This document shows positions 1 to 64,000 of a stretch of 64,000 nt of DNA, piece after piece (positions within the stretch are counted from its first letter, which is position 1; each line of letters starts with the position of its first letter). The stretch lies in the IMG/VR virus record IMGVR_UViG_3300020036_004254; one strand, written 5' to 3'. The position numbers and the translations under genes are program-made. This stretch comes from a virus. Lineage: Duplodnaviria > Caudoviricetes. A model generated the notes under the pieces. The model had not been told where the DNA came from. It worked only from the letters and a program-made list of their open reading frames with translations, and made no database searches.

Positions 1-2
1 AA

Positions 3-401
3 GATTTTAAACATCTGGAAAACAACCCCAGCTATTCTTCACGACAGGCGCGTGAAGTGGCGATGAAAAACGTGGTGCGGACCAAGGTATATAAGCTTCA
101 TGACGATACCACCGACCCTTTGTACGAGAAATGGATGCTTCAGCGCAACTCGTTGTTGCTAGAAGCGACCAAGTTCCATTTGGAAATTGAAGTGCCGGGA
201 CGAACGGATATAGAAGTGGGAATGCTGATTAACTTTTTATATCCCAAAGCTATCGATAAAAACGATGTGCAGTCAAACAACGTTCTTGACCCATTCATTT
301 CTGGGTTGTACTTGATAACGGCTATTCGGCATTCATTTAAGTTAAACAAACACACGATGTATTTGGAAATCATGAAAGACTCCTTTAAGAATCCGGTATA
401 A
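3..401 (+). CDS. C-terminal part of a probable baseplate hub protein (gp27/late-control-D-like); 5' end outside window
   Basis: Frame is open from position 3. Motif 'EVPGRTDIEVG...ISGLYLITAIRH' is typical of contractile-tail hub C-termini, and the ORF sits directly upstream of gp5. Confidence 0.55.
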   Translation, partial: DFKHLENNPSYSSRQAREVAMKNVVRTKVYKLHDDTTDPLYEKWMLQRNSLLLEATKFHLEIEVPGRTDIEVGMLINFLYPKAIDKNDVQSNNVLDPFISGLYLITAIRHSFKLNKHTMYLEIMKDSFKNPV

Positions 402-403
402 CT

Positions 404-2347
404 ATGGCGAACTTTTTTGATAACGGTGGGTTTTTTTGGTGGACGGGTGTGGTAGAAGACCGCAACGACCCGTTGTTTTTGGGTCGTTGTAAAGTGCGTA
501 TTGTTGGATATCATTCTTCTGACACGACCGTGTTGCCGACTGAGGATTTGCCGTGGGCAACAGTGGTTCAGCCTATTACTTCTGCCGCCATGACCGGAAT
601 AGGTCAAACCCCGCTTGGGTTGGTAGAAGGAACGTGGGTGTTGGGATTTTTTGCAGACGGCAAAGATAATCAAGAACCCATGGTATTGGGTGCGTTGGGT
701 GGTATTCCCCAAAGTGCATATTACAATTCCGTTCCAAAAACACAAGGATTTCAAGACGCAACAAAAACCTATCCGGTCACCGAGTTGTTAGATGAACCAG
801 ATACCAATCGATTGGCCAGAGGAATTCGGACAACCTTCGTAGATGATAAGGATTCAAGACGTTCCAAAAATATTCCATTATCCCGGGATAACGGAACATG
901 GAACGAACCAAAAAGTCCCTTTGCCGCCAAGTACCCATTTAACCACGTTCGTGCAACCGAATCGGGGCACATTCAAGAATTTGATGATACCCCGGACGCC
1001 GAGCGTTTGCACACGTATCACAAGGCAGGAACATTTACAGAAGTAGACCGGAATGGTACACGTGCCACCCATATCATTGGAGACAACTACGAAGTCTTGG
1101 AACGAAATGGGTATTTGTACATCAAGGGAAAAATGAATGTGACCATAGACGGGTCGTCAAATGTCTATGTTAAAAACAATTGCAATCTTCAAGTCGATGG
1201 TTCGTTGTTAACCGACGTTCATGGGGATTATACATTGAACGTGGCAGGGGACATTAAAGTCTCTGGCGGAAAGACCTTTCAAATGAGAGCCAAGAAAGGC
1301 GTCAAACTTCGTGGTAAGGGGGTTGATATCAAATCCGACTCTTCTATCAATATGTTGGCAAAAACATCTATCGGTTTGAAAGCCGGGATGTCTATGTACT
1401 TGGAGGCGGCGTCAAAGTTTGCCATCAAAGCGGTAACAGCGGCAGTTGATGCGGTATTCCAACAGAAGAATATGACGGTTTCTACCCCCAGCGTCGAGGC
1501 AACAACCGCGTTGGCGTCAGCGGCAGTTGGTACGGCAGGTAACCCATCTGTTCCTGCGGCGGTAGAATCCAAGTCTCCAACAGAACCCACGTTCTCAAAC
1601 TTGGGATTTGTGTTATCCGAAGCACAGAAAAAATCATTTAAGATTGAGGCGTTTAAAGCTCAAGAGGCCGCAAAGGATACCAAAATGGTTCCAGCAGGTC
1701 GTCAGGTTGCTCAGGAATACGCCGATTTGAAGACGGAAGAGTTGTCCAGCAACGCTGTGGTGTCAGCCCCGGTTATTCCAGAAGACACCGCGACAGAAAC
1801 AACCCCGGTAGATTACACCTGTGAGGTGGGTATGCGGGTTGTAGAATTCGCCAAACAGGACATTGGGGTTTTGGAAACAAGTACACCACCCGGAAAAAAT
1901 TATGGTGGTAAGCGTGGCGGTGGTGCCTTGCCTGTAGGAGAGTTTGGTCGAATTGATGAAATGTTGGAAATTGCTGGACTGGATAACAAAGCGGAAGTTC
2001 GAAGAAAAGGCGAGGGCTTTTACTGGTGCGCGGCGGCGGTTACCGCATGGTGGAAAGCCGCAGGATTGCCAGTTCCGGTTGGCCCAGCCTCATGTCGAAA
2101 CTGGGAATCGTGGGGTCGAAAGAATGGATATTTTTCTAGCACCCCGAAAATTGGTGCGGCTGTTCTCTATGGACCATCCGGAGCGGCACACCACATTGGT
2201 ATCGTTTCGGCGGTGGATGCAGACGGCAACATCACCACCATTGAAGGAAATACTAGTGGCGGTGGATTTACTCGTAATGGTTGTGGCGTTTTCTACAAAA
2301 CCCCTCGGTCGTATATCGGGTTTATCATTCCACCCACTTGCTCATAA
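404..2347 (+). CDS. gp5: Baseplate central spike gp5 (OB-fold + beta-helix) with C-terminal CHAP peptidoglycan hydrolase domain
   Basis: N-terminal 'WWTGVVEDRNDPLFLGRCKVRI' OB-fold, 'YPFNHV..TESGHIQEFDDTP..ERL..YH..GTF' and beta-helix repeats. The C-terminus has the CHAP signature 'WCAAAV...HIGIV...TIEGN'. Confidence 0.9.
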   Translation: MANFFDNGGFFWWTGVVEDRNDPLFLGRCKVRIVGYHSSDTTVLPTEDLPWATVVQPITSAAMTGIGQTPLGLVEGTWVLGFFADGKDNQEPMVLGALGGIPQSAYYNSVPKTQGFQDATKTYPVTELLDEPDTNRLARGIRTTFVDDKDSRRSKNIPLSRDNGTWNEPKSPFAAKYPFNHVRATESGHIQEFDDTPDAERLHTYHKAGTFTEVDRNGTRATHIIGDNYEVLERNGYLYIKGKMNVTIDGSSNVYVKNNCNLQVDGSLLTDVHGDYTLNVAGDIKVSGGKTFQMRAKKGVKLRGKGVDIKSDSSINMLAKTSIGLKAGMSMYLEAASKFAIKAVTAAVDAVFQQKNMTVSTPSVEATTALASAAVGTAGNPSVPAAVESKSPTEPTFSNLGFVLSEAQKKSFKIEAFKAQEAAKDTKMVPAGRQVAQEYADLKTEELSSNAVVSAPVIPEDTATETTPVDYTCEVGMRVVEFAKQDIGVLETSTPPGKNYGGKRGGGALPVGEFGRIDEMLEIAGLDNKAEVRRKGEGFYWCAAAVTAWWKAAGLPVPVGPASCRNWESWGRKNGYFSSTPKIGAAVLYGPSGAAHHIGIVSAVDADGNITTIEGNTSGGGFTRNGCGVFYKTPRSYIGFIIPPTCS

Positions 2348-2349
2348 CG

Positions 2350-2357
2350 CATAAATA
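2350..2357 (+). promoter_or_regulatory. T4-type late promoter variant (CATAAATA)
   Basis: Intergenic, just upstream of gp25; 7/8 match to the gp55 consensus TATAAATA. Confidence 0.6.
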
Positions 2358-2362
2358 TCACT

Positions 2363-2761
2363 ATGACCTTTCTAAAACCCGTTCGTTTATACAAAGACCT
2401 AGACTTGAATTTCATCGCGCATCCTGATACGCACGATGTTACCAAAGTATTGGATGTCAACGCCGTTAAACAATCTTTAATGTTGTTGATTAACACCTAT
2501 TTTGGTGAGCGTCCGTTTCACCCGGAAATGGGGTCGGCGGTTTCTCGAATTCTGTTTGAACCGATTGACCCGATTATGACAGAGGTGTTGAGACGGTCTA
2601 TTGAACAGGTCATTCAAAATCATGAGCCGCGTGTAACTATTGAGTTGTTAGAGGTATCCCCGAGAGAAGATGATAATGCATACAACGTGTATTTACAGGT
2701 GAATATTATCGGAGTTCCCACACCCGTTACATTTTCCTTTACTTTGCAGAGACTACGATAA
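2363..2761 (+). CDS. gp25: Baseplate wedge subunit gp25
   Basis: 'YKDLDLNF..HP...DV...AVKQS...GERPFHPEMGS...HEPRV' motifs; position between gp5 and gp6. Confidence 0.93.
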   Translation: MTFLKPVRLYKDLDLNFIAHPDTHDVTKVLDVNAVKQSLMLLINTYFGERPFHPEMGSAVSRILFEPIDPIMTEVLRRSIEQVIQNHEPRVTIELLEVSPREDDNAYNVYLQVNIIGVPTPVTFSFTLQRLR

Positions 2762-4656
2762 TGACTGACTTGCGCGTAACCGAACTAGATTTCGAGGCGA
2801 TTAAAACCAATCTTAAGAATTTCATGAGGGCACAGTCTGAGTTTTCAGACTATGATTTTGACGGGTCGGCGTTGAATGCGTTGTTAGATGTGTTGGCGTA
2901 CAACACCCACTATAACGCGATGTTGGCGCATTTGATGTCAAATGAAATGTTTATTGACACCGCTATCAAACGGTCGTCTGTCGTGTCTATCGCTAAAACA
3001 ATGGGGTACATCCCGCGTTCGTATTCGGCGGCAAGAGCTACAATCTCGTTAACCGTTCCTACAGACAGTCCACTTCCGATGACCGTGGACACCTCAACCA
3101 AATTCACCACCACCAAAAACGGAACTCCTTATACATTCAATGTTGAGGAATCGGTCACCGTCACCCCGGAAGCGATTAGCGGGGGATATCAGGCGGTGTT
3201 TCCAGAGGTGTTGTTGGTTGAAGGTACTCGTCTCCAAAATGCATTCACCGTGACGGCAGATAACCGACAGGGACCGTTTGTCATCCCCGTTGAAAATATT
3301 GATTTGTCAACCATCCGGGTTGTGGTGAAAACCTCTGCAAACGTGGAAGAATACACCGTGTTTACACGGTCGTTGACGGTTGTAGACGTTTCAGACACCA
3401 GTACCGTGTTTTGGGTAGAAGAGAATGCAGACGGGAAGTTTCAATTGATTTTTGGTGACGATGTCATTGGTGCCACGCTGGATGTGGGTAATATTGTCAC
3501 CGTGTACTATGTGGCGTGTAACGGGAGTACACCAAACGGGGTTCGCACGTTTACTCTTTCTGGTACAGTTGGCGGAACCTCTAATGTCACGATTACCACG
3601 GTTGATGTGGCTGGGGCTGGTGCGGAAAAAGAAACCATCGATAGCATTCGGTTTAATGCACCCAAGTTCAACAACACCAGAAATCGTGCGGTGACTGCTC
3701 AAGATTACAAGTCGTTGATTCTTGCAGATTCGAATATCAACTTCAAGGCCAATTCTATTTCCGTGTGGGGTGGAGAAGAAAACATCCCCCCGGTGTACGG
3801 AAAGGTCTTTATCACTATCGACCCAACAGATTCGTATCTTATCACGGATTCTGACAAAAAGTATATCATTGACCGAATTTTGCGTCCTCGAAGTGTCATG
3901 TCTATCCAACATGAGTTTGTAGACCCTGAGTTTATCTATTTGGGGTTTGATGTGGTCATTTCCTACAATGAAAACATCACCAACTTGTCTTCGACTGAGT
4001 TGACCGCGTTGGCACACGACCGTATCACAGAGTTCTTTTCTGAGAATCTCTCTACACTAGACCGAACCTTTTTCTTCTCACAGCTTGTTGATGCTATCAC
4101 CACCATCAACCCTGCCATTTTGGGTGTGTTGGTGAATATGCGTATTCAGAATCGTATTACAAAGCTGGCATCGTTTAACACAACCAAGAACCTTCGCTTT
4201 TTGGCTTCGTTAGAACCCGATAGCATTTCTAGTACAGTGTTTGTTTCTTTGGTAAACGGAATTTCGTACAACGCCTATATTAAAGATTTTCACGATGGCG
4301 TTATCAAAGACCCCACTGGGACTGGAACATTGAAGTTGTTGGAGGCGGACACCAACACCGTATTGGTGTCTGCATTGGGCACCGTTGACTACAAAACAGG
4401 CATTCTGTCCTTCTCAGATTTGAACATTTCTTCCTATCTGGGGAACATCACGGATGTTCGAATCAACGCCGTCCCACAGAGCCTTTCCAAGAACATTTCC
4501 CCCAGTGTGATTTCTGCAACCGAACAATCCACTAGCGCGGTGTTTCCGGCACCAGCAAAAAACATCATCATTGAGCTAGATGACAGCGAAATCAATACTG
4601 CTATCAAGCTAAACCCCGGGTTGAACATTACCACCATTCCGTTTAGCGAACTCTAA
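2761..4656 (+). CDS. gp6: Baseplate wedge subunit gp6
   Basis: '[12 protein letters not shown]...F.DYDF.GS.L..LLD.LAYNTHY' and 'RAVTAQDY...WGGEEN.PP.YGKVFI'. Confidence 0.95.
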
Positions 4657-7223
4657 TGTCTTCTTTCCGTCATAAGCTTCATCATTTTATTTCAGGACAA
4701 ATCCCGGATTACATCCGGGAGAACTATCCTATATTCGTATCTTTCGTTCAAGCCTACTACCTATTTCTTGAAGAAACGGGTGAGGCGAATGATGTGTTGC
4801 TGAACACGGATACGTGGATGGATATTGACCAAACGCTTGATGACTTCATTCCGCTGTTCCAAAAGCAGTACATGGGAAACATTCCCCAGAGTGCCATTGT
4901 TGACATCAAACGTCTTATTAAGTTTGTCAACGAATTTTACGAGGCCAAGGGGTCGGAAAACGGAACCGAATTGTTCTTCCGATTTATGTTTAATGATACC
5001 GCCAGTGTCAAATATCCGGGAGATAACCGTTTGGTGGCATCTGGTGGAAACTGGAAGCAACGAAAAAGCATCAAACTAGATACCGGAACGATTTCCACTG
5101 ACAACAACCCCTTCTTGATGAAGGGGCGAAAGATTTTTGTTGAGTATACCCTGTACGAAAATGGGGTGGGAAATGTTGTGTATCGGGTTCCCGTATCATG
5201 CCTTGATGTGGTTAAACTATCAGCACCAAACATTTATCGGTTGGATGTAGAACTATCAGATTCGGTCGTCTTCCCAGACACCGCGATTAGCACACACCCC
5301 TCCAACGAAGCGGAGACGGTGTACGACAGTCATTTGTATGTTTTGATGAATTTGACTTCTGACGAGGACATGCAGTTGGGTGTTGCCCCATCATGGAGTG
5401 CCTGTGGCACGTTGTCCAAGCAATTGGTAAGCATTAAGCGCATTGTAACTGGCGGAACAAACTTTCGTGTCGGTGAATCGTTTTATGTAAATGAAGGTGG
5501 AACCTCTGGTGAATATTTCGAGTTTGATGTGGATGTCCCGAGTGAATGGTATACATTAAACATTAGTGGAACCGACGCATATGTGTCTCCGTCACTCATG
5601 TTAAACAACGCCATCGTTCGTGTTCGGAATATTATTTCTGAGAATCTGGGTCCGTATTTTGCCCAGAACTACACGGTGGATTTGTTTGAAACATATACCA
5701 CCGAATCCAGAGATAGGCAAATTCGCCATCTTCAAATTGTTACTACAGGTCAGCGTTTTTCGGTTCGAGAATATTTCAACCCGAGATACTTCATTTCGTA
5801 TAGCGACCCGCTTGATGATTATTTGGCGGAATCAACCCCATCGTACAACTCGTATACATTTCCGATTGAGCTATTGGAAGATTCTGTTCCGGTCAGCGAA
5901 GTGAGTTTTGATTTTTACGCAAAAGATGCGGGTGAAATGGCCACGGTCATTTTTAACACGGGTTATGTGTATGTCGAACCCGGGCGTTATGTAGATAGCG
6001 TCAGTTTGTTGTCAGAAATGAATAAGTTGCAAGACAATTTCTTGTTTCAACCATATTCCTACACTGTCAAAACCCATCAGGGGTTTGATACGTGGAAAGA
6101 CGCATATACCAAATCAAATCACCCTGCTGGATTTATTCTTTTTGCCAACTTGAACATTGATGAGTTGACACCATTAGATGTTACGGTCGAATCGGTAGAT
6201 GTGGATGAAACGTTTGTTATTGTTAGCGCAACCCCATCTGTCACACCAACCCCGTCCATAACGTTAACACCGTCAGTTACCCCTTCGGTGACGCCGTCGA
6301 TTACACGAACCCCGTCGGTGACAGCTTCAGTTACCCCCACACCAACCCGCACTCCATCGATTACTGTCACCCCTTCGATAACACCAACTGTAACGGTAAC
6401 ACCGACCAGAAACGCTTCATCATCTGTGACGCCGACAGTCACCCCGTCGATTACCCGTACACCTTCGGTCACCCCGTCAATTACCCCATCGATTACCCGT
6501 ACACCTTCGGTCACCCCATCGATTACCGCTTCTACGACCCCAACGGTAACCCCGACGGCGACACGGGCCGCAACAGCTACTCCGTCTGTTACCCCATCGA
6601 TTACCCCAACGGTAACACGTTCGGTGTCGGTCACACCAAGTATTACCCCGTCAATAACCCCATCAGTTACCAGAACACCCTCGGTGACGCCGTCGATTAC
6701 ACGAACCCCGTCGGTGACACCGTCGATTACCCCGACTGTTACACCAACTCGTACTACATCAGCAACCCCTACCCCAACCCCTACCCCAACTGTTACCCCA
6801 ACTCCCACAATCACCACCATCTGTTATGTCACAGGGGATTTACTAACAGGCCCGGGTCAGGCATCATCAATTTTGGCGTGTGCATTGGGTGATACACTTG
6901 ATATTACAGTGTACACCGATGGTGCTTTGTTCTACAGTGATTTCCCGTGTAGTGGTGGGTTGGTCCTTGATGGGTATTACAAGACCGCTTCAAACGGTTG
7001 GATTCAGTACAGCGGTGGCTCTGTTATAAATAGTGGAAGTTGTGCTATCCCGCCAAGCCCATCAGTTACACCGACCCCGACCCCAACCCCTTCAGCGGGT
7101 TGCCCAGAGGTTGGAACTAATATTTGTCAGGGTATTGACTTGTACATTGCCGACGGTGCCTGTGGTTGGTCACAGATTTGCCCAGATAACATCGCTTGCG
7201 GTGGTACACAAAGTTGTTCATAA
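4656..7223 (+). CDS. gp7: Baseplate wedge initiator gp7-like, extended by a TPSV mucin-like stalk and a Cys-rich C-terminal module
   Basis: '[17 protein letters not shown]', 'FYEAKGSE....FFRF.F' and 'LQDN..FQ.YSY...HPAG' gp7 motifs; follows gp6; ~190 aa S/T/P repeat followed by a Cys-rich tail. Confidence 0.8.
6228..6810 (+). repeat. Coding (TPSV/TPSI)n repeat in gp7
   Basis: Visible in the translation; degenerate 12-nt period in the DNA. Confidence 0.95.
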
Positions 7224-7225
7224 CG

Positions 7226-7233
7226 TATAAATA
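7226..7233 (+). promoter_or_regulatory. T4-type late promoter TATAAATA
   Basis: Perfect consensus in the intergenic gap upstream of ORF 7258. Confidence 0.8.
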
Positions 7234-7257
7234 TCCCTATATCAACCACAGGCCACA

Positions 7258-9210
7258 ATGAAAAAACGTCCAAGTAGAGCAAGATTGGCAAGAATCGTTC
7301 CGGGTCCACCAGCCCCGGAACGGGTTACCAATGATGTGTTGATTGACGGGGTATGGTATCTGAACCAACCCCTTGCCCCGTCTCATACCCCATCAGTTAC
7401 CCCAACGCCTTCTATATTGATTTCGGTTTCTGTGACCCCGACGGTAACCCCGACGGTATCTGTGACTCCGTCCATCACCCCGTCGATTTCAATTTCTTCG
7501 ACACCATCGGTTACCCCGTCGGTAACTGCATCAGTCACCCCATCTATAACACCTTCTTCGTCGGCCAATGCCACCCCATCGGTGACCCCATCGGTAACAC
7601 CGTCGGTAACTGCGTCTGTGACGCCAAGCGTCACTCCATCTATTACTCGCACGGCCTCCGTGACACCATCGGTAACCCCATCGGTGACTCGTACCGCGTC
7701 GGTGACGCCAAGTGTTACCCCAAGTATCACTCCAAGTATCACTCCAACAATCACACCAAATGCGTCTACTTCTGTAACTCCAACAGTTACACGCACGGCT
7801 TCTGTGACTCCGTCTGTCACACCAACGAGAGACGCTTCGCCATCAGTGACACCAACGGTTACTCCGTCAATCACCTTGACACCGTCGGCTTCTCCTGATT
7901 TGGGCGCACCAGCGTTTAATGAAAGTTTCTTGGTTGCATCAGACACCAATGGGTCACCAGACGGAACAACCGCAAATCCGTTGACTATTACGGTGAAAGA
8001 CCTTCTTGGAAACTTGTTGTCCGGTGAAAGTGTATCCTACGACATTGAAAGAACGTTTGTGGATGCAGACCAAACCACTCTTACTGGCGATTTGCTCGAA
8101 ATTGAAACCACAACAGGTGTGTTGACACTAACGTTGCATATCAAGAACAGCGCGGGCGTCCCGCTCCCGGGTTGGGCAACCAAGGATATCATTTTCTCTG
8201 CAACGGGAACAGGAAATACCTTTACCCCAATCGACAGTATTTCTGACCGCAATGGTGATTATCGTGTTTCGTTCTCATCAACAGAAAATGAAGTGAAGAT
8301 TATCACTGTTTCTGTTAAGAATATTGCTATTACACAGAACTATTCCGTTGTAGTAACCACCCCGGGTGTTGTCACGCCACTCTTTTTCTCGGACTTCTCT
8401 ACAGCAACCGGAACTTCTTCTCTGGCACGTTCGGATAACAGTAAGTGGAACATTGTTGGTGATTTGACTATTATTGCAAACCCCGGAAACATCGGAATGC
8501 CGTCGAACATGGTCAACGTGGCACAAGTTCCGTGGTATCCTGTAGCGGGTGGTGGAGCAACAAACAGAAAGGGTGGTTTGACCGCCCCGTCTCCTGAAGG
8601 ATTGTCGTTGCCAAACCCGGGTGATTTACAATACTATAGATGGTACTATGAAAACGAACAACCCAATGGTACTGTTGACGAACAAACACACCCTGTACAA
8701 GACGGTGCCGCCGCTGGAACCCTGAACTGGGAACTTGCCGTGCGTAACGATGTGGACGGTGGATACTACGGAAACCAAATTCTTTTGAACTCTGCTGTAC
8801 TTGGGAATGTAAGAATCTTTCAATCGCCAAGATTAGATAAATTCAAAACATATCGGTATGAAGTTAAATTGACCGTGATTTCAACAACCGAATTTAAACT
8901 ATCTGTCAGAGTATATGATGAGGCAATAAGCACCATTGTTCCAATTTTGACGGATGCTGATTATGTCCAAACATCGCCGCTTGTTGGTTCACCACCGACT
9001 ATGGAAGAATATTTCGTTTCTCAAAATCATGTATTCTTGAATTTCGATTACGTTGAGGGATTGAACATTGGTGTAAACGATGGTGGTCAGGCTGGTGAAG
9101 AAGGTATTTACGGTCACCAAGGTGGTGTGGCCATTACAAGAAATACCGTATTGAATGAAACAGTTTGGGTGGGTCCATATGGAACAGTAAAGGGGGAAAA
9201 CAATGGCTAG
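7258..9210 (+). CDS. Putative virion adhesin/decoration protein A: conserved N-terminal motif, TPSV stalk, Big-1 (invasin-like Ig) domain, C-terminal beta-rich head
   Basis: N-terminus 'MKKR.SR...[18 protein letters not shown]', ~170 aa TPSV and an invasin-type Ig segment '[10 protein letters not shown]...D.NG...FSST..EVKIITV'. The head is paralogous to those of ORFs 10607 and 12041. Confidence 0.6.
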
Positions 9211-10606
9211 TCCAGTCCGGTCTACAACAGGTGATGTTGAACTCACATTTGATGCAACATTAGATGCGAGTGGAACAATTGTAACACAAGCATTTGACGC
9301 TGGGTCTGATGCGAATAGACATTTGTTGGCCATTATCACTTATGATGGTGCATCGTCGCATACATTAGGAGACACTTCTTGCGCGTATAACGGTGTTACT
9401 ATGTCCCCGTTAGGAGCATCTTTTGGTTCTGGTCAGTCCAGAACTCGTGTTTTTCAACTTATAAACCCAACCTCTGGCTCAAACGACTTCACTCTAGACC
9501 CAAGCGCGGGTGTTGGGTCAGAAGATGTTGTGATAACTCTTATGTGCAAATCAAATGTTGACCAAACAACTGCATATGAGAACTATGTTACCGCAACAGG
9601 AACAGATTCGTCAAACCCATATACATCAGCAGTGACCATTACATCTAGTGCGACTGATAGATTGGTGGTAACTGGTCATGCGGTACGTGCATCTTCTGTT
9701 ACAGGAGGAACAGCGACAAACTTCACAGAAAGAACAGATAACGTTAACGCCAACATAGGGTTGGTGACAGGCGAAGCGGCTGGCGCATCAAGCGTGGCAA
9801 CCAGTGTGGCGTGGGCAGGTGTTTTCGCAATTGATTATGGGGCATTTGGTATCAGTCTCGTTGGTATTAGCCCCGGGCCAACCATTACTTCAGAACCATC
9901 AAGTGCCGCCGTGGTGTTAAACAATGATACAAGAACCAGCGCAACATTTGTTGCAACGGCGGTTGGTACTGGTGATATCATTGGTCAGTGGCAAAAGGAA
10001 GGGGTAAACATTTCAAACGGCGGAATCTATTCTATCACAGAATCCCCCGCTGGTACGTTTACTTGTATTGTCACCCCAACCGACGCAACATTTGACGGTC
10101 AAACAATTACTTGTGAGTTAACTGACGATACCGGAACTAGAGAAACTGTTGGAGCGATACTCACCATTCTTAACGGACCAGAAGTAAATCCAACGTCGGG
10201 TTCTACTACTGCTGGTGTACACTCTACCGATTTGACGAGTGACGATGAATTGTTAGACGCAGGGGAGTGTTTGTTGATTAGCGGCAGAATTGCGGCAAGT
10301 GTGGTGGCGCGAACCATCACAAACCCCATGTATCCGTCTGTCACGCCTTCGTTGACCGCAACCCCATCGGTAACACCAAGTATTACCCCATCCGTGACGA
10401 GAACACCGTCGATTACCCCATCACTGACAGCAACACCAACTGTAACACCAACCCGTGATGCATCCCCAACACAGACGCCATCGGTGACACCAAGTATTAC
10501 GCCTACCATCACCAGAACACCATCGTTGACACCGAGTATTACCCCGTCAAGAAGCCCGTCAAGAACACCGACACCAACACCAACTCCGTCAACCAGCCGC
10601 CCCTAA
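9203..10606 (+). CDS. Putative virion protein with beta-sandwich domain, I-set Ig-like domain and C-terminal TPSV tail
   Basis: 'PTITSEP....ATF...A.GTG....QWQKEGVNI...ITCELTD' resembles an Ig I-set domain; the last ~90 aa are S/T/P repeats. Confidence 0.55.
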
Positions 10607-12040
10607 ATGAAAAAGAGACAATCTAGAGGTTCTATAGGGGGAGGGCGGGGTGGAAATGGTGGAAAACCCATTCTCAACCGTAGCGGAAATGATGTGTTGA
10701 TAGATGGGGTGTGGTATATCAACCAACCACTTGCTCCGTCTCGCACACCGAGCATAACCCCTACGGTCAGCACATCAGTTTCGGCCACCCCATCAGTCAC
10801 CCCATCTGTAACAAGAACTCCTTCTATTACCCCATCTATTTCTCTTAGTGTTACCCCAACGGCAACGCCGTCTGTAACACCAAGCATTACCCCGTCGGCA
10901 ACCCAAACACCCTCGGTGACGCCAAGTGTTACCCCAAGTGTTACCCCAAGTTCATCACAATTTGTCAGTCAGAGTGTGACCCCGAGTGTCACACCCTCCG
11001 TGACACCCAGCGTAACCGCTTCAGTAACACCATCGGTAACACGAACACCGTCTGTTACACCGAGTATTACTCCATCTATCACTAGAAGTGTTTCACCAAC
11101 AACAACGCCTTCTGTAACACCGACAATCACTCCTACCCCAACGAGGAACGCAAGTGTAACCCCAACTCCATCTATTACCCCAACTGTGGGCAGTGGACTT
11201 TGGACACCTGTATTCTTAGCGGATTGGGGAACTAGTACGGGAACTGGGACAACTGCGTTACGAGACGGTACAACATTCGATGCTCTTTCCCCGGCTTCTG
11301 CTGATAACGGTGAAGTCATAGCCGCTCCGGGTGGTTACGGGTGGAACACCGTTAACATTCTTCATCATTATTCAATCAATGATGCCAGAGCCGGATGGTT
11401 GGAGATTCAGAAAAATACATTGGGGGTACAAGCCGAAGGAGAAGTTCGCAACTTCCGATGGGCGCATGTAAACATTCACCCAACCGCCGCAGAAGGGGCA
11501 ACAGATAACTCGCATCATTGTATACAGGACGGATATCCGTCGGGTGCAGGTTCGTTTCAAAATTGGAACATCACAGACGGAACAAACTTTGTTGGAGAAT
11601 GGGAACCGAACTTTCTAATCTCTAACGGGGGTGGTGGACGGTACTATCTAAACTCTGCCGTGACGCCAACCCGTCTTAACAAAGACACGCGGTACACCTT
11701 TGAAGTACAAATTGTTAGAGGTACGACGGGGGCTGGTACGTCCAACGCATTCCGTTTCCGTGCGTGGATTTATGATGAAAATGGGGTGGAAATCTACGGA
11801 CCATCAGACTTTGTGTCCAATTTGTATTCAGGTGAGACTTTGGCCAATGACCGTTGGCACACGTACAACAATCTCAATGGAACTCAACAGTTTAACATTG
11901 GGTGTAACGGTGCGACTGCCACAAGCTATCCTCTCTCGGTTGGGTATTTTGGAGAAGTAGCAATGGTATCCAGTATCTCTGATGGGGATTTGACAGCGGG
12001 TACAGCTATTGGTGTATATGGAACATGTTCCGGAGAATAA
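10607..12040 (+). CDS. Putative virion adhesin/decoration protein B (same N-motif, TPSV stalk, variable head)
   Basis: 'MKKRQSRGS...[18 protein letters not shown]', then TPSV, then a head starting 'FLADWGTSTGTG..A..D'. Confidence 0.6.
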   Translation: MKKRQSRGSIGGGRGGNGGKPILNRSGNDVLIDGVWYINQPLAPSRTPSITPTVSTSVSATPSVTPSVTRTPSITPSISLSVTPTATPSVTPSITPSATQTPSVTPSVTPSVTPSSSQFVSQSVTPSVTPSVTPSVTASVTPSVTRTPSVTPSITPSITRSVSPTTTPSVTPTITPTPTRNASVTPTPSITPTVGSGLWTPVFLADWGTSTGTGTTALRDGTTFDALSPASADNGEVIAAPGGYGWNTVNILHHYSINDARAGWLEIQKNTLGVQAEGEVRNFRWAHVNIHPTAAEGATDNSHHCIQDGYPSGAGSFQNWNITDGTNFVGEWEPNFLISNGGGGRYYLNSAVTPTRLNKDTRYTFEVQIVRGTTGAGTSNAFRFRAWIYDENGVEIYGPSDFVSNLYSGETLANDRWHTYNNLNGTQQFNIGCNGATATSYPLSVGYFGEVAMVSSISDGDLTAGTAIGVYGTCSGE

Positions 12041-13462
12041 ATGAAAAAAAGACAATCAAGGGGTTCGGTGAATATAGTACGTGGCGGTCCGCCGATTCTT
12101 CAAAGAACTGGCAATGATGTATTGATAGATGGGGTGTGGTATATCAACCAACCCCTTGCTCCGTCTCACACTCCTAGTGTAACCCCGACAACAAGTGCTT
12201 CTGTCTCGGTGACACCGTCTATCACACCCAGTGTAACAGTCACCCCATCAATCACCCCGAGTGTCTCGGTGACGCCGACAGTTACAAGAAGTGTAACCCC
12301 ATCGGTTACGCCGTCAGTAACGGTAAGTGTCACTCCATCAATCACCCCAAGTGTGACCCCAACGGTCACCTCAAGTGTATCTCCATCGGCAAGCCCGGGT
12401 ATATCAAGGACACCATCGGTCACACCTTCAGTAACAGCGAGTGTGACTCCGTCGATTACTCCTTCAATCACCAGAACACCATCGGTCACACCTTCAGTAA
12501 CAGCGAGTGTGACTCCGTCGATTACTCCTTCAATCACCAGAACGCCGTCAGTAACTCCGAGCATTACACCAAGTATAACCCCAACCGCAACGGCAAACGC
12601 ATCGCCGTCTCCAACTCCAACCCCAACCCCATCTACCGGAGCGCAAACGGTACAATTTCAATCGGACTTTGGATTTGCATTGGGAACAAGCACCTCTGCA
12701 AAAGGTGATAATGGAAAATGGGATTTGTTGGGTGGTTCTGGGCAAGAAGTTGTTGCCTCTACAGGGTTGGATTTCCCATCTACGAACGTGTGTAGATTTA
12801 CCGCAAACTATTCAAACAGTGGATTTGCTTTAAACCGTCACACAGGAATGCCAACTATACCCGCTGGGACTACTAGATATTACAGATGGTATGTTCGAAT
12901 GGAGTTTCCTGATGAGTTGGTTGGAAATGGTGACCACCCATGGCAAGATGGTAACGCAGTAGGAAGTTCTAACTGGATGGTTGGTGTGCATTATGGTTCC
13001 GATGTTGGTGGCGCACATGCCAGCGATTGGCAAATAGGTGCTATCATGTTGTTGGATACGGATGGGTTGTTTGATAACGGCCCGTGGTTGTCCAAGAGTG
13101 TTACCTATCGCGTAGAAGTGGCGGTACATAACATTGACGACTCACAATATAACTATAGTCAGCGTGTTTATGCCAGTGACGCCGATGGTGGTGCATTGCT
13201 ATATAGTGCATCTGATTTCCCCGCCGATGCGGGTGGTGGAACTCTTGCAACACGAGGGCCATGGAACTGGGATAACTTGGCATGGTCTGACGGACTTAAC
13301 TGCGGAACTAACGATTTTGAAACCGCTGGAAACGAGTCATGGTGGAATGTTGGTTCCCCGACCTTCCTTTATGGTTATCAAGGATGCTTCCTTGTGCTTG
13401 ATAGAACAGAAAGTATTTCAGCCGGAACATGGGTTGGTCCATACGGGGCTATCGATGCCTAA
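12041..13462 (+). CDS. Putative virion adhesin/decoration protein C (same N-motif, TPSV stalk, variable head)
   Basis: 'MKKRQSRGS...[18 protein letters not shown]', then TPSV, then a head starting 'FQSDFG.A.GTS..A..DN.KW' and ending 'WVGPYG' like ORF 7258. Confidence 0.6.
   Translation: MKKRQSRGSVNIVRGGPPILQRTGNDVLIDGVWYINQPLAPSHTPSVTPTTSASVSVTPSITPSVTVTPSITPSVSVTPTVTRSVTPSVTPSVTVSVTPSITPSVTPTVTSSVSPSASPGISRTPSVTPSVTASVTPSITPSITRTPSVTPSVTASVTPSITPSITRTPSVTPSITPSITPTATANASPSPTPTPTPSTGAQTVQFQSDFGFALGTSTSAKGDNGKWDLLGGSGQEVVASTGLDFPSTNVCRFTANYSNSGFALNRHTGMPTIPAGTTRYYRWYVRMEFPDELVGNGDHPWQDGNAVGSSNWMVGVHYGSDVGGAHASDWQIGAIMLLDTDGLFDNGPWLSKSVTYRVEVAVHNIDDSQYNYSQRVYASDADGGALLYSASDFPADAGGGTLATRGPWNWDNLAWSDGLNCGTNDFETAGNESWWNVGSPTFLYGYQGCFLVLDRTESISAGTWVGPYGAIDA
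12410..12543 (+). repeat. Perfect 66-bp tandem duplication inside a TPSV stalk
   Basis: The unit acaccatcggtcacaccttcagtaacagcgagtgtgactccgtcgattactccttcaatcaccaga starts at both 12410 and 12476. Confidence 0.9.
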
Positions 13463-13468
13463 ATGTTG

Positions 13469-13476
13469 TATAAATA
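13469..13476 (+). promoter_or_regulatory. T4-type late promoter TATAAATA
   Basis: Perfect consensus upstream of gp8. Confidence 0.8.
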
Positions 13477-13499
13477 GTCATACATCTTAACCGTCAATT

Positions 13500-15191
13500 A
13501 TGCCCACACTACTTAAGTTGAGAACAGAAGCGGCTCGCTCATTCCTGAGAGACGTAACGAACGAGAATGATGTTTTTCATATCTTTTTCGGCAAAACGGA
13601 CCCTTGGGACGACGATAACGCACCACCAGCGGTAACCGATACACGGTTGACGGATGCTGACGCACACGCAAACATTCTTGCAGTAAAGAGAATTGGTATT
13701 AATGATGTGGCATACTTAATCCCCAACGTTGTGTGGGACTCAACTGCCCTAACGGTGTATGACCGTTATACGGACAACGCAGACTTGTCTGAGTTGAATT
13801 TTTATGTGTACAATGACAGCAACTATTGCATTTACAAATGTTTGAATAGACAAGATTTGATTGACGGCAATGCCGGGGTGTTGTTTCCAGAGGCGGCGGT
13901 TGATGGAGATTATTACACCAGCGGTCTTTACAAGTGGAAAAAGGTTGACGGGTCGTGGAATCTTGTGTCTACTGTTATCCCCAGTGATTCAACCGGGACA
14001 GAAAAGTTCAACACGGTTGATGGATACTGGTGGAAAATGGTATATAAGATTCCAGACGCAGACCGGGAAAAGTTTGCCACAGCGGATTATCTCCCGGTGC
14101 GATTTATTCCTTCAAGCACATTGTTTGATGTCATGGGACACATTCCTGTGGTTGGTGGAATCACTATTACCAACCCGGGAAGTGGGTATACCACCGCACC
14201 AACTGTTATTATCACCGGAGACGGAAGTGGAGCATACGCGACGGCGTCGGTCAATAAATACGGTGAAGTAATAGATATCCAAGTTATTGCCGAGGGTCAC
14301 GGGTATTCCTTTGCTATCGTAGATTTTGTTGGTGGTGGGGGAACAGGGTGTACTGCAACGGCAAATCTTGAACCAGATGGTCCTATTCCTGAAGACCCAA
14401 ATGTCATGGTTGCTTCTACGGCATTAGCAACCGCTGGCGCGATTGAATTTATTGACATTGAAGATGGTGGACAAAACTATTCCGCCACTTCGCAGTTTAC
14501 TGTTGAAGGTGATGGAGAGGGCGCAACCGTCATCGTTGTCATCAATGAAAGCGGGTCCATTGAATCGATTCAAACAAGTAACATGGGAACGGGTTATACC
14601 TATGCAAACATTGTATCTTCTGGGTCAGGAGAGAACGCAGTGTTGCGACCGATTATCAGCCCAATTTGGGGACATGGGGGAAATGTCCCTACCGAGTTGC
14701 TAGCCTCTATTGTGGGTATTGTTGTTGACGTTGAAACACCATTTACCCCACCAACCCCACAAGGTGATTTTTTCATCGGCAATGATTTCCGGCAAGTTGG
14801 TGTCATCAAAAACATTAGAGAATATGGGTTGTATGGAAATGTGTTTGTTGAAGACACCGGAGATTCGTGCTATAAGATTTCTGTAGTTGACATTTCGGCG
14901 TATAACATTGACGATGTGATTGTTAGTGATACGGGTGGTCGATTCATAGTAGTAGAAAAGAACCCATACCCTGAAACCAGTGTGGTCAAGCTTCTTCCCA
15001 TAACTGACAGTATCACTATTGACAGCGCACTGACCAACGAAACAACCTCATCTGCATTGGCGACTTTAATCGACGTTGTTTCGCCCGAGATAAATAAGAA
15101 AACGGGTGACATCATTTATCTGAAAAACCTATCCCCGTATACACGACAGCTTTATCAAACTGAGACAGTAAAACTTTATCTTCAATTCTAA
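13500..15191 (+). CDS. gp8: Baseplate wedge subunit gp8 (cyanophage-type, with internal Gly-rich beta repeats)
   Basis: 'FFGKTDPW.D...PP...D...LAVKRI', 'NFYV......YKCL', 'DGY.WK..Y', 'I.P..GHG.N...EL' and 'NDFRQVG.IKN'. Confidence 0.85.
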   Translation: MPTLLKLRTEAARSFLRDVTNENDVFHIFFGKTDPWDDDNAPPAVTDTRLTDADAHANILAVKRIGINDVAYLIPNVVWDSTALTVYDRYTDNADLSELNFYVYNDSNYCIYKCLNRQDLIDGNAGVLFPEAAVDGDYYTSGLYKWKKVDGSWNLVSTVIPSDSTGTEKFNTVDGYWWKMVYKIPDADREKFATADYLPVRFIPSSTLFDVMGHIPVVGGITITNPGSGYTTAPTVIITGDGSGAYATASVNKYGEVIDIQVIAEGHGYSFAIVDFVGGGGTGCTATANLEPDGPIPEDPNVMVASTALATAGAIEFIDIEDGGQNYSATSQFTVEGDGEGATVIVVINESGSIESIQTSNMGTGYTYANIVSSGSGENAVLRPIISPIWGHGGNVPTELLASIVGIVVDVETPFTPPTPQGDFFIGNDFRQVGVIKNIREYGLYGNVFVEDTGDSCYKISVVDISAYNIDDVIVSDTGGRFIVVEKNPYPETSVVKLLPITDSITIDSALTNETTSSALATLIDVVSPEINKKTGDIIYLKNLSPYTRQLYQTETVKLYLQF

Positions 15192-15196
15192 GGCAC

Positions 15197-18100
15197 ATGA
15201 ATACAAATACTTTTCCGTATTTTAACGATTTTGTTCCAAACAAGAGATACTACGAAATCTTGTTCAAACCGGGATATTCGGTACAAGCTCGTGAGCTAAC
15301 ACAGCTTCAAACAATGTTGCAAAATCAGATTAAAGAGTTTGGAGATACTATCTTCAAGCAAGGAACAGTCATTACGGGTTGTGCGGAATCCCATAACTTC
15401 AAGACCCCGTTTGTCAAAATTGAAGACATCGATATTTCTGTTTACCCATTGTCATACTACGAAGGGATGACAGTTACCGCAACAAATGGTGTGAGTGCTG
15501 TCATCAAGAAGACCATTGCTGGTACAGAAGCAGAAAGTCCGAATCTAAACACGCTATACCTCCATTACACCTCAAACAACGTCACGGACACTGACCCGTC
15601 GTTGATTGGCACCATTTCGACATTTACCGCTGGGCAGGTCTTGACGGTAACAGGTGACAATGCTGGGGTAACTTCATTCACGGTTGCCGCAGTTACACCG
15701 ACCGGAGAAGGTTCGCTCTTTTCATTGAACGACGGAATTGTGTATGTAAACGGGCGATTCTTGGTCCACAGCGACCAGACCATTGTTATCGACAGATATT
15801 CCAGCACCCCGACACAGAAAGTTGGATTTCGTGTTGTTGAAGAAGTAGCAACGGCACTGGATGATTCCACCCTGAATGACCCAGCACAGGGTGCATACAA
15901 TTTTAACGCCCCGGGTGCAGACCGTTACAAGATTACCACGGAACTGTATTCATACAGTGGTGTTGGCGAAAAACCAGAAGACTTCTTCCTATTGTTTGAT
16001 GTGGAAAACGGAGTCATCAAACGCCGTTATGACAAAACACAATATTCTGAACTGAGCCGCGAGTTTGCCAACAGAACGTATGACGAATCTGGTGATTACA
16101 CCGTTCGTCCGTTTCCTGTTATCGTCAATGAACATTTGTTGGCTGATGCCAACCATGGAAAGTATACCGCATCAACCACCCCTGTTGGGGACGCGGGAAA
16201 GCTTGTTGTGGCCGTTGAACCCGGAAAGGCATTTGTTCGGGGTTACGAACATGAGCTATTTTCTTCGGAGTTTCTTGAGATTGATAAGAGTCTCGCCACC
16301 AACGTGAGTGAGAATCGCGGAACTAGCACATTTTACGGAAGTTACATTCTCGTATCATATGTTGTTGGACCATGGAGAATCAACACCAATACCCGGGTGA
16401 GCATTCGCAGTGCCGCGTACACGGGTTCATACCCAGCAATCGGTGGTGGCGGTGGTTCGGAAATCGGAACTGCCAGAATTCGAAATATTCAATATGAAAG
16501 CGGAACCATTGGAACCGTTGGTGCGGTATATCGTCTGTACCTTCACGACATAACCTTTACTTCAGGTGGTGTTGGGAGCATTGGGGCGTTTTATTTGAGT
16601 GAGGGTTACGGAAGTTACGCGAACGTTTCTGGCACACCGTTGTTCTTGGAAACCAAGTTTGTTGCGCCAATTTTCCCGTTGACTCAGAAAAACGTGGAAA
16701 CGTTGGGCGACACCTCATATGTGTACAAGAAACTATTCACCGAGAAGGCGGTTAGTGGTGCTGGTATCGTTTCCCTATCATTGTCTTCGGATGAGGAATG
16801 GGCGTTCAGCACAGTCAGCGATAGCATTCTTGACGAAGACATTCGCGTTACGTTGGTAGAACCCGGAACGGGTTTGGGTACGTCTGGCACAACATTTGAC
16901 CTTGCGTCTGCCGATGTAACACGAACCTCGGCACAAGCTCTCACTATTGATTTGAATGCCACACCAACAGGTTCTCCGACCGTTGATGTGTTGATTAGCG
17001 TTCGAACTGGTGTTGGCATCGCCCAACAGAAAACTCTACGGTCAAATCGCTATGTGAAGATTCAAGCCAGCGGAGAAGGTCCGTTTAGTCTTGGGTTGCA
17101 CGATGTTATTTCCATTGAAAAGATTTGGGCCGCAACGGGTCCAGTGTCTTATCCAACGGTAGACCCTGAAAGCGATGACGCAACATGGGATGACGTAACT
17201 TCATGGTTTGATTTGGACAATGGACAGACGGATACGATGTACAATCTCGCGTCTATCTCCAAGAACAACGCAGAAACAATCAACGGGTTGTACTTGATTG
17301 TCAAATTGAACTATTTTGAACATGCTTCGAGCGGCGGATTCTATTCGGTCGATTCGTACCCATTGCCTATACAGGGGGAACTACCAACCGCTGACCAGAT
17401 TCAGTGGCATGATATTCCAACGTACACAACCAGCGCAGGAATCACCTTCAATCTCCGAGATTGTGTGGATTTCCGTTTGACAGTGGCGAACACGGCGTTG
17501 GACGCTGATAACATTGCTGGGGCAACAATTACACCAACCTCAACGGTGGTGTTTGCCTCAGGGGTAACATCACCTGTACCAACCGAAACATTCATTACTG
17601 ACATTACCTACAATCTTCCTCGCATTGACCGAGTCATTTTGGACAATGCCGGAACATTCAGCGTGGTGTCTGGAATTGCATCAGAGCGTCCGACGACCCC
17701 AAGACAACCAGATAACGCAATGACGTTGGCGATAATCAATATCCCAGCGTTCCCGGCGTTGTCACCATATTACGCACGACAGGTCGGTAAACTTGAATGT
17801 GCCACAACCATCGTGTTTGTGGATAACAGCCGTTTTACTATGCGTGATATCGGGGCTATTCAGCGCAGAGTAGAACGTCTAGAAAAATACGCCTCGCTTT
17901 CTGTGCTTGAGCAACAGGCGGCGTCAATGTTGATTGCCGACAACTCTGGAAACGATAGATTTAAGAATGGTATCATGGTGGACCCATTCACCGGACACAG
18001 TGTTGGTAATGTGTCAAATGAAGATTATGCATGTTCTATTGCACGTGGAGAGGCCCGACCATTCTTCAACTTGGATAACATCGGGATGGAATACGATGAT

Positions 18101-20713
18101 TCTTCAACGGATGTTGTAAGAAAGTCAAATGATAAGGCCGTGGTTGTTCGACAGGTGCTAGTTGGCGCACTGAGCTTTGTTGATGGAGAGGAAATCACCA
18201 CCGATGGTGGTGGAACCGCTACTTTGCGATACTCTGCACTTATCGTTTCAGACGATGAGTATCAGTGGGTGCGTTTGTATTTGGAAGAGGCCGCTGGTAT
18301 TATCAGCAACGGAAGTATTGTCACTGGCGAAACTAGTGGGGCAACCGGAACTATTCCAACGTCCACCCCGGTCGTCGCAGGAACAACGTTCCCAGAGCTT
18401 GTTACAACACCCACAGACGGAAATCTCGTCACCCTGCCGTATACCCATGTGGTGTATGCAGAAAGCCCGTATGCAACCAAGGCTAGAAACTGTTCAAGTC
18501 AGATTCTTTTCTCTTTTGAAGGTTCTATGGAACTTTCTCCAAAGAGTGACGAGTGGCCTGACACTTCTATTCGCCCAGAAATTCTGTTCAACACCGATGG
18601 AATTTCTGATAACTGGGTTTCTATGGCAACCCCGTGGGGAAGTCAGTGGGAAAACTGGAAGACGTTGTGGCAGAAGTACGATGCAACAACTCAAGATACC
18701 CGTAATGCCTCTATCGACCCTTCTGTGTTGACTACGTCACAACGGCAGTTGAGAGACGGTATTGCATTGAGCTTGGAAGAAAGCAAGAACGCTAACATTA
18801 TTCCATACATGAGAAGCGTTGTTATCACATTTTCCGCAACTCGTTTGAAGGCATACACCACGGTGTATCCGTTCTTTGACGGGGTGGATGTGTCATCACA
18901 TTGCAAACTGGATTCGGTTGACGAATACGGCACATCATTGGTGACGGATGCGTCAGGGTCGGTGGTTGGACAATTCCGTATTCCGGCTGAAACCTTCATG
19001 GCGGGAAGCAAGAACTTTGTACTTTCTGATGTGAGCAGTGACCCATTCTCGTTGAGTGCAACGACCATGGCCTATGCCGCATATACATCAAGCGGCGACC
19101 GCTTGTTTGACGAAAGCACCATTCTCAGCACACAGAAACCAGAAACCACCTTTGATTTCCAGCGTACCTCTCAAAACACCGCTGTGGAACGTGTGTCAAC
19201 CACCAGCGATTCAATCTCACAGACCATTGACCCGATTGCTCAGACATTCTTCGTTAGCAATAGCGAAGGTGGTGTAGTATTGACAAAAATTGGGGTATAC
19301 TTTAAGAGCAAGTCACTAACCTCACCCATTACACTACAGCTACGGGAAACCAAAAACGGGTTCCCCACAGAAACCATTCTACCGTACAGCACGGTTACAC
19401 TCTCCCCAGAGGATGTTAACGTTTCTGACGATGGTTCTGGGGTTACGGAATTCACGTTCCCATCCCCGGTGTATTTGAAGAACAATACTGAGTATGCATT
19501 TGTGTTGCTTCCAACAGGAAATGATGATGGTTACGAAGTTTGGGTTGGCGAACTTGGCCAGCTAGAGGTTGGCACCACGAACATTGTCGATAAACAGGCA
19601 AATGCGGGTGTCTTGTACGTGGCCGGAAACAACAGAACATGGACTCAGTTTATCAACGAAGACATTAAGTTCACTGCATTCCGTGGTGATTTCAGTGGGT
19701 CGGGTACACTCGTCCTTCGAAATCTTCCAATGGAATACCTAACCTTTAGTAACATGTCTGGGGTGTTTTATCCCGGGGATGTGGTTGTTGGAAGCGAAGC
19801 GGGTGCAGGAGAAGGTATCATTCAATACTTCGATTACGAAACCAACGAAGCACAGGTACTTGTTACCTCAGGCTCTTTTGGTGACGTTTCCGGGGTTGAT
19901 GCGATTACCTGTACTCACCCAGATGAAGTTTTGACGGCGGATACACTCTCGGTGAAGAAAGCCGTGGATGCGTTGTCCCCAACTCTGTCCTTCTTGAATT
20001 TCAACAATACCGTCATTACATGGGGATATAAGATTTACAAGTATGACGGAACCCCGTTCAATCTGGGTGACGGCCTTGGATACACGGACCTGTCAAGCAC
20101 TGGAACCGTAGAAATGTTGCAACCCATGGCGGTTTTCTCGGATTCTCAAAACCCGTCTTCATTCATGATGCAAGCCGAGCTATCAACAAACGCATCCAAC
20201 ATTTCTCCTATTGTGGATTTGGAAAAGGTGGGAAGTGTTATTATCACCAATGCGATTAACAACCCAAGCGGGGTGTTAACCTCGGAGGCTGATAACGGCG
20301 GAACAGCACAATCACGATACATTTCACGTACTGTGATTTTGGATGACGGACAAGAAGCAGAAGACTTGATGGTATTTCTATCTGCCTCAATTCCTTCAGA
20401 TACGTCTATTGCAGTTTTTGCTAAACTTTCTGCGCCAGACGAAACCATTACCTTCAGTGACCGCCCATGGACCTTGTTGACCGAGAATGTGGTCAATGGT
20501 ATTGGGGAATACGCTGAACGATATTACACCATTCCGACCACAGAAGGAGTTGCGGAAACTGGATATTTGGACGCAGGAATCTATAAATATGTTCGAGATA
20601 CCGTCACCCATAGCAAAATTAAATCATTTGCTGTGAAGATTGTATTTTTGTCCGATGATACCACTCGCGTTCCTAAAATTCGGGATTTGCGTACCATTGC
20701 TCTACAGGCATAA
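15197..20713 (+). CDS. Large virion structural protein (DUF4815 / VrlC-like)
   Basis: 'PYF.DF...K.YY.ILFKPG.SVQARELTQLQ..LQNQI', 'APGADR', 'RTYDESGDY', 'TMRDIG....R...LE.Y..LS.LE', 'RFKNG..VD.F', 'DP.AQTF' and C-terminal 'P.I.DLR.IAL'. Confidence 0.88.
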   Translation: MNTNTFPYFNDFVPNKRYYEILFKPGYSVQARELTQLQTMLQNQIKEFGDTIFKQGTVITGCAESHNFKTPFVKIEDIDISVYPLSYYEGMTVTATNGVSAVIKKTIAGTEAESPNLNTLYLHYTSNNVTDTDPSLIGTISTFTAGQVLTVTGDNAGVTSFTVAAVTPTGEGSLFSLNDGIVYVNGRFLVHSDQTIVIDRYSSTPTQKVGFRVVEEVATALDDSTLNDPAQGAYNFNAPGADRYKITTELYSYSGVGEKPEDFFLLFDVENGVIKRRYDKTQYSELSREFANRTYDESGDYTVRPFPVIVNEHLLADANHGKYTASTTPVGDAGKLVVAVEPGKAFVRGYEHELFSSEFLEIDKSLATNVSENRGTSTFYGSYILVSYVVGPWRINTNTRVSIRSAAYTGSYPAIGGGGGSEIGTARIRNIQYESGTIGTVGAVYRLYLHDITFTSGGVGSIGAFYLSEGYGSYANVSGTPLFLETKFVAPIFPLTQKNVETLGDTSYVYKKLFTEKAVSGAGIVSLSLSSDEEWAFSTVSDSILDEDIRVTLVEPGTGLGTSGTTFDLASADVTRTSAQALTIDLNATPTGSPTVDVLISVRTGVGIAQQKTLRSNRYVKIQASGEGPFSLGLHDVISIEKIWAATGPVSYPTVDPESDDATWDDVTSWFDLDNGQTDTMYNLASISKNNAETINGLYLIVKLNYFEHASSGGFYSVDSYPLPIQGELPTADQIQWHDIPTYTTSAGITFNLRDCVDFRLTVANTALDADNIAGATITPTSTVVFASGVTSPVPTETFITDITYNLPRIDRVILDNAGTFSVVSGIASERPTTPRQPDNAMTLAIINIPAFPALSPYYARQVGKLECATTIVFVDNSRFTMRDIGAIQRRVERLEKYASLSVLEQQAASMLIADNSGNDRFKNGIMVDPFTGHSVGNVSNEDYACSIARGEARPFFNLDNIGMEYDDSSTDVVRKSNDKAVVVRQVLVGALSFVDGEEITTDGGGTATLRYSALIVSDDEYQWVRLYLEEAAGIISNGSIVTGETSGATGTIPTSTPVVAGTTFPELVTTPTDGNLVTLPYTHVVYAESPYATKARNCSSQILFSFEGSMELSPKSDEWPDTSIRPEILFNTDGISDNWVSMATPWGSQWENWKTLWQKYDATTQDTRNASIDPSVLTTSQRQLRDGIALSLEESKNANIIPYMRSVVITFSATRLKAYTTVYPFFDGVDVSSHCKLDSVDEYGTSLVTDASGSVVGQFRIPAETFMAGSKNFVLSDVSSDPFSLSATTMAYAAYTSSGDRLFDESTILSTQKPETTFDFQRTSQNTAVERVSTTSDSISQTIDPIAQTFFVSNSEGGVVLTKIGVYFKSKSLTSPITLQLRETKNGFPTETILPYSTVTLSPEDVNVSDDGSGVTEFTFPSPVYLKNNTEYAFVLLPTGNDDGYEVWVGELGQLEVGTTNIVDKQANAGVLYVAGNNRTWTQFINEDIKFTAFRGDFSGSGTLVLRNLPMEYLTFSNMSGVFYPGDVVVGSEAGAGEGIIQYFDYETNEAQVLVTSGSFGDVSGVDAITCTHPDEVLTADTLSVKKAVDALSPTLSFLNFNNTVITWGYKIYKYDGTPFNLGDGLGYTDLSSTGTVEMLQPMAVFSDSQNPSSFMMQAELSTNASNISPIVDLEKVGSVIITNAINNPSGVLTSEADNGGTAQSRYISRTVILDDGQEAEDLMVFLSASIPSDTSIAVFAKLSAPDETITFSDRPWTLLTENVVNGIGEYAERYYTIPTTEGVAETGYLDAGIYKYVRDTVTHSKIKSFAVKIVFLSDDTTRVPKIRDLRTIALQA

Positions 20714-20715
20714 AT

Positions 20716-20910
20716 ATGAACGATAACTTTGTACGTGACCCTGCTTCATCGGCTCTTATCAACAACGACATCGTTGGTTTAGAAGCCTATAAGAAAAGAA
20801 AAGAGCAGGGGATGAAATTGGAACGAGTTTCTCGGGAAATGAGTACGCTACAAATAGAATTGGAAGAGATTAAATCTCTTCTTCACAAACTAATCAAAAC
20901 AAAGGAATAA
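20716..20910 (+). CDS. Small conserved coiled-coil protein that follows DUF4815 genes
   Basis: 'VRDP.S.ALIN.D....AY' plus a heptad tail; ATG overlaps a CATAAATA motif (20709-20716). Confidence 0.65.
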   Translation: MNDNFVRDPASSALINNDIVGLEAYKKRKEQGMKLERVSREMSTLQIELEEIKSLLHKLIKTKE

Positions 20911-20913
20911 CAA

Positions 20914-21576
20914 ATGGCTATCACACCACTTTATACACTTCGAAGCGCGAAAGGAACGCCATTGACAAATGATGAGGTCGATGGTACGTTTCAATACCTC
21001 AAGGACGCCATCGATGCGTTGGAAGAGGGTGTCTTTTCGAACTCTGGTGAACTAGCCGGATTGTTGGGCGACGAAACAGGAAGCGGAAAGGCGGTATTCA
21101 ATACCAATCCGGTATTCGTGACCGGAGTATACACCACCTCTTTGTCTTTTGAAGTTTTCAATACCACCGCCACCACCATTAACGCCTTTGGTGCCGCCAC
21201 CACGATTAATTTTGGTGCGCCGGGATGTACCACCACGTTCCAAGGTGATGTCCGGGCAACTGGTGATTTGGTATCTGCCGCCTCATCTGATATTCGATTG
21301 AAGACCCGTGTGCGTCCGATTGAACATGCTCTTGAGCTTGTGGCGGCTCTCCGTGGTGTCACGTGGGAATGGAGAGAAGAGGTGAAGGATGCAGTCAAGC
21401 AAATGCCCAAGACTGGTCTTATTGCTCAAGAGGTTGAGACGGTATTTCCAGAAGTGGTCACTACACGAGAAGATGGGTTGAAGGCAATTCATTATGACCG
21501 CATCATTGGTTTGTTGGTCGAAGCAATCAAGGAATTGAATGAAAAGGTTGAACGTCTTGAGAACAAGGGTGTATAA
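20914..21576 (+). CDS. Tail fibre/spike protein with C-terminal intramolecular chaperone (peptidase S74)
   Basis: N-terminal 'LRSAKGTPLTNDEVD' and S74 signature 'SSDIRLK...L.GV.W.W...GLIAQEVE.VFPEVV...Y.....LL.EAIKEL'; RBS AAGGA. Confidence 0.85.
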   Translation: MAITPLYTLRSAKGTPLTNDEVDGTFQYLKDAIDALEEGVFSNSGELAGLLGDETGSGKAVFNTNPVFVTGVYTTSLSFEVFNTTATTINAFGAATTINFGAPGCTTTFQGDVRATGDLVSAASSDIRLKTRVRPIEHALELVAALRGVTWEWREEVKDAVKQMPKTGLIAQEVETVFPEVVTTREDGLKAIHYDRIIGLLVEAIKELNEKVERLENKGV

Positions 21577-22173
21577 ATGACACTTCAGGGAAGTGGGCAG
21601 ATTAGCTTAAACGATATTCGGGTGGAAATGGGGGAGTCCGGGGGAAACTATTCTTTAACGGAACTTTCTACTGTCCCCAAACTGAATACCGGGGCGTCCC
21701 CACGCCCTGATGGTGCGGCACCTCATGCGATGTCTGAATTCTATAGTTACAATCATCTGACCAACGCATCACCGACCCCAACACCAACACCGACCCGTAA
21801 TGCGTCTCCGTCAGTCACCCCGACGTTGACCCCAACGGTGACCCCAACGGCAACACGCAATGCGTCTCCGTCAGTCACCCCATCGATTACGCCGTCTATC
21901 ACTCGCAATGCGTCTCCGACCCCGACGCCAACCCCGTCAACATGTTTTGCATTCTTCACGACTACGCTGTACACACAGCCGTCTGGAACAGACTGTAGCG
22001 GAGCATCTGGGGCGTTCACCGCATATCACAACACCTCCCCGATTGAATTTGGTACTAGAATCTACAGTGCATCTGGGTGTACGTCTCCCATCGATGGTCG
22101 CTTCACCGATTCTAGCCGAATCTACACATTGGTGACTGGTACGGTGACAAACATTGAGGATTGCGTTGCTTAA
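21577..22173 (+). CDS. Putative fibre-tip protein: N-terminal attachment motif, TP stalk, Cys-containing C-terminal domain
   Basis: The 'MTLQGSGQISLNDI..E...MSEFY' motif is typical of genes following S74 fibres; ~60 aa TPS repeat; 4-Cys domain. Confidence 0.55.
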   Translation: MTLQGSGQISLNDIRVEMGESGGNYSLTELSTVPKLNTGASPRPDGAAPHAMSEFYSYNHLTNASPTPTPTPTRNASPSVTPTLTPTVTPTATRNASPSVTPSITPSITRNASPTPTPTPSTCFAFFTTTLYTQPSGTDCSGASGAFTAYHNTSPIEFGTRIYSASGCTSPIDGRFTDSSRIYTLVTGTVTNIEDCVA

Positions 22174-22181
22174 TTTGAGTG

Positions 22182-22189
22182 TATAAATA
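22182..22189 (+). promoter_or_regulatory. T4-type late promoter TATAAATA heading the glycosyltransferase operon
   Basis: Perfect consensus ~40 nt upstream of the GTG start at 22227, which has a GAGGAG RBS. Confidence 0.8.
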
Positions 22190-22226
22190 GAACCAGTCGG
22201 ATGACAACACACCTGAGGAGTTTCTA

Positions 22227-23477
22227 GTGAAAGATTTAATCTATGTGCAAATTGCGGCGTACCGTGACCCTGAGTTATTGAAAACGGTTCGTGAATGTTT
22301 TAACTTGGCAAAACACCCAGAGAAAATTCAAATGTGTATTGCATGGCAACATGCACAAGAAGACACATGGGACACGTTAGCGGAGTTTCAAGACCACCCT
22401 CAAGTTACCATCATTGACATAGATTACAAAGACGCTCGTGGGGTGTGTTGGGCAAGACACAAGCTCAATAAAGAGTATCGTGGTCAAAAATACACCCTTC
22501 AGTTAGATTCTCATCACCGATTTACGCAAGATTGGGATGCCGAACTCAAGAAAATGTTTAAGGGGTTGGTGAAACAGGGTTTCAAGAAGCCTCTGATTAC
22601 CGCATATCTTCCCAGCTACGACCCAAACAACGACCCGGGTAGTCGAATCACCACCCCGTGGAATACGGACTTTGACCGTTTTTCCCCAGACGGAAACGTC
22701 CATTTTCAACCCAACAGCATCGATGACTGGCGCGACCGCCCACATCCAATCCCAGCACGATTTGTGTCTGGGCACTTTCTGTTTACATTGGGTAAGTTTT
22801 GTAAGGAAGTAGAGTATGATTCATCATATTATTTCCATGGGGAAGAAATCAACTTGTCTGTCCGTGCGTACCTTGCGGGATATGACCTGTTTCACCCCAA
22901 TAAAGTCATCATGTGGCACGAATACACTCGTTCCAACAAAAAGAAGCATTGGGACGACCACACGAACTGGAATGCGTTAAACGATTTCTCCCACGCGCAC
23001 AATCGACAAATGTTGGGTATCGATGGCGTGGTCCAGCCCCGAGTGACGGGAAATGCGCGTCAACTAGAAGATTATGAACGGTATGCGGGTCTTCAGTTCA
23101 GCACACGACGAGTTCACACCAAAACGATTGAAAAGAAGTATCCGCCTATTTGTACGGCAGACGACCCAACCTTTGAAGAAGGTCTTCGAAGCTTCCGACG
23201 GTACTGTATCGATTTGTACAAGGGAGCGTTTACTGAAACGGACTATACGGTGTGGGTATTGGCATTTAAGGACGCCGACGGAAACGAAATCTACCGAGAA
23301 GACGTTAGCCCAGACGAAATCAAACGGTTGATGGCAGAGATTCCTGATGATAAGTTTGTTCATGTATGGAGAACTTTTTTCTCGTCCGCGTTGCCAACTA
23401 AATACATTGTGTGGCCAGCCACCACCTCAAAGGGTTGGTTGCCTATTATTGAAGGTTCATTAGTGATTGACAAGTGA
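22227..23477 (+). CDS. GT60/PF11397-like polypeptide GlcNAc-transferase homologue 1
   Basis: 'IYVQIAAYRDPEL..T....F..AKHPE.I...I..Q', 'ARGVCWAR', 'Y.LQLDSHHRF...WD', 'F.SGHF.F' and 'YF.GEEI..S.R....GYD.F.P....WH.Y', all resembling Skp1/mucin-initiating GlcNAc transferases. Confidence 0.8.
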   Translation: MKDLIYVQIAAYRDPELLKTVRECFNLAKHPEKIQMCIAWQHAQEDTWDTLAEFQDHPQVTIIDIDYKDARGVCWARHKLNKEYRGQKYTLQLDSHHRFTQDWDAELKKMFKGLVKQGFKKPLITAYLPSYDPNNDPGSRITTPWNTDFDRFSPDGNVHFQPNSIDDWRDRPHPIPARFVSGHFLFTLGKFCKEVEYDSSYYFHGEEINLSVRAYLAGYDLFHPNKVIMWHEYTRSNKKKHWDDHTNWNALNDFSHAHNRQMLGIDGVVQPRVTGNARQLEDYERYAGLQFSTRRVHTKTIEKKYPPICTADDPTFEEGLRSFRRYCIDLYKGAFTETDYTVWVLAFKDADGNEIYREDVSPDEIKRLMAEIPDDKFVHVWRTFFSSALPTKYIVWPATTSKGWLPIIEGSLVIDK

Positions 23478-23484
23478 GGTTGTT

Positions 23485-24741
23485 ATGAAGAAAAAGACCA
23501 TTTTCATCCATCTTCCGGCGTACCGTGACCCGGAACTTATTCCAACCATTAAAGATGCGTTGGCCAAAGCGAAGCACCCAAAGAACCTTCGGTTTGGAAT
23601 TTGTCATCAGTATAACCCAGAAGACACATTCGATGACTTGTCAGAGTTTGAAAATGACAAGCGATTCAAGATTGACAAAATCTTGTATACCAATGCCAAG
23701 GGGTTGCCCTATGCCCGTCAGCGTATCAATGATATGATTACTGACGAGACATACATTTTGCAGTTGGATTCACACCACCGATTTGCAGAAAACTGGGACG
23801 AGACACTTATCAACATGCACTCCAAGTTGGAGAAAGAGGGGTTCAAGCCCATTCTCACGGGGTATCTGCCGTTGTACGACCCGTTCAACGACCCCGCAGG
23901 TCGTAGCATGGACCCGTGGCTTCAGCATTTTGTGTGTTTCTATCCTCACGGCACCATTTTCATCCGTCCCAGCGGCATTCCAGATTGGAAGAATCTCAAA
24001 GGCCCTGTGCGGTCCAGATTCCTCTCTGGACACTTCTGTTTTGCCAGAACCGAATGGGCCAAGACAATCAAACACGACCCGGATATCTATTTCAGCGGCG
24101 AAGAAATCAACCTCACGGTTCGTTCCTTCACCCATGGATATGACATGTTTCACCCCCATGTGCTGGTCATCTGGCACTCTACCATGCGCGAAGAACGGGC
24201 TGGGAAACTGTCATGGGATGACGAGCATAAGCGTGGAGTGGACACCAACGCGCACCAGACACGAGGTCGTGCGAAAATTCGTCAGTTGTTCCGCACCGAG
24301 GATAACGGGTTTGATTTGACTGGGTATGACATCGGAACGGAGCGAACTATTCGGGACTACGAAGAGTACGCAGGGTTTGATTTCAAACGTCGGGCCGTTC
24401 AGAAATACACCTTGGATTACAAGTATCCGCCAAACCCCAAGGTGGATGATTGGGAAGCGAGCCTATGCACATCCTTCTATAACCTAATCTCGTTTGACAA
24501 GACCAATTTCAAACTGAAGGATTACGAGTACATGGTCTGTGCCTATGATGACGAAAACGGAAACAACATCCAGCGACAAGATTTTCAGAAACATGAAATT
24601 GAGAAGTTCATGGCACAGCCCGGAAACTGGGTACATTTTGAACGTCATTTTCTCACCGAGAAAAAGCCCTACAAATGGGTTATCTGGGCGTATAGCAAAT
24701 CACAAGGCTGGGCCGAACGTTTGGAACACATCATCCAATGA
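23485..24741 (+). CDS. GT60/PF11397-like polypeptide GlcNAc-transferase homologue 2
   Basis: Full-length paralogue of the previous gene ('IFIHLPAYRDPELIPT', 'AKGLPYAR', 'LQLDSHHRF', 'FSGEEI'). ATG 23485 has a GAGG RBS (track start 23467). Confidence 0.8.
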   Translation: MKKKTIFIHLPAYRDPELIPTIKDALAKAKHPKNLRFGICHQYNPEDTFDDLSEFENDKRFKIDKILYTNAKGLPYARQRINDMITDETYILQLDSHHRFAENWDETLINMHSKLEKEGFKPILTGYLPLYDPFNDPAGRSMDPWLQHFVCFYPHGTIFIRPSGIPDWKNLKGPVRSRFLSGHFCFARTEWAKTIKHDPDIYFSGEEINLTVRSFTHGYDMFHPHVLVIWHSTMREERAGKLSWDDEHKRGVDTNAHQTRGRAKIRQLFRTEDNGFDLTGYDIGTERTIRDYEEYAGFDFKRRAVQKYTLDYKYPPNPKVDDWEASLCTSFYNLISFDKTNFKLKDYEYMVCAYDDENGNNIQRQDFQKHEIEKFMAQPGNWVHFERHFLTEKKPYKWVIWAYSKSQGWAERLEHIIQ

Positions 24742-25412
24742 GTGACTACAATCCAATAAATGACCTATCAATTCTCATTGAAAAATATGGCTCTGACAAG
24801 TTTCTCAGCCATTATACTGACTGTTACCACGCTGTGTTCAAAGATATTCGCCCATCTATCAAGAGTGTATTGGAGATTGGGGTCGGAAGTTTGGAAAACG
24901 TCCCCAGTTCAGCCGTGGGATTTACCCAACACCACCCCCATTACACCCCGGGAGGTTCTCTTCGGGCGTGGCGAGATTATTTCCCCAACGCTAACATTTT
25001 TGGATTAGACATAGCCGAGGATTGTCGAATCACCGAAGAGCGAATTGAGACAATGATTTTTAGCTCTACTGATTTGTATCAATGTCACGTGCATTTGGGG
25101 ACGACTAAATATGACATCATCATTGATGATGGGTTGCACATCGCGGAAGCGCAACTTATGACGATGTTCAACATGTTTCCACATGTGGCAGACGGGGGAT
25201 TTTATTGCGTTGAAGATATGTCTGGTGGCGGGGATGAGCGTGAAATGTTCTCGTTTTACCGCAAAGAAATCTCCCCCATTGTAGACGCGCACGAGTTCTA
25301 CTATAGAGGCAACATCTTGATTGTCAAGAAAAACTATAGTGGATTGGGTGACGTTGGTCGGGATGGTCACGCATTTCCAGCACGAGAGTTTTCACCACTT
25401 AAAGTAGGGTAA
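24738..25412 (+). CDS. Class I SAM-dependent methyltransferase (sugar O-methyltransferase-like)
   Basis: 'GSDK...HY...Y', 'VLEIGVG', 'SLRAWRDYFPNA.I.GLDI' and 'DIIIDDG.H...GG.Y.VED'. Confidence 0.75.
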   Translation: MSDYNPINDLSILIEKYGSDKFLSHYTDCYHAVFKDIRPSIKSVLEIGVGSLENVPSSAVGFTQHHPHYTPGGSLRAWRDYFPNANIFGLDIAEDCRITEERIETMIFSSTDLYQCHVHLGTTKYDIIIDDGLHIAEAQLMTMFNMFPHVADGGFYCVEDMSGGGDEREMFSFYRKEISPIVDAHEFYYRGNILIVKKNYSGLGDVGRDGHAFPAREFSPLKVG

Positions 25413-25415
25413 CGT

Positions 25416-27011
25416 ATGAAAAGCGAATTGTTTCGGGTATTGCAACCCCAGAATATCTTCCAAGAAAAGAAGCGGTTGGGTCCAACACAGGACGGTGGGT
25501 ATGTCATGCCAGTTTCGGTGTTGAATACCTGTGATGCGCTCTTCACCTATGGCGTTGGTGGAGAAACTCGTTATGAAGAAGAGTTTTCTCGGGATTACCA
25601 GAAGCCTGTCTTCATGTTTGACCACACCATTCCTTCTATCCCACATCTGTGTACGATTGACCCCAATGTTAAGTTTAAGAAAGAGGGTCTTGGGGCCGAG
25701 GAAAATTGTAAGGATTTTGTCGCTCACCTCCAAGAGTTTCGAAAAGAAGACGGCACTCCGTTTGAAAACGTCTTCCTGAAAATTGACATTGAAGGTGGGG
25801 AGTATGACTATCTGTTGAACGCCGATATCGATGCACTGGCCAAGGTGGTCTGTGGAATCAACTTGGAATTCCACTGGCTTCACGAAGAGCCGCGTCAGGA
25901 AAAGCTTGTTCGCATCATGAATAAGTTGAACACGCACTTCATCATGAACCACATTCACGCCAATAACTGGGTGACCATGTTTCCGTTGGAAGGCCGAATG
26001 CTTCCTATTGTGTTGGAAATGTCCTTTATCCATAGAAAGTTGGTCGAGAGGTCAGAACCAGAACTTCGTCAATTTCCCGTCGCAGGGCTTGACTGGCCCA
26101 ACCGCCCGGACGCGCCAGACCACGAACTCACATTTCTTAATTGGTTGCCACGACCCAATCAGAAGATTTACATTTCTTTGACCACGGTCCCGGCGCGGTT
26201 AGGAGATTGGGCGCAGGCCAAGCAAAATCTTGACTCGTTGCTCAACCAAAACACCACGGTGGAATATACGGTGTTGTTAAATCTTCCGCTTCGGTATTGT
26301 ATCACGGGAGAAGAATATATCATTTCAGACGAGTTGAAAGCCTATGCCGACGCCAACCCCAAACTGGTCATCAATCGGTTGTTGGTGGACAGAGGCCCTG
26401 TTGCAAAGATTGACGGGTTTTTGAGTGTCTCGACTAACCCAGAGGATATTATCGTGGTGTGCGATGATGACCATGTGTATCACGAGGATATGTTGGAATA
26501 TCATCTGAAGAAGCTACTCCAATATCCCAATGCGGCCACCGCATTTCGTGGTGATTTTATTGTTGAGAAGCGGGAATGGGTGGAGCCGGATGGTTCACGA
26601 AAGTACATGCTTCGCCCCACCCATTTGTATTTCCCTCCAAAAGAAGACCGTCAGTTATTGATTCCGGGTCACTGGCATTCTGTTGCCTATCGGAGAAAGT
26701 TCTTTGCCGATGATTTTGAAGCCGTGACCACCGGGATAGCAATCAATGACGACATCGCGGTGGGATACTACCTGAAGCGGCGTCAGATTCATATCATGTG
26801 TATTTCGTGGGACAAAGAAACCGATTGGCGTCCTGCCAATGACAACGGTCGGGCCGCATCAACCTTCCCAATTGTTCGCACGTTGCCAAGTTCCGGAACC
26901 AGTGGGTTCCACGCACACCGGGAAAAAAGCAAGGACCACGTTGGAGAAATCGACAACACACTCGTCAAACCAGAAATTGAAGACGGCCACTTTAAGATTT
27001 ATTCGGAGTAA
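25416..27011 (+). CDS. Fusion of an FkbM/Methyltransf_22-like domain and a GT-A glycosyltransferase
   Basis: N-half 'RLG...DGGYV', 'YGVG', 'LKIDIEGGE', 'EFH', 'HIHANN'; C-half 'ISLTTVPARL...SLLNQ...GP..K...IIVVCDDDHVY'. Confidence 0.7.
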   Translation: MKSELFRVLQPQNIFQEKKRLGPTQDGGYVMPVSVLNTCDALFTYGVGGETRYEEEFSRDYQKPVFMFDHTIPSIPHLCTIDPNVKFKKEGLGAEENCKDFVAHLQEFRKEDGTPFENVFLKIDIEGGEYDYLLNADIDALAKVVCGINLEFHWLHEEPRQEKLVRIMNKLNTHFIMNHIHANNWVTMFPLEGRMLPIVLEMSFIHRKLVERSEPELRQFPVAGLDWPNRPDAPDHELTFLNWLPRPNQKIYISLTTVPARLGDWAQAKQNLDSLLNQNTTVEYTVLLNLPLRYCITGEEYIISDELKAYADANPKLVINRLLVDRGPVAKIDGFLSVSTNPEDIIVVCDDDHVYHEDMLEYHLKKLLQYPNAATAFRGDFIVEKREWVEPDGSRKYMLRPTHLYFPPKEDRQLLIPGHWHSVAYRRKFFADDFEAVTTGIAINDDIAVGYYLKRRQIHIMCISWDKETDWRPANDNGRAASTFPIVRTLPSSGTSGFHAHREKSKDHVGEIDNTLVKPEIEDGHFKIYSE

Positions 27012-27012
27012 T

Positions 27013-27861
27013 ATGCCACCGATTATTGTAACACTCACCACGGTTCCCGAGCGATTCACCGGAATGTACGGTGACAACGAGCTTGGTATGAAATCAAATA
27101 TTGACTCGTTGTTGAATCAAGAGTTTGACAGGGACTATGAAATCCACCTAAATATCCCTGATGTCATGAAGTACACCGGGGAAGCCTATATCATCCCAGA
27201 GTGGTTGTTAGAGCGGGAGCGGGACAACCCAACCAAGTTGAAGTTGTTTCGTGGGGTAGAAGACATGGGTCCAATCACCAAGATGTATCATACCGTGATG
27301 CGGACCACAGACCCGGATGCCATTATCATTGTTTGCGACGATGATTTGGTCTATCACCCTAAGATGGTGGCGGAACAGGTCAAGAACCAAGAAACCTACA
27401 CCAACACCGTATGCGGATATGACGGCATTCGCATGGAAGACCCTTATTCACTTACTGACCCACCGGATATCAGAACCCATTTTGTGGTGTCGGTATTCAA
27501 GGATGTATATGTTAACTATCTCCAACACTACAAGACCGTTTCGTACCGTCGGCACTTTTTCGACGCCTCGTTCCCCGAGTTCATTGCAGAATACTGCAAT
27601 GCCGACACCGCCACGGGATGGAATGATGATATCACTATTGGGGCGTACCTTGGAAAAATGGGCATTCAGAAAATGGTTCGGTGTTATGAGGATGAAGAGC
27701 AGTTGTTAACGATTGAGCAATGGCAAGAAAAGGGTGGAGTCTTGACTTTTCCTGTAGTACGGCACATTGCACGAGGTGGAGAAGAAGGATGCTTTTTGTA
27801 TCGTCGGGACAATAAGGAACATCAATACTACGAATTTTTGAAAAAAGGATATCTTAAATAA
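27013..27861 (+). CDS. GT-A (GT2-like) glycosyltransferase, paralogue of the C-half of the upstream gene
   Basis: 'IVTLTTVPER...SLLNQ...D.GP.TK...IIIVCDDDLVY...NDDI'. ATG 27013 follows the upstream stop, so the track start 26839 is probably too long. Confidence 0.7.
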   Translation: MPPIIVTLTTVPERFTGMYGDNELGMKSNIDSLLNQEFDRDYEIHLNIPDVMKYTGEAYIIPEWLLERERDNPTKLKLFRGVEDMGPITKMYHTVMRTTDPDAIIIVCDDDLVYHPKMVAEQVKNQETYTNTVCGYDGIRMEDPYSLTDPPDIRTHFVVSVFKDVYVNYLQHYKTVSYRRHFFDASFPEFIAEYCNADTATGWNDDITIGAYLGKMGIQKMVRCYEDEEQLLTIEQWQEKGGVLTFPVVRHIARGGEEGCFLYRRDNKEHQYYEFLKKGYLK

Positions 27862-30137
27862 TGCCATTTTCCACACCGATTTTTAAGGAAGAAACCGTTG
27901 ACTTTGTGACGGCAAAGTTTCAGCCAACCGACACCGTCTTGGATATTGGGGCTGGGTCAGGAACCTATGCAGACCGTCTTGGACACCATTTCAAGCGCAT
28001 GGATGCGGTCGAAGTCTTTGCGCCATACATCGAAGAATATCATTTGAAGTCCAAATATGCCAAGGTCTTCAACGAAGATGCCACCACCTTCAACTTTGAT
28101 TACTACGATTTGATTATTCTTGGGGATGTGTTGGAACACATTTCAGAAGAGAACGGGGTAGCACTCATTGAACGATTGTACGACAAGTGTCGTGATATGA
28201 TTATTTGCATCCCCTTCAACTCCACACAGGGTGTGCATTTTGACAACGAGGCTGAGATTCATCTTCAACCAACCTTGACCAACGAGTCGTTCCTTGCCAA
28301 GTATAAGGGATTTCGTCCTTTTGCTTTGCGTGACGATTATGGTATCTACATCAAAGACATTCCAGAGAACAGAAAATATTTCATCACCTATGATGAGGTA
28401 TGGAGCGGTGAACGAAAGAATGCCGCCCCGCGTTCTCCTATGGAAGGAACAACCATTGTCACAGGATTTTGGGATATTGGTCGCGTTGGTCGTGATTTGG
28501 AACACTATCTCACCCACCTGAAGAACTTACTCAATCTTGACGCCAAACTGTTTCTCTATTTGCCGTCAAAATTCGAACATTTGGTGTGGGAAAACCCCAA
28601 GCGCACCAGAAAGAACACCTACGTTCGCACATGGGAACTTTCCGATGTCAAGGATTTGATGGCACCATTTTGGGACAAGATTCAAGAAATCCGCACCAGC
28701 GAATCATGGCAGAATAGCACGGGTGAGGGTGGGTGGCTAAAGGGTAGCCCTCAAGCGGTAAACGAGTGGTATAACCCCATTGTCATGTCAAAGATGCCCA
28801 TGCTTCACAATGCCGTGTGTTGGAACCCGTTCAACAGCGAAAACTTCTTGTGGATTGACAGCGGCATCACTCATACCGTGTATGACAAGATGTTGATTGA
28901 TGAAAAGGCTCTTGACAAAATGATTCCCCACTTGGACCCGTTTGTTTTCTTGAGTTATCCCTATGAGACAACCCAAGAGATTCACGGGTTCCCCAAGGAT
29001 AAGATGGATGTCTATGCGGGTGCCCCGGTGCATTATGTGTGTCGTGGTGGATTGTTTGGCGGCACCAAGGCCGCGATTCGAGAGGCCAACACCATGTACT
29101 ACAGTCTGTTGATGGATACCTTGAATGCAGGATACATGGGAACGGAAGAGAGCATTTTCACCCTAATGGCCTATCGCCGTCCAGAAATCTATCGTCGCTA
29201 TGAGTTGGACGAAAACGGTCTTATCGTTAAATACATTTCCGCTCTTCTGGATGGAACGGCGGAACTCGTGGCCATCCCTCAAACCACAAAGAAGTTGGCG
29301 AATATGTACAAGAATGTAGAAAAGAAAAAGACCGATTTGTATATTTTGACGTTCAACTTCCCTGAACAGCTAACCGAAATCTTCAAAAGTTTGGATAGGG
29401 CAGAATGGTTGAAGAAGGCCAATCAGGTGACGGTGATTGACAACTCAAACAAGGTAGAAAGTCAACAGGCCAACGCCGACATCTGTCGTCAATACGGGTC
29501 GCACCATGTCATCACAGGCAAGAACGGTGGAATTTGTGGTGGTCGTATGATTGCCGCGCAAATGTTCGAGGCGTCGGACGCGGACTTCTACATGTTCTTT
29601 GAAGATGATATGTTGTTCTACAACGAAGATGACCATGTTCCGTTCTGTCGAAACGGGTTCCGCACCATGATTCCCAACCTCTTCGAAAAACTCGAAGGGA
29701 TTATGCAGAAAGAAGATTTTGACTTTGTCAAGTTGTCGTTTACGGAAGTCTACATGGACAACCATCTTCAGGTGTCGTGGTACAATGTTCCCCAGTCTGT
29801 GCGAACGGAACAATGGCCGGAATATGACAAACTCCCTGTCCATGGACTTGACCCAAACTGTCCGCGCACGGCATTGGGAACCATTGACAATTACGAAGGA
29901 TTGTGCTATCTTACCGGAGATATTTACTACGCCAACTGGCCGATGATTATGAACAAAGAAGGAAACCGCAAGGTGTTTCTCGAAACAACATGGGCGAACC
30001 CCTATGAACAGACTTGGATGTCGTATGTATTTCAAGAAATGTTGAAGGATAAAATTCGGGGAGCGGTTCTTTTGGCGTCACCTATTCATCACAATAGAAC
30101 ATCACATTATCTACGTGAAGAGCGTCGGGAGAACTAA
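27861..30137 (+). CDS. Three-domain protein: SAM methyltransferase + HtrL/YibB-like glycosyltransferase + GT2-like domain
   Basis: 'VLDIGAGSG...GDVLEH'; 'TIVTGFWDIGR...Y...MSK...NPF.SE.F.WIDSG...GGLFGG'; 'IDNS...N.GI.GGR...FFEDDM'. Confidence 0.7.
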   Translation: MPFSTPIFKEETVDFVTAKFQPTDTVLDIGAGSGTYADRLGHHFKRMDAVEVFAPYIEEYHLKSKYAKVFNEDATTFNFDYYDLIILGDVLEHISEENGVALIERLYDKCRDMIICIPFNSTQGVHFDNEAEIHLQPTLTNESFLAKYKGFRPFALRDDYGIYIKDIPENRKYFITYDEVWSGERKNAAPRSPMEGTTIVTGFWDIGRVGRDLEHYLTHLKNLLNLDAKLFLYLPSKFEHLVWENPKRTRKNTYVRTWELSDVKDLMAPFWDKIQEIRTSESWQNSTGEGGWLKGSPQAVNEWYNPIVMSKMPMLHNAVCWNPFNSENFLWIDSGITHTVYDKMLIDEKALDKMIPHLDPFVFLSYPYETTQEIHGFPKDKMDVYAGAPVHYVCRGGLFGGTKAAIREANTMYYSLLMDTLNAGYMGTEESIFTLMAYRRPEIYRRYELDENGLIVKYISALLDGTAELVAIPQTTKKLANMYKNVEKKKTDLYILTFNFPEQLTEIFKSLDRAEWLKKANQVTVIDNSNKVESQQANADICRQYGSHHVITGKNGGICGGRMIAAQMFEASDADFYMFFEDDMLFYNEDDHVPFCRNGFRTMIPNLFEKLEGIMQKEDFDFVKLSFTEVYMDNHLQVSWYNVPQSVRTEQWPEYDKLPVHGLDPNCPRTALGTIDNYEGLCYLTGDIYYANWPMIMNKEGNRKVFLETTWANPYEQTWMSYVFQEMLKDKIRGAVLLASPIHHNRTSHYLREERREN

Positions 30138-30138
30138 C

Positions 30139-30792
30139 ATGCGTGAAAACACCGTTCCGGAAATCGCAAAAATCATCAACGAAGCCGTCACCCCAGTACT
30201 AATTTTGGTAGTGGGGAACGCTTGTAATGAGGAAACTCCTCGAATACAGGAAGACCTTGAAAAACGCATTCTAGAGGTCAATCGTGCGGTGGCAATGTTT
30301 ACCGTGTGTATGCCAGAAGGAAGCATTTCCTTCCCCAGACCACAGATTCCGGCGTTGTATTATTTCCTACCAAACAATCAAATCCCGGTGTTCTGGCGCG
30401 GAAATGATATGATTCAGCACATTGCACAAGACTTAGAAATTGTGGAAAAGATGTTCCTAGATGGTGTCTCGCACGAGGATGCCCGTTATGATGACACCAT
30501 GAAAACGCAGATTCGGGATACGGAAACTGCCTTTGCACAAGAAACCACAAAAGAATTTCCCCCAAAGCTCAAACAGGCTCGTAACTTCATCAAGGAAATG
30601 TGGACAACGGCACGACGGGGAATGAACAACCTCCCAGTAATCGCCACCGCAGAAGAAGGGGGAAGGAGATTGGATATTTGTGAAACTTGCCCAAGCTTCG
30701 AATCTTCATCAAATCGGTGTAAGGAGTGTGGGTGCGCCATGAATATCAAAACCCAGTTGGTGGCGTCTACTTGCCCATTGGGTAAATGGTAG
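30139..30792 (+). CDS. Hypothetical protein, possibly thioredoxin-like N-terminus, with C-terminal Cys cluster (CxxC...CxxCGC...CPLGKW)
   Basis: C-terminal 'RLDICETCP...RCKECGCAM..K......CPLGKW'; last gene of the tightly packed operon. Confidence 0.6.
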   Translation: MRENTVPEIAKIINEAVTPVLILVVGNACNEETPRIQEDLEKRILEVNRAVAMFTVCMPEGSISFPRPQIPALYYFLPNNQIPVFWRGNDMIQHIAQDLEIVEKMFLDGVSHEDARYDDTMKTQIRDTETAFAQETTKEFPPKLKQARNFIKEMWTTARRGMNNLPVIATAEEGGRRLDICETCPSFESSSNRCKECGCAMNIKTQLVASTCPLGKW

Positions 30793-30800
30793 CATAAATA
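30793..30800 (+). promoter_or_regulatory. Late promoter variant CATAAATA
   Basis: Intergenic, upstream of ORF 30826. Confidence 0.6.
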
Positions 30801-30825
30801 AGGGGAACCCAACCCCGAGAAAAAA

Positions 30826-31158
30826 ATGGCCGCAATTCAAAATCTAGTAATCGACCAAGGAACCACGTTCAGTCGGACGTTTGATTTAACCGACGCGAAC
30901 GGGGTTCCTTACGATTTGTCAGAATATACCATCGTTGCTCAAATTCGCCGGGGATACGCCTCAAACTCTGGGTTGCAGTTTACCACCGCCATTGTTGGCG
31001 CGGCGGAAAACGGTTCGTTGTCAATTTCTCTAACCGCCGCCGAAACCCTGTCTTTGAAGTACGGGCGATATGTCTATGACATCAAACTCACGACTTCATC
31101 TGAACATCTTCGGGTTATTGAAGGCATTATTACCATTACTCCTACAGTCACCAGATAA
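30826..31158 (+). CDS. Small virion structural protein (BppU-like beta-sandwich)
   Basis: 'NL.IDQG.TF...DL..Y...AQIR...SLTA.ET..LK.GRYVYD...RV.EG....P.VT' is common in T4-like structural modules. Confidence 0.75.
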   Translation: MAAIQNLVIDQGTTFSRTFDLTDANGVPYDLSEYTIVAQIRRGYASNSGLQFTTAIVGAAENGSLSISLTAAETLSLKYGRYVYDIKLTTSSEHLRVIEGIITITPTVTR

Positions 31159-31418
31159 TGGCGAATATTGTTGTGCGGGTTCGTCAACCCTCATCGATAC
31201 GAGTTCAGGTTCAAACCCCTTCTACGGTAACAGCCTCTATACGCAAGTATATGGTCAAAAACGTAAATCTGGAAAATCTCTTGAACGTAAATGAAGACGC
31301 ATATGGGTTGAGTGATGGATTTACAATTCTATACAATCAAGCGACCAGAACATGGGAACCGCGATATGCCACCTCAACCTTTGATACCAGCGTTGATTTA
31401 GACGGAGGGACATTCTAA
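31158..31418 (+). CDS. Small structural protein ending DGGTF, paralogous to the C-terminus of ORF 32815
   Basis: 'LENLLNV.....GL.D.F...Y...T.TW......DGG.F' is shared with the end of 32815..34893; TAATG coupling to the upstream gene. Confidence 0.6.
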   Translation: MANIVVRVRQPSSIRVQVQTPSTVTASIRKYMVKNVNLENLLNVNEDAYGLSDGFTILYNQATRTWEPRYATSTFDTSVDLDGGTF

Positions 31419-31419
31419 T

Positions 31420-31647
31420 ATGACAAATATCATTAAACATAAACGTAGTGATGTTGATGGACGAGTCCCCACCACCGCTGATTTGGTCTTGGGTGAAATT
31501 GCAGTCAACTCGTTCAATGGAAAGCTCTTCATCAAAAGAAATCAAAACGGTGATGAGAGTATTATTCAGATAGGTGGAGAAATCACAGTTGGAACAACAC
31601 CGCCACAAGACCCAGTTGAGGGTGATTTGTGGGTAGACACAAACTAA
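31420..31647 (+). CDS. Small fibre-associated protein
   Basis: Tail-fibre motifs 'IKHKRS...G.VP...L..GEIAVN...GKLF.K' and 'GTTPP..P.EGDLWVDTN'. Confidence 0.6.
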   Translation: MTNIIKHKRSDVDGRVPTTADLVLGEIAVNSFNGKLFIKRNQNGDESIIQIGGEITVGTTPPQDPVEGDLWVDTN

Positions 31648-31657
31648 TGGAGTATGA

Positions 31658-32809
31658 ATGTTAACTATCAACCGAAGTAAATACAAATCGGTAAACCTAG
31701 CCCACCTAGAACGCTATCTTGGTGCAGACAAAGTTGCACAGGTAAGTGCAAACATGAAAGGGTGGTATGGACCTCCGATTACGGTAGCGGGTGTTCCCGG
31801 GGCTGTGCAAGTGGGTCGGGACGGGGATTTTTGTGGAAAACTTAATGTTGGTGGAGAAGCGTCCAAGTGGGATTATGCTCATGACATTCTTCAGCGGTTG
31901 GAGAGAAAATTCCGTCGTGCTAGTTACCGAGAAATGAAGAATTTTCGCCTTTTGACAGGATTTTCTTCTATCGGTGACCTACTTTCCGAGGCGAGTACCG
32001 GAAAAACACAAATGCGTACATTCCAAAAAGTTGGTTCAACTGGCGTTGTTAACGTAGCGTCTTCATTGTGGCGACAGGGCAACTTGCCTTCAGCGGGTGG
32101 CGTTGCGTCAGCCGCCCCGGGTGGTCGTGCGCCAACGGATGCTACAACAGGTGCTTTTGTGTTCAACAACGCCTCTGGTGCAGACACCCTGCACTTTGTC
32201 TCGGCCTTTATAACAGCAAGCGTTGCGGCAAATACGCTATTATTGTACGATAGAATTTTTGATGTGGCCAAGACGATGAACTCTACTACCGCAGAATCCG
32301 TTACGGGTGTTCCTACGCGATATCAGTCATCAACATCAACAGACCAAGACTATGCTGGCGGAAACTTCTGCTTCCCAGAAGTAGGTGGAACCGCGCTCGC
32401 CAACACCGCGCACAACTGGACAGTGTGTCAGTATCGAAATCAAGCGGGGACGGACGCACAATCATTTCCGTCGGCAACGGGTGTGGCACAGGCTATCGTG
32501 GACCGTTTGGACCTTCTACCCGGATATTGGTTCATGCCTCTCGCCGCTGGTGATACAGGAGTTATGGACCTCCATCAGATGCAATGTTCTGCGGCTGTAG
32601 CAACTGGTGTCATTAACTTTGTTATTGGACACCCTCTTGCGATTATTCCATGTCCAGTCGCCAACCTTGTCGCGCCAACAGACGGATTGCGCGGACCTTT
32701 CCAAGTCTCTAGAATTTTTGATGATGCGTGTTTGGCACTTCTGGAACTTCCAAAACCCGCCACCACAGCCACCACATATAGCGGTGTGATAAACTTAGTT
32801 TCCGGGTAA
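31658..32809 (+). CDS. Hypothetical, probably structural, beta-rich protein
   Basis: 383-aa ORF with GGAG RBS inside the late module; A/T/G-rich; no family confidently recognised. Confidence 0.55.
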   Translation: MLTINRSKYKSVNLAHLERYLGADKVAQVSANMKGWYGPPITVAGVPGAVQVGRDGDFCGKLNVGGEASKWDYAHDILQRLERKFRRASYREMKNFRLLTGFSSIGDLLSEASTGKTQMRTFQKVGSTGVVNVASSLWRQGNLPSAGGVASAAPGGRAPTDATTGAFVFNNASGADTLHFVSAFITASVAANTLLLYDRIFDVAKTMNSTTAESVTGVPTRYQSSTSTDQDYAGGNFCFPEVGGTALANTAHNWTVCQYRNQAGTDAQSFPSATGVAQAIVDRLDLLPGYWFMPLAAGDTGVMDLHQMQCSAAVATGVINFVIGHPLAIIPCPVANLVAPTDGLRGPFQVSRIFDDACLALLELPKPATTATTYSGVINLVSG

Positions 32810-32814
32810 TATAG

Positions 32815-34893
32815 ATGTTTTTTGATGGTGGGTTTTTTTTCGACGGTAACGGAACAACCCCCCTTGATTATGAGGGGTTGTTGCCGTTAGAAGACGCGAT
32901 ATCACCTTCTCCGTCCCCAACCCCGACCGTCACCCCAACAATAACTCCATCGATAACCCCCTCTTCAAGTGAAGGGGGGGCACCGTCTGTTACCCCTAGC
33001 GTTACCCCATCAGTAACGAGTACCCCATCCGTTACACCTTCTGTTACTCCAAGTGTTACGCCATCGGTTACTCCGTCGGTCACACGCACCCCCAGTGTTA
33101 CTCCATCGGTGACACCGAGTATTACACCGAGTATTACAGCAACACCGTCGGTCACACCGTCTGTAACTCCGTCGGTGACACCGAGTATTACAGCAACACC
33201 GTCAGTCACCCCTTCTGTAACGCCGTCGGTCACACCGAGTATCACAGCAACACCGTCGGTTACACCTTCTGTTACTCCGTCGGTCACACCAAGTATTACG
33301 GCAACCCCGTCTGTTACTCCGTCAGTAACACCGTCGGTCACACCGAGTGTCACCCCTTCTCAAAGTGTTGCGGCTGAACCATCGGTCACGCCTTCTGTTA
33401 CGCCAAGTGTCACATCAACCCCTTCTGTAACACCGTCGGTCACTTCAAGTGTATCCGTAACGCCGAGTGTTACACCAAGCATTACCCCATCGATTACCCC
33501 GTCGGTCACTAGTACGTCAAGTGTCACCCCATCTGTAACACCAAGTATTACTTCAACACCGAGTGTCACCCCATCTGTGACACCATCGGTCACCCCGAGT
33601 GTCACAGCAACACCGTCTGTCACACCGTCGGTAACCCCGTCTATTACACCAAGTGTTACCAGAACACCGAGCGTTACACCAAGTGTCACACCGAGTATTA
33701 CGTCGAGTGTCACCCCAACGGCATCAATCACCCCAAGCATTACCCCATCGATTACCCCGTCGGTCACTCGTACACCGAGTGTCACCCCATCGGTGACACC
33801 ATCGGTAACTCCTAGCATTACGGTAACATCAAGCGTTACACCAAGTGTCACACCAAGTATTACACTTTCAACATCATCGACCCCATCAGTAACCCCGTCG
33901 ATAACACCAAGCATCACCAGAACCCCAAGTGTCACGCCAAGTATTACATCAAGCGTGACACCAACGGCATCAGTCACCCCATCTGTCACCCCGAGTATCA
34001 CTCCGTCCGTTACTCGCACACCGAGTGTCACCCCAAGTATCACTTCATCGGTTACCCCGTCGATAACACGGACCCCGTCTGTTACAGCGTCGGTCACGCC
34101 TTCAATCACAGCCAGTGTCACCCCAAGCGTCACCCCGTCCGTTACCCGCACCCCGTCTGTTACGGCGTCGGTCACCCCAAGCGTTACCCCAAGCGTTACC
34201 CCATCGATTACCCCGTCTGTCACTCGCACCCCGAGTGTCACCCCAAGCATCACAACGAGCGTCACCCCATCAATTTCTTCGACGGCGTCGGTCACCCCAA
34301 CACCGTCGGTCACCCCATCGATAACCCCATCGGTTACCCCAAGTATCACAGTTTCGGTCACCCCATCAATCTCTTCGACTGCATCGGTAACACCGAGTAT
34401 CACCCCTTCAATAACAGCTTCAGTTACCCCGTCGGTGACTGCGAGTGTCACCCCGTCAGTTTCCGTCACACCAACGCCAACCGCGTCGGTGACCCCAAGT
34501 ATTACCCCAACCGTTACCGCCACACCGAGTATTACCCCCTCAATAACATTAAGTGTTACACCAAGTGAAACACCTTCTGTTTCGGCAACACCGTCTGTCT
34601 CAACAACCCCTTCAGTCACCCCGTCTGTTACCCCAACCGTTACCCCAAGTATCACCCCAACGGTTACTCCGTCTGTCACGCTCACCCCATCGATTACCCC
34701 GTCTACATCAAGTTTTTCTGAACCACAGTTTGTCCCGGTCAAACTAGAAGAATTGTTGAATGTCGATGCATTGACCCATGGGTTAGACGATGATTTTTCT
34801 CTTGTATATGACGAGGAAACACAAACATGGAAAACCAAGAGTATTCGGGATATTCGAATTCAAACTCTAAATGTCGATGGCGGCAGTTTTTAA
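32815..34893 (+). CDS. Mucin-like protein: ~600 aa of (TPSV/TPSI)n with a short C-terminal putative anchoring domain
   Basis: Translation is almost entirely S/T/P/V/I. The C-terminal ~55 aa are paralogous to ORF 31158 and end DGGSF. Confidence 0.8.
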   Translation: MFFDGGFFFDGNGTTPLDYEGLLPLEDAISPSPSPTPTVTPTITPSITPSSSEGGAPSVTPSVTPSVTSTPSVTPSVTPSVTPSVTPSVTRTPSVTPSVTPSITPSITATPSVTPSVTPSVTPSITATPSVTPSVTPSVTPSITATPSVTPSVTPSVTPSITATPSVTPSVTPSVTPSVTPSQSVAAEPSVTPSVTPSVTSTPSVTPSVTSSVSVTPSVTPSITPSITPSVTSTSSVTPSVTPSITSTPSVTPSVTPSVTPSVTATPSVTPSVTPSITPSVTRTPSVTPSVTPSITSSVTPTASITPSITPSITPSVTRTPSVTPSVTPSVTPSITVTSSVTPSVTPSITLSTSSTPSVTPSITPSITRTPSVTPSITSSVTPTASVTPSVTPSITPSVTRTPSVTPSITSSVTPSITRTPSVTASVTPSITASVTPSVTPSVTRTPSVTASVTPSVTPSVTPSITPSVTRTPSVTPSITTSVTPSISSTASVTPTPSVTPSITPSVTPSITVSVTPSISSTASVTPSITPSITASVTPSVTASVTPSVSVTPTPTASVTPSITPTVTATPSITPSITLSVTPSETPSVSATPSVSTTPSVTPSVTPTVTPSITPTVTPSVTLTPSITPSTSSFSEPQFVPVKLEELLNVDALTHGLDDDFSLVYDEETQTWKTKSIRDIRIQTLNVDGGSF
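32901..34710 (+). repeat. Longest coding TPSV repeat tract (~1.8 kb)
   Basis: Degenerate 12-nt period with highly varied synonymous codons. Confidence 0.95.
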
Positions 34894-34910
34894 CATTATA
34901 GGAGAAACAT

Positions 34911-35033
34911 ATGTTTTTAGTGTACATCGGAGGGGTATGGGTTTCTAAACCCATCAAAGTTTTTATCAATGGGGTGTGGGTCCAAAAGCCCTTAAAGCGA
35001 TTTGTCGGCGGCGTTTGGACGCTTTCGTCATAA
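34911..35033 (+). CDS. Unannotated 40-aa protein with three (Y/F)xxGVW repeats
   Basis: Read by hand as MFLVYIGGVWVSKPIKVFINGVWVQKPLKRFVGGVWTLSS. Strong RBS (AGGAG) and it fills the gap before gp13. Confidence 0.7.
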   Translation: MFLVYIGGVWVSKPIKVFINGVWVQKPLKRFVGGVWTLSS

Positions 35034-35036
35034 ATA
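35029..35036 (+). promoter_or_regulatory. Late promoter variant CATAAATA
   Basis: Upstream of gp13, overlapping the stop of the 40-aa ORF. Confidence 0.6.
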
Positions 35037-35063
35037 CAGCATAACCATTTACAGGATATCAAC

Positions 35064-36056
35064 ATGCCAGCCTTACCAAGTGTAACCCCCACGCCTGTTC
35101 ACATGTCTACCCGCCAGCAATTAAAGGATTATTGCTTGCGCCGTTTGGGTGCGCCTGTCATTGAAATCAACGTAGACGACGACCAAGTGGAAGACCGTAT
35201 TCAAGACGCGATTGAGTTGTTCCAAGAATACCATTTTGATGGAACAGAACGCATGTATTTGAAATGCTTGATTGAAGCATCTACATTGGAGTTTACCACA
35301 CCGGATGCCAATCTCTTTATTAATGGAGAAATCATTACAGGGGCAACGTCAGGGGCAACGGCCAAGGTCTATGATGTGCCTTCGTCTACAACGATTCGCC
35401 TGAAACAGACACAGGGGACGTTTGAAGCAGGGGAGACGATTTCTGGTGGAACCAGTGGGGCCACGGTAACCGCCAGCGTCTTCACCCTCAAGAACTGGGA
35501 CCAGCAATATTTGGAGATTGCCGACGCCGTGTTGGGTGTCAACCGCATCTTTATTTTGGGTCCGGGCACGGCAGGAATGAACACCCGTAACATCTTCGAT
35601 GTGGTGTATCAGTTTCGCTTGAATGACATGTACGATTTGATGTCCACCGACCTGATTTATTACGCGCAGGTCAAACAGCATTTGTCGTTGTTGGATATGA
35701 TGTTGCCGGGAGAACGGTCTATTCGTTTCAACCGTAAGTTGGACCGTTTGTACATCGATGTGAACTGGCCAGAAATTCTCACCCCGGATACTTACATTAT
35801 AGCAGAATGCTATAGATTGGTGGACCCAGAAGAGTTCACCAAGGTCTATAATGATTTGTTCATCAAGCGATACGCCACCGCGTTGATTAAGCGGCAGTGG
35901 GGAAATAACATGAAGAAGTTTCAAGGGATTGAACTCCCGGGTGGAGTAAAGTTAAACGGGAAGGAAATCTATGACGAAGCGGTAGAAGAAATTGCGAAGA
36001 TTGAACAGGAAATGCAAGAACGATACGAATTACATCCATTTTTCGAGGTGGGGTAG
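35064..36056 (+). CDS. gp13: Neck protein gp13
   Basis: 'R..LKDYCLRRLG.PVIEINVD.DQ.EDRI..A...F.EYH.DG' and 'K.YATALIKRQWG.N..KF.G..LPGG..LNG'. Confidence 0.95.
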   Translation: MPALPSVTPTPVHMSTRQQLKDYCLRRLGAPVIEINVDDDQVEDRIQDAIELFQEYHFDGTERMYLKCLIEASTLEFTTPDANLFINGEIITGATSGATAKVYDVPSSTTIRLKQTQGTFEAGETISGGTSGATVTASVFTLKNWDQQYLEIADAVLGVNRIFILGPGTAGMNTRNIFDVVYQFRLNDMYDLMSTDLIYYAQVKQHLSLLDMMLPGERSIRFNRKLDRLYIDVNWPEILTPDTYIIAECYRLVDPEEFTKVYNDLFIKRYATALIKRQWGNNMKKFQGIELPGGVKLNGKEIYDEAVEEIAKIEQEMQERYELHPFFEVG

Positions 36057-36060
36057 AGAA

Positions 36061-36663
36061 ATGTTTTTTTTCACCTATAAGACCACCAATTTAGTCAACG
36101 GCAAGTACTACTTCGGACGCCATTCTTCTGTGAGTTTAGAGGATGGGTATCTGGGGTCTGGAATAGCCCTAAAAAATGCGGTTAAAAAATATGGGGTAGA
36201 AAACTTTCAACGTGAAATTCTCGCATTTTATCCCACAAAAGAATCTCTTGTAGAAGCGGAAAAAGAACTCATTAAAGAAGAAGTTGTAAATGATAAGATG
36301 TCATACAACATGAAAATTGGTGGCTGGGGTGGAAGTTCTTCAGAGGAATGGACTCAAGAAAGGAGAAATAATCATTCTATGCTTGCAAAAGAAAGAATGA
36401 AAAGTGCTGAGCTGAGAAAAGGTGTATCAGAACGGGCTAAAAAAATGTGGCAAGATGGTAAAGGCATAACTCCACCAAACGTGAGTGGAATAAAACGTTC
36501 TGATGAAACAAAAGGAAAAATAAGTAAGTCTCACAAAGGGATGAAAAAGAAGTGGGTCACGAATACCTCTAAAAAGGGAACAAAACATTCAGAAGAAACG
36601 CGAAGAAAAATGTCAGAATCTCGCAAAAGGTTTTTAGAAAGAAAGGATTTGAATGTCTACTAA
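36061..36663 (+). mobile_element. Free-standing GIY-YIG homing endonuclease (Seg-like) with NUMOD3-type repeats
   Basis: 'YKTTNLVNGKYY.G.H...DGYLGSG..L..A.KKYG.ENF.REIL', 'YN...GG.GG' and 'G.K(R/H)S(D/E)ET..K.S' x2. Visibly more A-rich than its flanks and overlaps the gp14 start. Confidence 0.9.
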
Positions 36664-37387
36664 TTTTTATTTTCAATCTGGTACCAACATTGGGACCACC
36701 AACGAACAGCGGTTGGTGGAAGATTTGATTATTGAAGCCATTCAGATTAAGGGTCACGATATCTATTACATGCCAAGAACGTCGGTCACCCCGGACCACA
36801 TATTGGGCGAAGACATCATGAGTCGCTTTACCCAAGTCTATCCGATTGAAATGTATCTGAACAACGTTCAGGGGTGGGAAGGGGATGGGGAGTTGATGTC
36901 AAAGTTTGGTATTCAGGTAACAGACCAAGCAACGTTCGTGGTGTCGAAAAGACGATGGGAAGATGCGATTGCGTCTCAGACGGATGATTTACAACTTCCG
37001 CTTCGCCCTGCTGAAGGGGATTTGTTGTACTTTCCAAAGACCAAAGCCTTTTTTGAAATCAAGTTTGTCAACCACTTGGACCCGTTTTTCCAACTGGGAA
37101 AGTTTTACGTGTATTCTCTTCAGTGTGAGTTGTACCAGTATAGTTCAGAAACTATCAACACCGGAAATGAAGAGATTGATGAGCGAGCGGCAGAGAAAAC
37201 ACAGGATATATTCGACTTCCGATTTCTTACACAGACAGGCGGCGTATTGTTGACACAAAGCGGAACGCCTCTGATTTTGGCGTCAAGTTCACAGGTTGAA
37301 GACTCGTTTGACGATACAACACCGTTCCAGACCGAAGCAGAGGATGTTGTTGATTTTGACGTAATAGACCCGTTTGGGGAGTTTTAA
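36653..37387 (+). CDS. gp14: Neck protein gp14
   Basis: 'EQ.L.EDL.IE.I...G.D.YY.PR', 'SKFG....D', 'RP.EGDL.YFP....FEIKFV....PF.QLGK' and terminal 'PFGE'. Confidence 0.95.
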   Translation: MSTNFYFQSGTNIGTTNEQRLVEDLIIEAIQIKGHDIYYMPRTSVTPDHILGEDIMSRFTQVYPIEMYLNNVQGWEGDGELMSKFGIQVTDQATFVVSKRRWEDAIASQTDDLQLPLRPAEGDLLYFPKTKAFFEIKFVNHLDPFFQLGKFYVYSLQCELYQYSSETINTGNEEIDERAAEKTQDIFDFRFLTQTGGVLLTQSGTPLILASSSQVEDSFDDTTPFQTEAEDVVDFDVIDPFGEF

Positions 37388-37389
37388 CC

Positions 37390-38193
37390 ATGTTTAAGCA
37401 CAAGCACTTCTATCATCAGCACATTAGAAAAGCGATTATTGCATTTGGCACGTTGTTCAACGGTATTTACGTAGACCGTAGTGACGAAACAGATACACTC
37501 ACCAAACGTATCAAAGTTCCGTTGTCATATGTGCCAAAACAGAAATTCATTGCGCGTATTGGCGCGGCTCCGGATTTGGAAGGTGGTCGTACTGCGTTTG
37601 AAGTGGTCTTGCCACGTATTGGGTTTGAGATTAAGGGTCTTGAATATGATAGTAAACGGAAACTTGCTATCACACAAAAAGTTAAATCGGTCCAGACTGA
37701 CGGAAGTTTAAAACACGCATTTACGTCAACCCCATACAATCTCAAAATTGATATGAGCGTGTACGCCAAAAATCAGGACGATGGGTTGCAAATCCTCGAA
37801 CAAATTCTCCCCCATTTCAATCCAGACTTTAACGTCTCTGTGAATGAAATCCCCTCCCTTGGGGTGTCCAGAGATTTGCAGTTTGTGTTGGACGGAATAG
37901 AACTCGAAAACGAGTATGAAAGCGATTTCAAAGAACGAGTCAAGGTGATTTACAATCTTCACTTCACAATTAAAATCAACTTCTTTGGATTTGTTGATGA
38001 CGCAAGCATCATTAAGAGAACAATCATCAACATTTTGACCGATTCTGAGTTGGTCAATGGTGTCGTTCCGACTGGAACGCTCAACGGTGAACGAATCACC
38101 ACAACCACAGACCCCTATGGGGCAGACCCAACATCTGATTATACCTATGTGGTAGAATTTGATAACATTTACTTTGGTGAACCGGAAGTATAA
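37390..38193 (+). CDS. gp15: Tail sheath stabiliser/completion protein gp15
   Basis: 'FYH..IRK.I.AFGTLFN', 'KVPL.Y.PKQKF', 'LPR..FE....YD..RK' and 'QILEQILP.F.P'. Confidence 0.95.
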   Translation: MFKHKHFYHQHIRKAIIAFGTLFNGIYVDRSDETDTLTKRIKVPLSYVPKQKFIARIGAAPDLEGGRTAFEVVLPRIGFEIKGLEYDSKRKLAITQKVKSVQTDGSLKHAFTSTPYNLKIDMSVYAKNQDDGLQILEQILPHFNPDFNVSVNEIPSLGVSRDLQFVLDGIELENEYESDFKERVKVIYNLHFTIKINFFGFVDDASIIKRTIINILTDSELVNGVVPTGTLNGERITTTTDPYGADPTSDYTYVVEFDNIYFGEPEV

Positions 38194-40449
38194 ATGAAAA
38201 GACCAAATCGTTCTTCCACTCTTGTATCGACAGGAAGTCCAAAGACTATATTCCCAAAAATAAACGTCTCCGACATTTTCGTTGACGGTGAATGGTATTT
38301 GTACCCATCGGCAACCCCAAGTCCCACCCCGTCAACTACTGTGTCAGTGTCGGTGTCAGGAACACCAACGCCTACAACAACCCCTTCAATGACGAGAGGG
38401 GCATCACCATCGGTTACCCCGTCAGCCACCCCTTCTATTTCTGTTTCTACAACACCGACTCCAACCGCCTCGGTGTCGTTGACTCCATCACGAACCCCGT
38501 CAGTGACTCCGTCGCGTTCAGCGTCCCCGTCTCCATCCGTGACCCCGTCGATTACACCTTCAATTACGCGAACCGCGAGTGTGACACCATCGGTGACGCC
38601 TTCTATCACGGTTTCTACGTCTGTCACCCCGTCGGTTACGCCTTCGATTACGCGAACCGCTTCTGTCACGCCGTCAATTACTATTACCCCATCGATTACA
38701 CCGTCTGCCACACGAACCCCATCCGTAACACCAACCGCGACACCAACTCCGACACAAAATGCGTCGGTTTCAGTGACGCCGTCCGTAACGCCTTCGATTA
38801 CGGTTTCTACGTCTGTCACCCCGTCCGTAACCCCGTCGATTACGGTTTCTACGTCTGTCACCCCGTCGGTGACGCCTTCGATTACGGTTTCAAGAACGCC
38901 TTCCGTCACACGCACCCCCTCAATCACACCAAGTGTTACACGGTCGGTGACCCCGTCGGTGACTCCGTCCATCACAAGAACACCATCGGTCACACCATCG
39001 GTCACACCATCAATAACGGTATCTCGGTCGGCAACACCATCCGTGACGCCATCCGTTACCGCTTCCGTGACGCCATCGATAACGGTTAGCCCGTCGGTCA
39101 CGCCGTCAATCACCCCATCGATAACGGTTAGCCCGTCGGTCACACCGTCGGTCACGCCATCAATAACGGTTTCGAGAACACCATCGGTGACCCCATCCAT
39201 CACCCGTTCGGTGTCAGTAACACCAACTCCGTCGATAACACGTACTCCGTCTGTTACTCCATCCATCACACCGTCTATCACTCGCAGTGTATCAGTCACG
39301 CCGTCAGTGACCCGCACCCCAAGTGTTACTCCAACCGTTACACCAACAGCAACCATCACAACTATTTGTTACGTGACCGGAATGGTGTTGACTGGTCCGG
39401 GTCAAGTATCATGGGATGCCGCCTGTGCATTAAGTAGTACAGGAGATACGACCGTTTATACAGATGGGGTATTGTTTTATAGTGACTTCCCATGTAGTGG
39501 TGGGTTAGTGCTAGACGGATATTACAAGACGGTTGATAACGGGTGGGTATATTACATTAACGGTGTATATACTGATAACAATACCTGCGGTGTCGCACCA
39601 TCCCCATCACCCACCGCTACACCATCAATCACCGCCACTCCATCGGTGACTCCATCCATCACCCCAACCCCGTCGGTGACACCATCGGTGACCCCGTCGG
39701 TGACACCATCGGTGACCCGTACCGCGTCGGTGACCCCGTCTGTGTCACAGACACCTAGCGTTACGCCAAGCATCACCCCTTCTATTACCCGCACACCATC
39801 GGTAACCCCGTCGGTAACCCCGTCGGTAACCCCGTCGGTAACCCCAACCGTTACACGTACATCAAGTGTGACTCCATCGGTAACCCCGTCGGTAACCCCG
39901 AGTATTACGAGAACACCGAGCGTCACACCAAGTATTACCCCTTCAACAACCAGAACTCCTTCTGTGACACCAAGTAGAACACCTTCTGTCACACGTACTC
40001 CATCGATAACCCCAACGGTCACCCCAACGGCCACCATCACCACTATTTGTTATGTGACTGGTGCATCTTTGACTGGACCGGGACAAGCATCATCGGCACT
40101 CGCGTGTGCATTGAGCGACACGCTGGATATTGAAGTATATACCGATGGGGTGTTGTTCTACAGCGACTTCCCGTGTAGTGGTGGGTTGGCTCTAAATGGA
40201 TACTACAAGACGGACGCCAATAGTTGGGAGCGATATGTGTCTGGTGAACTTATAAGTACTGGTAGTTGCGTGATTCCGCCGTCACCGTCCGTCACCCCAA
40301 CAGTGACCCCAAGCGCATCAGCAGGGTGTCCTGATTTTGGGACAAATATTTGTCAGGGTATTGACTTGTACATTGCTGATGGTGCCTGTGGCTGGTCGCA
40401 AATCTGTCTGAACAACACCGCGTGTGGCGGTACTACAGAATGTTCTTAA
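38194..40449 (+). CDS. Mucin-like protein D: related N-motif, two TPSV stalks, two copies of the gp7 Cys-rich module
   Basis: N-terminus 'MKRPNRSS...SDIFVDGEWY'; two 'ITTICYVTG...GPGQ...AC...[10 protein letters not shown]' modules; same terminal '[25 protein letters not shown]' as gp7. Confidence 0.75.
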   Translation: MKRPNRSSTLVSTGSPKTIFPKINVSDIFVDGEWYLYPSATPSPTPSTTVSVSVSGTPTPTTTPSMTRGASPSVTPSATPSISVSTTPTPTASVSLTPSRTPSVTPSRSASPSPSVTPSITPSITRTASVTPSVTPSITVSTSVTPSVTPSITRTASVTPSITITPSITPSATRTPSVTPTATPTPTQNASVSVTPSVTPSITVSTSVTPSVTPSITVSTSVTPSVTPSITVSRTPSVTRTPSITPSVTRSVTPSVTPSITRTPSVTPSVTPSITVSRSATPSVTPSVTASVTPSITVSPSVTPSITPSITVSPSVTPSVTPSITVSRTPSVTPSITRSVSVTPTPSITRTPSVTPSITPSITRSVSVTPSVTRTPSVTPTVTPTATITTICYVTGMVLTGPGQVSWDAACALSSTGDTTVYTDGVLFYSDFPCSGGLVLDGYYKTVDNGWVYYINGVYTDNNTCGVAPSPSPTATPSITATPSVTPSITPTPSVTPSVTPSVTPSVTRTASVTPSVSQTPSVTPSITPSITRTPSVTPSVTPSVTPSVTPTVTRTSSVTPSVTPSVTPSITRTPSVTPSITPSTTRTPSVTPSRTPSVTRTPSITPTVTPTATITTICYVTGASLTGPGQASSALACALSDTLDIEVYTDGVLFYSDFPCSGGLALNGYYKTDANSWERYVSGELISTGSCVIPPSPSVTPTVTPSASAGCPDFGTNICQGIDLYIADGACGWSQICLNNTACGGTTECS
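39799..39845 (+). repeat. 12-bp perfect tandem repeat (tcggtaaccccg) x~4
   Basis: Directly visible; encodes SVTP x4. Confidence 0.9.
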
Positions 40450-40464
40450 TCAAAGGAATGAAAT

Positions 40465-40890
40465 ATGTTTGAAAGTCTAGATGAAAAGTTTGGTGTAGGC
40501 CCAACCATACTACCAACAAAAAGTGAATCTGAAGACGAACTACCCCCAGAAGTCTTGAGCGACGAAGAAGTTGCACGACGGGCATTGCGGGACATGATTG
40601 TAAAGGGTCGAGAGGGTGTAGAAACCGCTCTCAACTTGGCCAAGGGGTCTGAGTCCGGAAAGGCATATGAAGCATTGGCACAGATGATTAAAGTTGTTTC
40701 TGATTCTTCCAAGGATTTGCTCATCATTCAGAAAATCAAAAAAGATATTGGAAAGAAAGAAGCCCCGGCTGGCCCCAAGACACAAAACAACCTGTTTGTT
40801 GGTTCTACTGCCGAGTTGATGAAAGCTCTTCGAAAGTCGTCGTTAGAACTTTTACCTGAAAATGAAATCCAACCTGCAAATGATAACTGA
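40465..40890 (+). CDS. gp16: Terminase small subunit gp16
   Basis: 'R..L...I.KG......A...A..SE...AYE...Q.IK......L' and 'NNLFVGSTAEL.K'; upstream of gp17. Confidence 0.9.
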   Translation: MFESLDEKFGVGPTILPTKSESEDELPPEVLSDEEVARRALRDMIVKGREGVETALNLAKGSESGKAYEALAQMIKVVSDSSKDLLIIQKIKKDIGKKEAPAGPKTQNNLFVGSTAELMKALRKSSLELLPENEIQPANDN

Positions 40891-42529
40891 AGATTTTGTT
40901 GAAGAAATTGATTATGAAGACGAAGACAATCAATCGTCCTATCATGGTAACCCCAATCTAAAACAGATTGGGGAAAAACGTGAATTTACACAGGAACAGG
41001 CTGATGAGTTAGCCAAGTGTATGACGGACCCAATCTACTTCATTGAAACCTATTGCAAGATTGTTTCCTTGGACCATGGATTGGTGCCATTTAAACTCTA
41101 TGAATGTCAAAAGAAAAAGGTTAAAACAATCCTTGGAAACCGTAAAGTTATTGTCATGGAACCGCGTCAGAACGGAAAGACGGTGGTTGCCGCTGGTTGC
41201 ATTTTGCACTACACTTTGTTTCAAGAACGTAAGAGTGTGGCGGTTTTGGCGAACAAAAAGGATGGTGCCTACGAAGTCATCGACCGATACAAGATTATGT
41301 ACGAAAATCTTCCTCGGTGGATGCAACACGGTGTCAAAAAATGGAACGAAGGTAGCGTTATTCTTGAGAACGGCAGTAAGGTATTTGCCGCCGCGACCAC
41401 CACGAGTGGTATCCGTGGTAAGTCTATTAACTGGTTGTATATTGACGAAGCGGCCATCATTGCCAACAACTTGGCAGAAAAATTCTTCGCCTCTGCCTTC
41501 CCGACCATTTCTTCTGGTAAAACCACGAAGATTCTCATGACTTCTACCCCACTGGGGTACAATCATTTCTGGAAGTTCTGGAACGAAGCGAAAACGGGGA
41601 AAAACGACTTTGTGCCATTGTTCATCCCGTATTGGGAAATCCCGGGTCGAGACGAGGCTTGGGCCTTGGAACGCAAGCGTGAACTGGGTCCGGTTAAATA
41701 TAATCAAGAGGTTGCCTGTGAGTTCTTGGGGTCATCCAACACCCTTATTAACGCAGAAACATTGGCAACCATGTCATCTGTTGAACCTCTTCGAACCAGT
41801 TTGAATTTGGATGTTTACGAAGAACCCAAAAAGGGACACACCTATGTGTTGATAGCTGATACGGGGCGCGGCGTCGGTGGCAACTTTTCAGCATTCAGTG
41901 TTATCGATGTAACCGAGGTTCCGTACAAGTTTGTCGCCAAATATCGAAGAAATGACATCGCCCCCATGCTGTACCCAACGGCCATTCACAAAACTGCTAA
42001 AGATTACAACGATGCCTATGTTTTGGCAGAAATCAACGATGCGGGTGGACAAATTGTTGATATTTTGTATTACGAGTATGAATATGAAAATATCATTAGC
42101 ACCGTCAATGAAAAGGGTAAAGTCTATGTCAGCCCGGGGTTTTCTAAGCAGACCACCCTTGGGGTACGAACCACTAAGAGTGTGAAGCGTCAGGGGTGTT
42201 TTGCAATCAAGAGCATCCTTGAAGAACACAAAATGGAGCTTTTTGACGCGGAAACCATCAAGGAGTTTTCCACATTTGTTGAGAAAAACGGTGTCTACAT
42301 GGCCGACGAGGGGTATGAAGACGATTTGGCCATGGGATTGGTGTTGTTCGGATGGCTGACTACCAACCAATATTTTACCGAATTGACAGATATCAACATT
42401 CGAAAGAAGCTCTATGCTGAACAAATGAAGCAAATTGAGGAAGAAATGACCCCGTTTGGGCTTATTCAGGACGGTACAGAAGAAGAATATTTTGTAGACG
42501 GAGGGGATGTTTGGCGTAATGTCGAATAA
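40862..42529 (+). CDS. gp17: Terminase large subunit gp17
   Basis: 'Y.GNPNLK', Walker A 'PRQNGKT', Walker B 'YIDEAA', 'STPLG.NHF' and nuclease 'D..RG.G..', 'DDL.M'. The start may be ATG 40880. Confidence 0.97.
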   Translation: MKSNLQMITEDFVEEIDYEDEDNQSSYHGNPNLKQIGEKREFTQEQADELAKCMTDPIYFIETYCKIVSLDHGLVPFKLYECQKKKVKTILGNRKVIVMEPRQNGKTVVAAGCILHYTLFQERKSVAVLANKKDGAYEVIDRYKIMYENLPRWMQHGVKKWNEGSVILENGSKVFAAATTTSGIRGKSINWLYIDEAAIIANNLAEKFFASAFPTISSGKTTKILMTSTPLGYNHFWKFWNEAKTGKNDFVPLFIPYWEIPGRDEAWALERKRELGPVKYNQEVACEFLGSSNTLINAETLATMSSVEPLRTSLNLDVYEEPKKGHTYVLIADTGRGVGGNFSAFSVIDVTEVPYKFVAKYRRNDIAPMLYPTAIHKTAKDYNDAYVLAEINDAGGQIVDILYYEYEYENIISTVNEKGKVYVSPGFSKQTTLGVRTTKSVKRQGCFAIKSILEEHKMELFDAETIKEFSTFVEKNGVYMADEGYEDDLAMGLVLFGWLTTNQYFTELTDINIRKKLYAEQMKQIEEEMTPFGLIQDGTEEEYFVDGGDVWRNVE

Positions 42530-42537
42530 CCTCAAAG

Positions 42538-42545
42538 TATAAATA
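42538..42545 (+). promoter_or_regulatory. T4-type late promoter TATAAATA
   Basis: Perfect consensus upstream of gp18; a weaker TGTAAATA lies at 42631. Confidence 0.8.
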
Positions 42546-42668
42546 CAGAGTACAACAATTCCTCGCATAAGAGCCGTGTCTTTTCCTCGCTCGTAATGAT
42601 AATGCAAAGTGTGATGAAGGGGAAACGAATTGTAAATACACTCATTATCTCAAATAGGAGCAAATCTA

Positions 42669-44576
42669 ATGGCATTTCAACTTTCTCCCGGCGTTACTGT
42701 CGTAGAAACTGACCTAACTACTACTATCCCTTCGGTTCCTACCTCAATTGGTGGGTTCGTTGGACAGTTTCAGTGGGGACCAGTTCTTGACGTACAGGAT
42801 ATCGCGTCAGAGCTAAACCTTATTCGGTATTTCGGAAAGCCGAACGCCAGCACGTACACCAGTTTCTTTTCCGCCGCAAACTTCCTTGCATACGCCAACA
42901 ATCTGAAGTTGGTTCGTGTTGTTGGGTCTGGTGCGGTAAATGCGGTGGCCGATGGTTCTGCCGTGGCAGTGTTGAACAGCACCTCATGGGAAGATTCATA
43001 TTCCACGGACAATGCTGATGCGTATGGTCCGTTTGCGGCGAAGTACCCGGGTCTATTGGGTAACAGCCTTCGGGTGTCTATCGCTGACAGCGCAACATTC
43101 GAAAAGACCTTGACTGGTTTGATTACTACCACAAACAACAGCGCAACGGTGAGCGGAGCCAGCGGAACATTGTTCCTGACGGAGTTGCACATCGGTGCTA
43201 AGATGTATTCCGGTGGTGTTTTGCTTGGTACGGTATTGTCCATTGCCAGCGACACATCAGCCACCCTTACTGCTGTCTGTACCAACGCGGCAGGTAACGT
43301 CTTTACGTCTGCCGTAGGTAAGGCATACTGGGTATTCCGTGACCTGTTCGACAGCGCACCGGGAACCTCAACCTACGCGGAACAGTTCGGTGGGTCATTG
43401 GACGAAGTTCACATGATTGTTGAAGACCATGACGGATTGTTCACGGGCACCCCGGGAACCATTCTTGAGAAGTTTGTTGGTGCATCAAAGGCCGTTGACG
43501 CGAAGACGTTCGACGGGGCAACTAACTATTACAAGGAACTTCTTGCCACATCAGATTATGTGTGGTGGATGGACGCTCCTACCGCATGGTTGGACACCGA
43601 TAACTGGGGTTCTGCGTCATCAGCAACATTTGAAACATTGAATGGTGCCGTGGTATGCAAGCTTGCTGGTGGTTTGGATGGGTCAACACCGTCTGTTGGA
43701 AACGTTGAAGCGGGTTACGACCTGTTCCTTGACGCAGACCTTGTTGACGTAAACATTTTGTTCACGGGTCATTGGTCAATGGCTGTTGGTAAGTATGTCA
43801 TCGAAAACATCGCTGAAGTCCGAAAGGACTGCGTGGTGACGGTTTCCCCTTCATTGGCCTCTGTGTATAACAACGGCGGAAGTGAGGCAGAAGACATTGT
43901 CACAGAACGAACAGCGGTTGCATTTAACGTAAACAGTTCATATGGATTTATGGACGGTAACTGGAAGTATCAGTACGATAAGTACAATGATGTGTACCGT
44001 TGGATTCCGTTGAATCCTGATGTGGCGGGTTTGATGGCACGTACTGACGACACAAACGACCCATGGTGGAGTCCGGGTGGTTTGACCCGTGGTCAGATTA
44101 AGAACGTGACCAAGTTGGCGTGGAACCCGACGCAGTCGGCCCGTGACACCCTGTACAAGAATGGCATCAACCCAGTCATCACCAAGCGTGGACAGGGAAC
44201 CGTTCTGTGGGGAGACAAGACGCTGTTGTCCAAGCCGTCTGCCTTTGACCGCATCAACGTGCGCCGTCTCTTCATTGTGTTGGAGAAGAGCATTGCGATT
44301 GCTGGCGAGACGCAGTTGTTCGAATTTAACGATGCATTCACCCGCTCGTATTTCCGCAACGTGGTTGAACCATTCCTTCGTGATGTGAAGTCTCGTCGCG
44401 GTGTTACGGATTTCATGGTGGTGTGTAACGAAACAAACAACACCGAAGAAGTAATCAACGGTAACGAGTTTGTGGCTGACATCTATATCAAACCAACGAG
44501 AAGCATCAACTTCATCACTTTGAATTTTGTGGCAACCCGTGAGGGTGTTTCGTTCACAGAAATTCAGGGTGCCTAA
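42669..44576 (+). CDS. gp18: Tail sheath protein gp18
   Basis: 'MAFQLSPGV...E.D.T', 'KYQYDKYND.YRW.P.N.D.AG' and 'GDKT.....SAFDRINVRRLF'. Confidence 0.98.
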   Translation: MAFQLSPGVTVVETDLTTTIPSVPTSIGGFVGQFQWGPVLDVQDIASELNLIRYFGKPNASTYTSFFSAANFLAYANNLKLVRVVGSGAVNAVADGSAVAVLNSTSWEDSYSTDNADAYGPFAAKYPGLLGNSLRVSIADSATFEKTLTGLITTTNNSATVSGASGTLFLTELHIGAKMYSGGVLLGTVLSIASDTSATLTAVCTNAAGNVFTSAVGKAYWVFRDLFDSAPGTSTYAEQFGGSLDEVHMIVEDHDGLFTGTPGTILEKFVGASKAVDAKTFDGATNYYKELLATSDYVWWMDAPTAWLDTDNWGSASSATFETLNGAVVCKLAGGLDGSTPSVGNVEAGYDLFLDADLVDVNILFTGHWSMAVGKYVIENIAEVRKDCVVTVSPSLASVYNNGGSEAEDIVTERTAVAFNVNSSYGFMDGNWKYQYDKYNDVYRWIPLNPDVAGLMARTDDTNDPWWSPGGLTRGQIKNVTKLAWNPTQSARDTLYKNGINPVITKRGQGTVLWGDKTLLSKPSAFDRINVRRLFIVLEKSIAIAGETQLFEFNDAFTRSYFRNVVEPFLRDVKSRRGVTDFMVVCNETNNTEEVINGNEFVADIYIKPTRSINFITLNFVATREGVSFTEIQGA

Positions 44577-44601
44577 CATATACAGTTTAAGGAGAATATA
44601 G

Positions 44602-45177
44602 ATGGCAGAACTAATGAATATCAACGACTTTAAGACTCGTTTGGGCGCGGGTGGTGCGCGTCCAAACCAGTTTAAGGTATGGTTAAACTTCCCGTCACCA
44701 ATTCCCAGTGCGGATTCTGACAACCTAATGGTGACGGCGGCATCGCTTCCGGCATCAAACGTCAACCCCACGATTGTGCAGTATCGCGGTCGTGAAGTCA
44801 AGCTTGCTGGTGAAAGAACCTATGACCCATGGACCATTACTGTTATCAACGACACGAAAATGTCGTTGCGTAGCAAGTTTGAGCAGTGGTCAAACATGAT
44901 GAACATCCGAGACAACAACGGGGGTGTCACACTTCCTGCGAAGTATATGGTTGATTTTTCGGTTGAGCAACTGGACCGAAACAACGAAATCATCAGAACA
45001 TACGGATTCTATGGGGCATTCCCCATCACGGTATCTGAAGTTGGTCTGTCGTATGGGTCCAACGATGTTATCTCAGAATTCACCGTAACGTTCCAATATC
45101 AGTCTTTTGAGATTCTCAACCCTAGCTTTGCACGAGTGGTTCCAGCAAACGATAACGCCGTTGGCGTCAATCGGTAA
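44602..45177 (+). CDS. gp19: Tail tube protein gp19
   Basis: 'F...L..GGARPN.F.V', 'A..LP.S.......YRGR.VK.AG.RT...WT.T..ND' and 'EFTVTF.YQ'. Confidence 0.96.
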   Translation: MAELMNINDFKTRLGAGGARPNQFKVWLNFPSPIPSADSDNLMVTAASLPASNVNPTIVQYRGREVKLAGERTYDPWTITVINDTKMSLRSKFEQWSNMMNIRDNNGGVTLPAKYMVDFSVEQLDRNNEIIRTYGFYGAFPITVSEVGLSYGSNDVISEFTVTFQYQSFEILNPSFARVVPANDNAVGVNR

Positions 45178-45202
45178 TAGCACCCTTTAATCGGGACACA
45201 TA

Positions 45203-46849
45203 ATGGCATTTGATATTTTTGGATACACAATTCGTCAGGAGGAGCCACAACAAGCGCAAAAAAGCTTTGTTCCTCCTTCTGACGATGGAGCGTATGATAC
45301 GTTTAGAGCAGGTGGTCACTTTGCGACTTATCTTGACCTTGACGGTGCGGCAAAGACAGAAGGAGAGTTAATCAAGAAATATCGTGACATTTCTATGATG
45401 GCCGATGTGGACATGGCTATTGAAGATATCGTCAACGAATCGATTGCGAACGTGGACAACGATGCGCCAATCAAGATTAACTTGACCAAGGTTAAGTTAT
45501 CAGACAATATCAAAAAAGACGTAGAAAAGGCGTTTCATAAAATTGAACGGTTGATGAAGTTGGATAAACGCGCACAAGATTACTTCCGTCGGTGGTACAT
45601 CGATGGGCGAATCCACTTCCATAAAGTCATCGATGTCACCAAAAAGAAGGAAGGGTTGAAAGACATTCGATACATCGACCCAAGAAAAATCAAGAAGGTT
45701 CGTGAAATCCACAGAGAAAAAGATTTAAAGACTGGTGTGGATTTCATCAAGAAAACTGAAGAATATTTCGTATACAATTCCTCTGGTGTAGCGGCGACCC
45801 GTGGGTCATCTACCCCAATATCAACACAGGGATTGAAGATTACAAAGGATTCTATTGCGTATGCACCGTCTGGTCTAATCGACCAAGATAACAATATGGT
45901 GTTGAGTTATATGCACAAGGCTATTAAACCAGCCAACCAGTTGCGTATGATGGAAAACGCCTTGGTAATTTACCGTTTGGCTCGTGCCCCAGAACGTCGA
46001 ATTTTCTACATCGATGTGGGTAATCTTCCAAAGATTAAGGCCGAGCAATACGTAAAAGACCAGATGAATCGGTACCGCAACAAACTGGTCTACGATTCGA
46101 ACACAGGTGAACTCCGAGACGACAAGAAGTACATGTCGATGCTGGAAGATTTTTGGTTGCCCCGTCGTGAAGGTGGAAAGGGCACCGAAATCGATACACT
46201 CCCGGGTGGTGATAACCTTGGTCAAATCGAAGACGTTATTTACTTCCAGAAGAAACTCTATCAGGCGTTAAACGTTCCGATGTCTCGTTTGGAACAGCAA
46301 GGTGGGTTGAACTTTGGTCGTGCCGCTGAAATCACCAGAGACGAGTTGAAGTTTGTCAAGTTCATTGACAAGTTGCAGAATAAGTTCAGCACGGTTATAC
46401 ACGATTTGGTACAGACCGAGTTGTTGTTGACCAATGTCATGACCAGTCAGGAATGGGAAGACATTCAATATGACATTCGTTACGACTTTGCTCAGGATGC
46501 CTACTATGCCGAGTCCAAGAAGCAAGAGATTCTTCGGTCGCGTTTTGATTTGCTTGGGTTGATTGCTCCGTATCAGGGATTGTTTGTTGATATGAAGTAT
46601 TGCATGAAGGAAGTATTGAACATGACCGATGACGAAATCAAGGATATCAACGAAGGTATCAAGAAAGACCCACCGAACCCCATGGGTATGGGTGGCATGA
46701 TTCCGGGTGGTGGAAATCCGATGTTGGACCCCCAGTCACCCATCTTGAAAGCCTCTGTCGCACCAAAACCCAACACTTCTAAGACTGCACCCAAAAAGCC
46801 AAAGGCCAAGGCTCCTGCGGGTGGGTCATCAGCCGGGAAGCCTAAGTAA
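45203..46849 (+). CDS. gp20: Portal protein gp20
   Basis: 'FRRWYIDGR', 'AIKP.NQLRM.E...VIYR..RAPERRIFYIDVGNLPK.KAEQY' and 'EDFWLPRREGGKGTEI.TLPGG'. Confidence 0.98.
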   Translation: MAFDIFGYTIRQEEPQQAQKSFVPPSDDGAYDTFRAGGHFATYLDLDGAAKTEGELIKKYRDISMMADVDMAIEDIVNESIANVDNDAPIKINLTKVKLSDNIKKDVEKAFHKIERLMKLDKRAQDYFRRWYIDGRIHFHKVIDVTKKKEGLKDIRYIDPRKIKKVREIHREKDLKTGVDFIKKTEEYFVYNSSGVAATRGSSTPISTQGLKITKDSIAYAPSGLIDQDNNMVLSYMHKAIKPANQLRMMENALVIYRLARAPERRIFYIDVGNLPKIKAEQYVKDQMNRYRNKLVYDSNTGELRDDKKYMSMLEDFWLPRREGGKGTEIDTLPGGDNLGQIEDVIYFQKKLYQALNVPMSRLEQQGGLNFGRAAEITRDELKFVKFIDKLQNKFSTVIHDLVQTELLLTNVMTSQEWEDIQYDIRYDFAQDAYYAESKKQEILRSRFDLLGLIAPYQGLFVDMKYCMKEVLNMTDDEIKDINEGIKKDPPNPMGMGGMIPGGGNPMLDPQSPILKASVAPKPNTSKTAPKKPKAKAPAGGSSAGKPK

Positions 46850-48099
46850 TGTCAAAATTGTTGAACGAAAGAAATTCCGAAAACAAATCCAAGAAAAACC
46901 AGTGGTTCAAGGATACCTCGGCACGAACGCAAGAAGGTGATGGGTCCAAGCGTGATGGTCGAGAGATTGCTCAAGGTGGTCGTGGAATGGACCACGTGTT
47001 CAATCGTAATCGCGCCCAAGAGAAGTTTCGTCAGAAATTTGGAAAATATAAGTTTGTCCCACGAAAAATGACTTCAGAGGAAAATGATATGTCAAAAAAA
47101 GATGAAGGGTCAGTTGCAATAAACGAAATGAAGTACGGCGCAACCCATGAGTTCCGTGGAACTACGGAGTTTATGTCAAAGTGTGCAGACAAAGTCCTGA
47201 AGAAGCACGGAATTCAGGTACATAGCATTGAAACATTGCCAGACGAAAAGGAGACTATTTACCACGTGAGTGGTTCTGTCGATGCCATTTCTAAAGCCTC
47301 TTCTGCGTTGTGGGATGAGGTGAGTGGAAGTTCAAAGCCCATTGCATACAAGCCAACAAAGTTTCAAGGTTCACATAAAAAGTATGTTGTAGAAGAAACC
47401 GAACTCAACGAGGAAGAAATGGAAACAGAACAGGATATGACCACAGAAGAAATTCTTGAAGTTGGCCCAGCGGCTATTATGTCGGCTATCTCCACCGATA
47501 GTGAAGATGCAGATGAAATCTTTCAGTCTGTCATGGGAGCCAAGATTGACCACATTCTAGACGGTCTTAAGAATGAGCTTGCCGCTGGAATGTTTGAGAC
47601 ACCAGAGGAAGTGACGACAGAAAATCTTATTGCTGTATTGGGCGACATCGGCGTTGAGTTGACGGAAGAGCAGTTGGAAGAGGCGAAGTTGAGTGGCGAG
47701 GGCCGCAAGATTTCTACCTCGGATGCCAACGCACACAAGGCACAGGAAGCAGAGCATCGCGGTGATTTTGCCGGGGCTAAGGTATTCTGGAAGCGTTCTG
47801 GGTTGAATCGTATTGGCACCAAGAACGGCAGTGCCGCCAACCTCAAGCTTCAGATTCGCGGGAAGAGTGTTCGAAAGGAAGATGTCGCAGACATCCTATC
47901 CAGCTTTGGGGTAAATCTCACGGAAGAACAGCTTGAAATCGCAGAAGCCAGCCTATGGAAGCCACAGGCCGCTGGGTTCACCAAGAAGGGTGTTCCGCCG
48001 AAAAAGGGTATGAAGAAGTCTGGTGAGTATGACAAGGCCGCACACGAAAAGTCATCGTCTGCCAGCATGGTTGACCAGATGACCGCAAAGAATCGCTAA
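46849..48099 (+). CDS. Prohead core/internal head protein (contains a gp67-like segment)
   Basis: Lies between gp20 and gp21. Segment 'I.SAI.......A.E.F...M..KI...LD..K..LA..MF' resembles gp67; many (L/I)xE sites. Confidence 0.55.
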   Translation: MSKLLNERNSENKSKKNQWFKDTSARTQEGDGSKRDGREIAQGGRGMDHVFNRNRAQEKFRQKFGKYKFVPRKMTSEENDMSKKDEGSVAINEMKYGATHEFRGTTEFMSKCADKVLKKHGIQVHSIETLPDEKETIYHVSGSVDAISKASSALWDEVSGSSKPIAYKPTKFQGSHKKYVVEETELNEEEMETEQDMTTEEILEVGPAAIMSAISTDSEDADEIFQSVMGAKIDHILDGLKNELAAGMFETPEEVTTENLIAVLGDIGVELTEEQLEEAKLSGEGRKISTSDANAHKAQEAEHRGDFAGAKVFWKRSGLNRIGTKNGSAANLKLQIRGKSVRKEDVADILSSFGVNLTEEQLEIAEASLWKPQAAGFTKKGVPPKKGMKKSGEYDKAAHEKSSSASMVDQMTAKNR

Positions 48100-48100
48100 C

Positions 48101-49036
48101 ATGGAACCTATTTCACATGAGGCTCTACAAGATATCCTCCACGATGTACTCGTGGAGGAAGGTGTAGAGTTGACAGAAGTCGTCAATCGTGTGGCAAAGC
48201 GGTTGGCGACGGGAACCAAACCTCGAAAGCGTTTGACCCCCAGTAAGTATTTGAAGAAATACGGTAACCGTTGGCACAACCTGAAAGAAGATGCGGAAGA
48301 ACTTTCTGAAGAGCTAAATCCCGCCACGCGAGAAGATTCGCCTTCTCTCGCACATAAATATACCAAGAAGAACAAAGAGACGGCAGAAGTACGCCGTGTG
48401 GGTATCGATGGAACCTTGCACGAAGCCAAGGGCATGACGCCAACGAAAGCCAAGAAAGAAGAGCGCATTGCCAAAAACCGCACCTTGAAAAATAAGTTCC
48501 GCGACCTTGATGCCAAGCACGAAATGCGAACGTCATCATCAGGCGTTCCGCATACAGCGTCGGGAAAGCGCATGACGTTTGAAGAAGTCATTCCTGCCAA
48601 AGGAAACAAGAAAGACAAGCGAGCCGATGTGGTTGCCAAGGAACTCCCGACCATGCCAGCCGGAATGAATGCTGGTATGCGTATGATGCCTGAAGAAATT
48701 CTTCACGAAATCTCAAGAGATAAGATTTACGGTGCTTACAAGGAACGCTACACGTTGGCAAAAGCACACACCACGGTTGGTAACAAGGCCGAGGCAGAAA
48801 AGAATGCTCATAAGGCATTGAAACATGCGGAATATCATGCGGGATACAACGATTCGCGTGAAAAGTATGCGAAGATTGCGTCCGCTCGTGCGGAAATCGC
48901 CAAACGTGCGAAAAAGGTGCGGAAAGAAGAACCCGCTTCTAAAAAAAAGCCAGAAGCAACACCCGCACCAGAACCAAAGAAGAAAGGGGCATCGAAAAAG
49001 AGTACCCCCAAGACCCCAACTACGAAAGAGGAATAA
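48101..49036 (+). CDS. Lys-rich prohead core/internal head protein
   Basis: Lies between gp20 and gp21; basic blocks separated by LxE motifs (ELTE, NLKE, TLHE, ILHE). Confidence 0.5.
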   Translation: MEPISHEALQDILHDVLVEEGVELTEVVNRVAKRLATGTKPRKRLTPSKYLKKYGNRWHNLKEDAEELSEELNPATREDSPSLAHKYTKKNKETAEVRRVGIDGTLHEAKGMTPTKAKKEERIAKNRTLKNKFRDLDAKHEMRTSSSGVPHTASGKRMTFEEVIPAKGNKKDKRADVVAKELPTMPAGMNAGMRMMPEEILHEISRDKIYGAYKERYTLAKAHTTVGNKAEAEKNAHKALKHAEYHAGYNDSREKYAKIASARAEIAKRAKKVRKEEPASKKKPEATPAPEPKKKGASKKSTPKTPTTKEE

Positions 49037-49039
49037 CCG

Positions 49040-49417
49040 ATGGCTATAACCGTACTGAAGAAAACACCAATTCATTGTGTGGTGAAAGTATCTGGGGCTA
49101 GTACAGAAACTATTACATTAGCTACCACATTACTTTTTGGTCCAAATGAAGTGGCGAATAATCCCCGTGTAGATATTATGGGCCTACATTGGTGCATTCC
49201 GGGTGCAACGGCGGCAACTGTTGTGAGAAATGGTGTAACCGTCTTTTCATTGATTGGGGCGTGGGGTGAACAGTTTAACGGGTTTTCAGACACGCAAGAA
49301 AACGAATCAAACATTTCCGTCACCATTCCTGCGGGTGGTGGACAAGTCATTTTGGAATTGTTAAAGGTGTCTGGATATGGCAACACACAGCACCGCAACT
49401 TCAATCAGGACGGCTAA
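49040..49417 (+). CDS. Hypothetical protein upstream of prohead protease
   Basis: GAGGA RBS, tight packing, beta-rich; ends '.LELLKVSGY'. Confidence 0.6.
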   Translation: MAITVLKKTPIHCVVKVSGASTETITLATTLLFGPNEVANNPRVDIMGLHWCIPGATAATVVRNGVTVFSLIGAWGEQFNGFSDTQENESNISVTIPAGGGQVILELLKVSGYGNTQHRNFNQDG

Positions 49418-49419
49418 TC

Positions 49420-50073
49420 ATGAAGATTATTCAAGAGATTAACGAAGAGGTTCAAGTTCTTACCGAGGGAAAGGGTGAGAGCAAGACGTATTTCATCGAA
49501 GGTGTGTACTTGCAGGGGAACATCGCTAACCGAAACAAGCGGTTGTATCCCATGAACACCCTGAGAGAAAAAGTTGAATCCTACAACAAGAACTACGTAG
49601 AGGCCAAGCGAGCCTTTGGTGAACTGGGACATCCAAACGGACCCACCATCAACATGGACCGCGTGTCTCACATGATTACCTCGTTGAAAGAAGATGGAAA
49701 TAACTTTATTGGTCGTGCCAAAATCATGGACACCCCGATGGGTAAAATTGTCAAAACCTTTATTGATGAGGGAGCAAAGTTCGGTGTTTCGTCACGTGGA
49801 CTTGGCACACTCAAGTTGAATTCTAATGGTATCAACGAGGTGCAAAATGATTTCTATCTTGCAACTGCCGCTGATATCGTGGCTGACCCGTCTGCCCCAG
49901 ACGCCTTTGTGCAGGGCATCATGGAGGGTCGTGAATGGTTCTTCGATAGCAAAAAGGGAGAATGGCATTTTCAGGAGCAGGAAGAGATTAAAGAAATGAT
50001 TACCAAGGCCAAAAAGCATCAGTTGGCTGAAGTGAAAATGTTAGCATTTGAGAGATTTTTGAAGGGGTTTTAA
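49420..50073 (+). CDS. gp21: Prohead protease gp21
   Basis: 'IEG..LQ....NRN.R.YP', 'A.GELGHP.GP.IN.DRVSH', 'GVSSRG.G' and 'DIVADPSAPDAFV.GIME'. Confidence 0.97.
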   Translation: MKIIQEINEEVQVLTEGKGESKTYFIEGVYLQGNIANRNKRLYPMNTLREKVESYNKNYVEAKRAFGELGHPNGPTINMDRVSHMITSLKEDGNNFIGRAKIMDTPMGKIVKTFIDEGAKFGVSSRGLGTLKLNSNGINEVQNDFYLATAADIVADPSAPDAFVQGIMEGREWFFDSKKGEWHFQEQEEIKEMITKAKKHQLAEVKMLAFERFLKGF

Positions 50074-50095
50074 GGCAAGTGAAAGAACGTCCGAG

Positions 50096-50103
50096 TATAA
50101 ATA
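50096..50103 (+). promoter_or_regulatory. T4-type late promoter TATAAATA
   Basis: Perfect consensus upstream of gp22. Confidence 0.8.
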
Positions 50104-50138
50104 CAAACATATGTCACACCAATTTTAGGAGAGCATAA

Positions 50139-51461
50139 ATGTCACTTAAGAAAAAGATGATGGGCCTACTTGAAGCATATCCCGGATACGGCAAGAACCG
50201 TGAGTCGGATTCTCCGTCGCAGGGGTCTTCAAAGAAGCCTGAGGTTCAGGTTCTAGAGAAGGGAAGCGGTGGTGGAAAGACCATCCGTAAGTCAAATGCT
50301 GGCCTTGCACCGTTGGGTGCGAAGGTTGGTGCATTTGAAGAGAAGCCATCCAAGCAGGGTAGCTCACAGGATGCTCCTTCACAAGACCTTGGCAAAGACC
50401 CGGGCGAGCCAGCATTCCGAAAGGCTAAGGGCAAGGCTGGTATTGCAATGAAGGGTCCGGTTGGTAAGGCTCCGAATTTCAAGACAGTTTCCGACCCTGC
50501 CTCTGTGGTGAACATGTCTTCATCAAAGGGTAACGTGCATCAGGAAGAAACCGAAACCGACGAAGAGTTGGTGGAGACGGAAGTCGAGGAGACAGAAGTC
50601 GAAGAGACTGAGGAAGTCGAAGAGTCTGAATTGACCGAGAAGAAGGAAGAGAAGGAAGAGGACGACGACGAAGACGAGGACGAGGATAAAGAGAAGAAGG
50701 ATAAGAAGGAAGCGTTTACCAAGCTGAAGAAGGAAGAGCTTGAGCGTGACGTTGCCAATCTTTTCTCTGAGGAAGTAGACTTGACCGAAGAGTTCAAGAA
50801 TAAGGCAACTGCGTTGTTCGAGGCCGCTGTTGTTGCTCGTGTTGCCCACGAAATGTCATTGGTTGAGGACGCGATTGCGGCCAAGGCGATTGAGATTATT
50901 GCCGAAAACGAAAATGCGCTGATTGAGAAAATCGATGCGTATTTGACGTTGGTTGCAGAACAGTGGATTGCTGACAACGAAGTCGCCGTAGAGAACATGC
51001 TTCGCACCGAGATTGCGGAGAACTTCATGGAAAGTCTACACACCTGTTTTGCCGAGAACTACATCACGGTCCCCGATGAGAAGTACGATGTAATCGGTGA
51101 AATGCAGGAAGCCTTGGATTCTCTTGCAGAGTCACATGAGGAAATTCTTAATGACGCTTCTGCCTTGGCGGAAGAGTTGATTGCGTTGAAGCGCGACAAG
51201 GTTGTCTCTCAGGTAACTGAGGGCATGGCCAAGACGCAGGTAGAAAAGTTCGTTTCTTTGATTGAAGAAGTGACTTTTGAAGACGAAGAGTCTTTCACCG
51301 ACAAGCTATCTATCGTCAAGAAGAATTTGTTCTCGGGTAGTGTTTCTGCCCCGCAGAATGTAGTGGAAGAAGTGGATGGGTCAGAGGCGATTATCTCTGA
51401 GGCAGTTGACCCCGAGATTGCGGCATTGAATGCCAAGATTTCTGGAAAACCGCGATTCTAG
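50139..51461 (+). CDS. gp22: Prohead core scaffold gp22 with a basic N-terminal extension
   Basis: 'L.EEFK.KA...FEAAV' and 'D.YL..V.E.W...N..A.E...R.EI.E.F...L...F.E.Y..VP.EK.DV'. Confidence 0.93.
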   Translation: MSLKKKMMGLLEAYPGYGKNRESDSPSQGSSKKPEVQVLEKGSGGGKTIRKSNAGLAPLGAKVGAFEEKPSKQGSSQDAPSQDLGKDPGEPAFRKAKGKAGIAMKGPVGKAPNFKTVSDPASVVNMSSSKGNVHQEETETDEELVETEVEETEVEETEEVEESELTEKKEEKEEDDDEDEDEDKEKKDKKEAFTKLKKEELERDVANLFSEEVDLTEEFKNKATALFEAAVVARVAHEMSLVEDAIAAKAIEIIAENENALIEKIDAYLTLVAEQWIADNEVAVENMLRTEIAENFMESLHTCFAENYITVPDEKYDVIGEMQEALDSLAESHEEILNDASALAEELIALKRDKVVSQVTEGMAKTQVEKFVSLIEEVTFEDEESFTDKLSIVKKNLFSGSVSAPQNVVEEVDGSEAIISEAVDPEIAALNAKISGKPRF

Positions 51462-51474
51462 AAATTCTGGATTG

Positions 51475-51482
51475 CATAAATA
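51475..51482 (+). promoter_or_regulatory. Late promoter variant CATAAATA
   Basis: Upstream of gp23. Confidence 0.65.
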
Positions 51483-51523
51483 CTAACGTGATTCAAAAGT
51501 AAATTCATCAAAAGGAGAAATAC

Positions 51524-52831
51524 ATGTATCTAATCGAAGAGAGTAAGCTAGACACTCGTTGGGCACCAGTTCTTGAGAACGCGAAGTTCGCCCCGATTAC
51601 TAGCCAGTACCGTAAGGACGTAACGACCATCGTTCTTGAAAACCAGTTCCGCGAAGCTCGCGCACAGGAACAGATGTTGAACGAAGATGCACCAGCGAAC
51701 AACATTTCGGCTTCTGCCGGAATTGATAAGTATGACCCCATTCTTATCTCGCTTGTCCGTCGTTCACTTCCGAACTTGATGGCGTATGACATTTGCGGCG
51801 TTCAGCCGATGACTGGCCCAACAGGTTTGATTTTCGCGTTGAAGAGCAAGTACGGCACCGACCGTAGCAATACTGGTTTGGAAGCGTTGTTCAACGAAGC
51901 CGATACTGATTTCTCAGGTACAGGCACACACGCTGGTTCTAACCCTGTGGACGGTAACCCGTACACCACTGGTACTGGATTGGCAACTGCTGATGCCGAA
52001 GCTTTGGGCACAGGTGGTTCAGGTGGCTCATTCGCTGAAATGACTTTCAGCATTGAGAAGACTTCAGTCACCGCGTTGTCACGCGCTTTGAAGGGTGAGT
52101 ACACCATCGAATTGGCACAGGACTTGAAGGCGGTCCACGGTGCTGATGCCGAAGGCGAGTTGTCAAACATTCTTTCGCAGGAAATGCTTGCGGAAGTGAA
52201 CCGTGAAGTCGTCCGTACCATCTACAAGGTTGCAAAGGTTGGTGCCGCTTCTACCGCAGTACCGGGAACGTTCAACCTTGACGTTGACTCAAACGGTCGT
52301 TGGAGCGTGGAGCGTTTCAAGGGCTTGATGTTCCAGATTGAGCGTGACGCAAACGTTATCGGCCAGCAGACTCGTCGTGGCAAGGGTAACTTCATCATCG
52401 TGTCGGCTGACGTTGGCTCGGCATTGGCGATGGCAGGCAAGTTGGATTACGCAACTGGCTTGACCAACAACCTTGAGATTGATGACACAGGTAATACCTT
52501 TGCAGGTGTGTTGAACGGTCGCTTCAAGGTCTTCATTGACCCGTACAGCGCGAACATTTCAGCCGCCGCACAGTTCTACGTAGTTGGTTACAAGGGCAAG
52601 ACCCCGTATGACGCTGGTATCTTCTACTGCCCATACGTACCGCTTCAGATGGTTCGTGCGACTGACCCGAACAGCTTCCAGCCGAAGATTGGCTTCAAGA
52701 CCCGTTACGGCATGGTCAGCAACCCATTCGTCACCACGAACGGTTTGCAGACAGGAACTCCTGACGCAATGACCTTCACCGCTGGTGCCAACCAGTACTT
52801 CCGTAAGGTCAAGGTTTCGAACCTGATGTAA
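51524..52831 (+). CDS. gp23: Major capsid protein gp23
   Basis: 'DP.LISLVRR..PNL.AYD.CGVQPMTGPTGLIFA', 'ELAQDLKA.HG', 'GRWSVE.FKGL' and 'FYCPYVPLQMVRA....FQPKIGFKTRYG'. Confidence 0.99.
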   Translation: MYLIEESKLDTRWAPVLENAKFAPITSQYRKDVTTIVLENQFREARAQEQMLNEDAPANNISASAGIDKYDPILISLVRRSLPNLMAYDICGVQPMTGPTGLIFALKSKYGTDRSNTGLEALFNEADTDFSGTGTHAGSNPVDGNPYTTGTGLATADAEALGTGGSGGSFAEMTFSIEKTSVTALSRALKGEYTIELAQDLKAVHGADAEGELSNILSQEMLAEVNREVVRTIYKVAKVGAASTAVPGTFNLDVDSNGRWSVERFKGLMFQIERDANVIGQQTRRGKGNFIIVSADVGSALAMAGKLDYATGLTNNLEIDDTGNTFAGVLNGRFKVFIDPYSANISAAAQFYVVGYKGKTPYDAGIFYCPYVPLQMVRATDPNSFQPKIGFKTRYGMVSNPFVTTNGLQTGTPDAMTFTAGANQYFRKVKVSNLM

Positions 52832-52845
52832 TCTTCGGATTGCAT
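52826..52845 (+). other. C(UUCG)G tetraloop RNA hairpin overlapping the gp23 stop codon
   Basis: atgtaatc-ttcg-gattgcat forms an 8-bp stem with one G-U pair. Confidence 0.75.
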
Positions 52846-52851
52846 GACAGA

Positions 52852-52890
52852 AAAGAGGGTCACCCCTTGAAAGGTGACCCTCTTTCTTTT
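52852..52890. terminator. Rho-independent, probably bidirectional, terminator after gp23
   Basis: aaagagggtcacc-ccttgaaa-ggtgaccctcttt followed by a T-run; sits between convergent genes. Confidence 0.9.
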
Positions 52891-52891
52891 G

Positions 52892-53086
52892 TTACCTGTT
52901 TTTCGAGAGTTTTTGTGCGATATTTCGCGCCTCGGTCATCATGAACATTTCTACGGTTTCTGTGAAATGTTGTTTGGTAACAACTCCTATCGTCTTTCCT
53001 TTTTCATCTATCACATGAAAACACGCAAGATTTGTCGGAGAAGTTAGGTAAAACTCTGGGCTGAGTGTTACTGTTGGTATCATCAT
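52892..53086 (-). CDS. Small hypothetical early protein
   Basis: Last of four tandem minus-strand ORFs; overlaps the upstream one and ends at the terminator. Confidence 0.55.
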   Translation of the reverse strand: MMIPTVTLSPEFYLTSPTNLACFHVIDEKGKTIGVVTKQHFTETVEMFMMTEARNIAQKLSKNR

Positions 53087-53286
53087 GTCTCCTGTTTTAG
53101 TTTATCTAGTCTTTTTTGGGATGGAACACGGGTTGAAATTGGAATGTCGATGTAATAGAGACTCTCGTAATATCTGGCAAACTTTTGAAAGTCACGAAGA
53201 GCAACATCCTCCTCAATTATCCCTTCCCCTTTTAAGAATCTGCTTAGAGCGTTCTCTTCAGAAGACGCAATGATGTAGAGTTTCAT
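53083..53286 (-). CDS. Small hypothetical early protein
   Basis: ATGA-type overlaps with both neighbours. Confidence 0.6.
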   Translation of the reverse strand: MKLYIIASSEENALSRFLKGEGIIEEDVALRDFQKFARYYESLYYIDIPISTRVPSQKRLDKLKQET

Positions 53287-53486
53287 AGAAATCTCAACTT
53301 AGTATCCATCAGTTGTTCGATGACATCCCGGGAAATGTACATTACTGTTCGAATTCCTTCGTCATCTTCTAAAAGGAGTTTGTAGGAACTTGGAACAATT
53401 TGTCCTGAAGGCCAATCTTCGGCTTTCACCTTTACTTTGGTTTGTGTGTTGTTTAGCTTCACGTGGACTGGCATAATCTTGGTCAT
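53283..53486 (-). CDS. Small hypothetical early protein
   Basis: Strong RBS AAGGAG upstream of the ATG on the minus strand. Confidence 0.7.
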   Translation of the reverse strand: MTKIMPVHVKLNNTQTKVKVKAEDWPSGQIVPSSYKLLLEDDEGIRTVMYISRDVIEQLMDTKLRFL

Positions 53487-53517
53487 ATTATCTCCTTGCT
53501 ATTTCAGCCTAGTATCG

Positions 53518-53718
53518 TCAGGCCGATGAGACGCTAGAGTCTTTCTCTAGAAGTATTTCTTTTTCCAGTTTTCCCAAATGAACCCCCAATAGGAAAACAT
53601 TCCATGCAACTATTGGATGTCTCAAACAGAACCACCACACTCTTGGGGTGGTCAAAGTGAACCACGCAAAATGTAATGCGAGTCTCATCTTTTGACTATC
53701 CAATTCGTACCACTCCAT
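53518..53718 (-). CDS. Small hydrophobic, Trp-rich hypothetical early protein
   Basis: RBS GGGAGG; first gene downstream of the minus-strand sigma70 promoter. Confidence 0.65.
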   Translation of the reverse strand: MEWYELDSQKMRLALHFAWFTLTTPRVWWFCLRHPIVAWNVFLLGVHLGKLEKEILLEKDSSVSSA

Positions 53719-53739
53719 TCTTCCTCCCGAGAGACAGTG

Positions 53740-53747
53740 TATAAATA
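53740..53747 (+). promoter_or_regulatory. T4-type late promoter TATAAATA for gp3
   Basis: Perfect consensus ~105 nt upstream of gp3. Confidence 0.75.
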
Positions 53748-53791
53748 CCCTTAGAGTAGGGTGTTCTATGGCTTACAACGGCTACACCCTG

Positions 53792-53820
53792 ATTCTATCA
53801 CCTGTCAACCCCGATGTCAA
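53792..53820 (-). promoter_or_regulatory. Sigma70-type early promoter TTGACA-17-TAGAAT
   Basis: Minus strand -35 at 53820-53815 and -10 at 53797-53792; points into the small ORF cassette. Confidence 0.8.
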
Positions 53821-53851
53821 GGGGTGTTTGTAACAACTTCCAAGGATACAG

Positions 53852-54442
53852 ATGACTGTCACGACCACGAGAAGTAAAATCGACATCTCAAATCTTCAAT
53901 GGGACCAACGTAACCCAAGTGATATCAACTACTTACGCCCCAATGGTTTCAGGTTTCTCATCCAAACCCTACCAAAAGTGACGTATTTCGTCCAAACGGC
54001 CAACATCCCGGAAATCACCCTAGGGGTGGCAGAACAGACCACCCCATACTATGACATGCCTCATCCGGGTGAGAAGTTGGTCTACGGCAATCTCGTCTTG
54101 AAGTTCATGATTCAAGAGTCTTTGGGAGACTACTACGAACTCTACAACTGGATGATAGGATTGGGCTTCCCGACAACACGACAGGAATTTATTGACTTGG
54201 TTGGGTCACAAGCCTATCGATTCCCTCTGGTCGCACAAAGTTCAGAAGGCCCTCAACTCAGCGATGCTACCTTGTTGGTCATGGGGTCAAACAACACCCC
54301 CGTGGCGGTGTTCAGCTACTTTGACTGCTTCCCGGTTTCTCTTAGCGCAGTAGAGTTTGATTCGACTGTGGAAAACCCGGAGTATTTTCAAGCAACGGTT
54401 GAGTTTAAGTTTAGACATTTCACTTTTAGTGAAGTGGCCTAA
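53852..54442 (+). CDS. gp3: Tail tube terminator/completion protein gp3
   Basis: 'N.L.P.GF.F.I...PKV..F.Q.ANIP.I.LG', 'PG.KL.Y..L...F...E....Y.E..NW..GLG.P' and 'SDATL...FP.SL'. Confidence 0.88.
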   Translation: MTVTTTRSKIDISNLQWDQRNPSDINYLRPNGFRFLIQTLPKVTYFVQTANIPEITLGVAEQTTPYYDMPHPGEKLVYGNLVLKFMIQESLGDYYELYNWMIGLGFPTTRQEFIDLVGSQAYRFPLVAQSSEGPQLSDATLLVMGSNNTPVAVFSYFDCFPVSLSAVEFDSTVENPEYFQATVEFKFRHFTFSEVA

Positions 54443-54446
54443 CCCC

Positions 54447-54475
54447 TTGACAAACACGGTGTTGCCGTGTAATAT
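54447..54475 (+). promoter_or_regulatory. Sigma70-type promoter TTGACA-17-TAATAT
   Basis: Near-consensus; heads the uvsY/uvsW/gp55 replication-recombination operon. Confidence 0.8.
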
Positions 54476-54501
54476 TCGACATGTGATTCAGCGAGGATAT
54501 T

Positions 54502-54615
54502 ATGTTTCTTACCGAGTTTATAGACGCAGACAAAAATGAAACACCACCCCCAGTTTTTCACTGGGCGTTGTTGGTGTTGTCTATTGTGTTGCTTTTCTGG
54601 GCGGTCTACCCATAA
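54502..54615 (+). CDS. Unannotated 37-aa single-pass membrane protein
   Basis: Read by hand as MFLTEFIDADKNETPPPVFHWALLVLSIVLLFWAVYP. GAGGA RBS; its stop overlaps the uvsY start (TAATG). Confidence 0.65.
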   Translation: MFLTEFIDADKNETPPPVFHWALLVLSIVLLFWAVYP

Positions 54616-55052
54616 TGAAGCTTACTGAGCTTGAAGCAATGTGGAAGGAAGATTGTGTCGTGAATGAACTCAATCTTGGTCAGGAGGCGGCGAGGATTCC
54701 CCGCCTTCACGCCAAGTATTTGGGGCATTTGATGCAATACAAACTTCAGCTAAGAAAGGCTGAGTCTGAGCTTTCTCACATGAAGCGAAACAAGCGGGTG
54801 TGGTATTCTGGTAAGATGTCACAAGAAGACTTGGAAAAACTCCAATGGCCCCAATATCTCTTTAGTGCCGTGCTTAAAAGCGATATGGAGCGCGTCATAT
54901 CCGAGGACGAGCTTGTCATCAAACAAATAGATAAGATTGAGTATCTTCGGAACACGGTGTATGCGATTGAGTCGATTATGAAATCGATTTCAAGTCGTGG
55001 GTGGGATGTGAAGACCGCGCTCGAATTTGAAAAGTTCCGGGCGGGACTATGA
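54615..55052 (+). CDS. uvsY: Recombination mediator UvsY
   Basis: 'W..D..........E...IP.LHAKY...Y.GK...I..R.W..K...E..KF..G'; immediately precedes uvsW. Confidence 0.9.
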   Translation: MKLTELEAMWKEDCVVNELNLGQEAARIPRLHAKYLGHLMQYKLQLRKAESELSHMKRNKRVWYSGKMSQEDLEKLQWPQYLFSAVLKSDMERVISEDELVIKQIDKIEYLRNTVYAIESIMKSISSRGWDVKTALEFEKFRAGL

Positions 55053-56545
55053 GGCCCGTAGTACAGGTCATTAAGAAAAATGATGTATACATGAAGGTTC
55101 AGGCAGAACCTTATGTGTTGCAAGAACTGAGCGATGCGTTTTCGTTCTTTGTTCCGGGCTATCAACACATGCCGAAATACAAGTGTGGTATGTGGTCTGG
55201 TAAAATTCAACTGCTTAACATGTGGACGGGTGAACTCTACTTGGGGTTGTTGCCCAAGCTTCATGCCTTGTGTGAACGGAACGAGTACACTCTGGACAAT
55301 CAAATCCAGATTACCGCAGATGAATTGACCTACGATGATTTCTACGCATTTGTTGAGTCGTTGAATCTCACGGCCCGTGGTGAATCGATTGAGGCCCGGG
55401 ACTATCAGTTGGAGGCCGCACATCAGGCAATTGTGCGTGGGCGAACCCTGTTGTTATCACCAACCGCCAGTGGAAAATCGCTCATCATCTACATGATTAT
55501 GCGTTGGCATTTGGCCAAAGGTAGAAAGCAGTTGATTGTGGTACCAACCACCTCATTGGTTGAACAGATGACCTCAGATTTTGCTGATTACGGGTTTGAT
55601 GTGAAGCATATTCACAAAATCTACAGTGGTCAGGAAAAAGTCTATGATGCCCCGGTGATTATTAGCACGTGGCAGAGTATCTATGAAATGCCGGATTCGT
55701 TCTTTTCAAACTTTGATGTGATGTTTGGAGACGAGGCCCACCAGTTTAAAGCAAAGTCGTTGGTATCTCTCTTAGAGAAGAGTGTAGACACTCCATATAA
55801 AATCGGGACGACTGGAACCTTGGACGGAAGCAAAACCAACAAGATGGTTCTTGAGGGGTTGTTTGGGTCGGTGTTAAGTGTTACGACAACGAAAAAACTG
55901 ATGGATGCCAATCAAATTGCCAAGCTGAACATCAAGGTCTTGGTCTTGAAGTATCCAGAGGCAGTACGAAAATCCTTCCGCGATGTTGACCCAGATACCA
56001 AACGGGTTAGTAAGAAGAAATATAAAGATGAAGTTGATTTTTTGATTTCTCACCCCCAACGCAATCGGTTCATCCGTAATCTTGCTCTTGACCAAAGCAC
56101 TAACACTCTACTACTGTTCACGTATGTGGAGAAACACGGGAAGTTGTTGTACGATATGATTCAAGAGAAGGCTGGGTCGCGCAAGGTATTTTTTGTCCAC
56201 GGAAAGGTAGACACGGAAACCAGAGAACAGATTCGTGCTATCACAGAAAAAGAGACAGATGCTATTATTGTTGCGAGTTCTGGTGTGTTTTCGACGGGTG
56301 TGAATATTCGTAACATCCATAACATCATTGCCGCATCCCCAACAAAATCCCGCATTCGAAATCTTCAATCTATTGGCCGTGGGTTGCGTTTGGGAGACGA
56401 AAAAAATTCGTGTACGCTGTATGACATTGGCGACGACTTGTCATGGAAGAGCAGACAAAATCACACCTTACTTCACTTAGCAGAAAGGATAACCATATAT
56501 AATGAAGAGTCATTTTCCTACCGAGTCATCCCCGTCCCCCTTTAG
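55049..56545 (+). CDS. uvsW: SF2 helicase UvsW
   Basis: 'F.F.VPG...MP.Y....W.GKI.L', 'SPTASGKSL', 'DEAH', 'TGTL' and 'LQSIGRGLR'. Confidence 0.97.
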   Translation: MRPVVQVIKKNDVYMKVQAEPYVLQELSDAFSFFVPGYQHMPKYKCGMWSGKIQLLNMWTGELYLGLLPKLHALCERNEYTLDNQIQITADELTYDDFYAFVESLNLTARGESIEARDYQLEAAHQAIVRGRTLLLSPTASGKSLIIYMIMRWHLAKGRKQLIVVPTTSLVEQMTSDFADYGFDVKHIHKIYSGQEKVYDAPVIISTWQSIYEMPDSFFSNFDVMFGDEAHQFKAKSLVSLLEKSVDTPYKIGTTGTLDGSKTNKMVLEGLFGSVLSVTTTKKLMDANQIAKLNIKVLVLKYPEAVRKSFRDVDPDTKRVSKKKYKDEVDFLISHPQRNRFIRNLALDQSTNTLLLFTYVEKHGKLLYDMIQEKAGSRKVFFVHGKVDTETREQIRAITEKETDAIIVASSGVFSTGVNIRNIHNIIAASPTKSRIRNLQSIGRGLRLGDEKNSCTLYDIGDDLSWKSRQNHTLLHLAERITIYNEESFSYRVIPVPL

Positions 56546-56972
56546 GGACGATGGAGAGGAGTTTTTTAAGGTCATTCGCTTAAAGACCGGAGAAAACATC
56601 CTCTGCACCATGAGCCGAAACGTTACCTCGGTTGCGTCTGAATCCTACCTTACGTTACACAAGCCTGTGTTGGCGGTGTTGCACAAACAGATGACTAAGG
56701 CAGAGAGTGTTGTGGGAGAGCTATTCCTTCTGCGTCCGTGGATTGGGTGTAGCAATTCCACCGATTTTGTTATGCCCACAGACATCATTTTGACGATGGG
56801 TGACCTTACAAAAACAATGAAGTTCGAATATCTTAAATATTTGGAAGAGTTGGAGGATGCACAAAAATTCATCGATAGGGAAGAGGATGAACGCGCCATG
56901 AACACGGCGATTTACAACCTGTTGACCGATGTCAACCCGGGTAAGCCGATTCATTTTCTTAATGATAACTAG
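56502..56972 (+). CDS. Hypothetical protein (Sm-like fold?) between uvsW and gp55
   Basis: 'KVIRLKTGE.I.....L..P...L.PW' pattern typical of this locus in T4-like phages. Confidence 0.6.
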   Translation: MKSHFPTESSPSPFRDDGEEFFKVIRLKTGENILCTMSRNVTSVASESYLTLHKPVLAVLHKQMTKAESVVGELFLLRPWIGCSNSTDFVMPTDIILTMGDLTKTMKFEYLKYLEELEDAQKFIDREEDERAMNTAIYNLLTDVNPGKPIHFLNDN

Positions 56973-56979
56973 GAGATAT

Positions 56980-57528
56980 ATGAAAAAGGAACGGATTCAT
57001 TATATAGACAATGAACGATTTTTGCAAGAGTTAAAGAAGCATGGGGTTGCAGTACGACGGGCGAAACGATTGAAACAAGAACTCCCGCTTCTCTCCGAAT
57101 ATATTGGAGAATGTTTTATCAAAATCGCCACCAATATGGCACACCGCCCAAACTTCAATAATTACACATTTCTTGATGAAATGATATCAGACGGCATAGA
57201 AAACTGTTTGATTTATGTCAACAACTTTAGTCCAAAGAAATCTACCAATGCCTTTGCTTATTTTAGCCAGATTGTGTGGTATGCTTTTATTCGGAGAATA
57301 CAGAAAGAAAAGCGTCAACTCAACACCAAGTATCGATACATCGAAACATTGGGCGTCGAAGACATCATTCGGCAAGCCCATGACGAGGGTGAATACGAGA
57401 CGCCTTACATCGATTATTTGAAGAATCAAATAACCCAAGCTAGTGTGGAATTGGGTGAACAGCGGGAAAAGGCCCCCGAAATGACAAAGCGGCCTAAATA
57501 CATGACCAAGGCTAAAAAAACCAAGTGA
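56980..57528 (+). CDS. gp55: Late transcription sigma factor gp55
   Basis: 'HY.DN..F', 'YIGECF.KIA......PNF.NY...EMI.DGIENC..Y..NF.P.KS.N.FAYF.QI...AF.RRI.KEK.Q'; RBS AGGAG before ATG 56980. Confidence 0.97.
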   Translation: MKKERIHYIDNERFLQELKKHGVAVRRAKRLKQELPLLSEYIGECFIKIATNMAHRPNFNNYTFLDEMISDGIENCLIYVNNFSPKKSTNAFAYFSQIVWYAFIRRIQKEKRQLNTKYRYIETLGVEDIIRQAHDEGEYETPYIDYLKNQITQASVELGEQREKAPEMTKRPKYMTKAKKTK

Positions 57529-57536
57529 GGTAGATT

Positions 57537-58064
57537 ATGAGCAGACTGTTAAATGTTATGATAGACTTAGAGACAATGAGTACGGCACCAAACGCCGCGA
57601 TTGTTTCTATTGGTGCGGTCAAGTTCTCGTTGAACGATGATGCCCCAAATCCCATTGTAGACAGCTTCTATTGCACCATCGACGCCAAGAGTTGTACGGC
57701 GGTTGGTCTACAGATTAGTAAGGCAACGGTAGAGTGGTGGTCCAAACAGCCACGGTCGGTAATGGATGCTCTCCGCAAAGACGCCAAGCCATTGAAGGAA
57801 GTCCTTGTCGAATTTTCCAAGTGGTATGGCTCAACCTCTCTCCCAACGTGGGGATGTGGGGCGAGTTTTGATAACGTCATTGTTGCGTCCGCATACGATG
57901 CGGTTGGGTTGATTCGCCCATGGAAGTACTGGCACGACCGTTGTTATCGCACAATGAAGGAAGTGGTCAAGCTTCCAGAGGACGACCGTCAGGGCACTTA
58001 TCACAATGCGCTGGATGATGCCATGCATCAGACCAACCACCTATTGAAAATTCTGAAGAGCTAA
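57537..58064 (+). CDS. DEDDh 3'-5' exonuclease (DUF5051/DexA-like)
   Basis: 'MIDLET......AAI.SIGAV.F', 'T..WW..Q', 'G..FD' and 'HNALDDA..Q'. Confidence 0.85.
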   Translation: MSRLLNVMIDLETMSTAPNAAIVSIGAVKFSLNDDAPNPIVDSFYCTIDAKSCTAVGLQISKATVEWWSKQPRSVMDALRKDAKPLKEVLVEFSKWYGSTSLPTWGCGASFDNVIVASAYDAVGLIRPWKYWHDRCYRTMKEVVKLPEDDRQGTYHNALDDAMHQTNHLLKILKS

Positions 58065-58066
58065 CC

Positions 58067-58492
58067 ATGAAACCAGCTTCTTTTTCCAAGACTTGTGGTG
58101 CGCCATTTCGGTGCATCTTCAGAGATTACAAGACAAATGGCCCCCTTTCGGGTCATGCGTTGTATGTAACGTTGAAGTTTGTCTGTGCATATCCGAGTGC
58201 GATGTCACACGACGATTTGGAACAATTTGTGTTGAACGATACGCAGTGGGCCAATCAATATTTGGAAGAACTGTTGACTGACACCGTTCTGATTTCTCGG
58301 TTTGACCCTCTTGGAAACGTCATTATCATCATGGAAACGGAGTCATTGATTGACGTTCGGTTGATGGATGACGTATCGCTTGAAGGGTTGTCCAAGATGA
58401 TTAAGGAGGACTTTTCTCTCATGCTAAACCAAAAAACAGAGGGTGTTGTGGAACTGGCTGGCGTCGAGGTTCTTGAGGCTACGTTTGCATGA
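58067..58492 (+). CDS. Divergent QueD/6-pyruvoyl-tetrahydropterin synthase-like (T-fold) protein, apparently lacking metal ligands
   Basis: Overall pattern 'SKT.G....C.FR...G.A...F...YLE....T.L....DP...L.D.R.MD.V..E...VEV.E' resembles QueD-like proteins, but HG is SG and DH is TD. Confidence 0.45.
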   Translation: MKPASFSKTCGAPFRCIFRDYKTNGPLSGHALYVTLKFVCAYPSAMSHDDLEQFVLNDTQWANQYLEELLTDTVLISRFDPLGNVIIIMETESLIDVRLMDDVSLEGLSKMIKEDFSLMLNQKTEGVVELAGVEVLEATFA

Positions 58493-59544
58493 AGATTGCC
58501 ATTGTAACCGACACACACTTTGGGTTGCGCGGGGATTCGGAGGCGTTTGATAACGCCGCCCGTCGATTTTTCACAGACCAATTCTTCCCATACTTAGAAG
58601 AACATGACATTCAAGAAGTGTTTCATTTGGGCGACTTGTTTGATAGGAGAAAGTTTGTAAACTATCAAACGTTGCATAACTGTTTTGAATATTTCAACGG
58701 CCCTGTATCAGATTACGGATTACGTATCATTCCCGGAAACCACGATGTGTATTACAAAAACACCAATCGGGTCAATGCCATTCATTTGTTGTTGGGGAGT
58801 GACTATGACTATGATTCAAAGTACGTGATTTTCACACCAAAAGAGCTTGTAATGGGTGGAAGAAAGATTGCGATGATTCCATGGGTCACGGAAGACAATA
58901 GGGAAGAAACACTCAAGTTTCTTGAGAAAACTGACGCAACCGTGTGTATGGGCCATTTTGATATTGTTGGGTTTAAAATGACCAACGGTCAAGTGTGCGA
59001 ACATGGGTTTGATGCATCGATGTTCAGTAAGTTTGATTTGGTCTTGAGCGGACACTTTCATCATAAGAGTCACAAGGGAAACATTCATTACTTGGGCTGT
59101 CCTTACGAGCAAACGTGGGATGATTTTGGGAGTGATAAAGGATTCCACGTTCTGGACACGGATACGTTGGAGTTAGAGTTTATCAAAAATCCCAATGTCA
59201 TGCACAAGAAAATTCACTATGATGACTCTCAAGACCAGAAGATTGACGCAAAACAGTACAAGGGGTGTATGGTCAAGATAGTTGTGGTGAATAAAACGGA
59301 CTACAAAAAGTTCGATGCATTGGTTGAAAAGCTGTATGTCGCGGGTGTGCTGGATTTGAAAATCATTGAAGATTTGATTGACCTAGAGGGGTTGACTTCT
59401 GATGACACCGAGGTTAACTTGGAAGATACTGCCAGCATTCTATCCGACTACATTGATGACGCTGATATTTCTTTGGAGAAATCACGACTCAAGGTTTTAA
59501 TGAGAACGTTATATATTGAAGCACAAAATGTGGAGAACATATAA
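58489..59544 (+). CDS. gp47: Recombination nuclease gp47 (Mre11/SbcD-like)
   Basis: 'TDTHFG.R.D', 'HLGD.FDRRK', 'GNHD.YYKNTN', 'SGHFH' and 'YLG.PY...W.D'. Confidence 0.97.
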   Translation: MKIAIVTDTHFGLRGDSEAFDNAARRFFTDQFFPYLEEHDIQEVFHLGDLFDRRKFVNYQTLHNCFEYFNGPVSDYGLRIIPGNHDVYYKNTNRVNAIHLLLGSDYDYDSKYVIFTPKELVMGGRKIAMIPWVTEDNREETLKFLEKTDATVCMGHFDIVGFKMTNGQVCEHGFDASMFSKFDLVLSGHFHHKSHKGNIHYLGCPYEQTWDDFGSDKGFHVLDTDTLELEFIKNPNVMHKKIHYDDSQDQKIDAKQYKGCMVKIVVVNKTDYKKFDALVEKLYVAGVLDLKIIEDLIDLEGLTSDDTEVNLEDTASILSDYIDDADISLEKSRLKVLMRTLYIEAQNVENI

Positions 59545-61899
59545 GTGATTAACTTTACAACCCTACGTTTCAAAAACTTTCTGTCGTCGGGGAATGTATT
59601 TACGGAAATCAAGTTCGATGAACACCCCACCAATCTTGTGGTGGGGAAGAACGGCGCAGGAAAATCCACTATGTTGGATGCCTTGTGTTTCGTTCTGTTT
59701 GGCAAGCCATTTCGCAACATCAATAAGCCACAGTTAGTGAACAGCGTCAACCAAAAGGCGTGTGTGGTTGAAATTGAGTTTGTGGTGGGTAAGCGGCAAT
59801 ACAAGATTGTGCGTGGGATTAAGCCCAATCTCTTTGAAATCTATCAAGATGGCGTTCTGATTGACCAAGATGCCGCGTCAAAGGATTACCAGAAGCACCT
59901 AGAAGAGAACATTCTAAAGTTGAATTTCAAGTCCTTTACCCAGATTGTGATTTTGGGTGTGGCTTCGTTTACGCCGTTCATGGAACTTTCGGCGGCTTCC
60001 CGCCGAGAAATCATTGAAGATATTCTGGATATTAGAATCTTCACGGTGATGAACAATCTCTTGAAAGAGAAGGTGTCGGACCTCAAGGATGCTTTGAATA
60101 CCCTTGAGGGTGACTTGAACATAAATATAGCCAAGACGAAGCTTCAAGACAACTACATCAAGTCCCTGCAAGCGGATAGGCAACAGCGCATTGATGAGTT
60201 GAATCAGAAGATTGCCGAGGCCGAACATGACATCAGAGAAAAAGACGTTCATATCAAATCTTTTGCGGAAGATAGAGACAGGTTATTGGATATTCTTGGT
60301 GATACTTCTGGTCTGCGATTGGAAATTCAGGAAATTCATGCGTCGATTCGAGACTTGGAGAAAGAGAAGAAGTCGCTAACATCCTTAGCGGAGCTTTCCA
60401 AGAATCATACCCTCTGTCCGGTGTGTGTAATTCATCCGGACTTGTTAGAAGTCAATGCCAAAATTCGGGATTTGAACAAGGAGTACAATGCAATTCCAAC
60501 CTTGACAGAGAAGTACATCAACTGTCCGGTGTGTTCTACTTTGCCAGCGATTTTGGACTTGGATGCAACAATTCGAGATTTGACGAGAAAAGAAACGTCT
60601 GCGAATCAGGCAATGGCTCTTCCAGAGGAATATACTGCTTGTAAAAGCTGTTCGGTTCTCCCTGAAATACTAGAGATTACCGCAACAATTCGGGACTTGG
60701 AGAAAGACAAGATAAACATCACGAAGACCTGTGGGTTTTATACGGACCATACCACGTGCCCGACCTGTCAACAAGACATCAGTGAAGAGTTGCGTCAAGA
60801 CCATGTTGCGGAGTCAAACAAAAAGATTGATGATATCACCACCACGATAGTTGAGCTTGTTGCTCGGCGTAAAACGTTGGGGGAAACGGCGCATACCGAA
60901 CATCAGGCGCGAGTCAAGCGTGAATATGATGAAACGGTCTTGGGGCTGACTGAGGCAGTTGTGGAACGAGAAAAGTTGGGTTCGGTATCACACCAACTAC
61001 ATGTCAATTCGGTTGAACAACATCGCGCCGATATCACGCAAATAATTCAGGTGTGTAATACGGAGCGTGACAAGATTGGTGAGAATCTCCACCGAATTCA
61101 TACAGAGGAAGTAACCCTACGTCACACCACTATTGATACGTCATTAGAAGACCTGACCACCAAACTTCAAGAGAAGAAAGTGGTGTCGGATAAGGTAGAG
61201 AAACAGGAGGGAGAGATTGCACTCTTGACTAACAAGATTTCCTCGCAGAATAGTGAAAAGCTTGGGCTTCAGCGGTTTATGGAAACTCTCGTCAAAGAGA
61301 AGTCTGAGTTGGAGAAAAAGGGAGGCAACATTGAAGAGGAGAAGGCCAAGCTTCGTACTATGGCATCTGAAGTGTTGACCATGACTTCAAAGAAGGCTGA
61401 ACTAAAGGAAGAGAAAGATTATCATGATGTGGCGGTGACCTTGTTGAAGGATGGTGGTGTTAAGACTCGTATCATCAAGCAATACCTTCCAGCCATCAAT
61501 CAGATGGTAAACAAGTATCTTCACGCTATGGATTTCTTTGTATCCTTTGAGTTGAACGAACAGTTCAGCGAGACTATCAAATCTCGCCACCGGGACGAGT
61601 TCAGTTACGAGAGCTTCAGTCAGGGTGAGAAACAGCGTATTGACTTGGCCTTGGTCTTCACATGGCGCACCATTGCAAAGATGAAGAATAGTACCAGCAC
61701 CAACCTTTTGATTTTGGACGAGGTGTTCGACAGCAGTTTGGATGCAGATGGAACGGATTACGTAGTAAATCTTCTGAAGGTCATTGGGGAACAGACCAAT
61801 GTATGGGTTATCTCACACAAGCCTGATATCATGGCGGATAAGTTTAGTAACGTACTACACTTCGTGAAAAAGAACAATTTCTCTGTTTTGGAGCGATAA
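59545..61899 (+). CDS. gp46: Recombination ATPase gp46 (Rad50/SbcC-like) with an expanded coiled coil
   Basis: 'KNFLS.GN', Walker A 'GKNGAGKST', CPTC hook, 'FS.GEK.RIDLA' and 'LDEVFD.SLD'; three extra CxxC repeats. Confidence 0.97.
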   Translation: MINFTTLRFKNFLSSGNVFTEIKFDEHPTNLVVGKNGAGKSTMLDALCFVLFGKPFRNINKPQLVNSVNQKACVVEIEFVVGKRQYKIVRGIKPNLFEIYQDGVLIDQDAASKDYQKHLEENILKLNFKSFTQIVILGVASFTPFMELSAASRREIIEDILDIRIFTVMNNLLKEKVSDLKDALNTLEGDLNINIAKTKLQDNYIKSLQADRQQRIDELNQKIAEAEHDIREKDVHIKSFAEDRDRLLDILGDTSGLRLEIQEIHASIRDLEKEKKSLTSLAELSKNHTLCPVCVIHPDLLEVNAKIRDLNKEYNAIPTLTEKYINCPVCSTLPAILDLDATIRDLTRKETSANQAMALPEEYTACKSCSVLPEILEITATIRDLEKDKINITKTCGFYTDHTTCPTCQQDISEELRQDHVAESNKKIDDITTTIVELVARRKTLGETAHTEHQARVKREYDETVLGLTEAVVEREKLGSVSHQLHVNSVEQHRADITQIIQVCNTERDKIGENLHRIHTEEVTLRHTTIDTSLEDLTTKLQEKKVVSDKVEKQEGEIALLTNKISSQNSEKLGLQRFMETLVKEKSELEKKGGNIEEEKAKLRTMASEVLTMTSKKAELKEEKDYHDVAVTLLKDGGVKTRIIKQYLPAINQMVNKYLHAMDFFVSFELNEQFSETIKSRHRDEFSYESFSQGEKQRIDLALVFTWRTIAKMKNSTSTNLLILDEVFDSSLDADGTDYVVNLLKVIGEQTNVWVISHKPDIMADKFSNVLHFVKKNNFSVLER

Positions 61900-61900
61900 T

Positions 61901-62494
61901 ATGTATAATCAACGTGAGGTGGGTGCTTACATTCCCCCACAGAAGTTCTCTGTAGAGGGGCTTGACTTCGACCGTCTCTCCCTAGTACCTTTCGATGATG
62001 AAAGACTGACCACCCCACCACCCGAGTTCGATTTTGAGCAAGATGGGGTCCACGCCGAAACATTGGCTAATGGGATGTTCAAAACCATGTTGAAGTTTGG
62101 TGGGGTGGGACTATCTGCGAACCAGATAGGTCTGCCGTATCGGGTATTTGTGTTTGGTGGTAAGGATGTCCAACTAAACATCTTTAACCCAAAAATCGTT
62201 GGGGTATCCAAGGAAACGGTGGTTATGGAGGAGGCGTGTTTGTCTCTCCCGGGGTTCTCCTTGAATCTAAAACGCCCAACAGAAGTCACTGCATCCTACC
62301 AGAATGTAAGTGGAGAAGTTGTCGTATCTAAGTTTGTGGGTCTTGGGGCAAGAATATTCCTTCATGAATATGACCATATGGAAGGCGTGTTGTTTACTCA
62401 GTGGGCATCATCGTTTAAAATGAAACGGGCGGTAAATAAGGTCAAAAAACGCATCAAGAAGTTTGAGAGAAACAAACTCAACAATGAGAGGTAA
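61901..62494 (+). CDS. def: Peptide deformylase
   Basis: Motifs 'GVGLSANQIG', 'EACLS' (EGCLS-like) and 'HEYDH'. Confidence 0.92.
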   Translation: MYNQREVGAYIPPQKFSVEGLDFDRLSLVPFDDERLTTPPPEFDFEQDGVHAETLANGMFKTMLKFGGVGLSANQIGLPYRVFVFGGKDVQLNIFNPKIVGVSKETVVMEEACLSLPGFSLNLKRPTEVTASYQNVSGEVVVSKFVGLGARIFLHEYDHMEGVLFTQWASSFKMKRAVNKVKKRIKKFERNKLNNER

Positions 62495-62498
62495 CTAC

Positions 62499-63155
62499 AT
62501 GGATGAAGAGGAACAGTACATGAGCGGTTCACGAAATAATATGTTTGTCGGGAAGACGTTAAGCCAAATTCATAAGCTGTACATTTCAGGGTCTATCAAA
62601 CAACCTGAGGAGTACATTGACATGTTTGAAGTCATTCGTAATGCGGGAGAAAACGACATCATTTATCTGCATATCAATTCAGAGGGTGGGAGTTTATTCA
62701 CCGCGATTCAGTTTCTTCGAGTGTTGGGTGAAACAAAGGCTATGGTTATCGCCTCTGTGGAAGGAATGTGTATGAGTGCCGCAACCATCCTCTTTATGGC
62801 GGCAAAGAACCACGAGATTACCAACCACTCTATGTTCATGTTTCATAACTACTCCAACAAGGTTGAGGGTAAGGGTGGAGAGTTACACGACCACATCACC
62901 TTTGCGAAAGAATGGGGAGAAAAGCTCTTGCGTGATGTATATTCCAATTTCCTCACCGAGACAGAAATTGTGAAGATTCTAGACGGTAAAGATTTGTACA
63001 TGACGAGTGAAGAGGTGGCACAACGTCTTGAGAAACGAAATGCAGAAATTCAAAAGCTTGTGGAGTCGAAGAATTTGGTTGTGGCGGAAGAACCGAAAAA
63101 GAAGCCTCGGAAGAAGAAAGTTCTCATTTCACATCGTGACGGAGTGGCCGCATGA
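62499..63155 (+). CDS. clpP: ClpP-like serine protease subunit
   Basis: 'LHINSEGG', 'G.C.SAA..LF.A' (catalytic Ser), 'MFH' and 'D.Y.T.EE'; GAGG RBS before ATG 62499. Confidence 0.8.
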   Translation: MDEEEQYMSGSRNNMFVGKTLSQIHKLYISGSIKQPEEYIDMFEVIRNAGENDIIYLHINSEGGSLFTAIQFLRVLGETKAMVIASVEGMCMSAATILFMAAKNHEITNHSMFMFHNYSNKVEGKGGELHDHITFAKEWGEKLLRDVYSNFLTETEIVKILDGKDLYMTSEEVAQRLEKRNAEIQKLVESKNLVVAEEPKKKPRKKKVLISHRDGVAA

Positions 63156-63445
63156 CAGAGTCTATTGCATACAAGTACAACGAGGGTGTGGCCTTGGCTG
63201 ATGTCAAGGCGTACATCGACAAGACATACTCGCAACATTATTCCCGGTCCAAGTTCCAAACCACGGAGTTTGTGATTGACCAAGGTCACGGGGATGGGTT
63301 TATGGTGGGGAACATCATCAAATATGCACAGCGATATGGAAAAAAGAATGGCTATAACAGAGCCGACATCATGAAGATTATTCACTACGCCATTATCCTG
63401 TTGCATGTTCACGACACTCGCCATTCAGAGGAGTTACCATTTTAA
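63152..63445 (+). CDS. Conserved phage protein (DUF3310-like)
   Basis: 'YKYNE......YID.TY..HY...Q..E.....G.G.GF..GNI.KY..RYGKK.G..R.D..K..HYA'. Confidence 0.75.
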   Translation: MTESIAYKYNEGVALADVKAYIDKTYSQHYSRSKFQTTEFVIDQGHGDGFMVGNIIKYAQRYGKKNGYNRADIMKIIHYAIILLHVHDTRHSEELPF

Positions 63446-64000
63446 TGAAAATCTCTGCAAGCACCATATCGTTTTTTAAGAATTTTTCGACTATCAATCA
63501 AAGCATTGTTATCAAGCCGGGAAATCAGTTGGCCACGATGGACATTGGACCATCAATCCGTGCGATGGTTACGGTTCCAGAAGAGTTTCCGCATCGTGTT
63601 GCGATATACGACCTTCAAAAGTTCCTTGGCATTTTGGCCATGATGGGGGACTGCGAGGTAGAGTTCAAAGAGAACAAAGCGGTCTTAAAGCAGGGGAAAC
63701 AGAAGGTCAACTTTATGTATTCCAATGCCAGCCTTATCAAAGAAGCGTCAACCAAACGCCCAAAGAGTAACGAGGTATTTACTGCCACCTTGACTGATAA
63801 GGACATTTTGTCTATCATCAAGTCTTCAGCGGTTCTGGCTTCTGATGTTCTATCGATTGTTGGTGAGAATGGGGTTGCCACATTGTACATTGGTACACCA
63901 AAATCTGATAACTACGGAAGTTCGGCAGATTCGTTTCAGTTAGATTTGGGTCCGTGTGAGAAGGAGTTTGACCTTCGAATCCCTATGGAAATCTTCAAAG
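63445..64000 (+). CDS. gp45: Sliding clamp gp45 (truncated by the window end; absent from the ORF track)
   Basis: Read by hand as 'MKISASTISFFKNFSTINQSIVIKPGN.L.T...V.EEFP...AIYDL.KFL', matching the gp45 N-terminus; TAATG coupling. Confidence 0.9.
   Translation, partial: MKISASTISFFKNFSTINQSIVIKPGNQLATMDIGPSIRAMVTVPEEFPHRVAIYDLQKFLGILAMMGDCEVEFKENKAVLKQGKQKVNFMYSNASLIKEASTKRPKSNEVFTATLTDKDILSIIKSSAVLASDVLSIVGENGVATLYIGTPKSDNYGSSADSFQLDLGPCEKEFDLRIPMEIFK

Follow-up and report, generated by a model that had tools for sequence, protein, structure and literature searches.

The window analysed here, a 64,000-nt stretch of DNA from a T4-like wastewater phage (Caudoviricetes; IMG/VR record IMGVR_UViG_3300020036_004254), carries a T4-type late module with matches to gp5, gp6, gp7, gp8, gp14 (neck), gp15, the sheath and both terminase subunits. 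The gp14 neck gene is preceded by a gp13-like gene, and the core structural genes keep the conserved T4-type order, with TATAAATA late promoters. This promoter sequence occurs eight times in the window (1.2 copies expected), always on the + strand and mostly ahead of late genes. The TerL of the window is 48% identical to TerL of cyanophages and a pelagiphage. Within this module lie two sets of genes, one encoding proteins with long Thr-Pro-Ser-Val tracts and the other forming an operon of putative sugar-modifying enzymes (Table 1).

Table 1. Tract proteins, enzyme operon and associated late promoters in the window.
Feature	Position	Strand	Characteristics
gp7-like baseplate wedge protein, 855 aa	4656-7223	+	phrog_17744 baseplate wedge, E 9e-36; PF23786; TPS(V/I) tract of 203 residues (about residues 525-722); C-terminal Cys-rich domain
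T4-type late promoter TATAAATA	7226-7233	+	Ahead of the stalked-protein block
Stalked protein 1	7258-9210	+	N-terminal tag, 151-residue TPS tract, Big_1 Ig-like domain, jelly-roll head
467-aa protein	9203-10606	+	C-terminal TPS tract, 91 residues
Stalked protein 2	10607-12040	+	N-terminal tag, 154-residue tract, head domain
Stalked protein 3	12041-13462	+	N-terminal tag, 164-residue tract, concanavalin-like jelly-roll head (residues 200-473)
198-aa protein	21577-22173	+	62-residue tract, Cys-containing C-terminal domain
T4-type late promoter TATAAATA of the enzyme operon	22182-22189	+	Perfect match
GT60-type transferase 1, 416 aa	22227-23477	+	PF11397, E 8.4e-65, 220 bits
GT60-type transferase 2	23467-24741	+	PF11397, E 2e-51, 176 bits; paralogue, 38% identical
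224-aa operon protein	24738-25412	+	Methyltransf_24, E 0.04, not significant
FkbM-type methyltransferase and GT2 fusion	25416-27011	+	PF05050, E 4e-5; PF00535, E 7e-5
GT2-like protein	27013-27861	+	PF00535, E 0.0014, sub-threshold
758-aa fusion	27861-30137	+	Class I SAM methyltransferase PF13489, E 1e-7; HtrL/YibB-like PF09612, E 2.6e-15; no domain assigned to the C-terminal third
225-aa protein	30115-30792	+	C-terminal Cys-rich zinc-ribbon-like end; conserved at operon end
692-aa protein	32815-34893	+	89% tract (615 residues)
751-aa protein	38194-40449	+	N-terminal tag, three tract blocks (506 residues), Cys-rich domain twice

Tracts of (TPSV/TPSI)n, scored as 30-residue windows with at least 70% T+P+S, were found in exactly eight ORFs, all on the + strand of the late module; the remaining ORFs of the 64-kb window, on both strands, have none. 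The sequence-only reading had counted eight late-module proteins with more than 1,500 tract residues; the scoring agrees and gives a sum of 1,946, with exact tract lengths that may carry assembly uncertainty because contigs of a wastewater DNA run break within the tracts (one contig joins 34214 to 39922). Since every synonymous codon is used and the DNA tandem repeats are mostly imperfect (65-90% matches), the periodicity appears to be largely maintained at the protein level. Two minus-strand ORFs (33360-34838 and 38169-39359) were discarded as mirror frames of the repeats.

Homology places one tract protein in the virion, the gp7-like wedge protein, and the others are presumed virion components from their position in the late module. 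The N-terminal tag is common to the three stalked proteins and the 751-aa protein, which is encoded between gp15 and the small terminase. The model of the stalked protein 3 head (pLDDT 87) is closest in fold to polysaccharide lyases of PL36, PL20 and PL14 and to lectin domains of the calreticulin type. Gemmatimonadaceae-type surface proteins contain homologues of the stalked-protein heads at 55-65% identity, which points to gene flow with a likely host. The 692-aa protein ends in a 50-residue domain that matches an 86-aa protein without a tract in the closest relative. The 198-aa protein is encoded immediately after the fibre-tip (Peptidase_S74) gene and immediately before the enzyme operon, with tract-bearing homologues in the equivalent slot of three other loci (L008, L009 and L010). 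Pfam searches returned no domain for the Cys-rich modules, the stalked-protein heads or, in other phages, the tract proteins that precede GT60 genes, and an Atlas search with a stalked-protein head gave no usable family. ORF 31658-32809 matched uncharacterised phage proteins only.

A perfect late promoter had been described in front of a packed operon, and it was found there: the TATAAATA copy lies 45 nt upstream of the GTG start codon (22227), and the interval contains a GAGGAG ribosome-binding site. Scans of the operon for sigma-70 promoters and terminators did not exceed the shuffled expectation. Operon pieces are present at low depth among RNA-library contigs of a wastewater study, but these were not counted as evidence of transcription because only contigs were available and DNA carry-over is possible. 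A megablast search of the operon against the phage collection gave no match. The record nearest to the window is a 16.8-kb fragment without the enzyme family.

The two GT60/PF11397-like enzymes expected in the operon were recovered by a profile check, with scores to be compared with the curated PF11397 cut-off of 21 bits. The model of transferase 1 (pLDDT 90.6) comprises a GT-A catalytic domain with a Rossmann-like core and, at about residues 310-416, an additional C-terminal beta domain for which no match to a ricin lectin domain was seen. The best 29 PDB entries in a fold search with this model were all polypeptide GalNAc-transferases of family GT27 (Z 19-22.6), headed by GalNAc-T2 (Z 22.6, about 265 aligned residues, rmsd 3.3), whereas generic GT-A folds reached Z values of 17 or less. 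The structure prediction thus bears out the suggested relation of the GT60 enzymes to the GT27 fold. The alignment spans residues 1 to about 320 with 13-15% sequence identity, and the kinship is visible by fold only, because sequence and profile searches of PDB chains with the GT60 protein returned no match. The DSH motif noted from the sequence alone also withstood comparison: D94, H96 and the distal H231 are invariant across 25 homologues, both paralogues included, and S95 is nearly so. From the aligned ranges, D94, H96 and H231 would be the counterparts of the GalNAc-T2 metal ligands. Neither the enzymes nor the tract proteins contain hydrophobic segments of the kind typical for membrane spans or signal peptides.

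Besides the strong profile match, the window enzymes share with CAZy GT60 (Dictyostelium and Trypanosoma cruzi polypeptide alpha-GlcNAc-transferases; the Skp1-hydroxyproline GlcNAc-transferase Gnt1) the GT-A fold, the Asp-x-His motif with a distal His and the lack of a ricin-type lectin domain. All GT60 enzymes characterised so far act on hydroxy-amino acids in polypeptides, mucin-like domains among them, and the candidate acceptors here resemble those of protist mucin-type glycosylation in their richness in Thr/Ser/Pro (PMC8724618). The window enzymes differ in being encoded by phage and bacteria, not by a eukaryote, in their conserved extra C-terminal beta domain of about 100 residues, and in location: they are soluble and presumably reside in the cytoplasm, while the protist enzymes of mucin-type glycosylation are bound to Golgi membranes. 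The animal and apicomplexan GT27 enzymes, which initiate mucin-type O-glycans, are the closest solved folds; they differ from the window enzyme, which lacks their ricin lectin domain, would operate outside any secretory pathway and probably transfers GlcNAc instead of GalNAc.

The remainder of the operon had been credited with further glycosyltransferase domains and three methyltransferase domains, and this was confirmed in part. The HtrL_YibB match in the 758-aa fusion is clear (57 bits), and the FkbM-GT2 fusion scores at the cut-offs for both of its domains (FkbM 23.0 vs 22.7 bits; GT2 23.3 vs 23.3), while the GT2 assignment of the following ORF is weaker. Two methyltransferase domains pass Pfam, FkbM and class I SAM, but the third, in the 224-aa protein, does not. 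The GT2-like ORF is open from 26839, with a likely start near 27013 as judged from relatives (the L008 homologue has 283 aa). The 224-aa protein is conserved in loci L006, L008 and L010, and the 758-aa fusion is conserved beside GT60 genes in L003-L006 and L008-L010. Sequence searches of the PDB with the putative glycan-extending and methylating enzymes gave no informative match.

The GT60-type family is present in at least 598 IMG/VR contigs, and the proposed co-occurrence of these genes with the tracts was examined across genomes. Because a query with the DUF4815 giant protein for syntenic controls gave one contig only, TerL-centred loci of related T4-like phages were used for comparison. 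Tract ORFs occur no more than 10 kb away in 38 of 83 GT60-centred IMG/VR loci and in none of 80 TerL-centred loci (p 4e-14), and the association persists after de-replication at 70% identity (14 of 27 clusters). The ORF immediately upstream of the GT60 gene carries a tract in 22 of 83 loci, compared with 42 of 1,140 other ORFs (odds ratio 9.4, p 1e-11). The TPx-repeat DNA pattern was detected in 25 of 49 GT60 records versus 1 of 38 controls and, among phage records at least 90% complete, in 9/9 with GT60 versus 0/4 controls. In the reverse test, 10 of 46 records chosen solely by the TPS(V/I) repeat pattern carry PF11397 (controls, 1/38). About half of the GT60 loci have no tract within 10 kb and 36 of the 46 tract-bearing records have no GT60, neither count being decisive because most records are fragments. 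The GT60-bearing complete genomes belong to several unrelated lineages; their TerL is 69% identical to that of the window in one, 31-32% in two and without detectable similarity in six. The co-occurrence extends to bacteria, where a tract ORF accompanies the homologue at a distance of up to 8 kb in 51 of 80 loci, often immediately upstream, a proportion somewhat overstated because high-GC loci can yield spurious Pro/Ser/Thr-rich ORFs. In the closest relative the enzymes are kept while the number and length of the tracts differ, which fits a standing enzyme set serving changeable acceptors.

The best reading of these data, to which we assign a probability of about 0.65, is a predicted cytoplasmic mucin-type O-glycosylation by which the phage would modify its own tracts with soluble enzymes late in infection. 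It draws directly on the tracts, the enzyme family and its fold, the late promoter, the absence of membrane and signal segments and the cross-genome association. All computational checks suggested in the sequence-only reading turned out in favour of it. The operon (22227-30792) would be transcribed late, together with the structural genes, and the two GT60-type GT-A enzymes would draw on a UDP-sugar of the host, with UDP-GlcNAc the most likely donor on family precedent. The first sugar would be placed on Thr/Ser of the (TPSV/TPSI)n tracts of the gp7-like wedge protein, the three stalked proteins with predicted jelly-roll heads and the four others. This glycan could then be extended by the GT2-like and HtrL/YibB-like domains and modified by the two methyltransferase domains (FkbM-type and class I). 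Baseplate and neck would thereby bear extended stalks and filaments with a dense glycan cover, which might stiffen them, protect them from proteases or mask the particle.

Alternatively, the operon could serve the synthesis or modification of glycans that are not attached to protein, such as those of host lipopolysaccharide or capsule, of a lipid-linked sugar or of phage DNA. The tracts would then be flexible linkers lying in the late module by chance. Many proteins have Thr/Pro linkers without glycosylation. HtrL/YibB, GT2 and FkbM-type domains belong to the usual equipment of polysaccharide and lipopolysaccharide gene clusters, relatives additionally carry an epimerase/dehydratase, a GT10-like enzyme and a carbamoyltransferase, and phage glycosyltransferases are best known for modifying DNA and host serotype (PMC12619734). 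We nevertheless regard this explanation as unlikely: it does not account for the tract ORFs immediately upstream of GT60 in unrelated phages and bacteria, and there is no membrane segment for a lipid-linked pathway. To our knowledge, no GT60 member acts on DNA or lipid. Furthermore, the DNA glucosyltransferases of T4 are early genes, so expression from a late promoter suits virion modification better than DNA protection.

The acceptor could also be another protein, of phage or host, modified at one or a few specific sites with no bulk modification of the tracts. This is how Gnt1, the founding GT60 enzyme around which PF11397 is built, acts on Skp1 hydroxyproline, being cytoplasmic and single-site. 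Domain searches of the operon found no oxygenase, however, the statistical link is specifically to long tracts, and two paralogous initiating enzymes with several extending ones look excessive for a single regulatory site, making this account rather improbable. Least probable, in our judgement, is that host enzymes modify the tracts, or that nothing does, and that co-occurrence reflects shared ancestry or co-transfer of fibre modules. Bacterial genomes in which the same family adjoins tract proteins mean that a host copy could exist, and the Gemmatimonadaceae-type head homologues agree with such exchange, but the association spans phage lineages without detectable TerL similarity and survives de-replication, and the closest relative retains the enzymes despite its different tracts.

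Glycosylation of the tracts by the phage's own enzymes may be one case of a general, so far undescribed mucin-type pathway of bacteria and phages, a wider proposal whose chances we consider even. Soluble cytoplasmic GT60-type enzymes with swappable extension cassettes would act on Thr/Pro/Ser tracts of surface or virion proteins; here the tracts, spread into at least eight structural proteins, would form a glycosylated bottle-brush coat on baseplate, fibres and neck. The initiation of mucin-type glycans by GT60/GT27-type enzymes counts as a eukaryotic trait. If this view of the data is right, the family acts on dedicated tracts in bacteria of several phyla and in phages represented by at least several hundred environmental contigs, with bearing on phage fibre construction and protease resistance, on glycan presentation or mimicry and recognition by antibodies or hosts, and on the origin of eukaryotic mucin-type glycosylation. 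As soluble proteins, the enzymes could also be used to glycosylate designed Thr/Pro/Ser tags in bacteria.

Literature searches for GT60 or PF11397 together with phage found nothing relevant. Chloroviruses and mimiviruses glycosylate their capsid or fibril proteins with machinery of their own and do not depend on the secretory glycosylation of the host (cited in PMC5852040); these likewise self-equipped viruses are eukaryotic giant viruses with other enzyme families, linkages and acceptors. Among phages, the literature reached here documents self-glycosylated particles for mycobacteriophages alone, with a hint of the same for the cultured Xanthomonas jumbo phage XacN1. According to the account of the former available to us, glycosyltransferases encoded by the mycobacteriophages act on their structural proteins in the host cytoplasm, with glycans at the C-termini of capsid and tail-tube subunits (Freeman et al. 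2023, Cell Host Microbe, cited in PMC12619734). As far as that account goes, the same principle is proposed here, with the differences that the acceptors would be very long tracts in baseplate, fibre and neck proteins and that the candidate initiator is GT60-type. In XacN1 virions, at least two proteins are periodate-Schiff-positive, and the authors suggested phage enzymes as the source, with the glycoproteins not identified and the enzyme family not named (PMC5852040). The giant XacN1 protein ORF325, encoded near the GT60 gene, was considered as a long-tract acceptor, and the C-terminal 1,047 residues examined have only short PT linkers. XacN1 ORF334 is a GT60 homologue 39% identical to the window enzyme. 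While the window has two GT60 genes, XacN1, Xoo-sp13, Stenotrophomonas CM1 and RAS14 each have a single one, which adjoins other sugar-modifying genes and whose product is 37-41% identical to the window enzyme over 97% of the length.

The operon at 22227-30792 opens with two glycosyltransferase genes (22227-23477 and 23467-24741), and its members adjoin or overlap one another. The sequence-only reading had placed a perfect late promoter at 22182 and two GT60/PF11397-like enzymes behind it, and both claims hold. TATAAATA, the T4 late promoter consensus, stands there, with GAGGAG and then the GTG start (22227) downstream of it, and the first two operon products match PF11397 with E-values of 8.4e-65 and 2e-51. 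The window has eight copies of this consensus where 1.2 would be expected; every one is on the + strand, and most sit shortly upstream of late genes. The paralogues share 38% identity; D94, H96, H231 and a G-E-E motif are invariant in an alignment of 25 homologues that includes both.

AlphaFold gave a confident model of the first GT60 enzyme (pLDDT 90.6, pTM 0.87), and its best Foldseek matches are all polypeptide GalNAc-transferases. The GT27-like fold anticipated for structure prediction was recovered on re-alignment: polypeptide GalNAc-transferases take every one of the 29 highest places among PDB entries (Z 19-22.6; about 265 residues, rmsd about 3.3 Å), with generic GT-A enzymes reaching a Z of 17 at most. 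GT60 comprises the polypeptide alpha-GlcNAc-transferases that initiate mucin-type O-glycans in Dictyostelium and T. cruzi, and lack of a ricin-like domain is its main difference from GT27 (reviewed in PMC8724618). No membrane anchor was found in the phage GT60 enzymes. Beyond PF11397 coverage they carry an extra conserved C-terminal beta domain of about 100 residues, in the place taken by the ricin lectin domain in animal GalNAc-transferases.

The GT60 pair is followed, in order, by a 224-aa protein with no assigned function, an FkbM-methyltransferase/GT2 fusion, a GT2-like protein, a class I methyltransferase/HtrL-YibB fusion whose C-terminal third has no assignment, and a small Cys-rich protein. 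The operon had been credited with three methyltransferase domains and further glycosyltransferase domains. Two of the former are significant and the third is not; GT2 and HtrL/YibB matches are present, but the GT2 profile score, like that of FkbM, stands only at the threshold.

The presumed acceptors are tracts, long Thr/Pro/Ser-rich (TPSV/TPSI)n repeat stretches. Scoring took a stretch of 30 residues as positive when Thr+Pro+Ser made up at least 70% of it, and covered ORFs of both strands. All eight ORFs said to contain long tracts do so, and the 1,946 tract residues counted bear out an estimate of well over 1,500; by the same scoring no other ORF on either strand has one. Two ORFs are almost pure tract, 32815-34893 (615 of 692 residues) and 38194-40449 (506 of 751). 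Since every synonymous codon is in use and the DNA repeats are mostly imperfect, the periodicity is kept largely at the protein level. Long minus-strand ORFs beneath the tracts were rejected as genes, being mirror frames.

PF11397-type enzymes form a large family, with 4,938 proteins at E <1e-10 in a metagenome protein collection and at least 598 IMG/VR contigs bearing it; the cultured-phage collection has it in four jumbo phages only. Co-occurrence of GT60 genes and tracts, an earlier suggestion, was tested in both directions, and an association was found each way. A tract ORF lies within ±10 kb in 38 of 83 GT60-centred IMG/VR loci. In 80 TerL-centred control loci from related T4-like phages (62-69% TerL identity, 0.93 Mb), neither a tract nor a GT60 gene was found (0/80 each). 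The ORF directly upstream of GT60 has a tract in 22/83 loci, compared with 42/1,140 other ORFs (odds ratio 9.4, p 1e-11); proteins in this position are very large repeat proteins with small Cys-containing domains between the repeats.

The association is kept in 14 of 27 clusters when the enzymes are clustered at 70% identity. At the DNA level, a three-unit TPx pattern is present in 25/49 GT60-bearing records, including 9/9 of those at least 90% complete, and in 1/38 control records (0/4 complete controls). Conversely, among 46 viral records chosen by the TPS(V/I) repeat pattern alone, 10 have PF11397, versus 1/38 controls. TerL of the nine near-complete GT60 genomes is 69% identical to that of the window in one and 31% in another, has no detectable similarity in six and gave no accepted match in the ninth; a tenth, partial record stands at 32%. 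This divergence indicates that the pairing is not a single clade counted repeatedly.

In bacteria, at least 184 species have GT60 homologues (35-48% identity), among them members of Gemmatimonadota, Verrucomicrobiota, Acidobacteriota, Pseudomonadota and Bacteroidota. Of 80 bacterial loci, 51 have a tract ORF no more than 8 kb away, often directly upstream, a count somewhat inflated by spurious high-GC frames.

We consider it probable, at about 0.65, that the phage's own tracts are O-glycosylated in the cytoplasm by soluble GT60 enzymes, and that the glycan is then extended and methylated. The operon might instead be directed at a non-protein molecule such as lipopolysaccharide or DNA, which is unlikely, and it is quite doubtful that the GT60 enzymes modify a protein at a single site, after the pattern of Skp1/Gnt1. 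That tract modification is host-dependent or absent seems very improbable. All three alternatives account less well than glycosylation of the phage's own tracts for the enzyme-tract adjacency conserved in unrelated phages and in bacteria.

If the tracts are the acceptors, the GT60-type enzymes would place the first sugar on tract Thr/Ser late in infection. By family precedent this sugar would be alpha-GlcNAc, with host UDP-GlcNAc as donor. GalNAc-transferase isoforms divide labour by site or earlier glycosylation, and the two GT60 paralogues may split the work by site or by prior glycosylation too. Extension would fall to the GT2-like and HtrL/YibB-like domains and modification to the methyltransferases, and the products would be assembled into extended stalks on the baseplate and neck, bearing jelly-roll heads or Cys-rich modules. 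Acceptor, sugar, step order and benefit are all four what we infer.

By homology, the gp7-like protein anchors one tract in the baseplate. Four tract proteins (7258, 10607, 12041, 38194) share the N-terminal tag MK(K)R..R...(N/S)D(V/I)(L/F)(I/V)DG.WY, which perhaps serves them all as a docking peptide for particle attachment. In three of them the C-terminal part is a head domain some 270 residues long, whose model (pLDDT 87) is a concanavalin-like jelly roll with polysaccharide lyases (PL36, PL20, PL14) and calreticulin-type lectin domains as its nearest folds. Homologues of the heads (55-65% identical) are C-terminal domains of surface proteins with a lipoprotein or TAT signal (P0123, P0130, P0138), one labelled Gemmatimonadaceae by NCBI. 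A Gemmatimonadota host is hinted at by these head homologues, by Gemmatimonadaceae contigs that carry GT60 homologues and by the wastewater origin. No tract protein of the window has a signal peptide or membrane segment.

After its tract, the gp7-like protein carries a small Cys-rich module (TTICYVTG...GYYKT), of which ORF 38194 has two copies. In other GT60 phages (L011, L048, L059, L085) the upstream proteins show tracts alternating with similar small Cys-containing modules; none of these modules, there or in the window, has a Pfam family.

Features of the window and of one related GT60-bearing locus (L005)
Feature	Position	Strand	Remarks
gp5 hub/lysozyme	404-2347	+	match to T4-type structural proteins
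gp6	2761-4656	+	match to T4-type structural proteins
gp7-like wedge protein	4656-7223	+	match to T4-type structural proteins
Small Cys-rich module	6816-7223, 21950-22173, 39361-39600, about 40000-40449	+	
Basic N-terminal tag	7258-7380, 10607-10730, 12041-12160, 38194-38310	+	ends DG(V/E)WY directly ahead of tract
Jelly-roll heads of stalked proteins	8350-9210, 11189-12040, 12638-13462	+	
gp8	13500-15191	+	match to T4-type structural proteins
DUF4815 protein	15197-20713	+	1,838 aa
Fibre-tip protein	20914-21576	+	Peptidase_S74 chaperone domain
C-terminal beta domain, first GT60 enzyme	23150-23477 (residues ~310-416)	+	invariant W343, F384, W396
Neck proteins	35064-38193	+	
Both terminase subunits	40465-42529	+	
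Sheath	42669-44576	+	
Slot between GT60 pair and methyltransferase/HtrL fusion	L005 12474-18379		NAD-dependent epimerase/dehydratase, GT7-like, GT10 (fucosyltransferase-like), carbamoyltransferase

The nearest contig, IMGVR_UViG_3300045973_000170 (proteins 61-87% identical), keeps the whole operon in unchanged position, the gp7 tract and the small tract protein ahead of the operon; between gp7 and gp8, stalked proteins are absent. In this contig, ORF 32815-34893 corresponds to an 86-aa, tract-free homologue (L010 18980-19240). In the window the roughly 615 tract residues lie between a short N-terminal stretch and a conserved C-terminal domain, which looks like tract gain or expansion within a small structural protein. 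The GT60 pair and the methyltransferase/HtrL fusion are retained in further relatives, which variously swap in an epimerase/dehydratase, GT7-like and GT10-like enzymes, or a carbamoyltransferase. The L005 gene content suggests lineage-specific glycans. Thus the initiating core is stable, and both the extension set and the number of acceptors vary. The window stands out by how many candidate acceptors its T4-type structural module holds, by its perfect late promoter and by having a near relative that points to tract gain.

Among cultured phages, Xanthomonas phage XacN1 encodes a GT60 homologue, ORF334 (39% identity over 97% of the length); Xoo-sp13 and Stenotrophomonas CM1 and RAS14 have homologues too. 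XacN1 virions give at least two glycoprotein bands by periodate-Schiff staining, and the authors of that study suggest that the phage's two glycosyltransferases make the virion glycoproteins (PMC5852040). A giant protein near ORF334 has only short PT linkers within the part examined. The staining and the homologue offer loose support. Phage-encoded virion glycosylation is mentioned in PMC12619734 as known from mycobacteriophages; no paper that connects GT60 or PF11397 with phages came up in full-text searches of the literature.

All long ORFs of the window lie on the + strand, and their products match T4-type structural proteins in T4-like order. Its TerL is only about 48% identical to the best cultured-phage matches (cyanophages, a pelagiphage and a Stenotrophomonas phage). 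Contigs of one wastewater metagenome run cover the DNA almost completely, and two other wastewater/digester runs do so partly. Wastewater contigs break within tracts (33500-34330, 38820-39950) and one fuses 34214 to 39922; repeat-driven assembly ambiguity may affect how long the tracts are and how their blocks are ordered. A homing-endonuclease-like ORF (35992-36663; phrog_314, E 2e-42) separates the gp13-like neck gene, whose end it overlaps, from the gp14 neck gene.

Follow-up and report, generated by a model that had tools for sequence, protein, structure and literature searches.

The window (64,000 nucleotides of viral DNA, IMG/VR record IMGVR_UViG_3300020036_004254) encodes a 784-aa protein identified from its sequence as the gp46 (Rad50-type ATPase) of an uncultured T4-like myovirus, and the arm of this gp46 carries four CxxC motifs on its outgoing strand and three HxxH motifs on its return strand, in two series of repeats arranged around the ancestral zinc hook. 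The best reading of the paired CxxC and HxxH motifs, and one that is probably correct, is that they form intramolecular Cys2His2 zinc staples within the arm. A Rad50 with an arm expanded in this way is real, selected, and rare.

The assignment to the Rad50/SbcC/gp46 proteins draws on the head, the arm, and the gene neighborhood. The protein has the split ABC-type head of the group, with an N-terminal Walker A and a C-terminal signature, Walker B/D-loop, and H-loop (Table 1), a long antiparallel coiled coil with an apical CxxC hook between the two head halves, and an adjoining gene for the Mre11/SbcD/gp47 phosphoesterase, the stop codon of which directly abuts the GTG start of gp46 (58489–59544, then 59545). 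Pfam matches above the cut-off were to SMC_N (2.7e-19) and AAA_23 (1.1e-17), the match to PHROG 77 ‘SbcC-like subunit’ reached 4e-173, and Rad50/SbcC heads in the PDB matched with E values from 7e-12 to 2e-8. The Pfam family Rad50_zn_hook had no match in the 784-aa protein at E ≤ 0.01.

Both series of repeats described in the sequence-only reading of 60319–61110 (aa 259–522) were recovered. A sequence scan located all four A.IRDL...CxxC repeats of the outgoing arm, with IRDL at aa 268, 307, 343, and 382 and a CxxC 23–24 residues after each (aa 291, 327, 366, and 405), and the three 33-aa R.(K/T)(L/I)G...HxxH repeats of the return arm were confirmed at aa 450, 483, and 516, spaced exactly 33 aa apart and with the R.(K/T)(L/I)G four residues ahead of the HxxH in all three. 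Scanning the whole 784-aa protein gave no CxxC beyond these four and no HxxH beyond these three. Measured from the apical hook, the distances to the motifs are nearly symmetric (CxxC/HxxH: 39/45, 78/78, and 114/111 residues). In shuffled versions of the protein (n = 20,000) the mean counts were 0.17 CxxC and 0.58 HxxH; four or more CxxC had a probability of <5e-5 and three or more HxxH a probability of 0.017, and no shuffle had both. Pairwise identity among the repeat units is 5–61%, and DNA-level repeat finders recovered only weak traces (49-nt copies at 61–76% identity), so the duplications of the arm are old.

Table 1 Features of the gp47–gp46 locus and of the expanded gp46 arm, with positions in the window
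Feature	Positions	Strand	Residues and motifs	Basis
gp47/Mre11/SbcD nuclease partner gene	58489..59544	+	351 aa	Pfam Metallophos 2.4e-13; PHROG 100 ‘SbcD-like subunit’ 1.6e-107
gp46/Rad50/SbcC-type ATPase gene	59545..61899	+	784 aa, GTG start	ORF list, Pfam, PHROG, PDB heads
Walker A P-loop	59644..59670	+	GKNGAGKST, aa 34–42	Sequence reading
Outgoing unit 1	60328..60444	+	aa 262–300: ASIRDL helix, loop, CPVC aa 291–294 (60415–60426)	Sequence; AF2 helix 256–284 then CxxC loop
Outgoing unit 2	60445..60552	+	aa 301–336: AKIRDL helix, loop, CPVC aa 327–330 (60523–60534)	Sequence; AF2 helix 298–316 then loop
Outgoing unit 3	60553..60669	+	aa 337–375: ATIRDL helix, loop, CKSC aa 366–369 (60640–60651)	Sequence; AF2 helix 334–357 then loop
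Outgoing unit 4, ancestral apical zinc hook	60670..60783	+	aa 376–413: ATIRDL helix, FYTDHTT, CPTC aa 405–408 (60757–60768), QQDIS	Alignment with relatives
Return unit 1	60832..60930	+	aa 430–462 (33 aa), HTEH aa 450–453 (60892–60903)	Sequence
Return unit 2	60931..61029	+	aa 463–495 (33 aa), HQLH aa 483–486 (60991–61002)	Sequence
Return unit 3	61030..61128	+	aa 496–528 (33 aa), HRIH aa 516–519 (61090–61101)	Sequence
ABC signature to Walker B	61618..61722	+	SQGEK (aa 692–696) to LLILDE (aa 721–726)	Sequence reading; invariant among aligned relatives
H-loop, after Walker B	61813–61821	+	SHK, aa 757–759	Sequence reading

The ordinary relatives of this protein place the insertion around the hook. 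In an exhaustive search with HMMER the relatives numbered 16,158, the best 150 of which are listed; approximately 270 ordinary relatives are ~560–575 aa long and possess one CPTC hook at about aa 291 and no HxxH series. The claim that T4 gp46 is much shorter than 784 aa agrees with relatives of about 567–575 aa. In a MAFFT alignment the hook of the ~570-aa relatives falls on the fourth CxxC, with their single FY..H..CPTC.Q.I matching unit 4 column for column, so that the fourth CxxC, as proposed, is the apical hook. The 213 extra residues are divided between 114 aa before the hook (three units) and 99 aa after it (3 × 33), bearing out the expansion of both arms that had been described as symmetric. 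Within the insert, His and Cys are enriched two to three times relative to ordinary arms. Eight other lengthened relatives (595–708 aa) have a single hook and no Cys/His series, and metal sites are thus unnecessary for arm length as such.

A second expanded-arm gp46, the 718-aa protein P0156, is encoded on a syntenic T4-like contig with the same gp47–gp46 order as at 58489–61899. It has three CxxC (aa 291, 330, and 369) and two HxxH (aa 414 and 447), and their distances from the apex (39/45 and 78/78 residues) equal those of the 784-aa gp46. Outgoing unit 2 (aa 301–336) has no counterpart in P0156, and neither does return unit 3 (aa 496–528), P0156 being one unit short on both strands. Between the two proteins both halves of the head are 91% identical and the expanded region 35%, and all ten shared ligand residues are kept, five of them through synonymous codon changes. 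The His pair of return unit 1 is retained (H414/H417 in P0156, with synonymous codon changes), as is that of return unit 2 (H447/H450). The only invariant residues across the five return units of the two proteins, which are 12–29% identical to one another, are H..H, and the only ones across the seven outgoing units are C..C, with every ligand intact (Cys, 14/14; His, 10/10). Unlinked CxxC and HxxH counts in homologs had been named as grounds for rejecting the staples; the copy numbers are linked, the ~270 ordinary relatives having 1/0, P0156 having 3/2, and the 784-aa gp46 having 4/3. Linked counts would also be expected if the arms simply needed to remain equal in length, because duplicates of the outgoing segment inherit the CxxC by descent.

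Further members of this type were sought at several levels. Word-indexed protein searches with the repeat regions of both proteins returned the phage itself and ordinary single-hook gp46, and when IMG/VR was scanned with the two repeat regions, singly and aligned, the finds were likewise the phage itself and ordinary single-hook gp46. Among 78 loci checked by script, 76 had one CxxC and no HxxH and the remaining two had a second CxxC near the N-terminus. One metagenome scan yielded no further expanded-arm gp46, the 90% cluster of the 784-aa protein held only near-identical copies devoid of informative variation, and the clusters returned by feature and shape searches of the ESM Atlas were all generic ones of hooks or of phage Rad50 arms.

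The predicted structure of the arm follows the repeat pattern. AlphaFold2 (AF2) applied to aa 255–545 with a two-row alignment (almost single-sequence input) produced a helical hairpin with its turn at aa 402–413 (mean pLDDT, 89.1; pTM, 0.57); a full-length model run without an alignment was unusable (mean pLDDT, 38.9; pTM, 0.19). In the hairpin, the outgoing arm consists of four helices (256–284, 298–316, 334–357, and 373–401) with the CxxC loops between them, its breaks coinciding exactly with the three extra CxxC, and the return helix (414–544) is unbroken. The proposal that each extra CxxC lies opposite an HxxH fits this fragment, in which the two would be about level. If a loop spans ~15 Å, the 101 helical and 45 loop residues of one strand match the 131 helical residues of the other, which would put each loop opposite an HxxH. 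Two-helix hairpin structures align with the model and end at model residues 112–118 and 196–201 (rmsd, 1.5–3.2 Å), where C366/C369 are residues 112/115 and H450/H453 are residues 196/199, an argument that is loose for the second and third staples (off by ~5–10 residues). Foldseek matched the apex to the Rad50 hook structure 1L8D (probability, 1.00; TM, 0.58 by target); SMC arm fragments were among the best structural matches to the model and 5GOX was also among the matches, and across the Foldseek and VIA-align comparisons with the PDB the matches were generic antiparallel coiled coils, none with a comparable metal-lined arm.

Hydrophobicity along the return helix recurs every 3.64 residues (every 3.70 in P0156), compared with about 3.5 in the head-proximal arm, and the helix repeats with an 11-residue period; since 33 residues are three such repeats, all HxxH point in one direction. 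The hydrophobic stripe of the helix that faces the partner strand contains the His pairs, and with His masked out of the calculation the pairs lie to either side of the hydrophobic moment in both proteins, the third pair of the 784-aa gp46 lying ~70° off the local moment. When the two strands were supplied to ESMFold2 as separate chains (aa 255–400 and aa 425–545, with three Zn and the apex omitted), the score was 0.55 in three of three runs against 0.00 for the best of three controls, with contact agreement of at least 97% and partner pLDDT of at least 88. This was graded as weak support: in the calibration, which contained no small molecules, the mark was reached by 51/78 solved complexes and 2/108 mismatched pairs, and scores of 0.60 or under accounted for 5/78 solved complexes and for all four of the mismatches that passed (of 180). 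The pass may partly reflect a likeness to solved antiparallel coiled coils, because the chains are halves of one coiled coil.

On the best explanation, the antiparallel arm was extended beside its zinc hook in three modules. On the outgoing strand each module adds ~36–39 residues, comprising a Pro-capped IRDL helix and a loop with a copy of the hook CxxC at its end; on the return strand it adds an HxxH within exactly 33 residues, equal to three 11-residue turns if the helix is straight. The return strand is modeled as one long helix and the outgoing strand as interrupted at every extra CxxC, and each CxxC loop would face, at the same height, an HxxH in the core-facing stripe opposite. Loop and HxxH would bind one Zn2+ between them as a Cys2His2 site, tying together both strands of one molecule, and three such internal staples would lie below a normal apical hook that still pairs two gp46 molecules. 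The arm would be ~15 nm longer (99 helical residues × 1.5 Å), with its register held across three breaks in one strand. The sequence-only reading, which had proposed such staples, is partly supported: the parts that were tested came out in its favor, and metal binding, Cys2His2 pairing within the chain, and bracing of the arm are inferred. The broader proposal, a natural, modular zinc-stapled coiled coil in which arms would grow in ~5 nm steps through nested duplications around the hook, each module being locked by one intramolecular Cys2His2 zinc that bridges the interrupted strand and a straight 11-residue-periodic helix, we consider to have slightly better than even chances; if true, it would give 3.5 Zn per chain in the 784-aa gp46 and 2.5 in P0156. 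Weighing against the staples, zinc ligands on an unbroken helix are spaced as HxxH (i, i+3) less often than as HxxxH.

Alternatively, extra motifs of both gp46 protomers in a rod-shaped dimer could share the metal (CxxC–CxxC′ with HxxH–HxxH′, or CxxC–HxxH′), zipping the arms together below the hook. The ancestral hook CxxC acts between molecules, and it is from this motif that the extra CxxC were duplicated; Rad50 is known to form rod-shaped dimers that touch below the hook (5GOX); and both the linkage of the counts and the conservation fit sites within and between protomers alike. The arrangement nevertheless appears unlikely, given that the His pairs lie inside a single hydrophobic stripe buried against their own partner strand, that Cys and His pairs stand at matching levels, unneeded if like were zipped with like, and that the AF2 monomer fragment folds confidently (pLDDT 89) with the CxxC loops against the region of the return helix. 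His4 zinc sites are, moreover, rare.

There is a slimmer chance that the extra CxxC serve as additional working hooks or as Cys4 pairs within the arm, providing alternative apices or arm lengths or higher-order tethering, with the HxxH incidental. The units are clearly duplicates of the pre-hook segment, including its FY/Y..C..C, but the internal CxxC are followed by a Pro-capped helix running in the same direction rather than by the return sequence of a true hook (.Q.IS.E), and it would go unexplained why H..H alone is invariant among the return units. A scheme in which consecutive CxxC pair as Cys4 sites was rejected, the CxxC count of P0156 being odd (three) and a pairwise scheme therefore inconsistent between the two proteins.

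Equally improbable is an arm lengthened by duplication without metal, the CxxC being leftovers and the HxxH chance occurrences or residues with a role that needs no metal, for example in pH-sensitive packing: other relatives do lengthen the arm without such a series and the expanded form is known from two lineages, yet the Cys and His of old and divergent units are all intact, the insert is enriched in both residues, and the conservation of all eight non-hook ligand positions at 35% regional identity has a naive chance of about 2e-4, with synonymous changes at five. It is this conservation argument alone, resting on the two lineages, that separates function from relic.

The length and stiffness of the arm and the zinc hook are central and debated factors in DNA sensing and tethering by Mre11-Rad50 and SMC-type machines. 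In full-text searches of the literature, neither a Rad50 with multiple CxxC nor one with His partners came up, and we know of no Rad50/SMC-type protein with metal sites inside its arm; if the staples are true, this gp46 would be the first, and a natural design for metal-dependent stiffness or length of a rod. Real Cys2His2 staples would represent a new means of preserving the register of an antiparallel coiled coil despite breaks in a strand, of relevance to metalloprotein chemists and protein designers, and would tie the activity of a phage repair/recombination nuclease to the supply of zinc. The locus is also an example of the in-step evolutionary expansion of both strands of a hairpin, and its countable modules (one, three, or four hook-type units on heads that are 91% identical) offer a matched series for tests of arm length and rigidity.

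Among the closest known systems is the T4/cyanophage-type gp46 (PHROG 77) with gp47, which shares the heads, the gene pair and its order, and the FY..H..CPTC.Q.I hook; the nearest ordinary relatives are ~70% identical overall, and the 784-aa form differs in the 213 residues added around the hook as three CxxC and three HxxH units. The gp46 sites may have the same ligand set as the classical Cys2His2 (beta-beta-alpha) zinc finger while standing outside its membership, as the finger is a C-x2-4-C-x12-H-x3-5-H within ~25–30 contiguous residues, whereas the ligand pairs of gp46 are 84, 156, and 225 residues apart with a His spacing of x2, and no zinc-finger family was matched in the Pfam scan of the protein. 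Zinc knuckle and helix sites of the treble-clef type are similar in that a CxxC turn gives two ligands and a helix two more; the two halves of each gp46 site, by comparison, lie far apart on opposite strands of a coiled coil. Pairs of ligands at i and i+3 on one face of a helix are established, as in the ExxH of ferritin-like diiron proteins. The elbow or joint of SMC proteins, MukB, and cohesin resembles the gp46 arm in that a long antiparallel coiled coil has one or both of its strands broken at fixed points, but those breaks are not periodic, are not duplicates of the apex, and have no pairs of metal ligands. The Rad50 zinc hook itself (P. furiosus 1L8D; the human rod-shaped 5GOX) likewise has a zinc-binding CxxC where its antiparallel coiled coil turns, but there two molecules meet at the apex in one Cys4 site, whereas the 784-aa gp46 has three further, putative Cys2His2 sites along the arm of one molecule.

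The 784-aa gp46 of the window (P0001) possesses four CxxC motifs (aa 291, 327, 366 and 405), the last of which is the apical hook (CPTC, aa 405-408), and three HxxH motifs (aa 450, 483 and 516), with no further copy of either anywhere in a scan of the whole protein. Both repeat series described in the sequence-only reading were recovered: each of the four CxxC of the outgoing arm (N-terminal of the hook) follows an IRDL (aa 268, 307, 343 and 382) by 23-24 residues, with units spaced 36, 39 and 39 residues apart, and the three HxxH units of the return arm (C-terminal of the hook) are exactly 33 residues apart, each with R.(K/T)(L/I)G four residues ahead of the first His. Measured from the apical CPTC, the CxxC/HxxH distances are 39/45, 78/78 and 114/111 residues. 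Shuffling P0001 20,000 times yielded a mean of 0.17 CxxC and 0.58 HxxH, and no shuffle had both observed counts.

Judged by its sequence, P0001 belongs to the gp46/Rad50 family, with every defining feature present, including intact Walker A (aa 34-42), signature SQGEK (692-696), Walker B (721-726) and H-loop (757-759) motifs, matches to Pfam SMC_N (2.7e-19), AAA_23 (1.1e-17) and AAA_29, assignment to PHROG 77 ('SbcC-like subunit of palindrome specific endonuclease', 4e-173), and head domains that match solved structures of Rad50 and SbcC. The gene lies in a T4-like block of replication and late genes. Against cultured phages, the major capsid protein reaches 62% identity at most, with the best matches to the myophages Methylophilales phage Melnitz and Pelagibacter phage HTVC008M, followed by Synechococcus phages (cyanophages). 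As the best of these reach only ~62%, the phage is assigned to a marine or freshwater branch of T4-like myoviruses that is uncultured. A contig encoding a 718-aa relative of gp46 (P0156) also has the peptide deformylase and ClpP-like protease genes after gp46, and a 147-aa ORF at the position equivalent to the 141-aa ORF of the window. Elsewhere in the window, tandem PS(V/I)TP-type repeats fill most of two ORFs and half of a third in the structural module; a 692-aa member of this set is ~80% Thr, Ser, Pro and Val, and the set overlaps GC-rich patches of strongly negative GC skew and long spurious antisense ORFs. These ORFs look like the mucin-like spacers of tail-fibre or baseplate-distal proteins.

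Coordinates of gp46, its neighbours and the repeat-bearing ORFs in the window
Feature	Position	Strand	Remarks
PS(V/I)TP-repeat ORF	4656-7223	+	Repeats in C-terminal half
PS(V/I)TP-repeat ORF	32815-34893	+	Repeats fill most of ORF
PS(V/I)TP-repeat ORF	38194-40449	+	Repeats fill most of ORF
Major capsid protein	51524-52831	+	Structural genes, upstream of replication/late block
Late sigma factor gp55	56929-57528		Neighbourhood of gp46
Rv2179c-like exonuclease			Between gp55 and gp47
141-aa ORF	58067-58492	+	Between exonuclease and gp47; no Pfam or PHROG match
Mre11/SbcD/gp47 phosphoesterase	58489-59544	+	Pfam, PHROG; directly upstream of gp46
gp46/Rad50/SbcC-type ATPase, 784 aa	59545-61899	+	GTG start, one base past stop of upstream gene
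Peptide deformylase	61901-62494	+	Between gp46 and gp45
ClpP-like protease	62463-63155	+	Between gp46 and gp45
Sliding clamp gp45	63445 onward		Neighbourhood of gp46

Exhaustive HMMER searching picked out 16,158 relatives among 1.84 billion representatives. Nearly all of those examined (the best 150, with 120 from a word-indexed search) are 560-575 aa long and have a single CxxC at ~aa 291, without an HxxH series in the centre. The single hook of the closest relatives (FY..H..CPTC.Q.I; identity up to ~70%) aligns with the fourth CxxC of P0001, leaving inserts of 114 aa before and 99 aa after it. The ancestral pre-hook segment (I.DLEK.EK ... FY..H..C..C) is recognisably duplicated in the three extra outgoing units, and after each comes a short linker with Pro (P.ILE-type), at which the next helix begins. 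The duplications are not recent, as repeats at the DNA level are faint (61-76% identity over 49 nt).

The expanded form is rare, occurring in two lineages within the collections searched. The second, P0156, is present on two contigs with the gene order of the window and is 60% identical to P0001 over its full length (91% in both head halves, 35% in the expanded region). Its CxxC (aa 291, 330 and 369) and HxxH (aa 414 and 447) lie 39/45 and 78/78 residues from the apex, the geometry of P0001 minus one module (a CxxC and an HxxH unit), so that with ordinary relatives the CxxC/HxxH series runs 1/0, 3/2, 4/3. The expansion of both arms proposed earlier is thus evident in the two inserts, and the covariation of CxxC and HxxH numbers suggested as a check was found. 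All ten ligand residues in units common to the two proteins are conserved, five via synonymous codon changes, and the two Cys are the sole invariant columns of the seven outgoing units, as are the two His of the five return units (12-29% pairwise identity). Eight relatives apart from P0156 have independently longer arms (595-708 aa) of plain coiled coil, with one hook and no Cys/His series, indicating that the ligand pairs are not a by-product of length itself. Arm length is evidently evolvable in this phage clade, ranging from ~570 to 784 aa; independent lengthening to 623-708 aa around a single central hook is seen among P0010, P0011, P0179, P0055, P0106, P0110, P0136 and P0148. Cys and His are enriched two to three times in the P0001 insert relative to ordinary arms.

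AlphaFold2 returned a pLDDT of 39 for full-length P0001 without an alignment, and a mean pLDDT of 89.1 (pTM 0.57) for aa 255-545 aligned to nothing but the P0156 fragment. The latter model is informative mainly in its secondary structure: the outgoing strand consists of four helices (256-284, 298-316, 334-357 and 373-401) parted by three loops, each holding one extra CxxC, and the hook turn (aa 402-413) leads into a return strand that is one unbroken helix (aa 414-544; 131 helical residues, compared with 101 helical and 45 loop residues outgoing). From secondary structure and helical rise, the strands would be equal in length (~196 Å) provided each loop spans ~15 Å, in which case the loops would oppose return residues ~443-452, ~477-486 and ~506-515, which coincide with H450/453, H483/486 and H516/519 or lie a few residues away. 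Short two-helix PDB hairpins fit the model with an rmsd of 1.5-3.2 Å and end at model residues 112-118 and 196-201, giving some independent support for a shared level of C366/C369 (112/115) and H450/H453 (196/199). Longer hairpins, ending at ~69-79 with 234-244 and ~24-35 with 252-266, agree only roughly with the proposed pairs C327/C330-H483/H486 and C291/C294-H516/H519. Otherwise the structure comparisons gave generic hits: the arms of SMC, MukB and cohesin, two Rad50 hooks (1L8D and 5GOX) and, in the ESM Atlas, phage Rad50 arms.

The hydrophobic period of the return helix, 3.64 residues in P0001 and 3.70 in P0156 (~3.5 in the head-proximal arm), is of the 11/3 hendecad type, which corresponds to straight two-helix pairing. 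Because 33 residues are exactly three hendecads, all HxxH point the same way; when the sequence is set out in 11-residue rows, His falls in columns 4 and 7, where other rows have I, V, L or Y. If His is masked, the hydrophobic moment calculated for either protein is straddled by the pairs, their centres within ~35 degrees of it except for the third P0001 pair (~70 degrees, local window). The pairs therefore take the place of core residues on the side that packs against the other strand. ESMFold2, given aa 255-400 and aa 425-545 as separate chains with three Zn and no apex, returned 'weak support' (0.55 in 3/3 runs; best of three controls, 0.00), with at least 97% contact agreement and partner pLDDT of at least 88. 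In a calibration without small molecules, 51 of 78 solved complexes attained this mark, as did 2 of 108 mismatched pairs; at scores up to 0.60 it was attained by 5 of the 78 solved complexes versus all 4 passing mismatches (of 180). The two strands are thus predicted to pair specifically, and the result adds little beyond this. Pairs of this kind, split from a single coiled coil, can pass through resemblance to structures already solved.

Each module probably forms an intramolecular Cys2His2 zinc site, in which one Zn would be held by a CxxC loop of the broken outgoing strand together with an HxxH that the unbroken return strand presents on its core face, stapling the arm within one molecule below the normal apical hook that joins molecules. 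This reading, the same as the sequence-only one, is the most economical: it accounts at once for the tolerance of three breaks in the outgoing strand, for His at core positions with a period keeping them in phase, for the difference of exactly one between the numbers of CxxC and HxxH, and for the invariance of Cys and His alone in the units. Count linkage and conservation are also compatible with sites formed between two gp46 protomers of a rod-shaped dimer, an arrangement considered rather unlikely. That the extra CxxC act as additional hooks, or pair as Cys4 sites, is improbable, as it fits poorly with the odd CxxC number of P0156 and leaves the His without explanation. Conservation of the ligands makes it equally hard to credit that the repeats are a pure relic.

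Full-text literature searches turned up no comparable case, either of a Rad50 carrying several CxxC or of Cys2His2 sites inside the antiparallel coiled coils of SMC-type proteins. Unlike a classical Cys2His2 finger, the proposed intramolecular sites of P0001 would join ligand pairs 84-225 residues apart with a His spacing of x2, and as there is also no Pfam zinc-finger match in the protein, P0001 is distinct from that class.
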